This document shows, one piece after another, positions 1 through 46,509 of a stretch of 46,509 bases of DNA. Source of the DNA: Vicugna vicugna. Lineage: Eukaryota. Each line of letters begins with the position of its first letter. Positions within the stretch are counted from its first letter, which is position 1. The notes under the pieces are model-generated. The model did not search any database. It was not told the origin of the DNA and saw only the letters and a program-made list of their open reading frames with translations. The position numbers and the translations under genes are program-made. The stretch lies in NCBI GenBank assembly GCA_013265495.1, contig MU058066.1, positions 1 to 46,509 of the forward strand, read 5' to 3'.

Positions 1-1484
1 GCAGGATGTGGACTCAGACAGGCTTCCCAGGTGGCTGAGATGCCATCACTTATGAAGAAGCACTGGCGTGAAATAAAAGTCCTGCAAGTGCTCAGAGGTG
101 GCCACACATCTCCTGTGCAAAAAGGTCAGTCAAGGGGACATAGAGTCCCCAAGTTTACTCCCCTGTGAAGTCGACTTTGGCTACTCTCTGAATACCTTTA
201 CTGAACTGATTTGCTTTGACTTCTAGGGTTGATAGAAACTAAGAACCAAAGTAGGGCTCCTGCATCTCCTGTTGCACCTGAATTCGTCAGTGTTCCTCCC
301 TCTAAGAGCCGCGCAAGCACAGGTTCAGTTAAGCCCACGTTCCTGAAGGAGCGCTGACCACGGAGGTGTCCGGGCTGCAGCCCACTGAGCACCCAGGTCC
401 GTTTCCTCATCAGCAAGTAGCCTCCTTCGCCCAGGTCTGCAGCCCTGCTCTCTTCTGTGATCTTTTCTCATTCTGTTTTGTGGCTCATAGAATTCATTCT
501 CATCTTAAAGGGCTACATTTTAAAACCTGTCTGCTGTAACCTACTTGATATTTTCTGTGAAGTAGGTAAGTCTGCACAGCACATTAACTTTTCAAGATCT
601 CACTTCTCATTATCATGCAATTATGAATGGAAAATAAAACATGAAAAAAGTCATGATAAATTGAATACAGTAATACGTTTATTAAGGTTAGGATGCATGG
701 ATAGACTTTTCTTAACAGAGGATAATTTAACAGCAACCAATTTACAGAATTGATAGTACTACCACATTTCAGCAAACTGAGGACATCAGGAAACTTATAG
801 TTATTTGCTCTGAAAAACCCATTAAATGATCTATCACCTGTGCATAACGTATCACGAATGCAGCTAAGGAAGTTCATAGGAAAAGCGTGATCCCCTCCCC
901 TCTCTGCCCATCCATCTTCCACGAAGCCACAGGCTGTTGCTCACCACACTTGGCATGAGACCTCGAGGCTGCTGCTTCTCCCCCTACATCATAACCGATT
1001 TCAAATGGTGCTAGACAAAAACAGACTCTGAACACCAGGAGAAATCGGTCAGCCTGTGTAAGAGATGGGTCCAGTGGTGCTCCGGGGGGTCCTGCACCTT
1101 GGCAGTGCAGGTGGCAAGTCTGACTTCAGCTGCGCGGCACCTGCAGCTGAACGTTCCAGGGCATCTAGGAGCAGGCGGATGGCGCTGATGTGGGGAGACA
1201 CTCCTCCCGGGACACATACCTCCCCCTTCCCTACTGCAATCCAGTACCCAACCCAGCATTGCCCAGTCACGCGCTCAAAGCCCTGCCAACAGGTTACTGC
1301 TGGCGGCTGCTGCTACCTGTCCTCAGAAAGATAACAACGCCTGGCCCTGCTCAATCCACCGAGTTCACTTTGGACACAACCCAGTCCCTGCACTGTTGCC
1401 TCCACAACCCAACATACTCAAGAGTGACTTTGCTTTTCAAGTTCATCCTTTTTTGAGCCAGCTCAGGCGGCAGGAGGAGGAGAG
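1..1484. repeat. Segmental tandem duplication, copy A of the overlap (matches 45010-46509)
   Basis: Starts GCAGGATGTGGACTCAGACAGG, as at 45010, and is colinear to ...CAGGAGGAGGAGAG. Scattered substitutions (5 in the first 165 nt) and small indels. Near-identical ORF translations (198..416 vs 45135..45431; 457.. vs 45472..). Confidence 0.98.
979..1066 (-). ncRNA. MIR29C: pre-miR-29c hairpin (mature miR-29c-3p at 992-1013)
   Basis: Reverse complement reads ATCTCTTACACAGGCTGACCGATTTCTCCTGGTGTTCAGAGTCTGTTTTTGTCTAGCACCATTTGAAATCGGTTATGATGTAGGGGGA, the 88-nt mir-29c precursor as I recall it. Mature sequence TAGCACCATTTGAAATCGGTTA. Confidence 0.98.
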
Positions 1485-1542
1485 CCGGTCCCACAAGCGG
1501 CAGCTCCTCTGCAGTCGGCCCTTGGCTGTGCTGCAATTCTTA

Positions 1543-1623
1543 CTCCTAAAACACTGATTTCAAATGGTGCTAGATACAAAGATGGAAAAATCTAAGCCAC
1601 CATGTGAAACCAGCTTCCAGAAG
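1543..1623 (-). ncRNA. MIR29B2: pre-miR-29b-2 hairpin (mature miR-29b-3p at 1550-1572)
   Basis: Reverse complement reads CTTCTGGAAGCTGGTTTCACATGGTGGCTTAGATTTTTCCATCTTTGTATCTAGCACCATTTGAAATCAGTGTTTTAGGAG. It lies ~0.5 kb from miR-29c, as in the known cluster next to CD46. Confidence 0.98.
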
Positions 1624-2312
1624 AAGAGGATCTCACTGAAGAAAGAAGGGAGATGCGATCAGAAGACCCAGCCTCTGCCCCGAGCAGTAACGTCTTCTTG
1701 CAGTTCCACTTGTGATGGGACATAATATACGGACCCATTAGAAAGGCAGGGAGGAGACTTACACAGTAATTTCCAAAGAACATGAAAGTCAAAGCTGACA
1801 ATTCACATAGACAGTCGAAATACAGAAACTCACAAATTCTAGGTTAATTTATTCAATTCCACAACCAGTCCCTACAAATTATTATAGAGTAAAATAAAAC
1901 AATCAAAGCTATTATTAAACTGTGTTAACATTGACATCCGTGTTGCCCTGCTTTGTACAGTATTTCACAGTATCCAAATCATTTTCTAATATTATCTCAC
2001 TTCATCAGGAAACAAGCTCCCCGTCTGCCCAGGAGGCTCCAGCCTCATTAATTGAGTTATAGTCATTTTACAATGCTGTGTCAAATTTCAGTGTAGAGTA
2101 CAATTTTTCAGTTATACATGAACATAATTATATTCATTGTCAGTTGTTTTTCGCTGTGAGCTACCACAAGATCTTGTATATATTTCCCTGTGCTGTACAG
2201 TATAATCTTGTTTATCTATTCTACATATTCCTGTCAGTATCTAATATTTTGAAATCCCAGTCTGTCCCTTCCCACCCTCCGCCCCCTTGGCAACCACAAG
2301 TTTGTATTCTAT

Positions 2313-2456
2313 NNNNNNNNNNNNNNNNNNNNNNNNNNNNNNNNNNNNNNNNNNNNNNNNNNNNNNNNNNNNNNNNNNNNNNNNNNNNNNNNNNNNNNNN
2401 NNNNNNNNNNNNNNNNNNNNNNNNNNNNNNNNNNNNNNNNNNNNNNNNNNNNNNNN
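2313..2456. other. Assembly gap (N run); further gaps at 2889-3102, 24723-24797 and 45175-45274
   Basis: Runs of N in the sequence. Confidence 1.
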
Positions 2457-2579
2457 CTTCTTCTTCTTCTTCTTCTTCTTCTTCTTCTTCTTCTTCTTCT
2501 TCTTCTTCTTCTTCTTCTTCTTCTTCTTCTTCTTCTTCTTCTTCTTCTTCTTCTTCTTCTTCTTCTTCTTCTTCTTCTT
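2457..2579. repeat. (CTT)n/(GAA)n microsatellite, about 41 visible units, abutting a gap
   Basis: Pure CTT repeat. Confidence 0.99.
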
Positions 2580-4167
2580 TTTAGATCCCACATATGAGCG
2601 ATCTCATATGGTATTTTTCTTTCCCTTTCTGGCTTACTTCACTTAGAATGACATTCTCCAGGAACATCTATGTTGCTGCAAATGGCGTTATGTTGTCGGT
2701 TTTTATGGCTGAGTAGTATTCCATGGTATAAATGTACCACTTCTTCTTATCCAGTCATCTCTTGATGGACATTTCGGCTGTTTCCATGTCTTGGCTATTG
2801 TAAATAGTGCTGCTATGAACATTGGGATGCAAGTATCTTTTTGAAGTAGGGTTCCTTCTGGATATATGCCCAGGAATGGGATTCCTGGNNNNNNNNNNNN
2901 NNNNNNNNNNNNNNNNNNNNNNNNNNNNNNNNNNNNNNNNNNNNNNNNNNNNNNNNNNNNNNNNNNNNNNNNNNNNNNNNNNNNNNNNNNNNNNNNNNNN
3001 NNNNNNNNNNNNNNNNNNNNNNNNNNNNNNNNNNNNNNNNNNNNNNNNNNNNNNNNNNNNNNNNNNNNNNNNNNNNNNNNNNNNNNNNNNNNNNNNNNNN
3101 NNTGATATTGGGCTTCATGTGTCTATTGATCATTTGTATTTCTTCCTTGGAGAATTGCTTGTTTAGGTCTTCTGCCCATTTTTGGATTGGGTTCTTTGCT
3201 TTTTACTTATTAAGTTGTATGAGCTGCTTATATATTCTGGAGATGAGGCCTTTGTCAGTTTTATTTGCAAAAATTTTCTCCCATTCCTAGGTTGTCGTTT
3301 TGTTTTATTTATGGTTTCCTTTGCTGTACAGAAGCTTGTAAGTTTCATTAGGTCCCATTTGTTTATTCTTTATTCTTGAACTTAATTATAGTGTAATTGA
3401 GGGCAGGTGGGAATCCTAGACAATATTTCTGCATAGAAGAGGGTCATTATTGACTGTACAACATATAAAACTTGGGTGGAGATGGGACAACACCTGTTCT
3501 GCAAGAGGACGGGTGCTTTGATACTTGCTTTGTTTCCTTCACCTCCAGGTGCCTTTAGGGTCTCCATGGAATGGCAGTGGGAGTGGGGTGGGGGAAACTG
3601 GGGATGAACATCCCTGTGGTGCATGTGCCAGACACCTGCATGATTGTGACACCAGCACCATGCTCTCCAGCCCATGAGATGAGAAAACAACTCTTTCCCC
3701 ATGAATGACCTTTGTTGGGAGATGCAGGTAGTCTTTTTCAAAGTGGTGCTCTGTATCTGCTTGATTCTGAGGTTGTAGGGTGTTTCCTCAAAGGGGTCGA
3801 TTCTGTGGAACAATCAGAAGTATACAGGCTGTTCAGTATGCTACATTCCAGCCTGAACCTTTAAAACAGTATATTGAACTCTACACCTAGTCCTAAATTC
3901 TGTTTCTTTCATGGGAAAATCATGTGGAAACCTCTAGAACTCTTCAGTGGCATTGCGCATATAAACACAGATGCCCAGTTTGGTTCAATGGTGAATTATT
4001 CTTGTTATGAATGGTGAGTTGGGAGCACTGTCTCTGGAATGTGAGTTCCAGAACAGCAATGTCAACTTCCCACTCAGTCTTAGATAAGCAAACCAGACAG
4101 ACTATTAACATCTGTACTTCAAAAAAGAAGCAATAAGACTTCTGGGTAGAACAACTATATGGCAATA

Positions 4168-6335
4168 AATTTGTCCTTTCTCTTGTTGATGTGGTGTGTC
4201 ACGTTGATTGATTTGTGTATGTTGAACCATCCTTGTGCCCCTGGGGTGAATCCAACGTAATCATGGTGTATGATATTTTTAATGTTTGTTGGATTCTATT
4301 TGCTAATATTTTGTTAAGGATTTTTGCATCTATGTTCATCAACAATATTGGCCTATAGTTTTCTTTTTTGGTGGTGTCTTTGTCTGGCTTTGGTATTAGG
4401 GTGATGGTGGCTTCATAGAATGAGTTTGGAAGTGTTCCCTCCTTTTCAAACTTTTGGAAGAGTTTGAGAAGGATCAGTATGAACTCTCCTTTGTATATTT
4501 AATAGAATTCCCCAGTGAAGCCATCTGATCCTGGACTTTTGTTTGCAGGGAGTTGTTTTTTTTTTTTTTTCCTGATTCTATTTCACTTCTAGTGATTGGT
4601 CTTCTCAAGTGATCTATTTCTTCTTGATTCATTTTTGGTGAAGTGTATGTTTCTAGAAACTTGCCCATTTTTCTAAGTTGTCCAATTTATTGCCATATAG
4701 TTGTTCTACCCAGAAGTCTTATTGCTTCTTTTTTGAAGTACAGACCCAGAATTACTAGAGCATTACTGAAGAAAAAGAATGAAGCTAGAAGAATAACCCT
4801 CCCAAACTTCAGGCAATACTACAGAGCAACAATAATCAAAACTGCATGGTATTGGTACAAAAATAGGCAAATGGATCAATGCAACATAATAGACAACCCA
4901 GAATAAATCCACAAACTTTCAGTCAATTAATCTTTGACAAAGGAGTCAAGAACATAGAGTGGAGTAAAGACAGTTTCTTCAGCAAATGGTGTTGGGAGAA
5001 CTGGATAGCTGCATGTAAATCAATGAAGTTAGAACACTCCCTCACCCTGTACACAAAAATAAACACAAAATGGCTTAAAGACTGAAACATAAAACAAGAC
5101 ACTATACACTTCTTAGAAGAAAACATAGGCAAAATATTATCCAACATAAATCTCAGCAATATTCTCCTAGGGCAGTCTACCCAAGCAATAAAAATAAAAG
5201 CAAAAATAACAAATGGGACCTAATTCAACTTATAAGCTTTTGCACAGCAAAGGAAACTATAAGCAAAACAAAAGGACAACCAACAGAATGGGAGAAAATA
5301 TTTGCAAAAGGGCTTAATCTCCAGAATATATAAACAGCTCACACAACTTAATAAGAAAAAACAAACAACCCAATCCAAAAATGGGCAGAAGACATAAACA
5401 AGCAATTCTCCAATGAATATATACAAATGGAGGCACATGAAAAAATGCTCAGTATCACTAATTATCAGAGAAATGCAAATCAAAACTACAATGAGATATC
5501 ACCTCATACCAGTCAGAATCACCATCATTCAGAAGTCCACAAATCATAAATACTGGAGAGGGTGTGGAGAAAAGGGAACCCTTCTACACTATTGGTGGGA
5601 GTGCAGTTTGGTGCAGCCATTATGGAAAACAGTATGGAAATTCCTCAAAAAACTAAAAATAGACTTACCATATAATCCAGCAATCTGATTCCTGAGCAAA
5701 TATCCAAAGGGGACTTTATAAAAAAGGATATATGCACCCCAACGTTCATATCAGCACTGTTTACAATAGCCAAGACATGGAAACAATGTAAATGTCCATC
5801 AACAGATGACTGGATAAAGATGCTGTGCATATTTATACAATGGAATACTACTCAGCCATAAAAATAATAAAATAATGCCATTTGCTGCAGCATGGATGAA
5901 CCTGGAGATTATCATTAAGTGAAGTAAGCCAGAAAGAGAAAGAAAAATACCACATGATATCACTTATATGTGGAATCTTAAAAAAAAAAAAAAAGACAAA
6001 CTTATTTACAAAACAGAAACTGACTCACAGACATAGAAAACAAACTTATGGTTACCAAGTGGGAAGGGGATGGGAAGGGATATATCAGAAGTTTGAGATT
6101 TGCAGATATTAACAATATATATAAAATAGATAAACAAGTTTATGCTGTACAGCACAAGGAACCATATTCAACATCTTGCAGTAACATATGGTGAAGAAGA
6201 ATATGAAAACAAATGTATGTATGTTCTTATGTGAGTGACGTATTGTGCTGTACATAAGAAATTGACACATTGTAAAATGACTGTACTTCAATAAAATGTA
6301 TTTTTAAAATTTTAAATTAAAAAAATAAAAAATAA
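4168..6335 (+). mobile_element. 5'-inverted L1: ~4168-4705 antisense ORF2 piece joined to ~4735-6335 sense ORF2 3' end, 3'UTR and A-rich tail
   Basis: Minus ORF 4474..4668 [29 protein letters not shown]. Plus ORFs [70 protein letters not shown] and A-rich end near 6290-6335. Confidence 0.9.
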
Positions 6336-7269
6336 AAGTTGAGGGTACTGGCCTACCAATATGTTTACTCACATTGATTGACCTTTTTATTCTTTGGCAA
6401 CTAATTGCAAGAAATTGTCAGCTCCTTTTGTTTGCTCTTTAATACCTGTCCTGTTACTTTTCTTTTAATTGTCATACAGATTTACTTGCAATTCTACAAA
6501 TAAATCTTGCTTACTGCTAATTTTCCAGCTATGTTTGGGAGATTGTTTCAACAGAAAATATTTTCCCTTTATCCATTTCATCTAACCAATACCTTACCAT
6601 CGCAAGTCTAATGACATTCACTGTTTCCAAGAGTTTGGTACCTAATGCTCCCCTGTCCTTGTCTTTTTCATTCATTTAGTTGTCAAGGGCAATAAAACAT
6701 TTAGTTGCTCAAGGGCAAGGGCCCCACAGAGTTGAGACCCAAAATGATAATGACGCGGTGTTAACAGCTTACCTTCCCCAGGGGTGCTGTCCTAGGAGAA
6801 GAGGGAGACTAGTTGACATTAGCTGCTGGGAGAACAAAGGCCAAACCTCTCGTGATCCTGAAATCTATCGGGCCATGAGAGACTTCAGGAGCAGATCACT
6901 CCCACGGAAATCTCAACTCTATTCCCGAATTACGCCTGATTAATGCCAAATACTGAGCAGGGGCCCAGGACCAAAGTGGAGTCCTGAGGGGTGTCTGCCC
7001 CATCGGTGACCCGCTGCCCTGGGCGCCAGGTTTCTCTTTTCAGGTCAATGCACTCCATTCTTTAATCCAACATTCTGGAAAAAGACAAAGATGACCTCGC
7101 CAGCCGTAGATTGCTTTCTACCTTCCTGCATCAGGGGGAAGTCTGTTTACAAAGCAGCAGGGAACCAGCCACTTCCCTAAAGGGGTTTCAATGTTCCCAT
7201 AGATTTGCTGAGGGAGGAGCCAGAGACGGGCCCCATGAGGAAGTCTCAAAGCTGTCCTCGCGCAGTAAG

Positions 7270-7516
7270 GGTTACGCTCCAATCAGGGCGGTACTCTACC
7301 TCTCCAGGCCAAAGAGCCGCCAGGGCGCCAACGCCCCGCCTTACAGCCCGCCCATTAGCCCCGCCAGACCCTCACATTCATCCTTGGAGTGGCCCAGGCC
7401 ACGCCCATCTGCATGACCACACTTGACACAGAATCTGGGGATTATTGCGTCTGGCAACTGAACACATAAAGGTCTCTTCTGGGCTGGTGTCAGATTTCCC
7501 CTTGATCTCCTGGAAA
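7270..7516 (+). promoter_or_regulatory. TATA-less GC-rich promoter/5'UTR of the CD46-like gene
   Basis: CCAAT at 7279-7283, GGGCGG at 7286-7291, GC boxes CCCGCC at ~7334-7340, 7347-7353 and 7359-7365, and local CpG enrichment directly upstream of the ATG. Confidence 0.75.
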
Positions 7517-7637
7517 ATGAGAGCATCTTATGCCCCTCGCAAGGAGCCTCCATCCTGCCCCAAGAGTCCCCCTTTTCCTTGGCGCTTCGTGGGGATTCTT
7601 TTGCTAGCCCTAGTGCTACCAATACACATGATCTCTG
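7517..7637 (+). CDS. CD46: CD46-like exon 1, signal peptide MRASYAPRKEPPSCPKSPPFPWRFVGILLLALVLPIHMIS
   Basis: AAAATGA start, long n-region plus hydrophobic core resembling bovine/porcine CD46 leaders, phase-1 donor G|GTAGGA at 7638. Confidence 0.92.
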
Positions 7638-10600
7638 GTAGGAGCCGGGAGAATGACCCACGTAGTAAACGAGCGTGTAGGGGAGGACGGAGGGTGGAGG
7701 GACCATCGCTTGGCGGCTCGGGGCCGAGGTGCCAGGCTGGCGTCCTTAAGAGTTAAGGTGGAAGGCATGGCCAGAGTGTCCCTGAGTCTTCCTGTTGGTA
7801 CCCACGGGGGAGGGGACCACATTGTGATCCAGGAGAAGATTTGCTTGGAGGTGGACGCTGAGTGTTGTGGGCTGGTGATCACCGCAGGAGTTTACCCAGG
7901 GCCAAGCTGGGTCCCTAGCAGAAGCTTGGAGGGTGTTTTCAGGACTGAGCCAGCTCAGGACAGGAACGTGGACCTGGTGATGGTGGGGACTGCTTGCTCC
8001 TGAGTACCCAGTGCTGCAGATGTTGCCAGGCTGGTGCTGTGCCTATGCGGAGGGTTTGCCTGTGGCCCTGGGTGGGGTGACACCTTATGTGTAGGGTGTT
8101 TGTGCCCTAGTCAGCTGAGACTGGGGAGCCTGGGCCGAGTGTACCCCAGTATGTGCTTTGTGGAAGTTGTCAGCCCAGTCGTGCCCAGGGTGGGACAAGG
8201 AAATGAACTATTTGCAGCATGGGGCTTAACAAAACAACAAAAAAAAAAAAAAAAGACAGCCAAACCTAGTGAAAAATGAGATCCTGAAAATGAACTATAA
8301 ATGATGTCCATGTATTTTTCCCATGTAGCTGAGAGACTAAAGCGGAGGTTCATTCACTAAGTTTGTTTTTCCTTTTTCGTGTTTCATAGAATTGAGTAAA
8401 TACTTTAAATATATGCTAAAAAAGACATGCTTAATGTAGAAAACATTCACAAGGAACAAGGAACACCCATTTTAAAAACTTTGGTATATTTCCTCCTGTC
8501 TTTATATGTAGATGTCTTTCCAGGCCCAAGTTATTTTTAGGATCCTATTACATATACAGTTTGTATTCTGCATTTTTTCCTTAGCAGCATTCAGCCCCCA
8601 AATATTTGCTTTCTATATGCCAGGTCCTGAGCTGGTCATGAGGATGCACTGGTGAGCAATAACACACCATTCCTATTTTCATGAGCCTTCGTCCACTATT
8701 TGTCTGTGCACACACACCGAATACATGCAGGGGCTGTGTTTTGCTCTCTGTGAGATCCCCGGTGCCAGGCACACATTAGGAAATCAAATATTTGCTAAAA
8801 TGTATTGGGTGTGGCAGACAGGAGGCAAAACATAATACTAATGAATATGTTATAACCCAAGAGAGGCCTGGAGGAAGGGAGCAGGATTCTCTGACAGCAT
8901 ATAACAAATGCCTGGTGCAAGGGGAGACTTTTCTGCTCATCAGACAGCCCAAACTCTGCCACTTTGGTGCTTCTACACTTGCTGTTCCCGTGGCCTTGGA
9001 ACATTCTCCTCTGCCTCTTGGGTTATTGACTCCTTCTTATTCTTACTTGGTTGTGATGCCCCCTCCTCAGAGGGACCTTCTCTGAGCCACTATTTCCAGT
9101 AGAAATACACACTCTAGCTCAAATCCTCCCTAACTGGTAGTCACCCTCCCAAACTATGTTTTCTGTTCCCTCCTCACTAGACTGCAGGGATCTTAGCTGT
9201 CTTGTCACACTGGTGGTTCCACATGACCATTTTCTTTTGCCGCATTATCAACACTCTTGTATCACTATCAAATACTAGAAAATTAAAGGTAACATTTGGC
9301 TGGGGCTTACAGCCCAGGAGAAACTTCTCCTTCCAGGAGGAAGGTTCTCTAAAGACCCATGCTTAGGATGGCCTTTCTGTGGTGCCTACAAATCTAAGGC
9401 CAGGGCAGCTGAGGTTCAGAAAGGATCAATCTTCCCCTGATTGTAGGCTCCTCAGGGCTCACAATTGTCCAGTCTTGCTTGTTACTGAGTATTTGAAAAC
9501 TTCATTTCTAGGTAGGAGTGGTGCGGGTGATGGAACAGTGGTAGTAAGAAGAAATCACAAGGAATATTTGAAAGAATAATAATGTTTAGAGCAAAAAGCT
9601 TAAAGGTAGAAGTTGAAGGAGATGATGAAAACTATTAAAATGGAGGAAAATGGATGAAGTAAAATGAATAGGATGCATCATGGAAGGTAACAGAACTAGA
9701 AATGAAAAGGAGGAAAACAAGTTTAAGTTTGAGGCTGAAAGGTGAATCAGGAGAGATAGGAGACTTAGATAAAGTACCATCGAGAACCCACTATACCATG
9801 TAGGGAAAGCATTGGATAAAACAAACATTTCGCTGAAGCAGCTCACAATGAGGTTTTGTAAGCAGACAGTGTTGTACCCGGGAGCCCTGCCACCTCAGAG
9901 GTAGTTGCCAAATGGTAGGAGATCACAAAAGGGACCCTTTGTGGAATTTCAGGGTGAGTCTCATTGCTCCATAATGGGTCTGCGTTTGGGGACAAAACCC
10001 GCAGTCTCCGTTTATGTGTGATCTCTTCTGCTTATTTTTGGTGTTTTGATTCTTCCTAATGAAAGAAGCCAAGATCAATAAGTGCTTCCACTGTAGTTTC
10101 TTGGTTTCCTTACTGTACGTATTACAGTACAAGGAGAACAGTGCGTATTGGTCAATTGCTAGGTTACCATAATTAATACTGGCAGACAGGAAACAAAACA
10201 AATTAGGTAGTCAAATCTTCCTCCAGTGCATAAAGCTTTAAGATGATTAATTTCAATATTAGATTCATTATATTCTGTTCTTTACCATTGTTTTCTGTTT
10301 GACAGCAGTGGTACCTGAAAACCAAAGTCTTGTGAATAGCTATGATGCAGAACATACTGGGCTAGGTATCGTGGCCACATGGATGAGCGGAGCCCACTAT
10401 ATTATGTATTAAACACAAAAACACGTGATAGTGAGCTGAGAGAGCCATGCAGAGGAGAGTCCAAGAGAAGGGGCTGGTCACTGCCTCCCCACAGGAAGCA
10501 GAGGGTACTTCCTAGAGGAGATGTTGAGTGGATTATGTCAAGGAAGATGAGAGCTGAGCAGGGGTTGCTCCTGAGCAGGAGGAAGGGTGCTCAGAGCAGA

Positions 10601-10959
10601 GGGAGCAGTGTGAGCAAAGGCTGAGAGATGTGGCAGGGCTCATGGACTGCCTAGCTACCCAGTGTGGCAACAGTAGGCAAAGAAGGCCAGAGGAAGGCCA
10701 AGGAGTAGATCACAGAGTGAATAGTTATGGGAAAACAGGATAGTTAGGAAAGAACAAAGACTATCATAAAATTCAGACTATGATGTCATTCCTTGTTCTT
10801 TTGGGGCAATTTGAGATCTTTCATTTGATTTAGCATGATGCAAATCTAACCTAAGTTTCCTTTAACTTCCCCGGGCTCAATAGAAGCCCGTTTCTTGAGG
10901 AGTAAATTGCAGACAGACTTTGCTGGCATAACCATACAAGGGTTCCAGATGACAGCCAG

Positions 10960-11180
10960 TGATGGAAATTAGTGCTGGTAGTGGAACCAGCCTGCCTGGC
11001 TTGACCCTGGTCTGCTACCTATTGGAAACATATTTTTGGGCAAGCTGCTTCAACTTGCCATGGCTCAGACTGCTCATCTTAAAGAAGTGGAAACAGTACC
11101 CAACTCATAGGAAGATTATGAAGGATAAGTTCGTTTAAAACCACTAAAATAATGATTATCACAGGTAGTCCTTAACTGGA
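10960..11180 (+). mobile_element. MIR SINE relic
   Basis: MIR-core-like TTGGGCAAGCTGCTTCAACTT...CTCAG...CTCATCT..AA...AGTACCCAACTCATAGG. Boundaries approximate. Confidence 0.6.
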
Positions 11181-11289
11181 TATTTTTAAAATGATTAATA
11201 TCACCACTGTTGTTCTAAGAAACAAGTTCTGGAGTTGTCTATTACCAATCTTTAGGAAAAAATTTCATAAACTCTTTCGAGTTCACTGT

Positions 11290-11375
11290 TTTGTTTTTTT
11301 TTTACTTTTTTTTAAATTGAAGTATAGTCAGTTTACAATGTTGTGTCAATTTCTGGTGTACCACACAATGTTTCA

Positions 11376-11426
<51 letters not shown>

Positions 11427-11662
11427 GTTTTCAGGTTCTTTTTCACCATAAAGTGGTGAAAAAGATATAAGCTACAAGATATCTAATATATACCATAAAC
11501 TATTTATCTGTTTTATATATACCAGCAATATCTGCAAATCTTGAACTCCCAGTTTATCCCTTCCAATCCCCTTCCCCTCTGGTAAACATAAGTTTGTTTT
11601 CTATATCTGTGAGTCTGTTACTCTTTTATAAATAAGTTCATTTGTCTTTTATTTTTAGATTT
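11290..11662 (-). mobile_element. 5'-truncated L1 3'UTR insertion with (TA)n (~11379-11423) and a target-site duplication
   Basis: T-rich tail then TTGAAGTATAGTCAGTTTACAATGTTGTGTCAATTTCTGGTGTAC. GAGTTCACT is repeated at ~11279 and ~11663. Confidence 0.85.
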
Positions 11663-12810
11663 GAGTTCACTTTTAACAATGTTAAAATCCTATTTTTAAT
11701 CTTAGAAGTAATGTAGAATGGGTTTAAAATAAGATAAAAAATATTTTGACTTGAAAGAAATTAAAAATTCTGATAAAGGGAAACAGTTGTAAATTAACCA
11801 ATAGAAAAGAAAAAAAATGGAAACAGGCACAAAAACAGAAGTGAAAAAAGTGATGATTTGAAGATATTACTGGAATAGTTTGCTGAACAGTAATGAATTT
11901 GAATTTTGCTCCAAGAGGGTGCAGAACTGATAACACTGCTCCTTCAGCTCTGGCACGAGGCACTGGAAATGCAGTGACAAATGAGACATGGTGCTAAGAA
12001 GGTTACAGCCTCTTGGGAGTATAAGCAATAATCAATTACAGTGTGAAAAGTGCTGTGAAAGAACTAAATTGGGGCATCATGAGGAAACTTCACCCAGTTT
12101 TTTGAGCGACATGTCAAGAGCCTTAAGAAAGATGTGGCATCTGAGAGGAAACTGAAAGATGAGTGGGTGGGAGGAATGGCAGGGTCTGTTGTCAAAGCTG
12201 AAGTGACACGGTGCATGGAGGTCGAGCGTGCTGCAGTAAGTTATTTAGTGGGCACGGCGAGTGGAGTTGAATGGGGCTTAGAGCAGCGTGCTGGAGTGAG
12301 CTGGTGTTAAAGCTCTCCGAGCTGTGGCATGGAGCCTTATAGACTTTCCACGAGGGCAACAGGGAGTCACTGAAAGGATTTGACTTGGAAGAGCCTTGGC
12401 CAATGCACCGTGTCAGTATTACTCGGGTAGCACTGTGAAAGTGACCTAAATGACAGGTAGAAAGACTGGTAAGGAGATCTACTCAGGGACTCTTGTTGCA
12501 ATCCAGAAAAGAAATGAGAGTGGCTTGAATTAAAAGTAGACAGTACACCAGAGACTGACACAATGTATCTGACTATACTTCAATAAAAAACAAAACAACA
12601 AGAAAATAATGAAGTAGAGATAGAAACAGATGGAACAGGTATTTTTCAGTTGTGGAAACCGTGTTCTTGTGTGCCGGGTGTAAGAGTCAAAAGAGACCAC
12701 ACTGAGGCTTCATTGTGTTATTTGAGAGAGCGTAATACATTCCAAGTGCAGCCATGCTGGGGAGGCAACTGAATACATAGATGAGGCATCCCAGCTAGAG
12801 ATGTGGGATG

Positions 12811-13264
12811 GAGAGGGGGACTTGGGAGGCAGCTCGCTTCAGTGGTAATGACGTCATGAGAGTATATATTCTCACCTGGGGACTTTGCAGAACGAAATCA
12901 GCAGCATTCCTTGAACAACCTACGAGGGACATCACATTATCCAATCAGGCAGAGAAGGGAGAGCAGCCAGAGGACAGGATGAAAACCAGGTGGTGGTTTG
13001 CTACCTGGAAACCAAGGAGAGAGAGCTTTTAAAGCAGAAGAGGAGGACTTGGGAGGCAGCTCGCTTCAGTGGTAATGACGTCATGAGAGTATATATTCTC
13101 ACCTGGGGACTTTGCAGAACGAAATCAGCAGCATTCCTTGAACAACCTACGAGGGACATCACATTATCCAATCAGGCAGAGAAGGGAGAGCAGCCAGAGG
13201 ACAGGATGAAAACCAGGTGGTGGTTTGCTACCTGGAAACCAAGGAGAGAGAGCTTTTAAAGCAG
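12811..13264. repeat. 227-bp direct tandem duplication (12811-13037 / 13038-13264) in intron 1
   Basis: GGACTTGGGAGGCAGCTCGC at 12818 and 13045. Identical translated segments in ORFs 12808..13032 and 12990..13259. Confidence 0.98.
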
Positions 13265-15620
13265 GGAGGGGAGTGGAGAAAGAATGACCATTAGCTCCCC
13301 ATGTTATAAACAGGGCACCTAAAATTACTGAGGGATAGCATGTCAGAGTGAGTTTACCAAGAACAAGCTTACTTAATTACTTTGAAAGTAAGTTAAGTGA
13401 TTATAAATGAGAGGGAACTGAGAAACAAAATTTATAGGTTCAATATTAAAGCCTGTGCTTTGAAGAAGCAAAGAAAGTTTTAAAATAGGTTGTGTAGACA
13501 GTGAGAGAAGGGGCAGGATAGTCAGGTTTCACTGAGTTTCCAGTCTTGGTCAGAGACCATGATTCTTGAAGTTGCCGCCTGGGCAGGGGTGTGGGTTTGT
13601 GCTTGTGTCATAGGTTTACTTTTAATTTTTGCAAGCAGGCAGAGAGTGCTTGCATAGTTTTTGAAAGTATATAGAGAATAAACAATTCTCTTGGTTCACA
13701 GCAGAGCACTATTTCACAAGCCTGAAACTCACCTGGAACATTGGGGAATTTTCTGAATGCAGCCTATCCCATGTAATGGCATCTAGAGTTAAAGAAGAGC
13801 ATTGCAGCCTAATAATAATTGTATTGTAAACTATCCAGAAAAACCTCAGTCAAGATGTTCTTTTTCTGGAGCTGAGAATCTTTAATTTGAAAATCCTCAT
13901 AAGAAGAAAATTCAATGTTCTGAGCAGAAGATGAATTTGATTATAAAAATGTGTGATATGAGAGTCAATCATTACAGTGTATGAAGTGTGCAGTCTACTG
14001 ATTGCCCAAGCAGATTCTAGGCTGCACATGGATGAAAGTATGTCTCTCATGATGCATTTTAGTGAAGAGAAATACTTCAAGCTAGTCGAAGGGACTAAAC
14101 TCTCCAACTGACATTTCTTTTTCCATATAGACAGAGCACTACATGTGAGAGTCATATTAGGAATTCTCTCTCCTGTGACTTCAAGATACTCACTGAAATC
14201 AAATGCATAAACAAAGAACACTTGTATAATTTAATTATAAGCATGCTGTTAGCTTGAGCTCTTTCTGGGTTATTCCGGGAAATGCTAGAATGACGTAATA
14301 CATTTGTTTCTAGTATGGAATTAGATAGCATTTCTATCCCATGTTTTTTACCCATATTAACATGAGAATGTCTGGCTCGGGGTATTCAGTAAATTTACTG
14401 CTATTAATAAAATTCAGCTCTATACTAATCTTGTTTTTAAACAATGCTTTTAATAACTACAGCTTTTTGGGTTTTGCTTTTATTTTGGGAATTTTATTGA
14501 GGAACGTTCATGTATCAAGATCAGCATAGTGGGAATGTTGAAAGCTAAATGTTGAAACAATTTCAGGCCATGATGTAAATGAAATGTTGGGTAGCATGTC
14601 AAGAGAGGAGTTTAGAATTGAGAATATGGTGTGAAAAGTGGGTAACATTTCACTTGTTTAGAGTTCTCTCTTGAGCAGTCTCTCAATCTGAAGTAAGACC
14701 AGGATCCAGGGATCAAGAAAAAAAAGATTCCTCAGGGCTCAGAGTAGGTCTATCTCCCTTCTTCTTGGGTCCTTAGCCTTAAAGGAGGGGCCTCTGCTTT
14801 CCTTTAACCCTTTAAGACTTGATGTGCCTCCATCACATTATTTTACATAAGTTTTCTAACAGATTTGTTAGGTTGTCAAGCCCACAGATAATTGAAAGGA
14901 AGAGGAATTGCTGAAGTAGGAATGACACTCTTCTAGGGAGGAACTTCTCCTCCCCCCAAAAAATACCCCAGAATAAAACATTCTAAAAGCATAGCAATAT
15001 AGTAGCTTTCCTCTCAGGATCTATTAGGTAAACAGCCCAACTGCTACTTCAGGGAAATGCATGATCTAATGATCAGTGAAGGAAAATTGAATTATATTTA
15101 CAGCAATGCCAAGAAAGCAATTTTTAAATGTAAGTCTATTCAAAGTAGTAAGTTTTTATATTTAAATGGCATCTATTCATCCATAAAACTCTTTAATTCA
15201 TGAATATGAAGTATATGAAAGTCATATATTGAAATACTTAGTCCACACCTATTTTGATCAATGAAACCCACAATGCTTAGTTAATAATCAACTCTTACCA
15301 TAGCATTTCTTGAGAACCCACTGCATACAGAGATTTCAAGATAGTAATAGTGACAGGTGATCATATGCTTGTGTTTCAAACGATGGAAGGATAATCTGAG
15401 CAGAGTGCTATGTACTTAGGAGACTTCTCAGAGGAGAGGGGAGGTTTCAAATGAATTTAGAAAAAAGTGGGGAAGGATTCATATATATATTCGTTATTCA
15501 TATATATATATAAAATAACAAATACATTGGTGTTTGTCTCTTTCCATTTACTGTTGAGTGTAAATTTAGCTTACTCTTCAACAAATCAGAAAGTAATAAA
15601 ATGTTATTTAAAGTAAGCAA

Positions 15621-15951
15621 GGATTGGGCTGTTTGTTTTTTTATGTGTTGTATGAGATGTTTATATATTCTGAAAATTAAGCTCTTGTCAGTCTCACCTT
15701 TTGCAAATATTTTCTCTGATTCCATAGGTTTTTGTTTTACTTATGCTTTCCTTTGCTGTGCAAAAGCTTATAAGCTTAATTAGGTCCCATTTGTTTACAT
15801 TTGCTTTTTTTTCTATTGCCTGGGTAGACTGCCCTAGGAGAACTTTACTGAGATTTATGTCAGATAATGTTTTTCCTATGTTTTGTTCGAAGAGGTTTAT
15901 AGTGTCTTGTCTTATATGTAAGTCTTTAAGCCATTTTGAGTTTATTTTTGT
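15621..15951 (-). mobile_element. Internal L1 ORF2 fragment lacking 3'UTR and polyA
   Basis: Highly similar to ~25330-25665 of the younger L1 in this window (TTTGCTGTGCAAAAGCTTATAAG...AGTCTTTAAGCCATTTTGAGTTTATTTTTG). Confidence 0.9.
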
Positions 15952-16230
15952 AATTTGTTGTTTTCTGCTTTCTCTAGAGATTTTTACACATTTTAAGGTC
16001 TGTTTTCTGCTACAACAATGATGATTTTCTTATGCAAAACTAGATTTTAGATATCAATACATTTATTTTTCAAGCTGTGAGAAAGCTCCAGGGAATCTTT
16101 TCTTGATGATTGGTTGCTGTTTTAAGTTTGGCCTCATAATAGTTAAAGTAATATTTCATCATTAGAATTTTGATCTTGATTTAAATGTTTGAAACTGGTA
16201 TTAAAAATGAATTTGAAATTTTTCTTTTAG

Positions 16231-16330
16231 AATCATCATGTTTAAGGCCAGAAATAAAAAATGGTGATGTATTCCCCCGGGGTGTATCATTTTCGTTGGG
16301 AACAGAGATTCACATTTATTGTAAAAAGGG
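16231..16330 (+). CDS. CD46: CD46-like exon, first half of CCP2: (E)SSCLRPEIKNGDVFPRGVSFSLGTEIHIYCKKG
   Basis: TTTCTTTTAG acceptor, GG|GTAAGT phase-2 donor, 100 nt, C..P.I.NG...F..G.....C..G sushi motif. Confidence 0.93.
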
Positions 16331-16689
16331 GTAAGTAAATTGCTCCTTAGATGAAATAAGTTAAATGTTATGATTTCTTTGCTTCTCAGCTAAAAGCTGA
16401 TTTCATTTTACTTTCTAGGAGACAAGATATTCTTGTAGCCAGACAGCTCTGGGGCTTTTTAAGGAGACTGAAAAGATGTGTAATTAATAGAAATTTAAAT
16501 TGAAGAAAAGTGAAATTGTATACTTACTATATGTAGTATTAAGCCTATTGAAAGCATCAAAACTGTAGTAATCATGGTGACTTTATCCTTAACCACAAAG
16601 TGCATCCTATTTAAAATGGCCAACTCTCAAAGCTGAAGGAGGACTCACCAAATGTTGCATTGTAGAAGTTCTCTATTTCCTTACTTATC

Positions 16690-19385
16690 TTCTGTCTGGT
16701 TATTCTATTCATTTTTGTTAGTGGGGTATTGAACTTTCCAACGGTTATTATAGAAATATTTATTGGGTACATATATGTATTTCTTCCTTCAGTTTTTTTA
16801 GCTTTTGCCTTGTATATTCTGATGGTCTGTCATTAGGTGCACAAACGTTTATAACTGTTCTACCTTATTGAAGTATTAAACCTTTTATGATTATAATATA
16901 ACGTCCTTTGTCTATTGTAACCTTTCTTCATTTAAAGTCTTTTCTGTCTGATATTAGTATAGCCAACCCTGCTTACTTTTGGCTTCTATTTGCATGGAAT
17001 ATCCTTTAACTTTCAGCCTGTTTGTGTATGTGGATGTACTGTCTCTTACACACAGCACATAGCTGGATCACGAGTTTTTATCCATTTTTGCCAACCTCTG
17101 TCTTTTGGTTAGAATATTTAACTCATTTAAACTTGAAGTAATTACTGATAATGGGGGACTCACATCTGTAATTGTGCTGTTTGTTTTCTACATGCTTTAT
17201 ATCTTCTTTTGGCCCCTCATTTCGTGCTATACTGTCTTCCTTATGTTTAGTTGACTTTTTATAGTGAAATGTTAAATTCCTCTCTCATTTCTTTTGCGTA
17301 TATTCTATGGCTGTTGTCCTTGTGGTTACCATGGAAATTACATTTAACATCGTAAAATTATAACATTCTAATTTGAATTTATATCAGCTTAACTTAATAA
17401 CATAAAAAAACTCTGCTACTTCAGTTATGTTTTCTATATAATATATATCATATGAATAATATATAACAAGATTTGGAGTTTAAAACAAAAGTTAAATTCT
17501 TGTTTTTACACTAATAATTGTTTTTTGTTTCTTTAAATGCATTAGTCTCTTAAGTTATGAAGAAAACAAAAATTTCAGTTACAAACTATTTTTATGATAC
17601 TACCTTTATAATTGCCCATGTATTTACCTTTAGTGAGATGTTTATTTCTTCATATGGCTCAAAGTTACTTTCTGGTATCCTTTCATATCACCTTGGACAT
17701 TTCTTGTAGAGGAGGTCTACTGGTCAAGAACTCCCTCAGATTTTGTTTATCTGGAAGTATCTTAATTTCTCCTTCACTTTTGAGGGACAGTTTGCTGGAC
17801 AGAGGATTTTGAGTTGATTTTTTTTTCTTTTAGCACTTTGAATATATTGTCCCACAGTCTTCTGGCCTTCAAAGTTTCTGCTGAGAAATCTGCTTATAAT
17901 CTTATTGAGGATCCTTGCATGTGATAATTCACTTTTCTCTTCCTGTTTTCAAGAGTGTCCTTTATTCTCTGTCTTTTGAAAGTTTGATTATGATGTATCT
18001 CAGTGTGGGCCTCTTTGAGTTCATTTTACCTGGAGGTTGTTGAGCTTCTACGTTGCTTGTATTTATGTCTTTCATAAAATCTGTGAAGCTGTCCCCCATT
18101 AGTTTTTTTCCGAATATTCTCTTTGCCCCTTTCTCTCTCTTCTCCCTCTGAGACTCCCTCAGTGTGTATATTGCTCCACTTGCAGTGTCCCATAGGTCCT
18201 TTAGACTCTGCTCACTTTTCTTCACTCTTTTTCCTTTCTGTTCCTCAGACTCAACAATTTCCATCATTCTATATTCATGTTCATTGATTCTTCCTTTTGC
18301 CTGCTCAAATTTGCCTTTAATCCTCTATTGAACTTTTCAGAGAGTGTATTGTAATTTTTGAGCTCCAGAATCTCTTTTCTTTTTTTTTTCACTTTTCTGT
18401 CTCTTAATGATATTTCCATTTTGTTCATAAATCATTTTCTTAACTTTCTCCACTTCTTCCATAGTTCTTTGAGCATCTTTAAGATGGTTATTTTGAAGTC
18501 TTTGTCTAATCTATCTGCCATCAAACATTTTTCAGGAACAGTTTCTGTAGTTGTTGTTCTTGTTGTTGCTTTTCTCTTGAGTGGGCCATATACTTTCCTG
18601 TGTCTTTGTATGCCTGGTGATTTTTTATGGAATGCTGGACATTAGTAACTAATAACGTGATAACTCTGGAAATCCAATTTTCCCCCTTCTCTAGGCATTG
18701 CATTTTTGTTATTGTTTTCTGTTTTTAATTGTGATAGAATGTTCCTGTACCAAGGATCAGCCTGAGGTGTAAACTGAAGGTCTTCTCAGGATGTTTCTGA
18801 AGCTTTCCCTGAACATGGACACTCACTTGCTGATTTTCCCTACATAGGCAGTTGTTTTTGAATGCTCTAGTATTTAATGCCTAGCTTCTAAGAGGGGAAC
18901 CATGAAAAATGAAGTGGGAAGTAAAGAGTGTTAGAACTTTAAATCCCATGTTAGTCACTGTAGCTAACAAGAAAGGGGTTTGCAAGACTGGGGGAGGTGT
19001 GACAACAATGGCTGCCCACTTCTTTGTCTGTGACCAGAAACAGCATTCAGCAATCAGAGCACAGATTCTTGGTACTTGGAGGATAGGATCCTTTACAGCT
19101 ATCCTAACTCCTGCAACCCACGTGTACACTGCTTCAGAAACCTATGCAGAGCTGCCTGCCACACTGCTGAGGGTGGGGACGGAGCTACTATTTTCCAAAG
19201 AGCTGACAATGACTGACATTAATGCAATTTACCTGCCCGAGCTTTCCCCTGGAATTTGCAAGCCCTCAACAGACTCCAGAGTTCCAAAATAGTGACATCA
19301 GGCATATTCTGACATTGCAATTACTGTCTAGTTATGGAGACAGATCCTTAGTGCTTCCAACTCTGCCACTTTCCCTAAAGTCTCT
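16690..19385 (-). mobile_element. Old L1 (5' region, ORF1 and start of ORF2), degenerate
   Basis: Minus ORF 17962..18267 ESEEQKGKRVKKSEQSLKDLWDT...KRPTLRYIIIKLSK resembles L1 ORF1p. Boundaries approximate. Confidence 0.8.
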
Positions 19386-19799
19386 CCTAAAACACTGCAA
19401 TTCATAAAATGAGTGAGCCTTGACAAAAGTCAACTGGAACCATGTACAAGCAGTTTTGCTGACTATATTTTAATTGATCAAGTAAAAATATTAAATCATC
19501 CTCTCCATATTTATATGAGAGAGCCTACTGGGCACTTTGAGGGGCACCAACAGTTCAAGTCATAGACTCTCTTCAAAAAAAGTTGTAGCCTATTCAGAAA
19601 CACAGTATATGCTAATGCAATATATTAAAGTAAAATTGTAAGTAAGAAGTGACAAAAACATAGAACTATTTAGGATCATTACAATGAGAGTCCAGAAGGA
19701 GGAGAGAGTTCTGTGAATTTAAATCATCAGAGAAGATTTCATCAAGTAGTGTCCGGAGCTATTTATTCCTAGAAAGATATTCTGATCTAAAGAGTGTAA

Positions 19800-20012
19800 T
19801 AAGAGCTAAAACTCACCTAGCACTCACTATGTCAGATGCTAACTCATCTAATTCTCAAAACAACCCATGACGTGTATACTATTATCCTTTTTATATAGAT
19901 GAGGAAACTGAGCAAGAGAAACATTAAGAGACTTGCCCAAGCTCAAATAACAAGTCAGTCTTAGAGCTGGGATTTAAATGCAGACAGGCAAGTTCTAGAG
20001 CCTGGTCTCTCT
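19800..20012 (-). mobile_element. MIR SINE
   Basis: ATAGATGAGGAAACTGAG...GACTTGCCCAAG...AGAGCTGGGATTTAAA core. Confidence 0.85.
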
Positions 20013-20342
20013 TCTCAATAAGTACTGAGCAGAGTGGTGTGAGCAAAAGCATAGAAGTGAATGTGTGATGCATTTGCCGGAGATAGCAAAGGGGGCCACA
20101 TTGACAGGCATGACAGAGTAATTTAAACATTTTACTCTGGGCCAATGTGTGTTCACATGCAGAAACTCTTTATTTGATTAAAATGGAAGATTTGGTTAGC
20201 ACTTCCATATATTGTGTCTTTTAAGGAACATCTCCCTCAAACTACTGTGTTGCAGAAACACAGCCATATAAAAATGTTCTTCTTTATTATGGGCGTTGTG
20301 TTAACTGGTAAAGAAACAGTAACCTCTTCTTTTTTCATTTAG

Positions 20343-20428
20343 TTATTACTTAAAAGGAATAGAAGCTCTAACTTGTATTGCTGTTGGAGATAATATACAG
20401 TGGAATTACAAGTACCCAATATGTGAAA
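20343..20428 (+). CDS. CD46: CD46-like exon, second half of CCP2: (G)YYLKGIEALTCIAVGDNIQWNYKYPICE
   Basis: Polypyrimidine-TAG acceptor, A|GTAAGT donor, 86 nt as in CD46 exon 4, GYYL.G....C.......W....P.CE motif. Confidence 0.95.
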
Positions 20429-20457
20429 GTAAGTAAATTCTCACTTTAGAATTTAGA

Positions 20458-20875
20458 GCAGGAATTTTCAAACTTTTTGGCCTCAGGACATGGTTTATGC
20501 TTTTAAATCAACAGTAGTCCCAAAGAGCTTTTTTTTATGTGGGTTATGTTTATTGGTATGCATTATATTGGACTTAAAACAAAAGTTTTTTAAATAGTTT
20601 ATTAATTCGGTTTTAAAAACAGTAAGCTCAATGTATGTTATCATATACAACATACTTTTATGAAATAATCAAAATTTTCTAAGACAAACAATGAGAATAG
20701 TGGCAGCGTATTACATTTTTGCAAATCTCTTCAATATCTGGCTTAAAGTAAAACATCTGGATTCAGTCTGTTGAAAAAAATCATATAATTTGTACATTCT
20801 GGAAAATTTTAGCATACACTTATAAGGATAACAGCGAAAAAGACAATATCTCAGTATTATTGTGAACCACTGTAG
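20458..20875. mobile_element. hAT-type DNA transposon relic (family not certain)
   Basis: Begins CAGGAATTTTCAAACTTTTTGGCCTCAGGAC...CCCAAAGAGCTTTT...ATGTGGGTTAT, resembling the end of ancient hAT elements as I recall them. Confidence 0.5.
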
Positions 20876-21034
20876 TAAATGGATACATTTATAAAACATA
20901 AAGTACTTCTCAACTAGCAATGATTTTTATTTTTAACCATAAACATATTTTCCCATTAAATTTCCATCTCTTATAATGACTAGAACAAAACTTAGCATGC
21001 TCTTATAGATAAATACAGGTATTTCATATAGGTT

Positions 21035-21255
21035 CTTCTTTTTTCTTTATTCAAGTATGGTCAGTTGCAATGTGTCAGTTTCTGATGTACAGCATAATGT
21101 TTCAGTCATACATGTACATAAATATTTTTATTTTCATCTTCTTTCTTGTTACAGGTTACGAGATATTGAATATAAGTCCCTGTGCTATACAGTAGAACCT
21201 TGCTGTTTATCTAGTAGCTAATATTCGCAATTCTCAAATCCTAATTTATCCTCCT
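21035..21255 (-). mobile_element. Short L1 3'UTR insertion
   Basis: GTACAGCATAATGTTTCAGTCATACAT...CCCTGTGCTATACAG, the same family as 11290-11662 and 24384-24660. Confidence 0.8.
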
Positions 21256-21499
21256 ATAGATACTTTATATAGGTATTTAAGAAAATGAGTTTTGTTCTTG
21301 AAAGTTCATTGCTACATGATTTGAATTTGGGATAATACATTTTCTCATGGCAACTTCTAAATGGATACTGGATTCACAGCTAACTTCTAGAAATCATATC
21401 CGAAAGAATTTATTGTAGGTAGTTTATAGGACTTTACTAATGCTGTCTTAATCATTCACCTTCCTTTGCCTTTATTTCCCCTTTTTTTTCCTTTTTAAG

Positions 21500-21697
21500 A
21501 GATTTCATGTGGACTGCCTTCAAACATAAAAAATGGAAAATATACCAATAGCTCCAAGAATGTATTTCACTATAAAGAATAAGTGACTTATAGTTGTAAT
21601 CTGTTAAATAGACCAGATCAATATTCACTTGTTGGAGAGAGCGAGCTTACTTGTTCTGCACATGGCAATTGGAGCAGTGAAGCTTCTAAGTGTAAAT
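21500..21697 (+). pseudogene. CD46: CD46-like CCP3 exon with in-frame stop: KISCGLPSNIKNGKYTNSSKNVFHYKE*VTYSCNLLNRPDQYSLVGESELTCSAHGNWSSEASKCK
   Basis: 198 nt, phase 1-1, all four Cys and the Trp present. TAA at 21580-21582. The donor is a weak T|GTAATA. Confidence 0.95.
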
Positions 21698-22214
21698 GTA
21701 ATACTTCCATATGTTTCCTTCTTCATTTCTAAATACTGTGAAACACTTTGTAAATAGTTTTACCTATAAGCACACAAAACAGTCATTTGTGATTCCTCCT
21801 CCTGTTAACTTGACTTCTAATTTAATTTAGGCCAAATCTAATGGGAAATATTTCTAGCTGTAGGGTTTCCCAGCCCTTACCCCCGATGTTCTTGGCATTC
21901 CAGTTTACACATTGTGTACTACTGTGTGTGTATATATATTATATATATATATATAAAATATATATATGAGTTACAATTATTTTTCTTAAAAAAAATAACT
22001 CAACACACAGTACCTGAAAATAAGAAAGATTTTTCTTATATTTCAAAACATCTGAAAGCTCTGGCTACAAATAATGATGGAATAAATTTTAAAAGACTAA
22101 CTCTCTCATTGATAAGAATGATAAACTCTGGACAAAATATATTTTAAAAACAATATTTAAAGCACTAGAGACTGAAATAAAGTAGGGAGATGCTAGAGGG
22201 AATTTGATTCTCAA

Positions 22215-25200
22215 GAGAAAACAACCACTGAATAACAGGAAAATACTCTTTCTAAGTATATATGGAACATTCTCTAAGGTAGACGGTAAGGTTATTTTTA
22301 ACAAATTCCAGAGGGTTGAAATCATTCTGAGTGCATTATCTGATCACAATCGAATGAATGTAGAATTAAAACAGAGATAATCTAGAAAATTCCCAAATAT
22401 TTTAAAATTATGCAAGACACTTCTAACTAACCCATGAGTCAAAGATGAAGTAACGAGGACATTAGAAAGTGCTTTGAGCTAAATAAAAATGAAAACACAA
22501 CATATCAAAATATTAAAATTTATGTGATACAACAAAAGCATTGCTTAAAGGGAAATTTATATCATAAAATACTTATGTTAGAAAAAATAAAAGTCTCAAA
22601 TCAATATTCTAAGCTTCCACCTTAAGAAACTAAAAAAAAATTAAAAATAAAAAAGCAAACAAACACAAAACAAGAAGAAATAAAATGATTATAAAGATAG
22701 ATAGAAATCAATGAAATTGTAAAGAGAAAGTAACAGAGAAAACCAATGAAAACAACCCTAGTTCTTGGAGCACATCAATGTAATAGATAAAGCTACAGCT
22801 GGGCTGACAAAAAAGGAAAAGACATTTAATAAATCAGAGAAAGACAAAAATCTGTGTGTTATCACTTATACGTGGAATCTAAAAAGTACAACAAACTAGT
22901 AAATATAACAAAAAAGAAGCAGACTCACAGATATAGTGGTTACCAATGGAATAGGGGTGAAGGGGAAAGACAGGGGTGGGGAAGTTGGAGGTACAAACTG
23001 TTGTGTGTAAGACAGGCTACAAGGATGTGTTGTACAACATGGGAGTATAGCAAATATTTTGCAATAACTGTAAATGGAGTGTAACCTTTAAAAATGTATA
23101 AAAATTAAAAATGAATGAGTTTTTCCAAAAAAGAATGAAAAAGAGAACAACACTAAATATTCTTCAGAATTTAAGGGGATAATAAGGGAATAGTACACAA
23201 ACAACCTTATGTCTATAAATTTGACAACTTACGTGAAATTGACAAATTCCTTGAAAGATAAAAAGTACCAAAATAACTTCACACAAAGATACAGGTAACC
23301 TGAATAGTCCTATATCTATTAAGGACATATAGTGTGTTGTTAAAAACCTTCCCACAGTGACAACTGAGGCCCTGATGGATTCCTTGGGGAATTGTACCAA
23401 ACATCGCAGAAATAAGTAATAGCACCTCTACACAAACTCTTCAAGAAATGTAAGATTTCATGAGAACATTACCCTGATACCTAACTCAGACAAAAACATT
23501 GACAGAAAATTATAAACAATATCCTTAATGAATATAGAACTTCTTAACAAAATATCAACGAACCAAATCCTGCCATATATAAAGATAAAAATGCATCATA
23601 AACAAATAAATTTATTCCATAAATGCAAGATTGGTCAAATTAAAAAAATTAATCAGTATTATTTACCATATCAAGAGAGTATAAAGAAAAAATTAATATG
23701 ATCATCTCAATAAAGGCAAAAAAAAGAGCAACTGGCAGAATTCATCATCTTTTCATTATAAAACTTATTGGCAAACTAGAAATAGAAGGAAACTAGCTGT
23801 CTCAACCTGATGAAAGGAATATCAGAAATCTCACAACCAACATTATACTTAAAGGTAAAAGACTAATTTCTTTCCCCTTCAAGGTAAGAAGAAGTGTATC
23901 TATACTCACCACTCTGTTCAATATTGTACTGGAGGTCCCACCCACTCTGGTAAGACAAGAGAAAGAAAAAGGCATACGTATGTTGGAAAGAAAGATAAAA
24001 TAGTTTCTATTCATTTATGACATGATTGTCTACAAAGAAAATTCTGCATACTGAAGTTTTAGCAAAGTTGCAAAATATAAGATCAGCATACAGAAATCAA
24101 TTTAATGCCTATATACTAGTAACAATTCATTACAAATTGAAAATCTTTAAAGTACTATTTATAACCCCAAAGCATGAAATAGCTGCATCTAAATCTAACA
24201 TGTGAAAGATTTAAATAGTAAGAAAGTATTAAACACTAATAAAAGAAATTAAACAAGATCTTAATAAATAAAAAGATATTCATTGGCCATGAAAAGGAGA
24301 TTCAAAATAATAAAAATGTAAATTCTTTGTAATTAATCTATAAATTCAACACAATCCCAATAACAATCCGAGTAGAGCTTTTTTTATTGACGTATAGTCA
24401 GTTAAAATTGTCAATTCTCATGTACATTATAATGTTTCAGTCATACATATATATACATGTATTTGCTTTCATATTCCTTTTCCTTATAGTTGACTACAAG
24501 ATATTGAATATGGTTCCCTTTGCTATACAGAAGAAATTTGGGTTTTTTAATTCTGTTTATATGTAGTAGTTAGTATTTGCAAATCTCAAACCCCCAGTTC
24601 ATCCCTTCCCACCATCTTTCCCCCCCAGGTAATCATAAGTTTGTTTATTATGCCTGTGAGTCTCTTTCTCTTTGGTAGACAAGTTCGTTAGTGTCTTCTT
24701 TCTTTCTTTTTTTCTTTTTTTTNNNNNNNNNNNNNNNNNNNNNNNNNNNNNNNNNNNNNNNNNNNNNNNNNNNNNNNNNNNNNNNNNNNNNNNNNNNGAT
24801 CTCCAGACCATGTTACTACAAATGACATTGTTTTATTCTTTTTCATTGCTGAGTAGTATTTCATTGTATAAATACACCACAGCTTCTTTATCTAGTTATC
24901 TGTCAATGGACATTTTTGTTTCCATGTCTTCACTATTGTATATAGTGCTGCTGTGAACATTGGGATGCATGTACACTTTTTTAATTTGAGTTCCCTCCTG
25001 ATACATACCCAGGAGTGGGATTTCTGGGTCATATGATAAGTCTATTTTCAGTCTTTTGAGGACTCTCCATACTATTTTTCTTAATGGCTGCATTACACTA
25101 CATTTCCCCCAACAGTGTAGGAGGGTTCCCTTTTCTCTACAACCTCTCCAGCATTTATTGTTTGTGGACTTTTTAATGATGGCCATTCTGACCAGTGTGA

Positions 25201-26830
25201 AGTGATATCTCAATCTTTTTGATTTGCATTTCTTTGATAATTAGCCATATTGAGCATTTGTTCATGTGCCTGTTGGCCATTTGAATGTCTTCACTGGAGA
25301 ATTTTTGTTTAGGTCTTCTGTCCATTTTTGATTGGGCTGTTTGATTTTTTGTTATTAAATTGTATGAGCTTTTTATATATTCTGGAAATTAAGCCTTTGC
25401 CAATCACATAATTTGCAAATATTTTGTCCCATTCTGTAGGTTGTCATTTTGTTTTGCTTATGCTTTCTTTTACTGTGCAAAAGCTTATAAGTTAATTTGG
25501 TCCCATTTGTTTATTTTTGCTTTTATTTTTATTGCCTGGGTAGGCTACGCTAGGAGAACATTGCTAAGATTATGTCAGAGGATGTTTTGCCTATGTTTTC
25601 TTCTAAGAGGTTTATAGTGTCTTGTCTTATATGTAAGTCTTTAAGCCATTTTGAGTTTATTTTTGTTTATGGTGTGAGGGAGTGTTCTAACTTCGTTGAT
25701 TTACATGCAGCTGTCCAGTTTTCCCAGCACTACTCGCTGAAGAGATTGTCCTTATTCCATTGTTTATCCTTGCCTCCTTTGTCAAAGATTAATTGACTGT
25801 GAGTCTGTGGGTTTATCTTGGGTCTCCAGTAGAGCTTTTTGTATGAATTGGCAAACTGATTCTGAAATTTATATGGAAAGACAAAAGAACTACAATAGCT
25901 AAAACAATTTTGAAAAAACTGCAGGATACACTCTACTTGATGTCAAGACATAGTATAAAGCATACTCTACAACATATAAGCAAGACAGTTTGGTATCAGT
26001 GAAAGGATAGCCATGTAGAGCAGTGGAATAGAATAGTGAGTCCAGGATTAGACCCTTGAAAATATGTCCAGTTGGTTTTCATCACAGATATACAAACAAC
26101 TCAGTGGGAAAACAGTTTTTTCAACAAATGATACAGGCACAACTGGATACCCATATGCTAAAAAAAGAACCTCAGCCTGTGTTAGTTCCATATGCAAACA
26201 CTTATTCAAAATGGAGCACAGGCATACATGTAGAGCCTACAACTACAACACTTTAATGAGAAAACATAGAAAATATTTGAACCAGCCAAATGTTCCTTTA
26301 ATACAATCCATAAAGCATGATGCTTTAAAGAAAAAAATTAATAAATTGGACATTCTAAACTCAAAACTTCAGTACTTCAAAAGACATTTGGGGGGGAAAA
26401 GCAAGAGACTAGGAGAAAATGTTGCAAAGTACTTATCTAATAGCTGGCTTATGTTTATGATCTACAAAGAACTTTCAAAACACAATAGCAAGAAAATAAG
26501 CCAATTTTCTTTAAATAAGCAAAAATTTTAGTTGACATATTTTACCAAACATGATAAGAAAATGGCAAAAAAGTACATGAAAATTTGGTCTATATTATTA
26601 GTAATTACAGGAATGTAATTTAAAACCACAATGAGATCCCACTAACCACCTATTAGAATGGCTGAAATTTAAAACAAAAATGAAGAATAATACTAAGTAG
26701 TGGTGAATCTATGGAGCAGTTGAAACTCTCATACATCGCTGGTAAGAATATAAAGGTGTACAACCACTTTGGAACAGTTTGTCAATTTCACAAAAAGTTG
26801 TATATATACTTTCTATATAACCTGGCAGTC
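22215..26830 (+). mobile_element. Old degenerate L1 ORF2 spanning the CCP3-CCP4 intron, with nested younger insertions
   Basis: Colinear L1 ORF2 landmarks (GAAATTGACAAATTCCTTGAAAGA, ATTACCCTGATACC, CTGTTCAATATTGTACTGGAGGTC, AAAACCACAATGAGAT). A separate L1 3'-end piece is nested at ~22830-23140. Confidence 0.85.
24384..25827 (-). mobile_element. Younger 5'-truncated L1 nested antisense in the old L1, with a 13-bp TSD
   Basis: AGTAGAGCTTTTT at 24371-24383 and 25828-25840. Minus ORF 24896..25213 [35 protein letters not shown] is the ORF2 C-terminal Cys-rich region. Confidence 0.93.
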
Positions 26831-27087
26831 TAAGCAGTCAGATATACATATAATTGAAGGTTCAGAAAGAGAGAAGAGAAGGCAATATAAAAAGTCATTT
26901 GAACAAATATGTACCAAAATATTTCAAATTTGATCCAAACAACAACCTTACCCAAACCAATCCAAGAAATGTAGTGACACACACTGTCAGGATAAATAAG
27001 AATTTTAAATTTACCAAGAAACTCCCAGCAAACTAAATACATCATGGCAAAAAAAAAAAAAAGCCTACTGAAAACAAAACAAAAACA

Positions 27088-27185
27088 GAAGGAAGGAAGA
27101 GAGGAAGGAAGGAAGGAAGGAAGGAAGGAAGGAAGGAAGGAAGGATAAAAGAAAGGAGAGAGGGAAGGAGGGAAGGAAGGAAGGA
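27088..27185. repeat. (GGAA)n-rich purine tract within an L1 ORF1-like relic (~26860-27520)
   Basis: Visible GGAA repeats. Confidence 0.9.
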
Positions 27186-28226
27186 AACAAGAGAGGGAGA
27201 AAGAAAAGGAGTCAGCGAGAGAGTAAAAGGTATTATATTGAGGACATACCTACCTAACCACACCTTACCCAGGCTGACTGCTCTTAAGGACCTGTGAAGA
27301 ATAGAAGACAGTAATTTCTGCTAATGTGCTGAAAGAAAAATAAAGCACTTCAGCTAGAATTCTCTGTCAAGGAGAAACCTTTCAAAACTGAAGAGGAAAT
27401 AAAAACAGTTTTAGATAAGCAAAAGCTGAAAAAATTCGTCATTAGCTGACCTGAACCCAAGGATTGATAAGGAAGTCCATGTACTTGATGGAAATTCAGA
27501 TCCACAGAAAAGGAGGAAGAACACGCTTCTGGTTTAAAAGGCTTTATGATATCTGGCCCTCATCTATTGCTCACATTTATTCTGATAAGACGTTCTCTGG
27601 AACTCACTGCCCAGCCCAGTGTTTTTTGGTTTTGGTTTCTTTCTTTTCCAACTTCTGCAAAAGTAATCCTCAAGTCAATCTAGAGGGCACGACCTGTGTT
27701 TTACTTCTGAAGAAGTAGAGTAGAGTGGGGAATACCAGAGTACACCAGCGTGAAGCCTAAGCATTTTGCATGGCTGGATTTTTCAACTTTTAAGTTTGAG
27801 TATTTAAAGTATTACCTTCTCCAAAAAGTCTTTGCTACCTTTCTAAAAGAGCAGGGAACTCTAACTAGTGTCACCATGATCTTTAAAAAAACAGTCCTAG
27901 AGCTAGAGTATCAAAAGTTGCATTTGAACTTACCTCCAATTTGTATCTGATAGTCAGATCTTTCTTAAAACTTGTCAGTAATGGAAAAAAAATTAGGAAA
28001 GACAATAAACTATAGTGGCAGTCTGCTCTAGGTGAAAAAACATTAGATTTCTGTAAATCTTTTTGCCTAGAATTCAAATGCATAAATAAAGTCTTTTTTT
28101 TTTTTTCAATTAGCATCTTGCCTTTCATTCCTTGCCTCTTTCTTCCCACGGGAAATTACTGCTTGGCACTAGTTTTTCTATGTGAAATTACCTTTCTTTT
28201 AATTCTGAAATTTCTCCACTTTTCAG

Positions 28227-28409
28227 TGGTCAAATGTAAACCTCCAGTACTTGAACATGGAAAAGCAATATCAGAAATTAGAGAAGTTTTTACCTACAAA
28301 GACGTGGTGATACTTGAATGCCTCCAGGGTTTTTACCTTAATGGCAGCCATGCAGTCTTCTGTGGTGGTGAAAATACTTGGGAACCTGAGATGCCGAAGT
28401 GTATTAAAG
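28227..28409 (+). CDS. CD46: CD46-like CCP4 exon: VKCKPPVLEHGKAISEIREVFTYKDVVILECLQGFYLNGSHAVFCGGENTWEPEMPKCIK
   Basis: TTTTCAG acceptor, G|GTACAA donor, 183 nt, intact sushi domain (within ORF 28118..28459). Confidence 0.97.
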
Positions 28410-28816
28410 GTACAACTGTTTGTCTTTTTTTTTTCCTGTCTTTTAACTTTCTCTTTTAGTTCTTATTTTGTTCACATTGATAAGAATAAGTGAAAAGAAG
28501 CAACCTTAGTACTTAACTCGGACATGTATCCACTTCCATGGCAGATACATGACAAAATTTACATACAATTCTGCTGCTGTGGTTTCGCATGCTGTTAGAG
28601 AGTCAGCACATTGCTTGTTAGCACATTACACAGGTGTATTAATACCTCTTGTTCAGTATTTTAATGTATAAAAAGAGATAGGAATCACTTTTCAGAATAA
28701 ATTGAAGCATGGGCATTTTTACCTTGAAATAGGTCAAAAATGAGAGGCATAATTCATATAAATGAGAGGAAAGCAATAATCCCAAGTGGTTGATCCTACA
28801 TTATTTTGTTTTTCAG

Positions 28817-28861
28817 TGCTGATTCTTCTCAATACAACACTTCTAGTTTCATGCCATTCAG
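28817..28861 (+). pseudogene. Degenerate STP-A-like exon with a dead donor (VLILLNTTLLVSCHS)
   Basis: Good acceptor TTTTTCAG, 45-nt length, TGCTG...CATTCAG ends like CD46 STP-A, but followed by ATATAG rather than GT. Confidence 0.7.
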
Positions 28862-29019
28862 ATATAGTAATTTCCTGTTTATAGTTTACAAAAAAATCTT
28901 TTAAATTCATGTGATTTACAGTCATCATTTTTAGTAACAAAAAGATAAAGAATATACTTACAGTCATTTTAGTTGTGATACTTAGTAATTCTCAAAGCAT
29001 TTGCCATAGTCCGCAGATA

Positions 29020-29190
29020 TCAACTGTGTGTAAACTTGGGCAAGTTATGTAAACCTTAAATGTGTTTACTTACATGTAGGATGATCTAATACCTTTCTCA
29101 CTGGGTAATAGCAAAGTTGGAATGGAGGGCATTTGAAACACTTAGCAAAGTACCTAGCATCTAGAAAGCTCTTAAAGGTAGCTCCCATGA
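29020..29190 (+). mobile_element. MIR SINE relic
   Basis: CTGTGTGTAAACTTGGGCAAGTTA...AACACTTAGCAAAGTACCTAGCATCTAG. Confidence 0.6.
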
Positions 29191-30632
29191 CTTAACAGCA
29201 TCCCCTTTACAGAGTATCTTGCAGGTCCAGGACTATGGTTCATTTTCCAGACTGCAATCAGTTGGCTTCATTTTACAAACTGGGAAATTTCTGTTGTCAC
29301 CTGATTAAAACCAGTATTTCTACCACACACACCATTCTGCACCGCATAGAGTTATTATTTTTCTCTCTCCTGGGCATTCTTATTTGGCAACAGAGGGTAA
29401 ATCTCATAGCCACTGAATGGCAGGAAAAGTCTTTATTTATTGAAATGAACTGGGTGATTTCTGGACGGGACTATTGATCAGCTGCTCTGCTTAAGTCTTG
29501 AGAGACTATTTGAATGTGATGGAAGGAATTATCTTCCTGATTTTAGGGATTGCACCTCTGGCTTCTCTTTACAGCAGCAGCAGAAGCACGAGACAAGAGC
29601 AAGAATGGGTAGAGCACGAGCCTGGGCAGAGGGTACTCAGGGTGCTGGGGGGGCTCTGCTCACTCAAGTAACATCACTGCTGTGAGTGTACTTCCCTGTT
29701 TAATGAAGGTGTGGAACTCACAGCTCCATGACTGGCTTTTGATGTGTTTGTCTTTTTCCTGTTGTCCTAATATTTTCAAGGATTGAGGGGAATTATTCAT
29801 ATTAACATGGTAATTAGAGCTCCTTTTTAGAACAGCTGTAAAGCTGGTACCCCGTATCGCCCTAGAGTACCGGGGTGAGGTGAGGGCTGTGAAGATTTGG
29901 GGGGAAAGAGATGATTTTTATTGGACCATATATAAAGAAGTTATACTCATTGACCCATCCCTGTTAGTCACAGGGTCCTAGTGAGAATATGCACTACAAT
30001 ATACTATGTTTGTTGATATGCTGTTTTGAAAAAGTGGACCATAAACACTTCTTAAGGACTTAGAAAACATTGATACAATTTAGTGTTTGAAGAAGAGAGA
30101 AATTGTTTGTGAGAAAAAAACTTATGAAAAGAAGAAAATACAGGGATTTAAAAAAAATCAAAATCAACTCTCCTTATGAGATTGCTAATCATTTTTTTAT
30201 CATCAGTTTGAGACAGACTATACCAAAAGCATCAGTAGCACCATAAATGATGTTAGGTCAGGTTTAAATGTGCTAATACGAAAAAATGTCTAAGAAATAC
30301 TATGCCAAAAGACAAACACAGAAAAAGATACAAATTATGGAATGTAATAGTGCCTGACCCTTTTAAAGAATACTGAGTTTTATGATTTATAGTTGACTAC
30401 AGGGATTTCCATTATAAAATACAAAGTTGTGTTGTACATTTTATGCATACATCCTCACCTACATGTGCAAATATACACTTAGACTAAATTCCCAGGAGTA
30501 GACTTGCAAAGTTCTGAGTGTATTGTATTTTTTATTTGAGAAATAATTAACCTTTTTCTAAAATTAAAAAAAAATAGATACATAATTTTGTGTTGATAAG
30601 ACTGATGCATTGAGCCAAATTTAATTTTGCAG

Positions 30633-30680
30633 GTTACAAGCCTACCTATCCAAAGAAGCCTCCAGTTTCAAACTATCCAG
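30633..30680 (+). CDS. CD46: CD46-like STP-C exon: GYKPTYPKKPPVSNYP
   Basis: TTTTGCAG acceptor, G|GTTCAG donor, 48 nt. KPPVSNYP matches CD46 STP-C. Confidence 0.95.
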
Positions 30681-31229
30681 GTTCAGTAACTCTTTATCCT
30701 TCGTATATTGTTAAGAACTTTATAAGGTGATGAGTACAAAATCATGTCTTGCTTAATTTGCATTTCTTTAATTATCAGTGAGATTGAACTTTTTCTTATC
30801 TACATTTATTTATTATATTCTTTCTTACTTTTTCTATTAGGTTTCTTAAATATTTTTCTTGTTGATTTGAACTTATAAATTAAAGCCCTTTTAAGATGAA
30901 GTGAACTTTTTTCCTACGTTTATATTTTAGCCTTATTTTCACTAGTCGGTTTTTTTTTATGATTTTTATACTGTACTATTAGATGTAGGTTGCTTTTTAT
31001 AAATTTTTGTTATATGAGTGGTACACAAATATAATTTTGTAAATTTTCAAACATTGCAGAAGTATGCAGAGTGAAATTAGATCCCCTGATCTTTCTCTAG
31101 CCTATTACCTGAGTTAATCACTGTTAATAGTTTAGAGTGTCTCTATGTATTTCTGTAGATCAAAATCCTTATATGTGTAATTATACATTTAGTTTGGTGG
31201 TTTTTTCCTCTCTTTTTCTTATACAGAAA

Positions 31230-31510
31230 TGTTTTTAAGTGCCAGCACCATTTTCATTCCAACCAGTAATACACAAAGTTTCCAATTTCTCAACTTCTTT
31301 GCTAACATATATTGATTTCTGGGTTTTGATAATAATGATTATAATTTATGTTAGTTAATTGACTTGAAGCAATATCTCATTGTGGCTTTTATTTGCATTT
31401 CCCTAAGTTAGTGATGTTGAGCATCGTTTCATGTGAAGATATACAAATTGCCAAGAAGCCATTTCTCTTTGGAGAAATGTTTATTCAATCCCTTGCCTGT
31501 TTGTGAAATG

Positions 31511-31544
<34 letters not shown>

Positions 31545-32590
31545 ATTGAGTTTTAGAAGTTTGTTACATATTTTGGATATTAATCCCTTATAAGGTAGTT
31601 GTAAAACTTCACTGTTTTGCATGTGGATATCCAGTTTTCCAAAAATTGTTTGTTGAAAAGACTGCCCTTCCCACTGAGTGTTCTTTGTACCCTTGTGAGC
31701 GATCATTTGTCCATATAAGTGAGGGTTTATTTATGGATTCTAATTTAGAGCATTGGTCCGTGTGTATGTCTTTCTGCTAGTAGCATTCTGCTTGATTATT
31801 GTAGCTTTTTAGTAAGTTTTGAAATCAGGAAATGTAAGTCCTCTCAACTCTGCTCTTCTTTTTCAAGATTTTCTTGGCTATTGCTAGCCCCTTGAGATTC
31901 CATATGAAGTAAATTGGATTTTTCTATGTAAAATGTATTTTCAAGATGGTGATAAGAAGTATAATCAATCTGTAAATTACTTTGTGTCATATTAACATCT
32001 TAACAATATTAAATCTTCCAATCTATGAACACAGGATGTCTTTCCATTTATGTCTTCTTCCCTTTTTTTCAATGTTTTTATAATTTTTGTGGACAAGTTT
32101 TTCAACCTTCTTGGTTCAATGTATTTCTGAGAATTTTTTGATGCTATGAAATGAAATTGTTTGCTTAATTCCCCGTTTGGATTGTTCATTATTAGTGTAT
32201 AGAAAGATAACTTATTTTTGTGTGTTGATTTTGTATCCGTTAACTTTGCTGAATTTATATATTAGTTCTAATAGTTGTGTGGGAGTGTTTCTGTGCATGT
32301 GTGTGTGATCTTTTTAGAGATTTTTATGTAAAAGATCATGTCATCTATAAACAGACATTATTTTATTACTTCTTTCCCATTTGGATATTTTTTATTTTTA
32401 TTTCTTAGCAAATTATTCTGACCCAAACTTCCAATATTATGTTGAATAGAAGTGGAGTGGCAGAATTATGCAGCCTGTCTTATTCCTGACATTAAGTGAA
32501 AAAAATTTTAATATTTCAACATTGAGTTTGACATTAGCCATGAGTTTTTCTATCCATGGCCTGTGTGTTGAGGAGTCTTTCTATTCCAGA
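31230..32590 (-). mobile_element. Degenerate L1 ORF2 fragments including (GTT)n at ~31513-31546
   Basis: GCATGTGGATATCCAGTTTTCC, TTTGAAATCAGGAA, CTTCCAATCTATGAACACAGGATG. Confidence 0.8.
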
Positions 32591-32908
32591 GTAATCTCTA
32601 AATCATTTTTAAGTACTCCTCTTTTAATTTTAAGTAGAATCACATTGAATTCCAGGCTAATTTTGAATATACACTGATGATTAGTTTGTTTGCCGTACCA
32701 CAGAATTAGTGACAAGGAACATCAGTGGACAGGAGGAAGAATGGCATTGAATATAAATTTATAATGTTTGACGATGCAGCTTTTAATGAGAGCCATTAAT
32801 ATAATGTATAAGGAATATTAAATTATAATTATAAATTATAATTGTGAATGTGTAGATCTTCAAGACTTATTTAGTCTTTTTTTTTAACCTAGTTCCATTT
32901 TTTTCTAG

Positions 32909-32959
32909 GATATCCCAATCCCAAAGAATTACTGTCACTTGAAGACTTTGAGGAATTAG
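32909..32959 (+). CDS. CD46: CD46-like juxtamembrane (U) exon: GYPNPKELLSLEDFEEL
   Basis: TTTTCTAG acceptor, G|GTATTA donor, 51 nt, GYP.P.E start typical of CD46. Confidence 0.92.
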   Translation, partial: DIPIPKNYCHLKTLRN

Positions 32960-33470
32960 GTATTATTTTAATTATTAACAACCCCACATTATGAGACCTT
33001 AGAGTTAGTTCTACATGGAAATATCATGTTCTAATCATTTGTAGGTAGGGAAGAAACAATGTGTCACAATTAGTAATAATTGACATTTATAGTTATTTTA
33101 GTAGTGCAGACACCATGACAAATGTAAGTGGCAATTTGCATAGATGCACATAGGCCATTTTCTTTAATCTAGTGAATTCTAACTGTCTTAGTAACCTGTA
33201 CTAACTACCCTGACATGGTGGCTAGAGCACAAAACAGTGAAAAATGAGGTTCCTGTTAAGAGTTTCACAGGGTGGATCCTAACCCTGAAAACTGTTTACA
33301 AGGGTTCTGTGATCAAAATGACTTGGTTGCACTAGCAGTCATGCCAAAATTATATTGCCAAACCTTTTTTTTGCTGTAGTGTTTAGATGATCTGATCAAA
33401 ATCAAAGCATAGTTGCTCTTTAGGACCCATACATGCTCAATGTCTTCAACACTGTTCATTTTTTTCTCAG

Positions 33471-33506
33471 ATGTAGGAAGCTTTGCTGTGTATATCCTAA
33501 CAGTAA
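33471..33506 (+). CDS. CD46: CD46-like TM1 exon: DVGSFAVYILTV
   Basis: TTTTTCTCAG acceptor, 36 nt, A|GTAAGT donor at 33507. A second GTAAGT starts at 33503. Confidence 0.9.
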
Positions 33507-34001
33507 GTAAGTATCCCAAATTTTTATATCATTTAAATCATAATGTAGTATAAAGAAATGCATTATTTTCTCAATGATTTTTCATTTGCTATAGTTTTAA
33601 TAGCTTGAAATTAAGTAAAAACAGTCTAGAAAAACCCGACCTTTTATGATACAGCACCACCGTGCTGGTGACGGTACATGCTTTTTTATTCTGTATATCC
33701 ACTTGGTAATAAGCAGTAAAAAATAAATTTTTTTTCAAGATGAGTAGTCATGCGAGTCTGTTTCTTGAATATGCTTTTGATTATTTCCTAAATTAAACAA
33801 GGAGTTGGACCTACTCTGAACTGTTTTAGTGACTTCCAGGGAACTGGATTTAGATACTGAAGGGTCAAGATGGAATATCAATGTTTAAATAAAATAACAT
33901 TTTCTGACCATGGAAATGTAGCTAACATTTATTTCTGCTGCTAGGTTTGGAATCTTGGTAATTAGTTAGTGACATGTCACTTGTTTCCTGTTTTCTTTCA
34001 G

Positions 34002-34239
34002 TTGTTGCCATTTTACTAGTTTTGGTCTGCATGTACAGAAGTCTTCGAGGAAGGAAGCAGCAGGAGAAGGAGAAGAAAGAAGAGGAGGAAAAAGAGAAGA
34101 AAGAGAAGGAAGAGAAGGAGAAGAAAGAGAAGGAGGAGAAGGAAAAGAAAGAGAAGGAGGAGAAGGAAAAGAAAGAGAAGGAGGAGAAGGAGAAGAAAGA
34201 GAAGGAGGAGAAGGAGAAGAAAGAGAAAGAGCAGAAACG
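34002..34239 (+). CDS. CD46: CD46-like TM2/anchor exon expanded by an E/K repeat: IVAILLVLVCMYRSLRGRKQQ-EKEKKEEE-(EKEKKEKE)6-QKR
   Basis: TTTCTTTCAG acceptor, CG|GTAAAC phase-2 donor, 238 nt, open frame (ORF 33974..34243). Confidence 0.92.
34064..34231 (+). repeat. Coding 24-nt x7 all-purine minisatellite (GAGAAGGAGAAGAAAGAGAAGGAG consensus)
   Basis: Seven 8-codon units with mostly synonymous GAA/GAG and AAA/AAG variation. Confidence 0.95.
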
Positions 34240-34999
34240 GTAAACTACAGTGCATTTTCTCTTAGTCTAACCTTTTTACTCTTGACATACTTTTGCGCAG
34301 TTATTATTTGTAGTCCATGTTGCATGCTGTGTGGGTTTTTTTTTATGTTCCTGCATGAGGGTGCTGTCTGAATTGCATTTCATTACTGAAAATATTTTTA
34401 GCTACTTTTCATGTCATTGAACAGGATAAATTTATGCAGAGTTTCTTCAACTATTACAACTGCAAGAAACATTTCAGTGGCATTTGATGTTTAAGTTCTG
34501 CAGTAAACCATGGACTATTATGAGGCCTTCACTACTCTAAGTGTACCCTACTTCCTAGATTGGGCTAGTAGCCAAGATTAAAGTTTAAGTGGTTCATGGT
34601 AGAAACTTTAACATTTGTATTCACTTGCATTTTATGATGAAAATCTCCATTTGTCTGCACAGCTTAGGTAGTAAGTAAGAAGCTATGTAGCCACAATTCG
34701 GTTTCATTTCATTTAGAGTTGTTATCTATATAAGTTAAGCTGTGGAATTAAAAGCAGCATTATTTGATTTCCCTTTTATGTTCTCTTAATTTACTAAGCG
34801 GCAGTAAAACTGATGGGGCTAAAGTTACTGAAAGGGTAATATTTACAAGACATCTCTTTAATTATATCCTTCTCTTTATCTGTAAAAATGAAAAAAAGTC
34901 AGGGGGCTAAGAATAGAAAAAAAGAAGAAAAATTCATATCTACTAAGGAAAACCGAGATGTTAAACATAAAACTTAAATTTTAATGAAATAATTTACAA

Positions 35000-35664
35000 T
35001 TTAATGAAAGACTTAAATCAAAGGCAATAAACATAATGAACATAGACACAAAAGTCCCCCAAAAATGTCATTAATTAAGGAAATTGAGAAAGATACAAAT
35101 AAATAGAAAGATATTTCAGGTTCATGGATTGGAAGAATTCACATTGTTAAAATGCCCATACTACGCAAAGTAATCTACAGATTCAACGCAACCCCCATCA
35201 AAATTCCAATGGCATTTTTCACAGAAACAGAACAAGCAATTTTAAAAAATCTGTATAGAAGCACAAAAGACCCTAAATAGCCAAAGCACCCTTAAACTGT
35301 AAACATCATGCTCGCTGGTGTCAAACTATATTATAATGCTCAAGTAATCAGAACCATATGATATTGACATAAAAGCACACACATAGATCAATGGAACAGA
35401 ATACGGAGCCCAGAAATAAACCTACATGTATAAAGTCAGTTAATTTATGACAAAGGAGGCAAGAATATATGAAGAAAGAACAGTCTCTTCAACAAATGGT
35501 GTTTGGAACTGGACAGCTACATGCAAAAGAATGAAAATGGACCACCATCTTACACTATATACAAAATTGACTCAAAATCTGTTGAAGACTTGAGAGTAAG
35601 ACCTGAAATCATAAAACTCCTAGAAGAAAACATAAGCAGAAACTCATTGATATCCATCTTGGCA

Positions 35665-35721
<57 letters not shown>

Positions 35722-36710
35722 TTTGGATTTGGCACCAAAAGCAAAGGCAAGAAAATCAAAAAGAAACAAGTAGCACTACGTCAAACTAAAAAAGCTTCCT
35801 CATAGCGAAGTAAACCATCAACAAAATAAAAGGGCAATCTACTGAATGGAAGAAAATAATGGCAAACTATGTATTTGATAAAAGGTGAATATTCCAAAAT
35901 ATGTGACCACTCATACAACTCAATGGTAGAATATCAAACAATTTAATTAACAATGGGCAGAGGATTTAAATGGACATTTTCCGGAGAAGACATACAGATA
36001 TCTAACAGGTACATGAAAAGATGTTCAACATTACTAATCATCAGGGAAGTGTGATTCAAAACCTCAATATGATATCACCCCGCAGTATTAAGTTTCCTCA
36101 AAATACCAAAACTAGAACAATCATGCAATCCAGCAGTTCCACTTCTGGGTATTTATCCAAAGGAAATGAAAACACTAACTTGAAAAGATATCTTCACTCC
36201 CATTTTCATTGCATCATTATTTATAATAGCCTAGGTATGGAGACAACGCAAGTGTCCATAGTGTGGAGAGAAGGGGACCCTCCCACACAGCTGGTGGGAA
36301 TGTAGTTTGGTGCAGCCATTATGGAAGAGTATGGAAATTCCCCCAAAAACTAAAAATAGACTTACCATATGATCTTACAATCCCACTTCTGGGAATATAT
36401 ATCTGGAGGGAACTCTAATTTGAAATGATACATGCAACCCAATATTCATAGTAGCAGTATATACAATAGTCTAGACATGGAAGCAACCTAAATGTCCATC
36501 GACAGAGGATTGGATAAAGAAGTTGTGTATATTTATACAATGGAATACTACTCAACCATAAAAAAGAATAAGAACTTTGAATATAAACTCTTAGCAACTA
36601 TCAAACATGAAATACAGTATTAATAACTATACTCACTCTTCTGTACATTACATCCTCATGACTCATTTTATAATTTGAAGTTTGTAGCTTTTGAATCCTT
36701 TCACTCCACA
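35000..36710 (+). mobile_element. Composite L1 ORF2 3' fragments with (ATT)n at ~35665-35720 and a short antisense L1 3' piece at ~36575-36710
   Basis: TCATGGATTGGAAGAATT, ATCTACAGATTCAACGCAACCCCCATCAAAATTCCAATGGCATTTTTCACAGAA, TGGAATACTACTCAACCATAAAAAAGAAT. Confidence 0.85.
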
Positions 36711-38144
36711 TGGGCAATTTCTTTTTAAAAGCAAAGTGATGTCTTTGATCACAGTGGCAAAGGGGAAGACAAAATATACCAACTACAATGACAGTCTGGG
36801 CCTATCCAGCCCTGTGTGCCTGCGAGGATAAAGCCAACTAGGAAAGTAATTTTCAGACAGACATGAACTTCAAAGTATATGTAAACATTTGAAGATAACT
36901 TAATGCTGAAAGTAATAACATAACTGTAATTAGTCATTCACACACACATTTTAATCATCTTGAAATAGCATTTTTGTTATATCAAATGAATGTTTCATTC
37001 AGTTTATAGTAATGCTTATTTATCTTTGTCAAATACTGGATTTCAATTTAAAATTCTACCTAAAAAAAAGGATTTTACTGCAACAGAAGAAAAAATGCAT
37101 TGACTTCAAAAAACAGAAGAATATAGTGGTTTTGGAGGATGAAGGAGGAGTCGCCCACCACCGTAGTCCTTAGGAAATGGCTCTATTACAAGTACGGTGC
37201 TGTGACAGCGGTGGTTCAGTGATGCCTTGCCCACCAGGAGAAATAGTAGAATCTCCAAAATTAACACAGTTAGCTGTTATGTGGGGTTGGTATCTCGAAG
37301 TGTTTGCTGGGGTGGGCACACTCTGAGTAACTGACTGGTCCACATTTGGTTGTGGTCTGTCTACCATGTTTCCTGAGGAGGGACTGGGACTGCGTTTTCC
37401 AGCTCCAGACTCTGTAGCCCTGAGTGGCTGCTGTGACGTCAAATGTGGCTTATCCTATGTAAGATGAGCAAAGTACACACCAGATTCAAAGACTTAGTGC
37501 ACTGCAATAAGTGAAATATATTAAAACTAATCCTGCTTCTTTTCCTTCTTTTAATGTGGTTTCTAGAAAATTCAAAATTACCTATGTGACATACTATATT
37601 TCTTTGAATAACATTGACTTGAATAATAGGTATAAGAAAGATGTCTGCTGCTACAACAAAAGTGTGATGTGGATTTTACTTATTTAGGAGTCTCTGTTAC
37701 CACAACATATCATTTCCTTGACAGTGAGGGGTAAATAAGGCATTATTAAACTTGAACACTCCTGGAATTATTGTCTATTTAAAGGTTTTATCTCAGAGCC
37801 AGATTTAAAACTCCATTATTAGGGAAAATGCATGTTTCTCTTTAATCTTTCCCACTGACCCCAAACTAAAATAACAGAATATTTACTAAGTATGTGTGAC
37901 TGCTCTCTTTTTCATTTTGGGGGACATCAAAAATATAATACAGGGATAGAAAAAGGGTTTCTGGAGTGAGACTCGTTGAACATTTGAAATTACTTGAAAA
38001 GAATCATTTCTTTTCTAGTGATGTGACTCTTACTACTATAAATACAGTTTTAATTGTCCATTTTCTAAGTAAGCTTCTGGAATTTAATTTCTGTGCTTCT
38101 GTTTACCTCTGATGCTATCTTTTTTGTTTTGTCTTGTCTTACAG

Positions 38145-38217
38145 GAAAAGAGAAGTTACTGCTAGACCCACTGCTCACCAGAAAAGGCCAACCAGCCCAT
38201 CAGTACGGAAGCACTAA
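38145..38217 (+). CDS. CD46: CD46-like last coding exon (CYT2-type tail): (R)KREVTARPTAHQKRPTSPSVRKH*
   Basis: Strong acceptor (TTTTGTCTTGTCTTACAG), phase 2 matching the TM2 donor, 23 further codons to TAA, the length of CD46 CYT2. Confidence 0.88.
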
Positions 38218-38289
38218 TTGTTTTCTACAAACCTGAACATCAATTTATCTTTTGAGTCAGTTAATATATTAAGATCTACAGTAAATTTA

Positions 38290-39250
38290 TACAACTATGG
38301 AAAACAGTATGTAGATTCCTCAAAACTTAAAAAATGGAATCACCATATGATCCAGCAATTTCAGTATAGGTATGTCAGAAGGAAACAAAATCTTCCACAT
38401 GGAAGAGATAACTGCACCTCCCTGTGTATGGCAGCAATATTTACAATAACCGAGATTACCTCTATCGATAAATGAATGGATAAAGAAAATGTGAGATATA
38501 TATATAGGTGTATATATATATATATATATGTAAAATATATATATATATAAAAGCACACATACACACACATATACACATACACATATGCATACATACATAG
38601 GGTGGAATGCTATTTGGCCATGAAAAAGAAGGAAATCCTTCCATTTGTGACAACACTTACATACCTTCATGACATTACGCTAAGTGAATGAATCATACAC
38701 AAAGAGACATATACTGCATAGTCTCACTTATATGTGGAATCCAAAAGTCCATGCTCATAGAAAAAGAAATCAGATTTCTGGTTGCCAAAGGTAAAGGGTC
38801 TTAGAGGGTGGAGGAATTGGGTAAAGAGGTTCAAAAAGTACAAATTTCCAGTTATCAGGTAAACAAGTACTAAGATATAATGCACAGGTGGTGACTGTAA
38901 TTAGAATGCTGTATTGTATACCTCTGACACTCTGTACCCGACAGTTCTTCATCCCTGGATAAGGAGGGCTGCTTGTACTATGCCTTATACAAGGGACTTG
39001 AGCATTTAGATTTTTATTTGTAGGGGAAGTGGGTAGGGATCTGGAACCAATCCCCTCTCAGATGTCAGGGAATAACTGCATTGGCAAGTTGTTAAGAAAG
39101 TAGGTCTTAAAAGTTCTGATCACAAAGAAGAAAATAAATTTGGGGGGTAACTCTGTGAGGTGATAGATGTTAAGAAATTTAGTGTGGTAATCATTTCACA
39201 ATATATACATTACCAACTCATGCTGGACACTTTGATCTTACACAGTGTTA
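38290..39250 (+). mobile_element. L1 3'-end fragment in the presumptive 3'UTR, with TA/CA microsatellite (~38496-38598)
   Basis: ACTATGGAAAACAGTATG...CCATATGATCCAGCAATT...CTCACTTATATGTGGAATC. Confidence 0.8.
38942..39078. mobile_element. Short Tigger-family (MER2/MER46-like) MITE
   Basis: AAGGGACTTGAGCAT...CTGGAACCAATCCCCTCTCAGATGTCAGGGAATAACTG end typical of TcMar-Tigger derivatives. Confidence 0.6.
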
Positions 39251-39252
39251 TC

Positions 39253-39707
39253 CAGGCATATCTCGTTTTGTTGTCATTAACTTTGATGTGCTTTGCAGAT
39301 ACTACATTTTTTACAAATTATAGGCTCGTGGCAGTCTTGCATCAGCAAGTTTATTGGTGCCATCTTTCCAAAAATATTTCCTCCTTCTGTGTCTCTGTGT
39401 CACATTTTGGTCATTCTTGCAGTATTTCAGATTTTTATTATTATTCTGTTTGCTACAGTGATCTGTGTTCAGTTATCTTTCATGTCACTGCCTAGACTCA
39501 CTGAAGGCTCAGATAATAATTAGCAGTTTTAGCAGCAAATTATTTTTCATTAAGGTGTGTATGTTGTTTTTTAGACATAATGCTTTTGCACGCTTAATAG
39601 ATTAAACATAAAACTGGGAAACCAAACCATATGATTTGCTTTATTGCAATGCCTATTTTAGTGCAGTGGTCTAGAGTCAAACCCACAGTATCTCCGAGGT
39701 ATGCCTG
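39253..39707 (+). mobile_element. Internally deleted Tigger1-like DNA transposon
   Basis: Terminal inverted repeats CAGGCATATCTCG ... CGAGGTATGCCTG followed by TA. Tigger1-like body. Confidence 0.88.
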
Positions 39708-41563
39708 TATGTCAATTATATCTTAATGAAAGCAGAAGGAAAAAAAAATCTACAAATGTAATTCTCTAGATCTTTTTACTCCCATGAATGTGAATGTTAA
39801 CATTTTACTGTGGCTTGAATGTAGTCACCATCCTTTCTGCTTCTCTGAATCATGTAGGGATTTAGGATTGAACACCTTGCCTGTTTTCCCTTAAACAACC
39901 CTTGAATTTATAGGGCAAGTCAACTCAGTGTCCCTGGTAGTAGTGAAGTGAGGGAATGGTTATTTCTTCATAAAAATCTCCAAACTTGGAGAAATACAAT
40001 TCAAAATGAAAATACATTCCATTTGTTTAAAAAAAGTGATTTTGAAACATTTTTGTTCAAAGATTAAAGCCAACTCTTAAGATGCATTCTTTAACAACCA
40101 CAAAATGTGTTTTATACACTGTTTATTATAAAAAGCCCTTACAAATATGTGTACACTATTTCATCCCATAGTCATTAAAAACAAGAACACTTAATATTGG
40201 GAATTTGAACAAGTTTGATTTCACTAAGAACATTACCAGAAAAAATACACTGAAAGTAATAAGGGAAACTTTTATTTTAGAAAACTGTTTGTAACTCCTT
40301 GATGATTTAGAGAAGCTATAAAGTTTATGTCTGGCATTTGTTCTTCATCTCTTTTGATAACAATAAGCCAGTCTGAGAAATCAAGAAGAATTCAGCCTCG
40401 GTGGCCTGCTTCTGTGAAAAGTGAGGCTGTGACACCCGTAACAGGAATGCCAGCTCAGTGAGACATGAACACTGTGGCCTTAAAAAGAATTCCTCTCTTT
40501 AAGAGAATTAGAATCCAGGCTGAATTCTGGCTCTGGTCGTTTTCTCTCCCTTCTTGAGTAAGGAGATAACTTAAACCCATCATCTGAAGGTAGGCGGTTT
40601 TGTTGCGAGTAAATTCATCAGGTAACCTCAAGGTGCAACAGAATCTTTGTCTCCGTGGGCACCTCACCTCATCTTCAAAGGGCAGAGTAAAGACTCAGCC
40701 ACGTATTTCAGAAAAGCAACCTTAACTTTGTGGACTTGCTGTCGGTCATACAAAGGGAAGGAAAGAGAAACAGCTCAGGTAGCTCTTTATCTCAGGTGGG
40801 GCAGCTCCCAGCCCCTTCTCAGTCCTCACACCAGGCAGGGCCGCTTTCAAAAAAGGAGCCACAAAGAGGAGGGGCTGCCCTCTGCCCCAAATAACATTTG
40901 TACAGGTTTTGATGTGCAGTTTTAGAGTTAGTAGCACAAATTGGGGCAAAGAAACATTGCCTTGAGAAAGATATGAGTGAATCAAGAATGGACCAGAGTA
41001 AAATAATTTTACTCCCTAAGGATCTTTTTATAAGGTCCTGTAAGTGTCCCTTCCCTTTGTAATCTCTGGTGAGGCATCTTAGGAAGATAAGTTTGAACAA
41101 AAAATAACAGGAATTCTGAATTAGAGTTGAAGTTTTGCTGTACCCATTTCACATAGCTTCCAAGAATGATGCACTTAATTAGAAGTAAGGGATGATTGTA
41201 CTATTTATTCTTTTTAATGCTAATTGAATAACTTCTGAATCAAAGATTTTATGCTTATCAAAATAAATTGAAAGTAGGTGGTTCTGCTTCAAATTTAGTG
41301 TTTTCAATTTGATATATTTATATGTGAAATCGAAATGTATGTATACTTATAAACTAAGTTCTATTTGTCAAATAATCTGTTAAATTACCTAAATAATGGG
41401 GAAACCATTTTTTCTCTATAAAATTTGCTAAAGTGAGAGAGAAAACATACATTTTAATTTAAACGTTTCTTAAAAGTGCAAGAATGTACTCTCAGTGGAA
41501 TGAAAAGTCTCATGTCTTTATAGTTCATGTTTTGAGAATTGGATTTTCAAATCTATTTAAGAA

Positions 41564-41569
41564 AATAAA
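41564..41569 (+). terminator. Candidate polyadenylation signal of the CD46-like gene
   Basis: AATAAA at the end of a long AT-rich 3'UTR-like stretch, with a GT/T-rich tract ~40 nt downstream. Other AATAAA sites exist upstream. Confidence 0.5.
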
Positions 41570-42499
41570 ATGTAGCTTTGAGAAGTTTTTATTCATGATA
41601 ATGAGTTTATTTCTGTGTGTTTTATCCCAAATCAGAGTATACTTCTACTTGGGGCCCCTCTTCTGTAAAGACTCCCCTCCCATAATCACCACTCCTGTCC
41701 CTCACATCTCAGAGCCTTAACTGTGTCCAGGCATCTCCCCCACCACATTACCTACAGCCTGAAGTCCAAGTTTCTTTCATGATACTTGAAGGATTTGTAC
41801 CATTAAGTCCCCTTTTCTTCCCAAGCTCTGTTCCTTACAGCTCACATATGGGTGAAGCATAAAATTGAGGTCTGTGGTCCATGAACTATTTTTCCTACCC
41901 TCTGGTTTATAGGCCAGCAGAAAGTGACAAAGTTGCCTTAAGTATGGACCTAAATGAGAAAGTTACCAACACTGACTGTTGATTTCATAGCCCAAGAAAA
42001 CCTGCATGAGGTGGTAAACATCCTATTAGCAGTGAAGCCAATTATGTATCTATCATTCACAACTTGAATGTAGTTTTTAGAAACAGAACTATTGTAAGAC
42101 ACACAAGAAACCTTGTGAGGGATTATCAGAAATAAGCAGGAGACCTGGCATCCTGGTGCTTAGGGCCTGTGGCTTCACTGAGAAGTTTGGAGACTAGTGT
42201 CATTTAGATGAGCACTGTATGAATATAGTACACAGGAAAGTGATCAGGCACCTGATCACTCATCACCACCTGGAAAGGGCCCAAGGAAAAATATTCCTTT
42301 AATTCTTATTGATATGGACCCAATATATGGAGAATCCATGGGTAGGATTCCATAGAAACATGAATCGCAAAATTTAGTGTGTAGGTGAATCACATGGTGA
42401 TCTCGGTAAAATGCAGATTCTAAATCAGTCAGTCTCAGGTGGGGCCCAAGGTTCTGCATTTCTATGGATTTCACACACTGGTCTGTGGAGGCTTTATAA

Positions 42500-43050
42500 A
42501 GGCCTCCTGAGATGCTGGAGTCGTAATACCTGCAAACTGTGAATGTCGCCTTATATGCAAAAGGTCTTTGGAGATGTGATCTTGGATGGGGGGATTATCC
42601 TGGATTATCCAGGCGGGGCCCTGAATGTAATCACACTTAATCCTTACCAGAAGAAGGCAGAGAGAGATTTGACTATTGCAGAAGGCAACGGGACCACTGA
42701 AGCAACACCCTACAGTGCTGGCCTTGAAGATGGAGGAAGGGGCTGCAAGACAAAAAATGCAGCTCTGGAAGCTGGAAAAGGCAAGGAAACTGATTCTGTG
42801 CCAGTACATCTGGAGGGAGCATGGCCCTGTCTGTAACTTGATTCCAGACTCTGACCTCCAGAACTGAAAGAATAGAGGTGTGCTGTTTTAGACGCTGTGA
42901 TTGTGTGAATGATCTTGGTCTCCCCAGCCTCCAAACTATGAGAAATAAATCTGCTGTTTATAAGCTGCCCTGCCTGTAGTATTATATTAAAGCAGCCCAA
43001 AGAGATTAAGACAGACACCAAGCTTGCTGTAATTTGTGACAGCAGCCACA
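42500..43050 (+). mobile_element. MaLR (MLT1-type) LTR relic(s)
   Basis: GATTATCCTGGATTATCCAGGCGGGGCCCTGAATGTAATCAC, GCTGGAAAAGGCAAGGAAAC, CTGACCTCCAGAACTG, and a second 3' end CCAGCCTCCAAACTATGAGAAATAAAT. Confidence 0.85.
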
Positions 43051-43314
43051 GCGATCTAATGCACCAATACTGGGGATCCTCAGGCCACACTTGGAGTAGA
43101 AGCAAGACCACAGAGGAGGGGCCCTCCACCCAGACTGCACAGTAGAATCACCTGGGGAAATGGTCAAACAAAAAAATGAATGTCCACAACCTATTCCTGC
43201 AAAAATATAATCAGAACCTGTAGGGGTGGGACATGAAAATCTCTATTCTAATGGCTACTTGGATGAGTGTAATCAGAGGTCGGTGCAGCAGTAGCACATT
43301 AGAATAAACACAAA

Positions 43315-44591
43315 ATATAACTTTTCTTGTACTCATGCAAAACTCTTAAATTGCCCCAAAATATGGACACACTAGTCTGCTGGGTACCCCCACAAAACTG
43401 AACACCAGCTTCTCAAAACGCAGGGCTGGGCCAACATCTTACATGAAGACATTTCATGTTCAAGATTTAGCACATTGTTTCCCCTAAGTTGGTGAAAGAT
43501 TCCTGGACTCACATTTACTAGGACTCACCAGCACTTAGTTCCAGGGATGGGAATTCTTTGCTGGCACAACATGCATGAGGCTGGCTGTGCCTTCAGTCCA
43601 ACTCCCTCTCCACTTACATGCTTACAGTAAATAAGCGGCAAAACTTACGTAAGTAGGACCCACGCCTGACAAAGCATCTTCTACCTGGGTGGGGAGAACG
43701 GCCTCGAAAGCCAGGCTCAAGATGTCTCCGGGAGAAACATTCTGCTTAACAAGTTACTAGGGAAAACCAGCTGGAATGGGCATTTTAGGTAAAGAACTGT
43801 CAGCCTCCAGATGAACAAAGAAAAATAGTTTTGTGGGAGTGGCACCTCAGTTACCTGGGGAGTGCATTTTGCTTCTCATGACCTACCCATGTGTACTGTG
43901 TAAAGTTAAGCATTCATGGGAGCACCAGAAACTACTTTTATGGAAAAGGGGCCCCATATAACTTTTCTTGTACTCATGCAAAACTCTTAAATTGCCCCAA
44001 AATATGGACACACTAGTCTGCTGGGTACCCCCACAAAACCAAATACCAGCTTCTCAAAACGCAGGGCTAGGCCAACATCTTACATGAAGACATTTCATGT
44101 TCAAGATTTAGCACATTGTTTCCCCTAAGTTGGTGGAAGATTCCTGGACTCACATTTACTAGGACTCACCAGCACTTAGTTCCAGGGATGGGAATTCTTT
44201 GCTGGCACAACATGCATGAGGCTGGCTGTGCCTTCAGTCCAACTCCCTCTCCACTTACATGCTTACAGTAAATAAGCGGCAAAACTTACGTAAGTAGGAC
44301 CCACGCCTGACAAAGCATCTTCTACCTGGGTGGGGAGAACGGCCTCGAAAGCCAGGCTCAAGATGTCTCCGGGAGAAACATTCTGCTTAACAAGTTACTA
44401 GGGAAAACCAGCTGGAATGGGCATTTTAGGTAAAGAACTGTCAGCCTCCAGATGAACAAAGAAAAATAGTTTTGTGGGAGTGGTTACCTGGGGAGTGCAT
44501 TTTGCTCCTCATGACCTACCCATGTGTACCCATGTATAAAATTAAGCATTCATGGGAGCACCAGAAACTACTTTTATGGAAAAGGGGCCCC
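43315..44591. repeat. ~640-bp direct tandem duplication (43315-43955 / 43956-44591)
   Basis: ATATAACTTTTCTTGTACTCATGCAAAACTC at 43315 and 43956. Both units end GGAAAAGGGGCCCC. Several substitutions and an 8-nt indel. Confidence 0.98.
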
Positions 44592-45009
44592 AAGTCATTG
44601 TTTTTGTGTGTTGACACCAAACTCCATCTTCTAGCACTTTCTCATTTGGGGGCTGGCGTCAGAACAACCTGCTGGCAGAATCCGTGCCTTACTCACTTTA
44701 TTGGAAATTCCTAGGCTGGAGCCTGGGACACGTAGATGCATCAAAAGTTGTTCAGTTTGTTACATCTGACCCAAAGTGGTTATGCCAACAGGTCTACATT
44801 TACCTTAGTGGAGAAGTGATAAAACAATTCAGGGTCCTAACTATTCCCGCCGCCACATCCTGGGGACATGTGACTCTTCACACAACAGCCTGAAATAGCG
44901 CTGCGGCTGCAGGGTTGAGGGGGGTCCCATTCACTGGGGAGCTAAACCAGCAGTGCTTTACCCATCCCACCCTCACTGCACCGGGCAGGGCAGGCATCTG
45001 GGAAGACTG

Positions 45010-46509
45010 GCAGGATGTGGACTCAGACAGGCTTCCCAGGTGGCTGAGATGCCACCACTTATGAAGAAGCACTGGCGTGAAATAAAAGTCCCACAGGTGC
45101 TCAGAGGTGGCCACACATCTCCTGTGCAAAAAGCTCAGTCAAGGGGACATAGAGTCCCCAAGTTTACTCCCCTGNNNNNNNNNNNNNNNNNNNNNNNNNN
45201 NNNNNNNNNNNNNNNNNNNNNNNNNNNNNNNNNNNNNNNNNNNNNNNNNNNNNNNNNNNNNNNNNNNNNNNNNNGGCTCCTGCATGTTGCACCTAAATTC
45301 GTCAGTGTTCCTCCCTCTAAGAGCCGCGCGAGCACAGGTTCAGTTAAGCCCACATTCCTGAAGGAGCGCTGACCACGGAGGTGCCGGGGCTGCAGCCCAC
45401 TGGGCACCCAGGTCCGTTTCCTCATCAGCAAGTAGCCTCCTTCGCCCAGGTCTGCAGCCCTGCTCTCTTCTGTGATCTTTTCTCATTCTGTTTTGTGGCT
45501 CATAGAATTCATTCTCATCTTAAAGGGCTACATTTTAAAACCTGTCTGCTGTAACCTACTTGATATTTTCTGTGAAGTAGGTAAGTCTGCACAGCACATT
45601 AACTTTTCAAGATCTCACTTCTCATTATCATGCAATTATGAATGGAAAATTTAACATGAAAAAAGTCATGATAAATTGAATACAGTAATACATTTATTAA
45701 GGTTAGGATGCATGGACAGACTATTCTTAACAGAGGATAATTTAACAGCAACCAATTTACAGAATTGATAGTACTACCACATTTCAGCAAACTGAGGACA
45801 TCAGGAAACTTATAGTTATTTGCTTTGAAAAATCCATTAAATGATCCATTACCTGTGCATAACATATCACAAATGCAGCTAAGGAAGTTCATAGGAAAAG
45901 CGTGATCCCCTCCCCTCTCTCTGCCCATGCATCTTCCAGGAAGCCACAGGCTGTTGCTCACCACACTTGGCATGAGACCTTGAGGCTGCTGCTTTTCCCC
46001 CTACATCATAACCGATTTCAAATGGTGCTAGACAAAATCAGACTCTGAACACCAGGAGAAATTGGTCAGCCTGTGTACGAGATGGGTCAAGTGGTGCTCC
46101 GGGGGGTCCTGCACCTTGGCAGTGCAGGTGGCAATCTGACTTCAGCTGCGACGGCACCTGCAGCTGAACATTCCAGGGCATCTAGGAGCAGGCAGACGGC
46201 GCTGATGTGGAGAGACAGTCCTCCCGGGACACATACCTCCCCCTTCCCTACTGCAATCCAGTACCCAACCCAGCATTGCCCAGTCATGCGCTCAAAGCCC
46301 TGCCAAAGCCCCACCAGGTTATTGCTGGTGGCTGCTGCTACCTGTCCTCAGAAAGATAACAACGCCTGGCCCTGCTCAATCCACCGAGTTCACTTTGGAC
46401 ACAACCCAGTCCCTGCACTGCTGCCTCCACAACCCAACACACTCAAGAGTGACTTTGCTTTTCGAGTTCATTCTTTTTTGAGCCAGCTCAGGCGGCAGGA
46501 GGAGGAGAG
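45010..46509. repeat. Segmental tandem duplication, copy B of the overlap (matches 1-1484)
   Basis: Colinear with the window start on both sides of the 100-N gap. Confidence 0.98.
45996..46083 (-). ncRNA. MIR29C: Second pre-miR-29c copy (mature 3p intact at 46009-46030; three substitutions elsewhere)
   Basis: TAACCGATTTCAAATGGTGCTA intact. Differs from copy A at 46038 (A>T), 46063 (C>T) and 46078 (A>C). Confidence 0.96.

Follow-up and report, generated by a model that had tools for sequence, protein, structure and literature searches.

A CD46-type gene between two miR-29 segments

The window (the whole stretch of DNA analysed, 46.5 kb) was an entire unplaced scaffold of Vicugna vicugna (G000:C1349), in which four N gaps separate five contigs, from what looks like a short-read based assembly. 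One CD46-type gene (gene W) was found on the plus strand, between a left (WL) and a right (WR) copy of a segment carrying miR-29b-2/29c hairpins on the minus strand.

Camelid “membrane cofactor protein(-like)” proteins served as tblastn queries to locate the exons of gene W; the signal-peptide exon, CCP2a, CCP2b, CCP3, CCP4, STP, membrane-span (TM) and tail parts were found. Exon 1 (7517-7637), containing the start codon and signal peptide, was open with a GT donor, and identical in 41 of 41 residues to the Vicugna “membrane cofactor protein-like” protein P0008. No CCP1 match was obtained by tblastn in the window: at 15952-15954 the window skips over about 2 kb present in the paralogue C5496 (5021 to 3012), where the CCP1 exon lies at 3027-3218. 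The CCP2a (16231-16331, AG/GT sites) and CCP2b (20344-20430) exons were open, and matched P0008 at 94% (residues 103-137) and 100% (residues 138-166) respectively. The CCP3 exon (21502-21696), 69% identical to residues 149-213 of P0001, was interrupted by an in-frame TAA at 21580-21582. The CCP4 exon (28223-28411; tblastn) was open and matched two Camelus bactrianus “membrane cofactor protein” entries, P0002 (100% over 62 residues) and P0001 (98.4% over 63); its best paralogue within the assembly reached 82% in amino acids. Two STP exons (30632-30682 and 32908-32964) and the membrane-span exons (33470-33505 and 34001 onward) with a Lys/Glu-repeat cytoplasmic tail (to 34237) were open according to tblastn and splice sites, and the last coding exon, with the stop codon, was at 38146-38217 (91% to P0008 residues 461-483).

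The CD46-like gene announced here by a sequence-only reading was thus present as a CD46-type gene on the plus strand, but not as an intact CD46: of the four CCP (Sushi) modules, CCP1 was deleted and CCP3 carried a stop, and the STP stalk, membrane span and cytoplasmic tail were retained in open exons with splice sites. The tail had the Lys/Glu repeats found in the “MCP-like” proteins P0001, P0004 and P0008, unlike that of alpaca MCP P0014, and identity to alpaca MCP isoform X2 was only 49-53% in CCP3 and CCP4. Gene W was rejected as the CD46 ortholog; the best match to the annotated MCP was gene A of scaffold C7314, directly upstream of miR-29 and CD34 (92-100% to alpaca MCP isoform X2 for most exons, range 42-100%). 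Gene W and another gene of the array, G1, matched database “membrane cofactor protein-like” proteins of camelids and whales. A pig MCP-like protein has been reported in sperm and equated with CD46P1 (PMC6715765). Compared with MCP-like/CD46P1, gene W lacks CCP1, has the stop in CCP3 and is bordered by miR-29 segments on both sides. To our knowledge, a human MCP-like pseudogene adjoining miR-29 has not been described.

The miR-29 segments at the window ends

The two ends of the window matched each other in direct orientation (BLASTN search of the window with its left end, E = 0 or 1.7e-75): 1-165 with 45010-45174 (96.97%, 165 columns, no gaps) and 255-1484 with 45275-46509 (95.65%, 1241 columns, 17 gap positions), giving a period of 45,009 bp. 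The recurrence of 1-1484 at 45010-46509, proposed earlier with a few percent divergence plus indels, was therefore reproduced at 96-97% identity. An N gap of 100 at 45175-45274 splits the right-hand match, and the repeat stops at 1484/46509 for no other reason than that the scaffold ends there.

WL (1-2046, minus strand, within contig 1-2312) was 96.4% identical to one segment on scaffold C7314 (Ca, C7314:7399403-7397360) and 89.7% to another (Cb, C7314:7482716-7480694). The left edge of the window is the scaffold end, and the further CD46-type gene proposed earlier to lie just left of it would fall outside the scaffold. WR (43042-46509, minus strand) consists of three parts: 43042-45174, which shares a gap-free contig with the 3' half of gene W; 100 N; and the contig 45275-46509. 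Identity of 43958-45174 to C7314:7400457-7399241 was 97% (44206-44699 being 100% identical to Ca), and 45285-46509 was slightly closer to Ca (91.9%) than to Cb (89.2%). The end contigs with the hairpins (1-2312 and 45275-46509) are both joined to the scaffold only across N gaps.

WL is separated from the rest of the scaffold by repeat-element sequence and two N gaps (2313-2456 and 2889-3102) at 2048-3359, which matched dispersed copies within the window and on C7314; a repeat was also reported at 2457-2579. Beyond it, 3369-4149 was homologous to DNA that lies 1.0-1.45 kb upstream of pre-miR-29b-2, both beside Cb (C7314:7476730-7475963, 83.4%) and beside Ca (C7314:7396641-7396343, 78.6% for 3376-3673). 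This stretch lies in the gap-free contig 3103-24722 together with exon 1 of gene W, and homologues of the miR-29 flanks thus occur within gap-free contigs on both sides of the gene.

CD46-type genes and miR-29 segments across the assembly

Four distinct miR-29b-2/29c segments were present in the assembly: WL and WR in the window, and Ca and Cb on C7314. In the whole-assembly DNA search, window 1-1484 matched C1349 twice, C7314:7397922-7399403 (95%) and C7314:7481232-7482716 (91%), the remaining match being 83 bp of the miR-29a/b-1 locus (C9799). Scanning the assembly with RF00074 gave 9 hits above the threshold, of which C9799 holds 2, the window 3 and C7314 4.

The order on C7314 was CD46-like gene B, miR-29 (Cb), CD46 proper (gene A), miR-29 (Ca) and CD34 (7317266-7319108, after the last miR-29 segment), and B-Cb-A-Ca lay on one scaffold interrupted by gaps of 19, 316 and 287 N. 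Cb and Ca, 83 kb apart (period about 83.3 kb), each followed a CD46-type gene and alternated with the CCP4-type exons at 7582536, 7550154, 7506715 and 7420743. Segments were thus spaced by 45 to 83 kb and interleaved with CD46-type genes. The W unit was collinear with the Cb-A-Ca unit at both ends, genes B and A were also collinear, and direct repeats of collinear whole units were found for both WL/WR and Cb/Ca. The array of CD46 paralogues interleaved with miR-29b-2/29c copies that had been predicted consequently looks real. The further claim that every unit bears miR-29 did not hold: the MCP-like gene G1 directly precedes gene B with no miR-29 segment between, leaving one of the four assembled CD46-type genes without a segment behind it.

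C7314 terminates within the array, and W-type units are linked only via N gaps and orphan contigs. One orphan contig of 5.7 kb (C9442) was 97% identical to window 27095-32838 (97.1% for C9442:1-3000 against 27095-30094) and had a 1-bp insertion in its CCP4 exon; others matched the 5' half of W (C4964, 98%; C227, 94%; C331, 99%). By its sequence, C9442 points to a putative second 45-kb W-type unit, which would fit a further unit adjoining the window.

The same gene order and strands are found in human 1q32 (CD46 - MIR29B2CHG/C1orf132 - CD34): the CD46-type gene and the hairpins are on opposite strands, miR-29b-2 is the first hairpin to be transcribed, and CD34 follows. Human 1q32, however, has one miR-29 cluster and the camelid assembly four segments. 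The human miR-29 host gene MIR29B2CHG/C1orf132 has been placed between CD34 and CD46, with the promoter of the precursor some 20 kb upstream of the hairpins (PMC8268529). Both Cb and WL cease to be homologous to Ca at Ca 7396343, and the co-duplicated DNA upstream of pre-miR-29b-2 amounts to only about 1.45 kb.

Hairpins and seeds

Membership of the mir-29 family was assigned with the RF00074 covariance model (gathering score 46.7 bits). All three mir-29 hairpins of the window passed this score, as did 7 of 7 across WL, WR, Ca and Cb, and the 3p arm of the three window hairpins carried the consensus seed GCACCA. In WL, pre-miR-29c (989-1054, minus strand, 64.7 bits; -34.8 kcal/mol, z -4.5), whose 3p arm fits the Rfam consensus seed, and pre-miR-29b-2 (1548-1618, minus strand, 75 bits, the highest score among the 1q32-type copies of the assembly; -34.7 kcal/mol, z -5.4) both fitted the family consensus, and none of 200 shuffles folded as well as either. 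No other copy had two hairpins in agreement with the consensus. Pre-miR-29c of WR (46006-46071, minus strand, 56.7 bits) was weakened, with one broken pair, G>A in the 5p arm and T>A in the loop, the 3p arm remaining consensus-like; its fold (-27.5 kcal/mol, z -2.3) was equalled by 3 of 200 shuffles. The WR partner of 1548-1618 would lie past the scaffold end.

The miR-29c-type hairpins of Ca and Cb had the seed GCGCCA, not GCACCA. They have three changes to mature miR-29c in common, including the one in the seed, are identical to each other and fold well (-33.9 kcal/mol, z -4.2). Mature miR-29b-2 was unaltered in the three copies that include it. Alpaca skin contains an abundant miR-29c read that bears the consensus seed (PMC3508611, supplementary file 1, row 68), and within this assembly only WL or WR could be its source. 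The variant motif of Ca and Cb was not found in the readable parts of five supplementary files from the alpaca work, the literature searched or metagenome contigs.

Divergence and mosaic structure of the copies

Flanks of the four segments differed at 38 of 1298 sites (WL-WR), 62 of 1860 (WL-Ca), 79 of 1294 (WR-Ca), 115 of 1283 (WR-Cb), 173 of 1843 (Ca-Cb) and 193 of 1846 (WL-Cb). These differences (2.9-10.5%) are too large for alleles, so WL, WR, Ca and Cb are paralogues, as initially proposed, and not haplotypes stitched in tandem (3-10% difference among copies). No window-C7314 match of at least 400 columns reached 99% overall (the best were 96-97%), and at WL 674-920 all four copies differed from one another (95.9% for WL-WR, 84.6-91.4% for the other pairs).

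The copies were also mosaic, with blocks of 99.6-100% identity adjoining blocks of 85-91%. Thirty-six sites at WL 425-1084 join WL and WR against Ca and Cb, and 7 sites at WL 1153-1415 join WL and Ca against WR and Cb; WL 1153-2046 was 99.6-100% like Ca, differing by only about 0.4%. This mosaicism could be due to gene conversion or, equally, to the assembler switching between paralogues, and the assignment of hairpins to loci is therefore not secure. The share of WL words in public runs (0.64-0.71 for DNA, 0.22-0.43 for RNA) is not informative here, since roughly 59% of WL has a match of at least 99% identity in another copy.

Divergence dipped at the hairpins between older copies. The Rfam cores of Ca and Cb differed at 0 of 137 sites, against 183 of 1906 elsewhere (Fisher 3e-6), and those of WL and Cb at 4 of 137, against 195 of 1890 (0.0026), which suggests that the hairpins may have been under selection. 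In the recent copy WR, with 2 differences in 66 core sites against 2.9% in the flanks, there was no signal of constraint.

Discussion

The window is probably one unit of about 45 kb in a camelid CD46-family array at the CD34 end of the RCA locus, in which the miR-29 hairpins were carried along as passengers and the copies have since diverged. Repeated unequal crossing-over is the probable origin of such an array. The block that was copied would reach from sequence before a CD46-type gene to some 1.45 kb past pre-miR-29b-2; since it spans the opposite-strand miR-29c/miR-29b-2 hairpins, these would be copied with it, the distal part of the miR-29 host transcription unit was probably left out, and internal miR-29 copies would be without the ancestral promoter. 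An older duplication may have given rise to the A and B units (9-10% divergence in miR-29 segments, 20-24% in intergenic DNA), and a young one to two W-type units (about 3% divergence, WL vs WR and W vs C9442). Afterwards, the copies would have diverged and exchanged blocks, leaving WL with the consensus, WR with a destabilised miR-29c, and Ca and Cb with a variant that still folds well. Judged from sequence divergence between units (3-24%), the copies are suggested to be younger than the camelid-ruminant split.

It is possible, at rather low probability, that the additional miR-29 genes are active and have been retained, providing more miR-29b/c dosage or, next to consensus-type copies, a new miR-29c seed variant of the Ca/Cb type. 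The divergence valleys centred on both pre-miRNAs, the well-folding variant hairpin common to Ca and Cb, the unaltered mature miR-29b-2 and the alpaca skin read, attributable here only to WL or WR (PMC3508611), are in line with this, as is the expression in cattle of the extra family members bta-miR-29d-3p and bta-mir-29e (PMC4784738, PMC3589390); against it, the variant motif was not found in the sources searched, internal copies retain just about 1.45 kb upstream, WR appears unconstrained, and the Ca and Cb hairpins may be identical through gene conversion, or look more alike than they are through collapse in the assembly. We give a comparably tentative place to the opposite alternative, that a single copy is transcribed and processed, the rest being decaying relics that do not alter miR-29 levels. 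The duplication boundary, far short of the distance to the human promoter (PMC8268529), the weakened WR hairpin, the loss of the consensus miR-29c seed from Ca and Cb, and the damage to gene W and its C9442 counterpart would all be expected of relics, but the hairpin cores of old copies are far better preserved than their flanks, all seven hairpins pass the gathering score, and the syntenic, promoter-linked site is held by Ca, whose changed seed is hard to square with the sole working miR-29c gene.

It is rather unlikely that the seed of camelid miR-29c, a microRNA invariant elsewhere, changed from GCACCA to GCGCCA, with two other mature changes, after duplication of the CD46 region and was kept in Ca and Cb as a predicted new expressed family member with different targets, a product of the growth of a complement and virus-receptor gene family; the variant would then also occupy the ancestral site by CD34, and consensus-type miR-29c would be found only in the young MCP-like unit. 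Least probable of all is an assembly artefact (one CD46 plus miR-29 unit per haplotype, or just the two of C7314, the window being a haplotig or a chimera whose ends were joined through false mate-pair links): the unplaced, gapped scaffold, the end of C7314 within the array, the end contigs with blocks 99.6-100% identical to Ca and the maximum of 0.71 for WL words in any run would agree with it, but the 82% identity of the gene W CCP4 to the nearest C7314 exon and the lack of a long match at 99% mean that no assembled unit has the window as its haplotig, four copies all differ at WL 674-920, miR-29 flank homologues border gene W within gap-free contigs, and B-Cb-A-Ca are on a single scaffold with small gaps only.

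Extra miR-29 loci are likewise found in another cetartiodactyl, the bovine bta-mir-29d and bta-mir-29e, which we take to lie next to CD46. These additional cattle loci are expressed and regulated (PMC4784738, PMC3589390), and conserved TargetScan targets number 0 for bta-mir-29e and 179 for 29c and 29b-2 (PMC3589390), which we read as a hint of a changed seed. The camelid array also resembles a known amplification, in that its tandem units carry hairpins that later diverge, seeds included. That case is primate C19MC, a lineage-specific microRNA cluster amplified by segmental duplication. Unlike C19MC, the camelid unit is centred on an immune/virus-receptor gene, and its microRNA belongs to an ancient, otherwise two-locus family.

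Deeply conserved, miR-29 is encoded in two mammalian genomic clusters and has roles in immunity, fibrosis and ageing; the miR-29b-2/miR-29c cluster is normally single. CD46 is used as a receptor by pathogens, which puts its family under pressure. Under the CD46-family array favoured here, the unusual presence of extra, diverging miR-29 copies is a side effect of CD46-type gene expansion. The coupling of that expansion to miR-29 dosage, as first suggested, would be no simple multiple, since the hairpins differ and so little upstream DNA was kept. For annotation, a warning follows: the copy with both consensus hairpins is on an orphan scaffold only, and the syntenic copy has a mutated seed. If several copies are expressed, camelid miR-29 dosage would be altered, perhaps with a new seed variant; if they are silent, they would be a clean example of hairpins duplicated without their promoter.

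Results and Discussion

Organization of the locus

The assembly (2.03 Gb in 12,405 pieces) contained the window as a complete unplaced scaffold of 46,509 bp (C1349), in which five contigs were joined across N runs at 2313-2456, 2889-3102, 24723-24797 and 45175-45274. BLASTN of the window against its own left end bore out the direct recurrence of 1-1484 at 45010-46509 noticed in the sequence-only reading: identity was 97.0% between 1-165 and 45010-45174 and 95.6%, with 17 gap positions, between 255-1484 and 45275-46509, the 100-N gap being the interruption between the two pieces, and Rfam called three mir-29 hairpins, all on the minus strand (989-1054, 1548-1618 and 46006-46071; miR-29b-2, then miR-29c, in transcript sense). 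The repeat breaks off at 1484/46509 for no other reason than the end of the scaffold. The miR-29b-2/29c segments at the left and right ends are called WL and WR, and the CD46-type (MCP-like) gene between them W. An upstream miR-29 flank homologue (3369-4149) was located 3.4 kb ahead of W exon 1 and the flank from the other side (43042-45174) past the last exon, both in gap-free contigs, so W is flanked on both sides independently of scaffolding gaps.

Two further copies of the left repeat (identity 95% and 91%), separated by 83.3 kb, were found by whole-assembly search on scaffold C7314 (7,585,586 bp), whose end falls inside the array. The RF00074 scan of the assembly gave nine hits above cut-off: the miR-29a/b-1 pair on C9799, the three in the window and two pairs on C7314. 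The order on C7314, in the window orientation, was G1, B, Cb, A, Ca and CD34 (G1, B and A, CD46-type genes; Ca and Cb, miR-29 segments), with CD34 79 kb beyond Ca. A, Ca and CD34 matched the human order of CD46, the miR-29b-2/c host gene and CD34 in the available text of PMC8268529.

No miR-29 remnant was present between G1 and B or in C5496:1-20000 (a scaffold probably carrying the 5' part of G1), and whole-assembly searches with the left repeat and RF00074 gave no miR-29 in C5496:20001-59633. Of the four CD46-type genes in the assembly, then, three are followed by a miR-29 segment. A ~45-kb tandem amplicon had been proposed, each unit carrying extra hairpins, with altered dosage; “each unit” does not hold and “dosage” was also overstated, while the tandem-array structure of CD46-type genes and miR-29 segments is likely to be largely right.

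The CD46-type genes of C7314

Gene A was CD46 proper, most exons being 92-100% identical to alpaca MCP isoform X2 (range 42-100%); at this gene alpaca was nearer than dromedary to the assembly. Gene B was a strongly diverged CD46 duplicate (CCP exons 38-68% at the protein level, 47-68% without CCP2b). Over C7314:7506715-7524893 the identity of its CCP exons to alpaca MCP was 38-68%, against 76-80% in the A/B non-coding flanks; divergence has thus been faster in the exons than in neutral-looking DNA, by positive selection or decay.

G1, an MCP-like gene, was 98-100% identical to the 3' exons of the alpaca model P0008, with one CCP4-like exon broken. About ten tandem units of 2.0-2.7 kb, 81-91% identical to window 29218-31230, were observed in G1 (C7314:7552700-7578485) between the broken and the intact CCP4 exons, with an STP-type exon in each; the alpaca models P0008 and P0009 contain a corresponding Pro/Ala/Asn-rich repeat run. 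Judged from these exons, the units would form an expanded mucin-like stalk of the MCP-like protein. The end of C7314 (7585038-7585586) breaks in the intron ahead of a CCP4-like exon, and the minus strand of C5496:1-14415 holds exon 1, CCP1 and CCP2a of a paralogue, ending just ahead of CCP2b. C7314 and C5496 are probably neighbours, separated by about 3.5 kb of missing sequence.

The window as a separate unit

The best matches between the window and C7314 were 96-97% identical, none of at least 400 columns reaching 99% overall, and the C7314 exon nearest to the window CCP4 was 82% identical (protein). Flank differences between miR-29 segments were 2.9% for WL-WR, 3.3% for WL-Ca, 6.1% for WR-Ca, 9.0% for WR-Cb, 9.4% for Ca-Cb and 10.5% for WL-Cb, and at WL 674-920 all four segments were mutually different. 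The window as filler of a gap inside C7314 was rejected, WL and WR both being non-identical to Cb and Ca, and a haplotig was rejected on the 3-10% divergence.

The orphan contig C9442 (5.7 kb) was 97% identical to window 27095-32838, with a 1-bp insertion in CCP4, and the 5' half of W was matched by C4964 (98%), C227 (94%) and C331 (99%). These four are probably pieces of a second W-type unit; they and the 97% WL-WR identity point to two young W-type units that were inseparable for the assembler.

Gene W

W exons (plus strand) were mapped by tblastn with database proteins and by frame reading. Exon 1 (7517-7637, with a GT donor), CCP2a (16231-16331), CCP2b (20344-20430), CCP4 (28223-28411), the STP, membrane span and Lys/Glu-repeat tail (30632-34237) and the last exon (38146-38217, stop codon at its end) were open. 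The CCP3 exon (21502-21696) contained an in-frame TAA (21580-21582), and the CCP1 exon was absent at the junction 15952/15954, where about 2 kb is present in the C5496 paralogue, its own CCP1 exon included. Exon 1, whose end is in phase 1, joins CCP2a in frame; a CCP3-skipping transcript would be in frame too if the CCP3 and CCP4 exons share this phase. As it stands, W is an MCP-like paralogue and no intact four-CCP CD46, possibly a pseudogene.

The CCP4 exon matched P0002, a “membrane cofactor protein” of Camelus bactrianus, at 100% over 62 residues, and exon 1 was identical to a “membrane cofactor protein-like” protein of Vicugna pacos. Protein matches of this kind assign the window to a camelid. 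The cytoplasmic-tail exon (34001-34237) encoded a long Lys/Glu repeat (EKEKKEKEE...), common to camelid and whale “MCP-like” proteins; alpaca MCP proper is without it. PMC6715765 treats the MCP-like protein of pig and CD46P1 as one.

Hairpins and mosaic copies

Both WL hairpins fitted the Rfam consensus (miR-29b-2, -34.7 kcal/mol; miR-29c, -34.8 kcal/mol), and we take the human precursors to be equal to them. In WR, miR-29b-2 lies past the scaffold end, and miR-29c had a fitting 3p arm, a G>A in the 5p arm that breaks a pair and a T>A in the loop (-27.5 kcal/mol, z -2.3). The miR-29b-2 hairpins of Ca and Cb had an unchanged 3p arm and a G>A in the 5p arm (-34.7 and -29.4 kcal/mol respectively). 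Ca miR-29c showed three mature-strand changes, one at a conserved consensus seed position (-33.9 kcal/mol), and that of Cb was identical (-33.9 kcal/mol).

Per 80 bp, the old copies showed 0-5 differences near both hairpins and over WL 1-480, and 10-20 in the stretches separating the hairpins or lying outside them. In the Rfam cores there were 0/137 differences for Ca-Cb vs. 183/1906 elsewhere (Fisher 3e-6), and 4/137 for WL-Cb vs. 195/1890 elsewhere (Fisher 0.0026), which would be the pattern expected from purifying selection on both copies. The young copy WR showed no core sparing (2/66 vs. 2.9% in flanks). Window 1-480 and 44699-45443, downstream of miR-29c in transcript sense, were 96-99.6% alike in the four copies and contained no hairpin; this block may be a conserved part of the last pri-miRNA exon or a conversion tract.

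At WL 425-1084, 36 informative sites grouped WL and WR against Ca and Cb, at WL 1153-1415 seven sites grouped WL and Ca against WR and Cb, and WR 44206-44699 was 100% identical to Ca. The four segments are mosaics, as would result from gene conversion in the tandem array or from a short-read assembler that jumps between copies where they are identical. As both give mosaics, it is insecure which locus carries which hairpin and whether Ca and Cb are exactly alike; the count of distinct sequences is robust. The share of WL words in public runs (24 rows from 12 studies) was 0.13-0.71 for DNA (14 best, 0.64-0.71) and 0.22-0.43 for RNA; these shares were rejected as evidence for WL or its transcription because Ca, Cb or WR matches about 59% of WL at 99% identity or more, so that the copies are not told apart.

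Duplication boundary and age

Both Cb and WL ceased to be homologous to Ca at position 7396343 of Ca, some 1.45 kb upstream of pre-miR-29b-2; past this point Cb and WL had an additional stretch in common. This is expected if a block was duplicated in tandem and its internal copies now adjoin the 5' flank of the next unit. A 26-kb spacer of the A unit (7449677-7475963), with no counterpart in the B or W units, accounts for much of the 83 kb vs. 45 kb difference. The human precursor promoter lies about 20 kb upstream of the miR-29b-2/c hairpins, according to the available text of PMC8268529. If camelids are like human, this promoter would be retained only by Ca.

The A and B units differed by 20-24% in intergenic DNA. 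At about 2e-9 neutral substitutions per site per year, this would correspond to tens of millions of years, and the 3% divergence of the W-type pair to several million years. The exons closest to W were found in Camelus models and those closest to G1 in Vicugna models, which suggests that both paralogues are older than the split between Old and New World camelids.

Expression and significance

The literature searched gave no description of CD46/miR-29 co-duplication. Presumably bta-mir-29d and bta-mir-29e are placed near CD46 in cattle. Expression of the additional members bta-miR-29d-3p and bta-mir-29e in cattle is described in the consulted portions of PMC4784738 and PMC3589390, and the main text of PMC13197249, on ncRNA copy numbers in mammals, is without mir-29, camel or alpaca. 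The variant miR-29c 22-mer of Ca and Cb gave 0 hits in a metagenome scan and was not found in the searchable literature. In alpaca skin small-RNA sequencing, miR-29c was abundant and the dominant read was a 19-mer with the consensus seed, as far as the accessible text of PMC3508611 goes; the variant motif was absent from five of its supplementary files.

The locus is a further case of an already known phenomenon, in which a microRNA cluster is carried along by lineage-specific segmental duplication. What deserves real attention is the altered miR-29c seed that Ca, the syntenic copy, shares with Cb.

Follow-up and report, generated by a model that had tools for sequence, protein, structure and literature searches.

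Does the 311-aa reading frame at this locus encode a new receptor with two CCP modules derived from CD46, as an earlier note on this DNA proposed, or does it have another origin? The window (the whole stretch of DNA that was analysed, 46,509 nt) is best read as one ~45-kb unit of a tandem CD46 paralogue cluster in a South American camelid, a placement that follows from exons 100% identical to Vicugna pacos RefSeq proteins. We judge that the frame most likely comes from a hybrid copy, recent and crippled, or from a mix-up in assembly, and does not represent a new receptor. Our preferred reading, to which we give about an even chance, is that the window is a real, recent unequal-crossover hybrid unit in the cluster, probably a pseudogene.

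The reading frame and its exons

CD46 orthologues are the closest relatives. In the search 22 of 24 candidates passed at E<=1e-8, and all the recognisably named ones are membrane cofactor protein or MCP-like, from camel, whale, deer, pig, horse and bat; the remainder are 'unnamed' or 'uncharacterized' cervid proteins. Human MCP is a top PDB match for single modules. Two alpaca genes serve as references. The first is canonical CD46 ('membrane cofactor protein-like isoform X1', XP_072804560.1, P0029), which has four Pfam Sushi stretches. The second is an MCP-like gene, called gene 2 here (XP_072804563 to XP_072804570; P0013, P0014, P0023, P0024, P0026-P0028).

The nine exons joined in the earlier note (121+100+86+183+48+51+36+238+73 nt) do give 936 nt encoding 311 aa and ending in TAA, with a canonical AG acceptor and GT donor wherever applicable in all nine. 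The Cys and Trp residues of the CCP modules are also kept, as the translations of the frame and of the CCP3 pseudo-exon make visible. Exon lengths alone are weak evidence, since 409 stop-free combinations fit the nine lengths. Validation of the choice comes from RefSeq camelid CD46 models, to which every one of the nine is 100% identical in aa sequence.

All of these exons are on the forward strand. Exon 1 (7517-7637) carries the start codon and signal peptide, and shares 40/40 aa with each of the two alpaca genes (P0029 and P0013). CCP2 is of gene-2 type and is split between 16231-16330 (100% aa identity to P0013) and 20343-20428 (100% aa identity to P0013 residues 138-166). The CCP4 exon, of canonical CD46 type, follows at 28227-28409, with 100% aa identity to P0029 and P0001. 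The remaining exons are all identical to P0029. They are the juxtamembrane exons at 30633-30680 (GYKPTYPKKPPVSNYP, the earlier note's 'STP-C') and 32909-32959 ('U'), transmembrane exon 1 at 33471-33506, transmembrane exon 2 with the E/K-repeat cytoplasmic segment at 34002-34239, where the identity includes the repeat length, and the last coding exon at 38145-38217 (KREVTARPTAHQKRPTSPSVRKH plus the stop). The first juxtamembrane exon is the homologue of the exon amplified into an STP-like array in gene 2. Its identity to P0029 along stretches of 40 and 208 aa gives the frame the layout of a type I membrane protein, with signal peptide, transmembrane segment and cytoplasmic tail. The open frame contains CCP2 and CCP4 only, not CCP1 to CCP4 in one frame.

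The full intron-exon structure over 30.7 kb rules out a processed pseudogene. Read-through into a microsatellite was rejected as the source of the E/K repeat, since predicted CD46 tails of pig and whale have E/K too.

A gene-2 front, a canonical back and two lesions

The unit is a mosaic. The promoter, signal-peptide exon, CCP2 and dead CCP3 are of gene-2 type; from CCP4 onward, through the juxtamembrane, transmembrane, E/K and tail exons, it is of canonical CD46 type. At the front, CCP2 is identical to that of P0013 over 61/61 aa. Exon 1 is identical over 121/121 nt to exon 1 of the canonical copy on contig C5496, within surroundings that are 91% identical over 401 nt and 87% identical over 2.2 kb. 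The first CCP2 exon matches the canonical copy's in just 65/100 nt, while 300 nt of flanks are 91% identical. At the back, 208/208 aa from CCP4 to the stop are identical to canonical alpaca CD46, whereas the CCP4 exon has 83% aa identity to gene 2's CCP4. Canonical CD46 differs from the window in its own CCP1 and CCP2 and an intact CCP3. Gene 2 has the same exon 1 and CCP2 and makes no use of a CCP3 in the isoforms examined, but differs in its own CCP1, a variable STP-like repeat run, and its own CCP4 and tail, encoded on contig C7314.

In per-exon dN/dS estimates the first CCP2 exon gives 1.04 (dS 0.48) and the CCP3 pseudo-exon, against an older paralogue, D, gives 0.91. The CCP4 exon and the last coding exon, against gene 2's copies, give 0.24 and 0.20.

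CCP1 is indeed absent, as the earlier note had it. Relative to the sister copy on C5496, ~2.0 kb including the CCP1 exon has been deleted at 15952/15954, and the junction (15952-15954) has an ATTTTGT microhomology. The part without a counterpart in the window is C5496rc 54614-56621, consisting of L1 pieces and the CCP1 exon (56419-56604). Contig C331, 99% identical to the window left of the junction, continues into L1, and the deletion is not present there.

CCP3 (21500-21697, forward strand) carries the stop named in the earlier note, a single in-frame TAA at 21580-21582. The exon otherwise looks sound, with good splice sites and 69% aa identity to canonical camel CCP3. Like CCP4, it shows the four Cys and one Trp of a Sushi (CCP) module and a Pfam Sushi match (E 2.7e-11; CCP4, E 4.2e-12), aligning to human MCP residues 127-190 where CCP4 aligns to residues 192-251. 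It is used in 0/8 of the gene-2 RefSeq isoforms examined. Skipping of CCP3, on which the 311-aa product depends, thus fits all eight, but those isoforms splice CCP2 to the STP-like exon array on another contig and not to the CCP4 of the window. A further claimed lesion, loss of an STP-A donor, was not reproduced; two crude scans of 28410-30632 gave no convincing S/T/P-rich exon.

Sister copies and the join between the halves

Each part of the window has sister copies diverged by 1-4%. C331 is a second gene-2-type 5' copy, 99% identical to the window; C4964 is 98% identical to its part; and C9442 is a second canonical-type 3' copy. C5496 carries canonical exon 1, CCP1 and CCP2a and then ends. 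C7314 starts in the intron after CCP3 and carries gene 2's 3' half, with its own copy of that intron and a dead CCP4. Both parental copies are still present beside the putative hybrid (C5496, C7314, C331, C9442). Canonical CCP2b, canonical CCP3 and gene 2's CCP1 were found nowhere in this assembly. The earlier note's own alternative, a killed paralogue with intact siblings, comes close to these findings, with sisters at this divergence, one of which keeps the region deleted with CCP1.

The window begins and ends in an inter-unit spacer module. Copy 1 (1-2046) is 96% identical to window 45275-46509 and to C7314:7397360-7399403, and 89% to C7314:7480694-7482716. Its sole link with the remaining window sequence runs through an L1 interrupted by N gaps (2313-2456 and 2889-3102). 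Copy 2 (43958-46509) is 97% identical to C7314:7399241-7400457 and 96% to window 1-1484. The two differ by 31 transitions and 11 transversions over two aligned pieces, and they relate unequally to the third copy (96% vs 91%). In total, four spacer copies can be told apart, one at each end of the window and two on C7314, where three would be expected from only two units. An intron-1 block is present in a fourth copy, on C227 at 94% identity, so the cluster has a more complex make-up than three units. Recent duplication can be mimicked here by gene conversion, since distant units have high-identity patches, such as a 97% spacer match between units 185 kb apart.

The change from one parental type to the other can be followed along the sequence. 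Over 553 aligned nt, a block at 23597-24149 is near-identical to the beginning of C7314rc, where gene 2's 3' half has its upstream end. Of the 25 differences, 20 are crowded into the initial 200 nt next to the contig end, which leaves 5 for the other ~350 nt. Similarity to gene 2 then drops at 24150-24370, where the window has ~200 nt of old L1 that C7314rc lacks and, after them, ~34-40 nt containing 3-4 mismatches. The switch lies within a contig, 570 nt before the next N gap, and beyond it the identity to gene 2's contig is 77-86%. Next comes a 5'-truncated L1 insertion on the reverse strand (24371-25840) with a 13-nt target-site duplication. The N gap at 24723-24797 lies inside it, so that the gene-2-type front and the canonical-type back are separated by a gap in a repeat. 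The duplication, AGTAGAGCTTTTT, is found at just two window positions, 24371 and 25828, on either side of the L1, and the empty site is present in C7314rc at ~571-585. Three of four reference L1 copies place the two L1 parts in collinear order at the correct spacing (expected 85-104 nt vs observed 98-109); the fourth is without a match to the left part.

These observations suggest the following course. Unequal crossover, or non-allelic homologous recombination, between the diverged parental genes somewhere at 21.7-24.15 kb would have created a third, hybrid unit between the two parents, and the hybrid copy would later have lost CCP1 by the 2-kb microhomology deletion. If the unit is transcribed from its CD46-type promoter, inclusion of CCP3 would give a premature stop, and skipping it a 311-aa SP-CCP2-CCP4-TM protein without the C3b/C4b-binding CCP3-4 pair. 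We therefore regard the unit as young and decaying, a side product of a cluster undergoing rearrangement. Some observations go against this, among them the fourth intron-1 copy and the patches attributable to gene conversion. The halves are joined solely via an N gap in a repeat; should the L1 be older than the duplication, it would also sit in the canonical copy, and the right half of the scaffold could then belong to canonical CD46. A single event predicts equal divergences, but those found are ~1% for C331, ~2% for C9442 and 3-4% for the spacers. C9442 and the window share 97% identity across 5.5 kb; 67 transitions, 27 transversions and multi-base indels separate them, and 3/3 of their coding differences are synonymous. 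This hints that both 3' copies are constrained, which would be expected of two alleles or two functional genes more than of a dead copy. C9442 also shows a putative +1 G frameshift.

Alternatives and known systems

A join made by the assembler or between haplotypes is a less probable explanation that still has to be taken seriously. Only the two annotated genes would then exist, with the 5' part of gene 2 wrongly joined to the 3' part of canonical CD46 via the L1 and a gene-converted, near-identical intron block. The left half would possibly be a CCP1-deleted allele, and the extra contigs divergent haplotypes. The window is the whole of an unplaced 46.5-kb scaffold in a 12,405-contig assembly, with four N gaps, one of them exactly between the halves and L1-flanked. 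The assembly is clearly defective in this cluster, as the missing exons attest; C5496 and C7314 both end inside it, and intron-1 blocks 96-97% identical between the parental genes could mislead an assembler. In a newer alpaca assembly, too, a contig of 126 kb with a gene-2 3' copy (P0025) stays unplaced. At the protein level 9/9 exons equal those of P0013 or P0029, and no third protein-coding gene of this kind occurs among the RefSeq proteins examined, which counts against a hybrid gene. Against a wrong join stand the L1 on the two sides of the gap, with its matching target-site duplication and collinear halves, and the similarity switch within a contig. The end spacers, besides their unequal relation to the third copy, differ by 3-4% with an excess of transitions, and C9442 differs by 2% plus indels of 4-17 nt, more than expected between alleles.

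We consider it improbable that the unit is a working gene, whose mRNA would skip CCP3 and yield a 311-aa membrane protein with two CCPs and a new role (decoy, adhesion or altered virus receptor). In its favour are the intact frame with canonical splice sites, the unchanged exon 1, the omission of the homologous CCP3 exon from gene-2 isoforms, the synonymous differences from C9442, and the much faster evolution of this type of CCP2 than of its flanks (65% vs 91% identity). About a quarter of the sequence words sampled from 34000-42000 are present in two RNA-seq runs, which is weak evidence because this 3' part is shared with canonical CD46. The intactness of the frame is inherited from two working parents and a phase-1 exon design, and therefore needs no selection. 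In the databases searched, signal peptide plus CCP2 of this type turned up gene-2 isoforms only (2 of 117 candidates passed in one search, both gene-2 clusters; another gave zero candidates), and no protein linked this CCP2 to this CCP4. The unit has two or three lesions, and C9442's frameshift, if real, may belong to it. The strong CCP3 splice sites make inclusion of the exon, and a premature stop, plausible. A figure legend in a review (PMC5035964) places C3b/C4b binding on SCR3-4, so that CCP3 is one of two binding modules and, with it lost, factor I cofactor activity towards C3b/C4b by the window product is unlikely. The neofunctionalised receptor is unsupported, the frame being without an exon of its own.

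Finally, the scaffold could be correct without any separate hybrid gene, with canonical CD46 splicing its own CCP3 over the 5' exons of this unit into this CCP4, and gene-2 transcripts starting at this exon 1 and reading through to the STP array; this would explain RefSeq models that use exactly these exons, one copy each, but it is very improbable given C7314's own post-CCP3 intron copy and dead CCP4, the second 5' half on C331, a unit without gene 2's CCP1, and the read-through needed past the canonical CD46 polyadenylation region.

Human CD46 has a CCP2 split into two exons and phase-1 module boundaries, and the window is alike; the human protein has four working CCPs and an STP region. A long E/K-repeat tail is found here in the camelid, pig and whale models, and is not known from human CD46. 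Module types and order in human CD46/MCP (PDB 3o8e, 5fo8) are as in the window. New World monkey CD46 is without SCR1 (PMC5035964), through loss by mRNA splicing, and modules 2-4 remain. The window unit also is without the first module, but what it has lost is the exon itself, at the DNA level, and its CCP3 is dead as well.

A precedent for the proposed origin is in the CFH/CFHR hybrids known from human patients, in which unequal crossover has fused tandem paralogues with CCP modules in the RCA cluster. The 5' part of one paralogue continues into the 3' part of the adjacent one; the junction falls in a homologous intron, and the module exons stay in frame. The CFH/CFHR hybrids keep working modules, whereas the putative window hybrid, joined across an N gap, has one dead and one deleted module.

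Exons of the 311-aa frame and the two annotated genes that they match

An earlier note had proposed a possible new 2-CCP receptor derived from CD46, readable as an intact 311-aa frame if a stop-containing CCP3 exon is skipped. The frame itself is real. Nine exons (7517-7637, 16231-16330, 20343-20428, 28227-28409, 30633-30680, 32909-32959, 33471-33506, 34002-34239 and 38145-38217) join into 936 nt encoding 311 aa, with AG/GT at all boundaries. The exon lengths alone are weak evidence because 409 stop-free combinations fit them; the nine chosen are the ones that RefSeq models use. The lesions described in CCP3 and CCP1 also stand. The CCP3 exon (21500-21697), a Sushi module that aligns to human MCP residues 127-190, carries one TAA at 21580-21582 and retains its Cys and Trp. 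CCP1 is missing through a deletion at 15952/15954 of about 2.0 kb, comprising L1 pieces and the CCP1 exon, relative to the sister copy on contig C5496, and the junction shows ATTTTGT microhomology. The loss of an STP-A donor was not reproduced: two crude scans returned no STP-A exon, and the sole candidate, at 29552, is unconvincing.

The latest alpaca annotation has two adjacent genes. Gene 1 (XP_072804560-62; model P0029 and others) is canonical CD46, with SP, CCP1-4, two short juxtamembrane exons, TM, E/K repeat and tail. Gene 2, annotated as MCP-like (XP_072804563-70; models P0013, P0014, P0023, P0024 and P0026-28), has the same SP, its own CCP1 and CCP2, 6-12 STP-like repeats of 16-17 aa, its own CCP4 (83% identity), TM, E/K repeat and tail, and none of its eight isoforms uses CCP3. 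Exon 1 of the window (40/40 aa) and its CCP2 (61/61) are those of gene 2, and its sequence from CCP4 through the stop (208/208 aa) is that of gene 1. Judged by these identities, the 311-aa frame is without any exon of its own.

The mappable exons of the alpaca models are all 100% identical to this genome, and the camel models show a few differences; on this basis the genome is taken to be that of a South American camelid. The CCP4 exon matches membrane cofactor protein models of camelids, whale, deer, pig, horse and bat, is 100% identical to the Camelus bactrianus and Vicugna pacos models, and aligns to human MCP residues 192-251. The 238-nt exon carrying TM and E/K has the length that it has in P0029; a read-through of a purine microsatellite was considered for it and rejected, since the tail is present in alpaca, camel, pig and whale CD46 models. 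Exon 1 (7517-7637) is identical to that of the canonical copy at 121 of 121 nt, with surroundings just 87-91% identical, which is the reverse of the CCP2 pattern. An alternative cytoplasmic exon at 34910-34981 (RIEKKKKNSYLLRKTEMLNIKLKF), 96% identical here, forms the C-terminus of the Camelus models P0001 and P0030 and not of the alpaca models. For several Camelus CD46 models (P0001, P0002 and P0033), the N-terminus is translated from what is intron 1 here, at 7632-8000 and 13839-13898 (MARVSLSLPVGTHGG... and KNLSQDVLFLELRIFNLK); the true signal-peptide exon seems to be missing from these models.

Continuity and origin of the unit

The assembly comprises 2.03 Gb in 12,405 contigs, and the window is the entire contig C1349 (46,509 bases), with four N runs (2313-2456, 2889-3102, 24723-24797 and 45175-45274). 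C5496 holds the beginning of gene 1 (exon 1, CCP1 and CCP2a) and then ends, and the rest of gene 2 is on scaffold C7314, which ends within the cluster. Canonical CCP2b, canonical CCP3 and gene 2's CCP1 were not found anywhere in the assembly, which is therefore defective at the CD46 cluster. The window also contains a perfect 226-nt tandem duplication (12812-13037 and 13039-13264) within a stretch of strong GC skew, and a 300-nt repeat in the spacer (43315-44255) at a spacing of 641 nt and 98% identity.

Since the N gap at 24723-24797 separates the two halves of the window, a false join was suspected at first. Three observations argue for physically continuous halves: the gap lies inside one L1, the switch in similarity falls within a contig, and there is a sister copy for every part. 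The 13-mer AGTAGAGCTTTTT occurs at just 24371 and 25828, on either side of the L1 insertion, and the empty L1 site is visible in gene 2's contig. Three of the four reference copies align collinearly with both L1 parts flanking the gap, in one orientation and at the expected spacing; the fourth has no match to the left part. Similarity to gene 2's contig is high until 24149, with 20 differences in the first 200 nt of the match, located at the contig end, and 5 in the last ~350 nt. It drops at 24150, 570 nt ahead of the gap, where a 200-nt indel starts, and past the L1 the identity is 77-86%.

The sister copies lie on other contigs of the same assembly. C331 is 99% identical to 15136-15952 and 98% identical to 20124-20283, and it runs on into the L1 without the CCP1 deletion. 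One intron-1 block is 98% identical on C4964 and 94% identical on C227. C9442:1-5713 is a 97% copy of 27095-32838, with 67 transitions, 27 transversions and indels of at most 17 nt. It is a second canonical-type 3' copy, and its CCP4 exon has a putative +1 G (GG to GGG). The opening 1.5 kb of the window is repeated at its end, at a spacing of 45,009-45,025 nt and 95-98% identity. A simple mis-scaffold in which the window's end overlaps its start is weakened by the 3-4% difference between the ends, with its excess of transitions, by the four distinct copies of the spacer module between units (window start, window end and two on C7314), and by the gap inside one L1 with matching target-site duplications.

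With about even confidence, we read the window as a hybrid CD46 unit of recent origin that is probably a pseudogene. Unequal crossover, with gene 2 contributing the 5' side and gene 1 the 3' side, would place a third unit between its parents, and it would leave all the duplicated parts a few percent diverged. The divergences are in fact unequal, at about 1%, 2% and 3-4%, and this counts against a hybrid, as do the activity of gene conversion and the fourth copy, C227. Gene conversion is evidently active, given blocks of 96-97% identity between the two genes in intron 1 and a spacer match of 97% at a distance of 185 kb. Should the L1 have arisen before the duplication, the scaffold's right half could be the 3' half of gene 1, and C9442 that of the hybrid. 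Were C9442 the hybrid's 3' half and its +1 G real, the 311-aa frame would be broken.

The main alternative is that the two annotated genes were fused into a chimera, by the assembly or from haplotypes; we judge it less likely. It would fit the result that no third protein-coding gene is among the RefSeq proteins reached, but the L1 with its matching duplications, the similarity switch inside a contig and the sister copies argue for continuity. With SP-CCP1-CCP2 of gene 2 as a database query, solely gene-2 clusters were recovered among proteins of 265-846 aa and nothing at 30-264 aa; the absence of a hybrid is weak evidence because such searches rely on shared words and existing annotation.

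The wider CD46 cluster

The cluster, with the STP-like array of gene 2 and a hyperdivergent CCP2 exon (35% inside 9%-diverged flanks), is more notable than the frame. Followed in the direction of gene 2, C7314 carries the intron after CCP3, a dead CCP4 with two stops, the array, and then the working CCP4, TM and tail. The array consists of about ten tandem units of 2.3-2.7 kb (G000:C7314, about 7,551,500-7,578,500, minus strand), each with one STP-like exon (GNKPPASANPAGPNYSG and variants) homologous to window exon 30633-30680; its homologue in the window is 28858-31231. The RefSeq isoforms X1-X8 differ in their number of STP-like exons and have the architecture SP-CCP1-CCP2-repeat stalk-CCP4. 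The CCP3 and first CCP4 of gene 2 are dead and replaced by the amplified array of STP-like exons.

The CCP2a exon (16231-16330) is identical to the canonical copy on C5496 at 65 of 100 nt, versus 91% in its 300 nt of intron flanks (16081-16480), with a dS of 0.48 and a dN/dS of 1.04. This contrast reflects either gene conversion that homogenised the introns and spared the exon, or diversifying selection on the exon. Two older CD46-like units also lie on G000:C7314 (7,483,000-7,526,000 and 7,400,000-7,443,000). Their CCP3 and CCP4 have 53-59% and 45-50% aa identity, their introns are 70-90% identical to those of the window, and a copy of the spacer module follows each. The cluster therefore contains at least five CD46-like units.

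Function and comparison with known systems

The suggestion of a new 2-CCP receptor finds no support, as the frame borrows all its exons and its openness requires no selection: two working genes supplied its modules, every one of them a phase-1 exon. A deletion has removed CCP1 from the unit and a stop has disabled CCP3, which evolves near neutrality in comparison with the older paralogue D (dN/dS 0.91). Because the splice sites of the CCP3 exon are good, its inclusion, leading to a premature stop, is plausible. A functional 2-CCP protein is improbable. The coding substitutions between the window and C9442, all three of them synonymous and at third codon positions, favor some constraint and are equally compatible with alleles or with two working 3' halves. 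A review assigns C3b/C4b binding to SCR3-4 (PMC5035964), so a CCP2-CCP4 product should not be a cofactor.

Three of the 24 sequencing runs listed are recorded as RNA, and two further are guessed to be RNA. In two RNA-seq runs, labelled as reproductive-system samples, a share of 0.25-0.27 of the sampled words was found for 34000-42000. These shares would fit expression from the 3' exons and UTR that the unit has in common with canonical CD46, and since this 3' part is common they are no evidence for a hybrid.

It is quite improbable that the window is a real, transcribed hybrid gene, whose mRNA without CCP3 would set the fast-evolving CCP2 of gene 2 directly on the canonical CCP4-TM-E/K tail with no CCP1. 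If true, the product would not regulate complement and could be a decoy or an altered pathogen-contact surface, in an arms race mirrored in the exon-specific divergence of CCP2. Cattle CD46 is described as a pestivirus receptor whose binding platform is carried by CCP1 (PMC9607657). The weakest reading, that the window holds interleaved genes, is very improbable.

A hybrid unit, if confirmed, would be evidence that unequal crossover is still under way at the CD46 cluster of camelids; a full-text literature search, judged largely from abstracts, found no paper on camelid CD46 duplication. The case also calls for caution. Two working neighbours in a tandem cluster can pass on an intact frame of phase-1 CCP exons, and an unplaced scaffold can make such a mosaic look like a gene.

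In the RCA cluster, CFH and the CFHR genes provide known examples of hybrids made by unequal crossover. By sequence and exon design the window unit belongs to the CD46 family, and it departs from the family in not having four CCP modules. New World monkeys provide a known case of CD46 lacking SCR1; there, as reviewed, SCR1 is lost by splicing and SCR2-4 are kept (PMC5035964).

Follow-up and report, generated by a model that had tools for sequence, protein, structure and literature searches.

Among the known systems that resemble the gene considered here is bovine CD46 (PDB 8CI3/8CJV; PMC10385506), which is built from a signal peptide, CCP modules with a split CCP2, an STP segment, a transmembrane segment and a tail. 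BVDV E2 is reported to bind CCP1 of this protein (PMC8741246), and section 3.4 of a second study names EQIV and GQVLAL as the bovine peptides that are bound (PMC10385506). A CD46 without its first module is described for New World monkeys, where, according to one review, SCR1 is lost by alternative splicing of the only CD46 and the full form is found on sperm (PMC5035964). The same review places the binding of C3b/C4b on SCR3-4, states that the SCR1-less form does not serve laboratory measles strains, and calls the significance of the SCR1 loss unclear. A third system of relevance is the group of non-classical, endonuclease-independent L1 insertions, as described by Sen et al., in which a missing tail and a missing target-site duplication are often accompanied by a deletion of the target (Sen et al., 2007, PMC1920257). 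For the camelid CD46-like or MCP-like paralogues themselves, no paper was found in the open-access literature.

The window, which is the whole stretch of 46,509 nucleotides analysed from Vicugna vicugna, represents one 45-kb unit of a tandem array, and its positions 1-1500 and 45010-46509 are 96-97% identical. The assembled sequence is interrupted by four N gaps (2313, 2889, 24723, 45175). It contains a CD46-like gene of the "membrane cofactor protein-like" (MCP-like) paralogue family, whose annotated members range from dog to whale. The CCP4 exon, used as a query, matched "membrane cofactor protein(-like)" proteins of camelids, whales, ruminants, pig, horse and bat, and both CCP3 and CCP4 group with the MCP-like proteins of these laurasiatherians. 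The exon order and phases are those of a CD46/MCP-type RCA gene, with a signal exon, a split CCP2, CCP3, CCP4, STP, transmembrane (TM) and tail exons (Table 1), and the cytoplasmic tail carries a Glu/Lys repeat at 34002-34240. The gene does not possess four intact CCP modules, as CCP1 is absent and a TAA lies inside CCP3. The retained CCP exons have their AG/GT sites and no disabling changes.

Table 1. Positions of the exons and other features of the window.
Feature	Position	Strand	Remarks
Exon 1 CDS (signal peptide)	7517..7637	+	Phase 1; donor GT at 7638
Fused intron 1/intron 2, CCP1 exon absent, no N	7638..16230	+	
Near-perfect 227-nt tandem duplication	12812..13264	.	TRF 2.0 copies, 99% matches; possible gap-filling artefact
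Donor-like GTAAGCAA just before the L1	15613..15620	+	May be an orphaned CCP1 donor or chance
Internal L1 fragment, 331 nt, without 3' end, poly(A) or target-site duplication	15621..15951	-	blastn of outer parts against other window L1 copies
CCP2a exon, gene-B type	16231..16330	+	AG acceptor; 32/32 aa gene B, 12/29 gene A
CCP2b exon, gene-B type	20343..20428	+	29/29 aa gene B, 14/28 gene A
CCP3 exon, broken	21500..21697	+	In-frame TAA 21580-21582; weak donor GTAATA
CCP4 exon, gene-A type	28227..28409	+	60/60 aa gene A, 50/60 gene B
STP exon	30633..30680	+	Gene-A type
STP, juxtamembrane, transmembrane, Glu/Lys-tail and last exons	30633..38214	+	Gene-A type, alpaca not Camelus version

While the plan of the window gene is shared with bovine CD46, the two are separate genes, and cattle possess their own member of the window's family, XP_024832369 (P0054). 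This protein is identical to camelid gene A (described below) at 151/250 amino acids over CCP1-4. Its CCP1 scores 51.5 bits against bovine CD46 SCR1-2 (8CI3) and 55.4 bits against human CD46. The cattle MCP-like CCP1 is therefore not nearer to bovine CD46 than to the human protein, which indicates that this gene is distinct from the receptor. The CCP1 of camelid gene B scores 24.9 bits against 8CI3, and bovine CD46 is not among the seven matches at E<=1e-9 for the CCP1 of gene A. In addition, neither EQIV nor GQVLAL occurs in any of 72 MCP-like family proteins, camelid A and B included. By comparison with bovine and human CD46 and the cattle MCP-like protein, the window gene is thus not the canonical CD46 orthologous to the BVDV receptor, and the description of its missing exon as virus-binding in the initial annotation is not supported. 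The lack of these peptides does not exclude that the MCP-like family may bind another pathogen.

The CCP1 exon is absent from the interval between exon 1 and CCP2a, in intact or decayed form, as had been proposed, and exon 1 in phase 1 can indeed be joined in frame to CCP2a. The interval is free of gaps, and the confirmation covers the assembled sequence. In tblastn searches with 73 proteins, no CCP1 match was found among the matches listed for 12 of the 73 queries. A CCP1 HMM built from 20 distinct CCP1 stretches, one of which (P0072) was poorly cut, gave nothing above -1.0 bits in the interval, and its top score in the window, 11.0 bits, was for the gene's own CCP4. In a frameshift-tolerant scan with eight CCP1 queries, the best score was 43 (ending at 14149), a value that 26 of 150 shuffles also reached, whereas an intact exon would score about 360. 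Its positive controls, the broken CCP3 and CCP2a (the latter from a pig query), were recovered with scores of 250 and 67, respectively. When metagenomes were searched for contigs of host origin that contain an orthologous CCP1 exon, 3 of 160 candidate stretches passed, all of them chance-like matches of 13-14 residues.

Two candidate relics of CCP1 were considered and rejected. The stretch FPYRQSTTCE at 14111-14149 is similar to CCP1 and beat 40 of 40 shuffles, but only for two of the eight single queries, and after correction for the best of eight it was matched by 26/150 shuffles. Moreover, the upstream frame contains many stops and there is no donor at the expected exon end. The second candidate, a Cys codon located 11 nt upstream of the donor-like GT instead of the expected 7 nt, was likewise rejected by its score.

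The exons that remain are a mosaic of two genes. Alpaca possesses two annotated genes of the MCP-like family, both on one 38.8-Mb sequence. Gene A (XP_072804560-62; P0024) encodes CCP1-4, while gene B (XP_072804563-70; P0014, P0035) has no CCP3 and encodes CCP1 and CCP2, followed by a series of STP-like repeats and CCP4. Exon 1 of the window is identical at 41/41 amino acids to gene A (P0024) and gene B (P0014) alike. CCP2a and CCP2b are protein-identical to gene B and about 45% identical to gene A. From CCP4 onward the affinity changes, and CCP4, STP (15/15), the first TM exon (11/11) and the last exon (23/23) are protein-identical to alpaca gene A. The Glu/Lys tail repeat is shared with gene A, including its Camelus representatives XP_010961587 and XP_074208190, and the start of the second TM exon matches alpaca gene A at 19/19 positions versus 14/19 for Camelus, which places the source among the South American camelids. 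The window gene nevertheless differs from both. Gene A has an intact CCP1-3, whereas the CCP3 of the window is about 69% identical to it and contains a stop. Gene B likewise has no usable CCP3, but it retains CCP1, has a CCP4, TM segment and tail of its own, and possesses STP-like repeat exons that were not found in the window.

The crossover between the two halves would lie between 21698 and 28226. Unequal crossing-over between genes B and A could have produced such a gene, with a gene-B-type 5' half and a gene-A-type 3' half. Halves that are protein-identical to two different alpaca genes are also what a misjoin would give. In that case, duplicates that are nearly identical would have been collapsed in a gapped assembly, with loss of the part of gene B that contains CCP1, and the 3' half of A would have been attached to the 5' half of B. 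CCP1 is present in all seven gene-B models fetched, recognized by their B-type CCP2, and in 15 of the 16 camelid models (in one of them partly), the remaining one being without its whole N-terminal half. A B-type CCP2 paired with an A-type CCP4 occurs in 0/16 of these camelid models. Searches with the B-type CCP2 returned just two alpaca gene-B clusters (2/4 candidates) of 265-846 amino acids and nothing under 265. These counts favor an assembly chimera, although a third, non-coding copy would be missing from protein collections in any case. Moreover, a 75-nt N gap (24723-24797) falls within the interval where the sequence switches from B to A. However, the L1 on both sides of this gap is the 3' end of one colinear copy, and the size of the gap is plausible.

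Several other features of genes A and B are of interest for the history of the family. The two genes share an identical exon 1 though their CCP1 and CCP2 are about 42-45% identical, which points to recent homogenisation of their 5' ends. In the gene B proteins P0014, P0015, P0030, P0031 and P0033-P0035, CCP3 is replaced by many STP-like repeats of 10-16 residues (PPASANPAG...), which form a mucin-like stalk between CCP2 and CCP4, and the B-type CCP2 was found in alpaca entries alone. Within the intron between CCP4 and STP of the window, positions 29814-29876 are 86% identical in amino acids to a cryptic N-terminal exon of P0032, just before the STP-like repeat. This match suggests that the repeats of gene B arose by duplication of intron-plus-STP-exon units. 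In addition, the gene A isoform P0026 (XP_072804562) keeps the first nine residues of CCP1 and is then spliced to CCP2. Therefore, CCP1-poor forms of the MCP-like family can also arise by splicing.

The CCP3 exon of the window is identical to gene A at 45/65 amino acids, and in a CCP3 tree of 14 rows it groups with camelid gene A (support 97/93) on an end branch of 0.37 versus 0.022. If the copy is transcribed and this exon is used, the protein would stop at codon 130; if it is skipped, the frame stays open through STP. The decay of CCP3 may have been inherited from the B lineage. By itself it is no proof that the window copy is dead because the gene B models are also without CCP3. The stop and the weak donor of the window exon may in turn explain the absence of CCP3 from the alpaca gene B models. 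Both the CCP3 stop and the two-gene mosaic had escaped the initial annotation, and together they raise the likelihood of a dead copy or a misassembly.

These observations bear on the proposal that the loss of CCP1 was adaptive, removing a virus-docking domain in convergence with New World monkey CD46. The frame between exon 1 and CCP2a is intact, and a protein in which exon 1 leads directly into CCP2 and the first domain is missing would resemble the SCR1-less form of the monkeys. The binding of BVDV E2 to bovine CCP1 and the failure of the monkey form to serve laboratory measles strains are further points in favor of an escape from viruses. However, the window gene belongs to a paralogue family whose distance from bovine CD46 is no smaller than that from human CD46, and all 72 of its proteins lack both BVDV peptides. 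The monkeys lose SCR1 by splicing of their sole CD46, whereas the window copy is an extra paralogue whose DNA lacks the exon, and its sister genes keep CCP1. Loss from the extra copy would therefore remove no docking site. Furthermore, a CCP1-less CD46 of the monkey type would be expected to be expressed and to retain the function of CCP2-4, while in the window CCP3, part of the C3b/C4b site (PMC5035964), is broken by an in-frame stop. Host function was therefore not spared. An adaptive loss of this kind is very improbable. What stands of the original proposal is that the assembled unit lacks CCP1, with a genomic deletion as the most probable single explanation, whereas the proposed escape from pathogens fails on its context.

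The initial annotation had described a tailless L1 piece 280-610 nt before CCP2a, a GTAAGC directly before it and no CCP pattern before this GTAAGC, and each of these observations holds; the piece lies in antisense orientation, and similarity to the C-terminal part of CCP1 was not found upstream. All three other L1 copies that match at the left end begin at 15621/15622, and both copies that match at the right end (n=2) end at 15951. Of the 3' end missing from the piece, roughly a further 900 nt are present in the L1 copy at about 4.9-6.3 kb. No target-site duplication was found around the piece, the longest word shared by its flanks being 5 nt. With 11 occurrences of the motif GTAAG in 8591 nt, the probability of one falling within 10 nt of a fixed point is about 0.013, a value calculated post hoc. 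The position of GTAAGC 8 nt before the L1 is thus mildly unusual. If it were the orphaned donor of CCP1, 8 + 279 nt of intron 2 would remain, a length near that of intron 2 of human CD46, which is a few hundred bases long.

An L1 fragment without a tail or target-site duplication, near an apparent deletion, has the appearance of the non-classical insertions described by Sen et al. (2007, PMC1920257). A later deletion that ran into an ordinary L1 of intron 2 would look identical. The suggestion that the L1 served as filler during the deletion is not supported by the relative divergence of the L1 and the neighboring exons. Compared with local L1 copies, the identity of the piece is 77-83% at the left end, 84-93% in those middle bins that were tested and 90-100% over the last 51 nt, yet CCP2 shows no amino-acid change relative to gene B. 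A copy that had been dead from the arrival of the L1 onward would be expected to show several changes in CCP2, and the L1 is therefore probably older than the loss of CCP1. This order is weakly suggested, as the L1 distance is inflated by differences between subfamilies and decay can be masked by gene conversion. The deletion of CCP1 may have its end immediately upstream of the donor-like site (15613) or within an older L1 of intron 2, in which case it would have removed the 3' end of that L1.

The left junction bears on whether the unit is a real copy or a product of the assembly. At this junction, sequence that occurs nowhere else in the window, a TA tract excepted, meets L1-internal sequence. 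This is not the usual shape for a repeat collapse and supports a real copy. The CCP1-less interval is also without N, and no pair of repeats in it would account for a collapse at this junction, both of which argue against an assembly chimera. In favor of a chimera, the unit includes the 227-nt tandem duplication (Table 1) and a local duplication of about 640 nt (97%) at 43315-44600, a possible assembly artefact, and both are of a kind that gap-filling can make. Among sequencing runs, 17 of the 24 listed, from five organisms and seven studies, contained 0.65-0.77 of 106 words sampled from 15250-16350, and no run exceeded 0.77, which favors a chimera. One of these runs may derive from the source sample. 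The shares expected are 0.66 from the flanks alone and 0.28 from the L1. The best runs exceed the flank-only share, an excess that carries little weight since L1 words can come from other copies. The shares therefore indicate that both flanks exist widely rather than that they adjoin each other. Three RNA or possibly-RNA runs had 0.11-0.21 of the words, which has no value as evidence, and four more rows had 0.00.

Taken together, an assembly chimera is a serious possibility, though its probability falls somewhat below an even chance. The cluster is plainly prone to duplication, as the starts of units 45 kb apart are 96-97% identical and genes A and B have the same exon 1. In addition, a further 3' half of gene B (P0032) lies on a separate 126-kb alpaca contig, that of XP_072814307. 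The best explanation, for which the chances appear about even, is that the window unit is a recent rearranged extra copy, formed via unequal recombination between genes B and A together with a deletion of CCP1. Such a copy would likely be a neutral by-product of recombination between duplicates.

If the rearranged copy is real, its gene could still encode a protein. With CCP3 skipped, as in all gene-B models, the predicted product would consist of signal peptide, CCP2, CCP4, STP, TM segment and Glu/Lys tail, and complement cofactor activity is predicted to be absent from it. That such a two-domain protein is expressed and selected for a role other than complement cofactor activity is improbable. 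The frame that stays open through STP and the retained CCP exons with intact AG/GT sites and no disabling change are consistent with expression, and the absence of CCP3 from 7/7 gene B models indicates that the family tolerates the loss of a domain. However, no protein of this form was found in the protein collections searched, and a recent origin would explain the identity to genes A and B equally well. A broader and more speculative proposal, which deserves comparably little confidence, is that South American camelids possess a domain-shuffling CD46-like cluster. It would comprise gene A with four CCPs, gene B with mucin-like repeats in place of CCP3, and a real B/A hybrid. The product of this hybrid would be a membrane protein reduced to CCP2 and CCP4, with a long Glu/Lys tail, that has departed from complement regulation for another role, for example on sperm or as a pathogen decoy.

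In conclusion, the CCP1-less copy does not demonstrate escape from a virus. The practical warning is that models of CD46-like genes in camelid draft genomes can be chimeric, and the label "CD46" in these drafts need not denote the pestivirus receptor. If the window unit is real, it represents another rearranged copy in a duplication-prone cluster of complement regulators. Its importance would grow if the hybrid were expressed and common, and a natural two-domain form, if true, would help to map the function of the MCP-like family.

Follow-up and report, generated by a model that had tools for sequence, protein, structure and literature searches.

A long glutamate/lysine repeat between the membrane anchor and the cytoplasmic tail of a membrane cofactor protein-like gene of Vicugna vicugna

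CD46 (membrane cofactor protein, MCP), as known from human and from the bovine protein, of which SCR1-4 are contained in PDB 8CJV, is composed of four SCRs, an STP region, one transmembrane (TM) segment, a basic stop-transfer anchor and alternative short cytoplasmic tails. The TM2 exon of human CD46 is 64 nt in length. The tails of bovine CD46 are 9 and 33 aa according to the available portion of PMC8741246. Charged single alpha-helices (SAHs, CSAHs or ER/K helices) are described, in the part of PMC7299295 available, as 3-4 acidic residues followed by 3-4 basic residues. KEKE motifs are defined by composition and do not form a homologous family. The criteria of Realini et al. (1994), as relayed in portions of PMC3427183 and PMC10445532, are a length above 12 residues, K plus E/D making up over 60% of them, the absence of W, Y, F and P, and no five like charges running; the examples quoted there, such as triadin, have 20-33 residues at about 60%, and the triadin KEKE peptide was disordered by CD (PMC3427183). 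Yeast Mnn4 carries (KKKKEEEE)n, a natural near-perfect K/E tandem repeat that is altered but kept in relatives and is predicted to be helical, and the same source, as far as available, notes that structure predictions of charged regions can conflict with experiment (PMC10602382). Moreover, residue order strongly sets the helicity of E/K peptides, with 65-67% given for (E4K4)2 and 22% for (K4E4)2 in the accessible text of PMC9281390, and in that of PMC11094733 (EKEK)5 was 7.5% helical at pH 7 by CD and (EKKE)n 0% helical at pH 7.

In this study, we describe a 56-residue run consisting only of glutamate and lysine, encoded in the TM2/anchor exon of an MCP-like gene located in a stretch of 46,509 nt of Vicugna vicugna DNA (the window). 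The mapped features are listed in Table 1. The TM2/anchor exon encodes the second half of the TM helix and the RGRK stop-transfer, continues with a QQ pair, the E/K run and QK, and closes with 2 nt of an Arg codon; its borders are ttctttcag/TT at the acceptor and CG/gtaaac at the donor. The reading frame from 34001 is VVAILLVLVCMYRSLRGRKQQ, followed by 56 E/K codons, QK and the split Arg codon; since this codon is split at 34239, the donor is of phase 2. The donor lacks the consensus G at +5, and an unspliced frame past 34239 would stop immediately (CGG TAA). Joining 34239 to 38145 gives CG+G, an R codon, after which the frame reads KREVTARPTAHQKRPTSPSVRKH up to a stop. An initial annotation of this DNA had proposed both the enlarged exon, with 56 E/K codons after RGRK and an intact phase-2 donor, and the continuation of its frame into CYT2. 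Both were confirmed by direct reading, and the alpaca RefSeq models P0044, P0046 and P0047 have exactly the E/K tail of the window, so that a protein with this tail is already predicted by these models. The CYT1-like and CYT2-like exons stand in the expected order and phase, and the CYT1-like exon is used in the Camelus models P0001 and P0045 (96% match). The third in-frame terminal exon adjoins a simple repeat and is used by one model only.

Table 1. Features of the MCP-like gene mapped in the window.
Feature	Position	Strand	Basis
Exon 1, signal peptide MRASYAPRKEPPSCPKSPPFPWRFVGILLLALVLPIHMISG	7517..7639	+	100% tblastn match to alpaca models P0044 and P0008
SCR4 (Sushi) exon, MCP-like gene	28226..28411	+	100% identical to P0044 and P0001
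STP exon GYKPTYPKKPPVSNYPG	30632..30682	+	100% match to P0044 and P0001
Juxtamembrane extracellular exon, beginning GYPNPKELLSLEDFEEL	32908..32964	+	tblastn, 89% over the match
TM1 exon DVGSFAVYILTV, limits approximate	33470..33505	+	100% tblastn match to P0044 residues 325-336
TM2/anchor exon, 238 nt	34002..34239	+	Acceptor and donor read directly; identical to P0044 residues 338-416
Coding minisatellite, 56 codons, all GAR or AAR	34064..34231	+	TRF and unit table
Splice donor gtaaac	34240..34245	+	Read directly
Alternative CYT1-like terminal coding exon, R then IEKKKKNSYLLRKTEMLNIKLKF, stop	34912..34984	+	AG acceptor and translation; in frame with the phase-2 donor
Third in-frame terminal exon, R then KGKKIKKKQVALRQTKKASS, stop; doubtful	35742..35805	+	AG before 35742; match to metaclust model P0002
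CYT2-like terminal coding exon, R then KREVTARPTAHQKRPTSPSVRKH, stop	38145..38217	+	Acceptor cttacag and joined translation; 100% match to P0044

The E/K run is made of seven 24-nt units, one EKEKKEEE followed by six EKEKKEKE, with 29 E and 27 K in its 56 residues. Tandem Repeats Finder reported positions 34062-34236 with a period of 24, 7.3 copies, 92% matches, 0 indels and a score of 287. The copies are near-identical and arranged head to tail, and the unit is divisible by 3, as in a coding minisatellite. The tract forms 170 nt of uninterrupted purines built of GAG, AAG, GAA and AAA, with A at the second codon position in 56/56 codons. Seven sites vary among the units, and it had been noted correctly that the changes are synonymous but for one K to E: six are silent third-position G>A changes and the remaining one is a first-position change. 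With equal chances for all three codon positions, such an excess has P = 0.007, and P = 0.066 once conditioned on the mutation type, all six synonymous variants being G>A. The preserved frame, which had been taken as an argument for selection, turned out to carry little weight, since the gain or loss of whole 24-nt units always changes the length by a multiple of 3, and a stop codon cannot arise in purine-only DNA, so that frame and openness can persist without selection. The tract is likewise open in all six frames, as any purine-only DNA would be, and this openness is no evidence of coding. The evidence for selection on the run is suggestive only.

Opposite charges occur at 100% of the i+4 pairs in the ideal EKEKKEKE unit, because the unit flips register every four residues. 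The claim that essentially every residue faces an opposite charge at i+4 is therefore exact for the ideal unit, and loosens in the real 72-residue charged stretch, where opposite charges make up 81% of the i+4 pairs and like charges 6%. The i+3 pairs of the ideal unit are 74% like-charged and 26% opposite (26% like-charged for E4K4), and the strongest charge periodicity is that of 2.67 residues, with 4.7 times the power found at period 8. Like charges run together for at most four residues, in the EEEE where units 1 and 2 meet. An excess of opposite charges at i+4 was also found in whales (0.59-0.68), sheep (0.69) and deer (0.65), and the pig run has none (0.32 opposite, 0.42 alike).

AlphaFold2 with a 37-sequence alignment predicted a single helix over residues 326-419. 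Mean pLDDT values in blocks of ten residues were 74-89 over 351-410 (the run being 358-413), 58 at 411-420 and below 50 in CYT2. For the exon alone, the prediction was a helix over residues 2-78 with a mean pLDDT of 94. In a re-implemented Waggawagga scheme, for which the published cut-offs are 0.25-0.35, the ideal unit scored 0.75 and 64 residues of the tail scored at least 0.25; (EK)n also scored 0.51, against the CD data. When the pair energies of the Waggawagga supplement were summed without a like-charge penalty, this unit came to about -0.29 kcal/mol per residue and E4K4 to -0.60. AlphaFold2 and the re-implemented scheme thus call a long helix, the scheme giving (EK)n a score above the cut-offs as well although (EKEK)5 is largely disordered by CD, and a single alpha-helix is a plausible reading of the run on these predictions. 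Pfam searches of the tail gave sub-threshold compositional matches to families with a TM segment plus a charged loop, and FAM163 just above its cut-off in the whale protein; none of these was taken as homology. Against solved structures, the exon gave two weak matches, with E values of 0.006 and 0.016, both to designed coiled coils.

The run resembles SAHs in being long and nearly pure E/K (56/56 residues are E or K, consistent with the length and E, K, R dominance of the class), in its opposite charges at i+4 and in its predicted isolated helix; its Waggawagga-type score lies above the cut-offs, as does that of (EK)n. It differs in that the 3-4 residue blocks of charged single alpha-helices, examples of which are myosin VI, myosin X and caldesmon, give both i+3 and i+4 pairs, whereas the camelid unit alternates and its i+3 pairs are mostly alike. 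The suggestion that i/i+4 pairing defines an SAH is therefore an incomplete description: the pairing is present, and the 3-4 block pattern was not found. All four KEKE properties are present (56 residues, 100% K+E, no W, Y, F or P, no like-charge run above four), and the run is far longer and purer than the KEKE examples in the available texts. In Mnn4, as described in the accessible part of its source, the protein is unrelated and the pattern is the K4E4 block, unlike the alternating camelid run. Closest in pattern are the synthetic (EKEK)n and (EKKE)n, which are pure E/K with single-residue alternation, the camelid unit being EKEK joined to KEKE. These polymers have like charges at i+4, whereas the camelid unit flips register, and an i+4-only pattern of this kind is absent from the polymers given in the available portion of PMC11094733. 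A literature search found no paper describing the E/K-run feature.

Of the 60 cetartiodactyl models that include a TM anchor, 59 carry a charged run reaching the 30-aa threshold, at lengths of 34-128 aa; these proteins are computational models from predictors that favour open frames, with many isoforms of single genes among them, and the query that seeded the second protein search itself included an E/K run. By group, the run was present in 10/10 camelid, 9/9 pig, 19/19 cetacean and 21/22 ruminant models, and it was found in 0/15 models from other orders (horse, carnivores, bats, a rodent and a colugo). In 32 of the 59, the run leads in frame into a CYT2-like end. Thirteen toothed-whale models end in RR or RRR and a stop without CYT2, RRR in 12 models of dolphin, beluga, narwhal, porpoise and baiji and RR in sperm whale, and in models P0003 and P0082 the tract is read in a shifted, G/R-rich frame. 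Among camelids, the number of units is 7 in alpaca and 5 or 4 in Camelus models. At this exon, the horse, carnivore and bat homologues have about 22 residues ending in REKKG or RKKG. A de novo birth of the run at the basic anchor, as first proposed, agrees with its position, exactly where the non-cetartiodactyl exon ends R-E/K-K-K-G, and does not agree with its age, as it is not new to the genome of the window. Because it is present in 59/60 cetartiodactyl models and in 0/15 outside, the run appears as old as Cetartiodactyla; on this comparison, the charged run dates to the cetartiodactyl clade and only the near-perfect, homogeneous 7-unit array is recent, the runs of pigs, whales and ruminants being looser.

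The tandem SCRs, STP, single TM, basic anchor and in-frame CYT1/CYT2 tails give the gene a CD46/MCP-type architecture, and the best solved-structure matches of its SCR4 are SCR4 of CR1, CR2 and MCP. The gene had been taken for CD46 itself, an assignment that did not survive comparison with a downstream gene on contig C7314, which has a 7-residue tail (MRRQEEN and a stop) and matches canonical bovine CD46 better. SCR4 of that short-tailed neighbour gave 118 bits against bovine CD46 8CJV and 99 bits against human MCP, vs 82 and 88 bits, respectively, for SCR4 of the window gene. Judged by sequence comparison, the window gene is a "membrane cofactor protein-like" paralogue of CD46 encoding a type I membrane protein, and differs from CD46 by 56 added E/K residues between anchor and tail. 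A second E/K copy is present on C7314, with a different run of 64 residues (second codon position A in 64/64 codons), the same donor phase and an exon of 244 nt vs 238 nt; the DNA around the two copies is 86.5% identical over 5,826 nt.

Evidence on expression comes from pig. The pig model P0042 (375 aa, with the run and CYT2) was found on Logan contigs, which are intron-free since they are at most 1,357 nt long, and this is indirect evidence that pig transcripts include the run. A boar-sperm mass spectrometry study lists, in the available part, "Predicted: membrane cofactor protein-like" with 49.6 in its mass column (PMC6715765); the computed masses are 48.5 kDa for the pig E/K model and 37.2 kDa for the short-tail pig paralogue.

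We consider that the run is a translated coding minisatellite in an MCP-like gene, derived from the anchor and acting as a charged helix or spacer, and give this explanation as a whole a probability of about 0.55. In the ancestor of Cetartiodactyla, the GAR/AAR codons of a basic anchor, seen elsewhere as R-E/K-K-K-G, would have grown by replication slippage, and slippage turnover since then may have produced the 34-128 charged residues of today and the near-perfect (EKEKKEKE)7 of the alpaca lineage. At roughly even odds, the run would prolong the TM helix into the cytoplasm as a charged helix of 56 residues and about 8 nm, serving as a spacer or KEKE surface. The E-K and K-E pairs at i/i+4 would hold the predicted helix together, and the helix may keep the short CYT1/CYT2 signalling tail off the membrane and offer a KEKE-type polar surface to partners. 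If the helix is marginally stable, the run could instead be a stiff, well-solvated polyampholyte spacer. A bolder version is doubtful in our view, namely that this is a sperm-expressed CD46 paralogue of cetartiodactyls with a single E/K(R) helix of 35-130 residues on its cytoplasmic side, rapidly tuned in length by slippage, serving between membrane and CYT2 tail as a ruler or as a KEKE docking rod (e.g. for proteasomes), the camelid unit founding a natural "i+4-only" class of stable single helices outside the block-pattern definition.

Alternatively, the run may be a neutral low-complexity expansion, a disordered polyampholyte that arose from slippage of purine codons and is tolerated, its length, pattern and structure being irrelevant. 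The variation in length (34-128 residues among lineages, 4-7 units among camelid models), the toothed-whale models without CYT2 past the run and the pig run without i+4 excess would all fit this reading; the 24-nt unit and purine-only DNA account for frame and openness, and (EKEK)5 and the KEKE peptide are mostly disordered by CD in the sources as available. However, no sampled cetartiodactyl lineage lost the run, as 59/60 models keep it, the second position is A in 120/120 codons of two paralogues whose flanks differ by 13.5%, and the run residues summed over models include 1 proline in 4,046. The i+4 excess also recurs in camelids, whales, sheep and deer despite unlike repeat units. On balance, we hold neutral expansion to be possible and on the unlikely side. 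The strict second-position A, together with the synonymous bias, points to the protein level and speaks against a role in RNA, in which the GAR-rich tract would be an exonic splicing enhancer ensuring inclusion of the exon and the E/K residues a by-product. GAR repeats bind SR-type splicing activators, the 170 nt are an unbroken series of GAG/AAG/GAA/AAA purines, and the donors here and in the paralogue (gtaaat) are both without the consensus G at +5; yet non-cetartiodactyl homologues splice an exon of about 22 codons without such a tract, and 168 nt is far more than an enhancer requires, which makes this role very improbable.

The reading to which we assign the lowest probability of all is that the run is not part of a working protein, either because the copy is a degenerate or mis-assembled duplicate or because mature transcripts avoid the repeat, with the open frame a mere consequence of purine-only DNA. 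The window has no SCR1 exon, an SCR3-like exon at 21502-21696 carries an in-frame TAA, the contig has four N gaps, one of them at 24723-24797, and its ends repeat each other; the six open frames over the tract could also be counted here. Against this, P0044 has four Sushi stretches in Pfam (120 bits, cut-off 20.7), and such four-Sushi alpaca models use exon 1, SCR4, STP, TM1, TM2 and CYT2 of the window at 99-100% identity for matches contained within one exon, with 89% at 32908-32964, where the two mismatches are confined to the exon junction. Moreover, both alternative tails retain intact splice sites and phase, and the pig homologue has its run on intron-free contigs. Because the alpaca models use the 3' exons of the window in this way, and because of the gap at 24723-24797, a pseudogene was rejected as the main reading; SCR1-3 of P0044, which are absent from the window, are most simply explained as missing through an assembly problem around that gap.

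As a low-complexity expansion that is merely tolerated, the run would be nothing more than an ordinary coding minisatellite. If it is a real and selected structure, the gene would encode an unusual homologue of a receptor-type complement regulator with a long charged rod on the cytoplasmic side, a rod grown out of its own stop-transfer codons and retained over the entire evolution of camels, pigs, whales and ruminants. The single-helix field would then also gain a natural sequence in which only the i+4 pairs are favourable. Cetartiodactyl genomes contain several MCP-family genes with very different tails, and this diversity matters for livestock studies that use "CD46" as virus receptor or sperm marker.

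The TM2/anchor exon of the MCP-like gene, read in frame from 34001, encodes VVAILLVLVCMYRSLRGRKQQ, then 56 codons drawn only from GAG, GAA, AAG and AAA (29 E and 27 K), and then QK with two bases of an Arg codon. The initial annotation had described a 238-nt exon with 56 E/K-only codons before a phase-2 donor and a frame continuing into CYT2; translation of the exon agreed with the former, and the donor joins the exon at 38145 in frame. Tandem Repeats Finder returned a period of 24, 7.3 copies, 92% matches, 0 indels and a score of 287 for the tract. Seven sites vary among the units: six are synonymous third-position G>A changes and one is a first-position change, K to E, as had been claimed. 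The purine-only tract extends over 170 nt and, because only purines are present, none of the six frames is interrupted by a stop; the open frame is therefore no evidence of coding. Other purine-rich simple repeats, one a long trinucleotide run at 2458-2580 adjoining an N gap, the other of GGAAG type at 27015-27260 and reading KEGRKEGRKEGR, show that purine tracts are common in the region outside exons.

Exons and coding repeat of the MCP-like gene in the window
Feature	Position	Strand	Detail
Exon 1	7517-7639	+	P0044 match
SCR4 exon	28226-28411	+	P0044 match
STP exon	30632-30682	+	P0044 match
Other P0044 match	32908-32964	+	89% identical; both mismatches at exon junction
TM1 exon	33470-33505	+	P0044 match
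TM2/anchor exon	34002-34239, 238 nt	+	acceptor ...ttctttcag/TT, donor CG/gtaaac, phase 2
Coding minisatellite	34064-34231	+	7 x 24 nt: EKEKKEEE, then six EKEKKEKE
CYT1-like terminal exon	starts 34912	+	R at junction, then IEKKKKNSYLLRKTEMLNIKLKF and stop; in frame with phase-2 donor
CYT2-like terminal exon	starts 38145	+	R at junction, then KREVTARPTAHQKRPTSPSVRKH and stop; in frame with phase-2 donor

Camelid proteins predicted as 'membrane cofactor protein(-like)' share 100% identity with the SCR4 exon, and the tails of the alpaca RefSeq models P0044, P0046 and P0047 are identical to the window exon (seven units, QKR junction, CYT2). Most P0044 exons with a match in the window map to it at 99-100% (exon 1, SCR4, STP, TM1, TM2 and CYT2), and the run sequence is already present in public gene models. 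Four Sushi domains were found in P0044, and Sushi alone scored above threshold in Pfam searches of the camelid proteins. LINE-1 ORF2-like fragments lie in introns at 35107-36420 and 4200-6100; a predicted terminal exon at 35742-35805 (model P0002), inside a repeat-rich stretch, is probably a modelling artefact.

A second E/K copy was located at the extreme end of C7314, another contig of the vicugna genome, and corresponds to the alpaca models P0008 and P0009. Its run differs (64 residues, KKQKKKEEEEKEEKEKKEKE...KENK) in an exon of 244 nt with the same donor phase, and its surrounding DNA shares 86.5% identity with that of the window copy over 5,826 nt. A third MCP-family gene (locus L021, C7314 ~7,492,570-7,492,640), matching alpaca model P0084, follows downstream of this second copy; its TM2 exon is without the run. 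Here ATTAAA replaces the GTAAA donor of the E/K paralogues, so that the frame reaches a stop and leaves a 7-residue tail, MRRQEEN, as in P0084; bovine CD46 tails of 9 and 33 aa are given in PMC8741246. SCR4 of this short-tail gene scored 118 bits against bovine CD46 (PDB 8CJV) and 99 against human MCP, compared with 82 and 88 for the window SCR4, which argues that the E/K gene is a CD46 paralogue and not canonical CD46, the identity first assigned to it. On the same contig, at ~7,553,000-7,577,000 (L014-L016), the STP exon GNKPPASANPAGPNYSGT and variants recur in a ~2.7-kb unit repeated ~10 times, in agreement with the many-STP alpaca isoforms P0008 and P0009; this array is a second, extracellular repeat expansion of the same gene family.

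The survey covered 82 predicted proteins, computational models that include many isoforms of one gene and were gathered in part with a query itself holding a run; a run was defined as at least 30 charged residues after the TM anchor, and five cetartiodactyl and two other models with no recognisable anchor were left out of the counts. A run was present in 59 of 60 cetartiodactyl models with an anchor (camelids 10/10, pig 9/9, cetaceans 19/19, ruminants 21/22) and in none of 15 from horse, zebra, carnivores, bats, a mole-rat and a colugo. Its length ranged from 34 to 128 residues, and five units occur in Camelus models of the window's gene and four in a metaclust model. This distribution and variable length mark the run as an old cetartiodactyl feature with continuing length change, in which the perfect seven-unit array is recent; the de novo birth originally proposed therefore does not hold for the run in this genome. 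A CYT2-like end (PTSPxVxKx) follows the run in frame in 32 of 59 models. Tails end in RRR and a stop in twelve dolphin, beluga, narwhal, porpoise and baiji models, and in RR and a stop in sperm whale. Among toothed whales (P0050-P0060, P0063, P0057) the predicted tails read ...KEKEKRRR or ...KKERR before the stop, without CYT2, reflecting either a shared frameshift, donor read-through or a modelling habit; in baleen whales and Kogia, by contrast, the frame still leads into CYT2. In models P0003 and P0082 the tract is read in a shifted, G/R-rich frame.

An SAH-like rod had been claimed for the tail. AlphaFold2 placed a single helix at 326-419 of P0044 (37-sequence alignment), spanning the TM segment and the entire run (residues 358-413), with ten-residue mean pLDDT of 74-89 for 351-410, 58 for 411-420, where the run ends, and below 50 for CYT2; folded by itself, the TM2 exon gave a helix at 2-78 with mean pLDDT 94. 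With our re-implementation of the published Waggawagga table (published cut-offs 0.25-0.35), the ideal unit scored 0.75 of the (EEEEKKK)n maximum and the real tail at least 0.25 over 64 residues. However, (EK)n scored 0.51, although CD helicities at pH 7 listed in PMC11094733 are 7.5% for (EKEK)5 and 0% for (EKKE)5; the score therefore over-calls. Described CSAHs carry 3-4 acidic residues and then 3-4 basic ones (PMC7299295), whereas the camelid EKEKKEKE unit alternates. As had been stated, charges four residues apart (i+4) are opposite in 100% of pairs; at i+3, however, 74% of pairs are alike, compared with 26% for E4K4. The strongest charge periodicity of the unit is at 2.67 residues, where the power is 4.7x that at period 8. 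Summed Waggawagga-supplement pair energies, by our arithmetic and excluding the like-charge penalty, were ~-0.29 kcal/mol per residue against -0.60 for E4K4. Residue order strongly affects the helicity of E/K peptides, as in the values of PMC9281390 for (E4K4)2 (65-67%) and (K4E4)2 (22%). A long helix over the run is plausible at about even odds. No match for the tail was found among solved structures. By composition the run fits the KEKE motif as two papers (PMC3427183 and PMC10445532) quote it, a label with a proposed protein-association role: it exceeds 12 residues, is 100% K+E/D (the motif asks for >60%), lacks W, Y, F and P, and has no five consecutive like charges, the longest stretch being EEEE. 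The triadin KEKE peptide is described as disordered by CD.

The run could also be a neutral, tolerated expansion, or a splicing enhancer acting at the RNA level. Hints of protein-level constraint come from the sequences: the second codon position is A in 56/56 codons here and 64/64 in the C7314 paralogue, proline occurs once among the 4,046 run residues of all models combined, and opposite charges are in excess at i+4 despite differing repeat units (0.71-0.81 in camelids, 0.59-0.68 in whales, 0.69 in sheep, 0.65 in deer); the pig run is without this excess (0.32 opposite, 0.42 alike). Synonymous unit variants number 6/7, with P=0.007 if codon positions are equal and, as all six are G>A, P=0.066 when conditioned on that change. 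Against constraint, variants can also be lost through turnover of the array in the absence of selection, and the 24-nt unit preserves the frame unaided; of the two grounds on which selection was earlier argued, frame and charge pattern, the preserved frame is thus a weak one.

A further rival reading is a non-functional gene copy. SCR1-3 of P0044 were not found in the window, nor was an SCR1 exon anywhere in it; different SCR2 pieces are present, and an SCR3-like exon at 21502-21696 holds an in-frame TAA (HYKE-stop-VTYSC) and is only 69% identical to SCR3 of the alpaca model that otherwise agrees fully with the window in its 3' exons. The window, a complete contig of 46.5 kb, comes from an assembly of 12,405 contigs totalling 2.03 Gb. 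It has four N gaps (one at 24723-24797), and 45010-46509 repeats 1-1484 at 96-97% identity, which suggests tandem units of ~45 kb that each hold a single MCP-like gene, and an assembly that breaks off within the cluster. We read the missing and odd SCR exons as a product of this badly assembled cluster, not as proof of a broken gene. Indirect evidence speaks for expression of the E/K gene in pig. Model P0042 (375 aa with TM, run and CYT2) lies on three Logan contigs, each of at most 1,357 nt and therefore intron-free, and a 60-kDa boar sperm band is listed in PMC6715765 as 'Predicted: membrane cofactor protein-like', mass column 49.6; computed masses are 48.5 kDa for the pig E/K model and 37.2 kDa for the short-tail paralogue.

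Searches limited to one collection of open-access papers and preprints, on CD46 tails, KEKE/EKEK, SAH and Glu-/Lys-rich CD46, yielded no description of the run. Most likely, the anchor's own GAR/AAR codons would have given rise to a translated juxtamembrane extension. The run would prolong the TM helix into a charged rod, or at minimum form a stiff polyampholyte, holding the CYT1/CYT2 tail ~8 nm (56 x 1.5 Å) off the membrane, and polar partners may dock on it.
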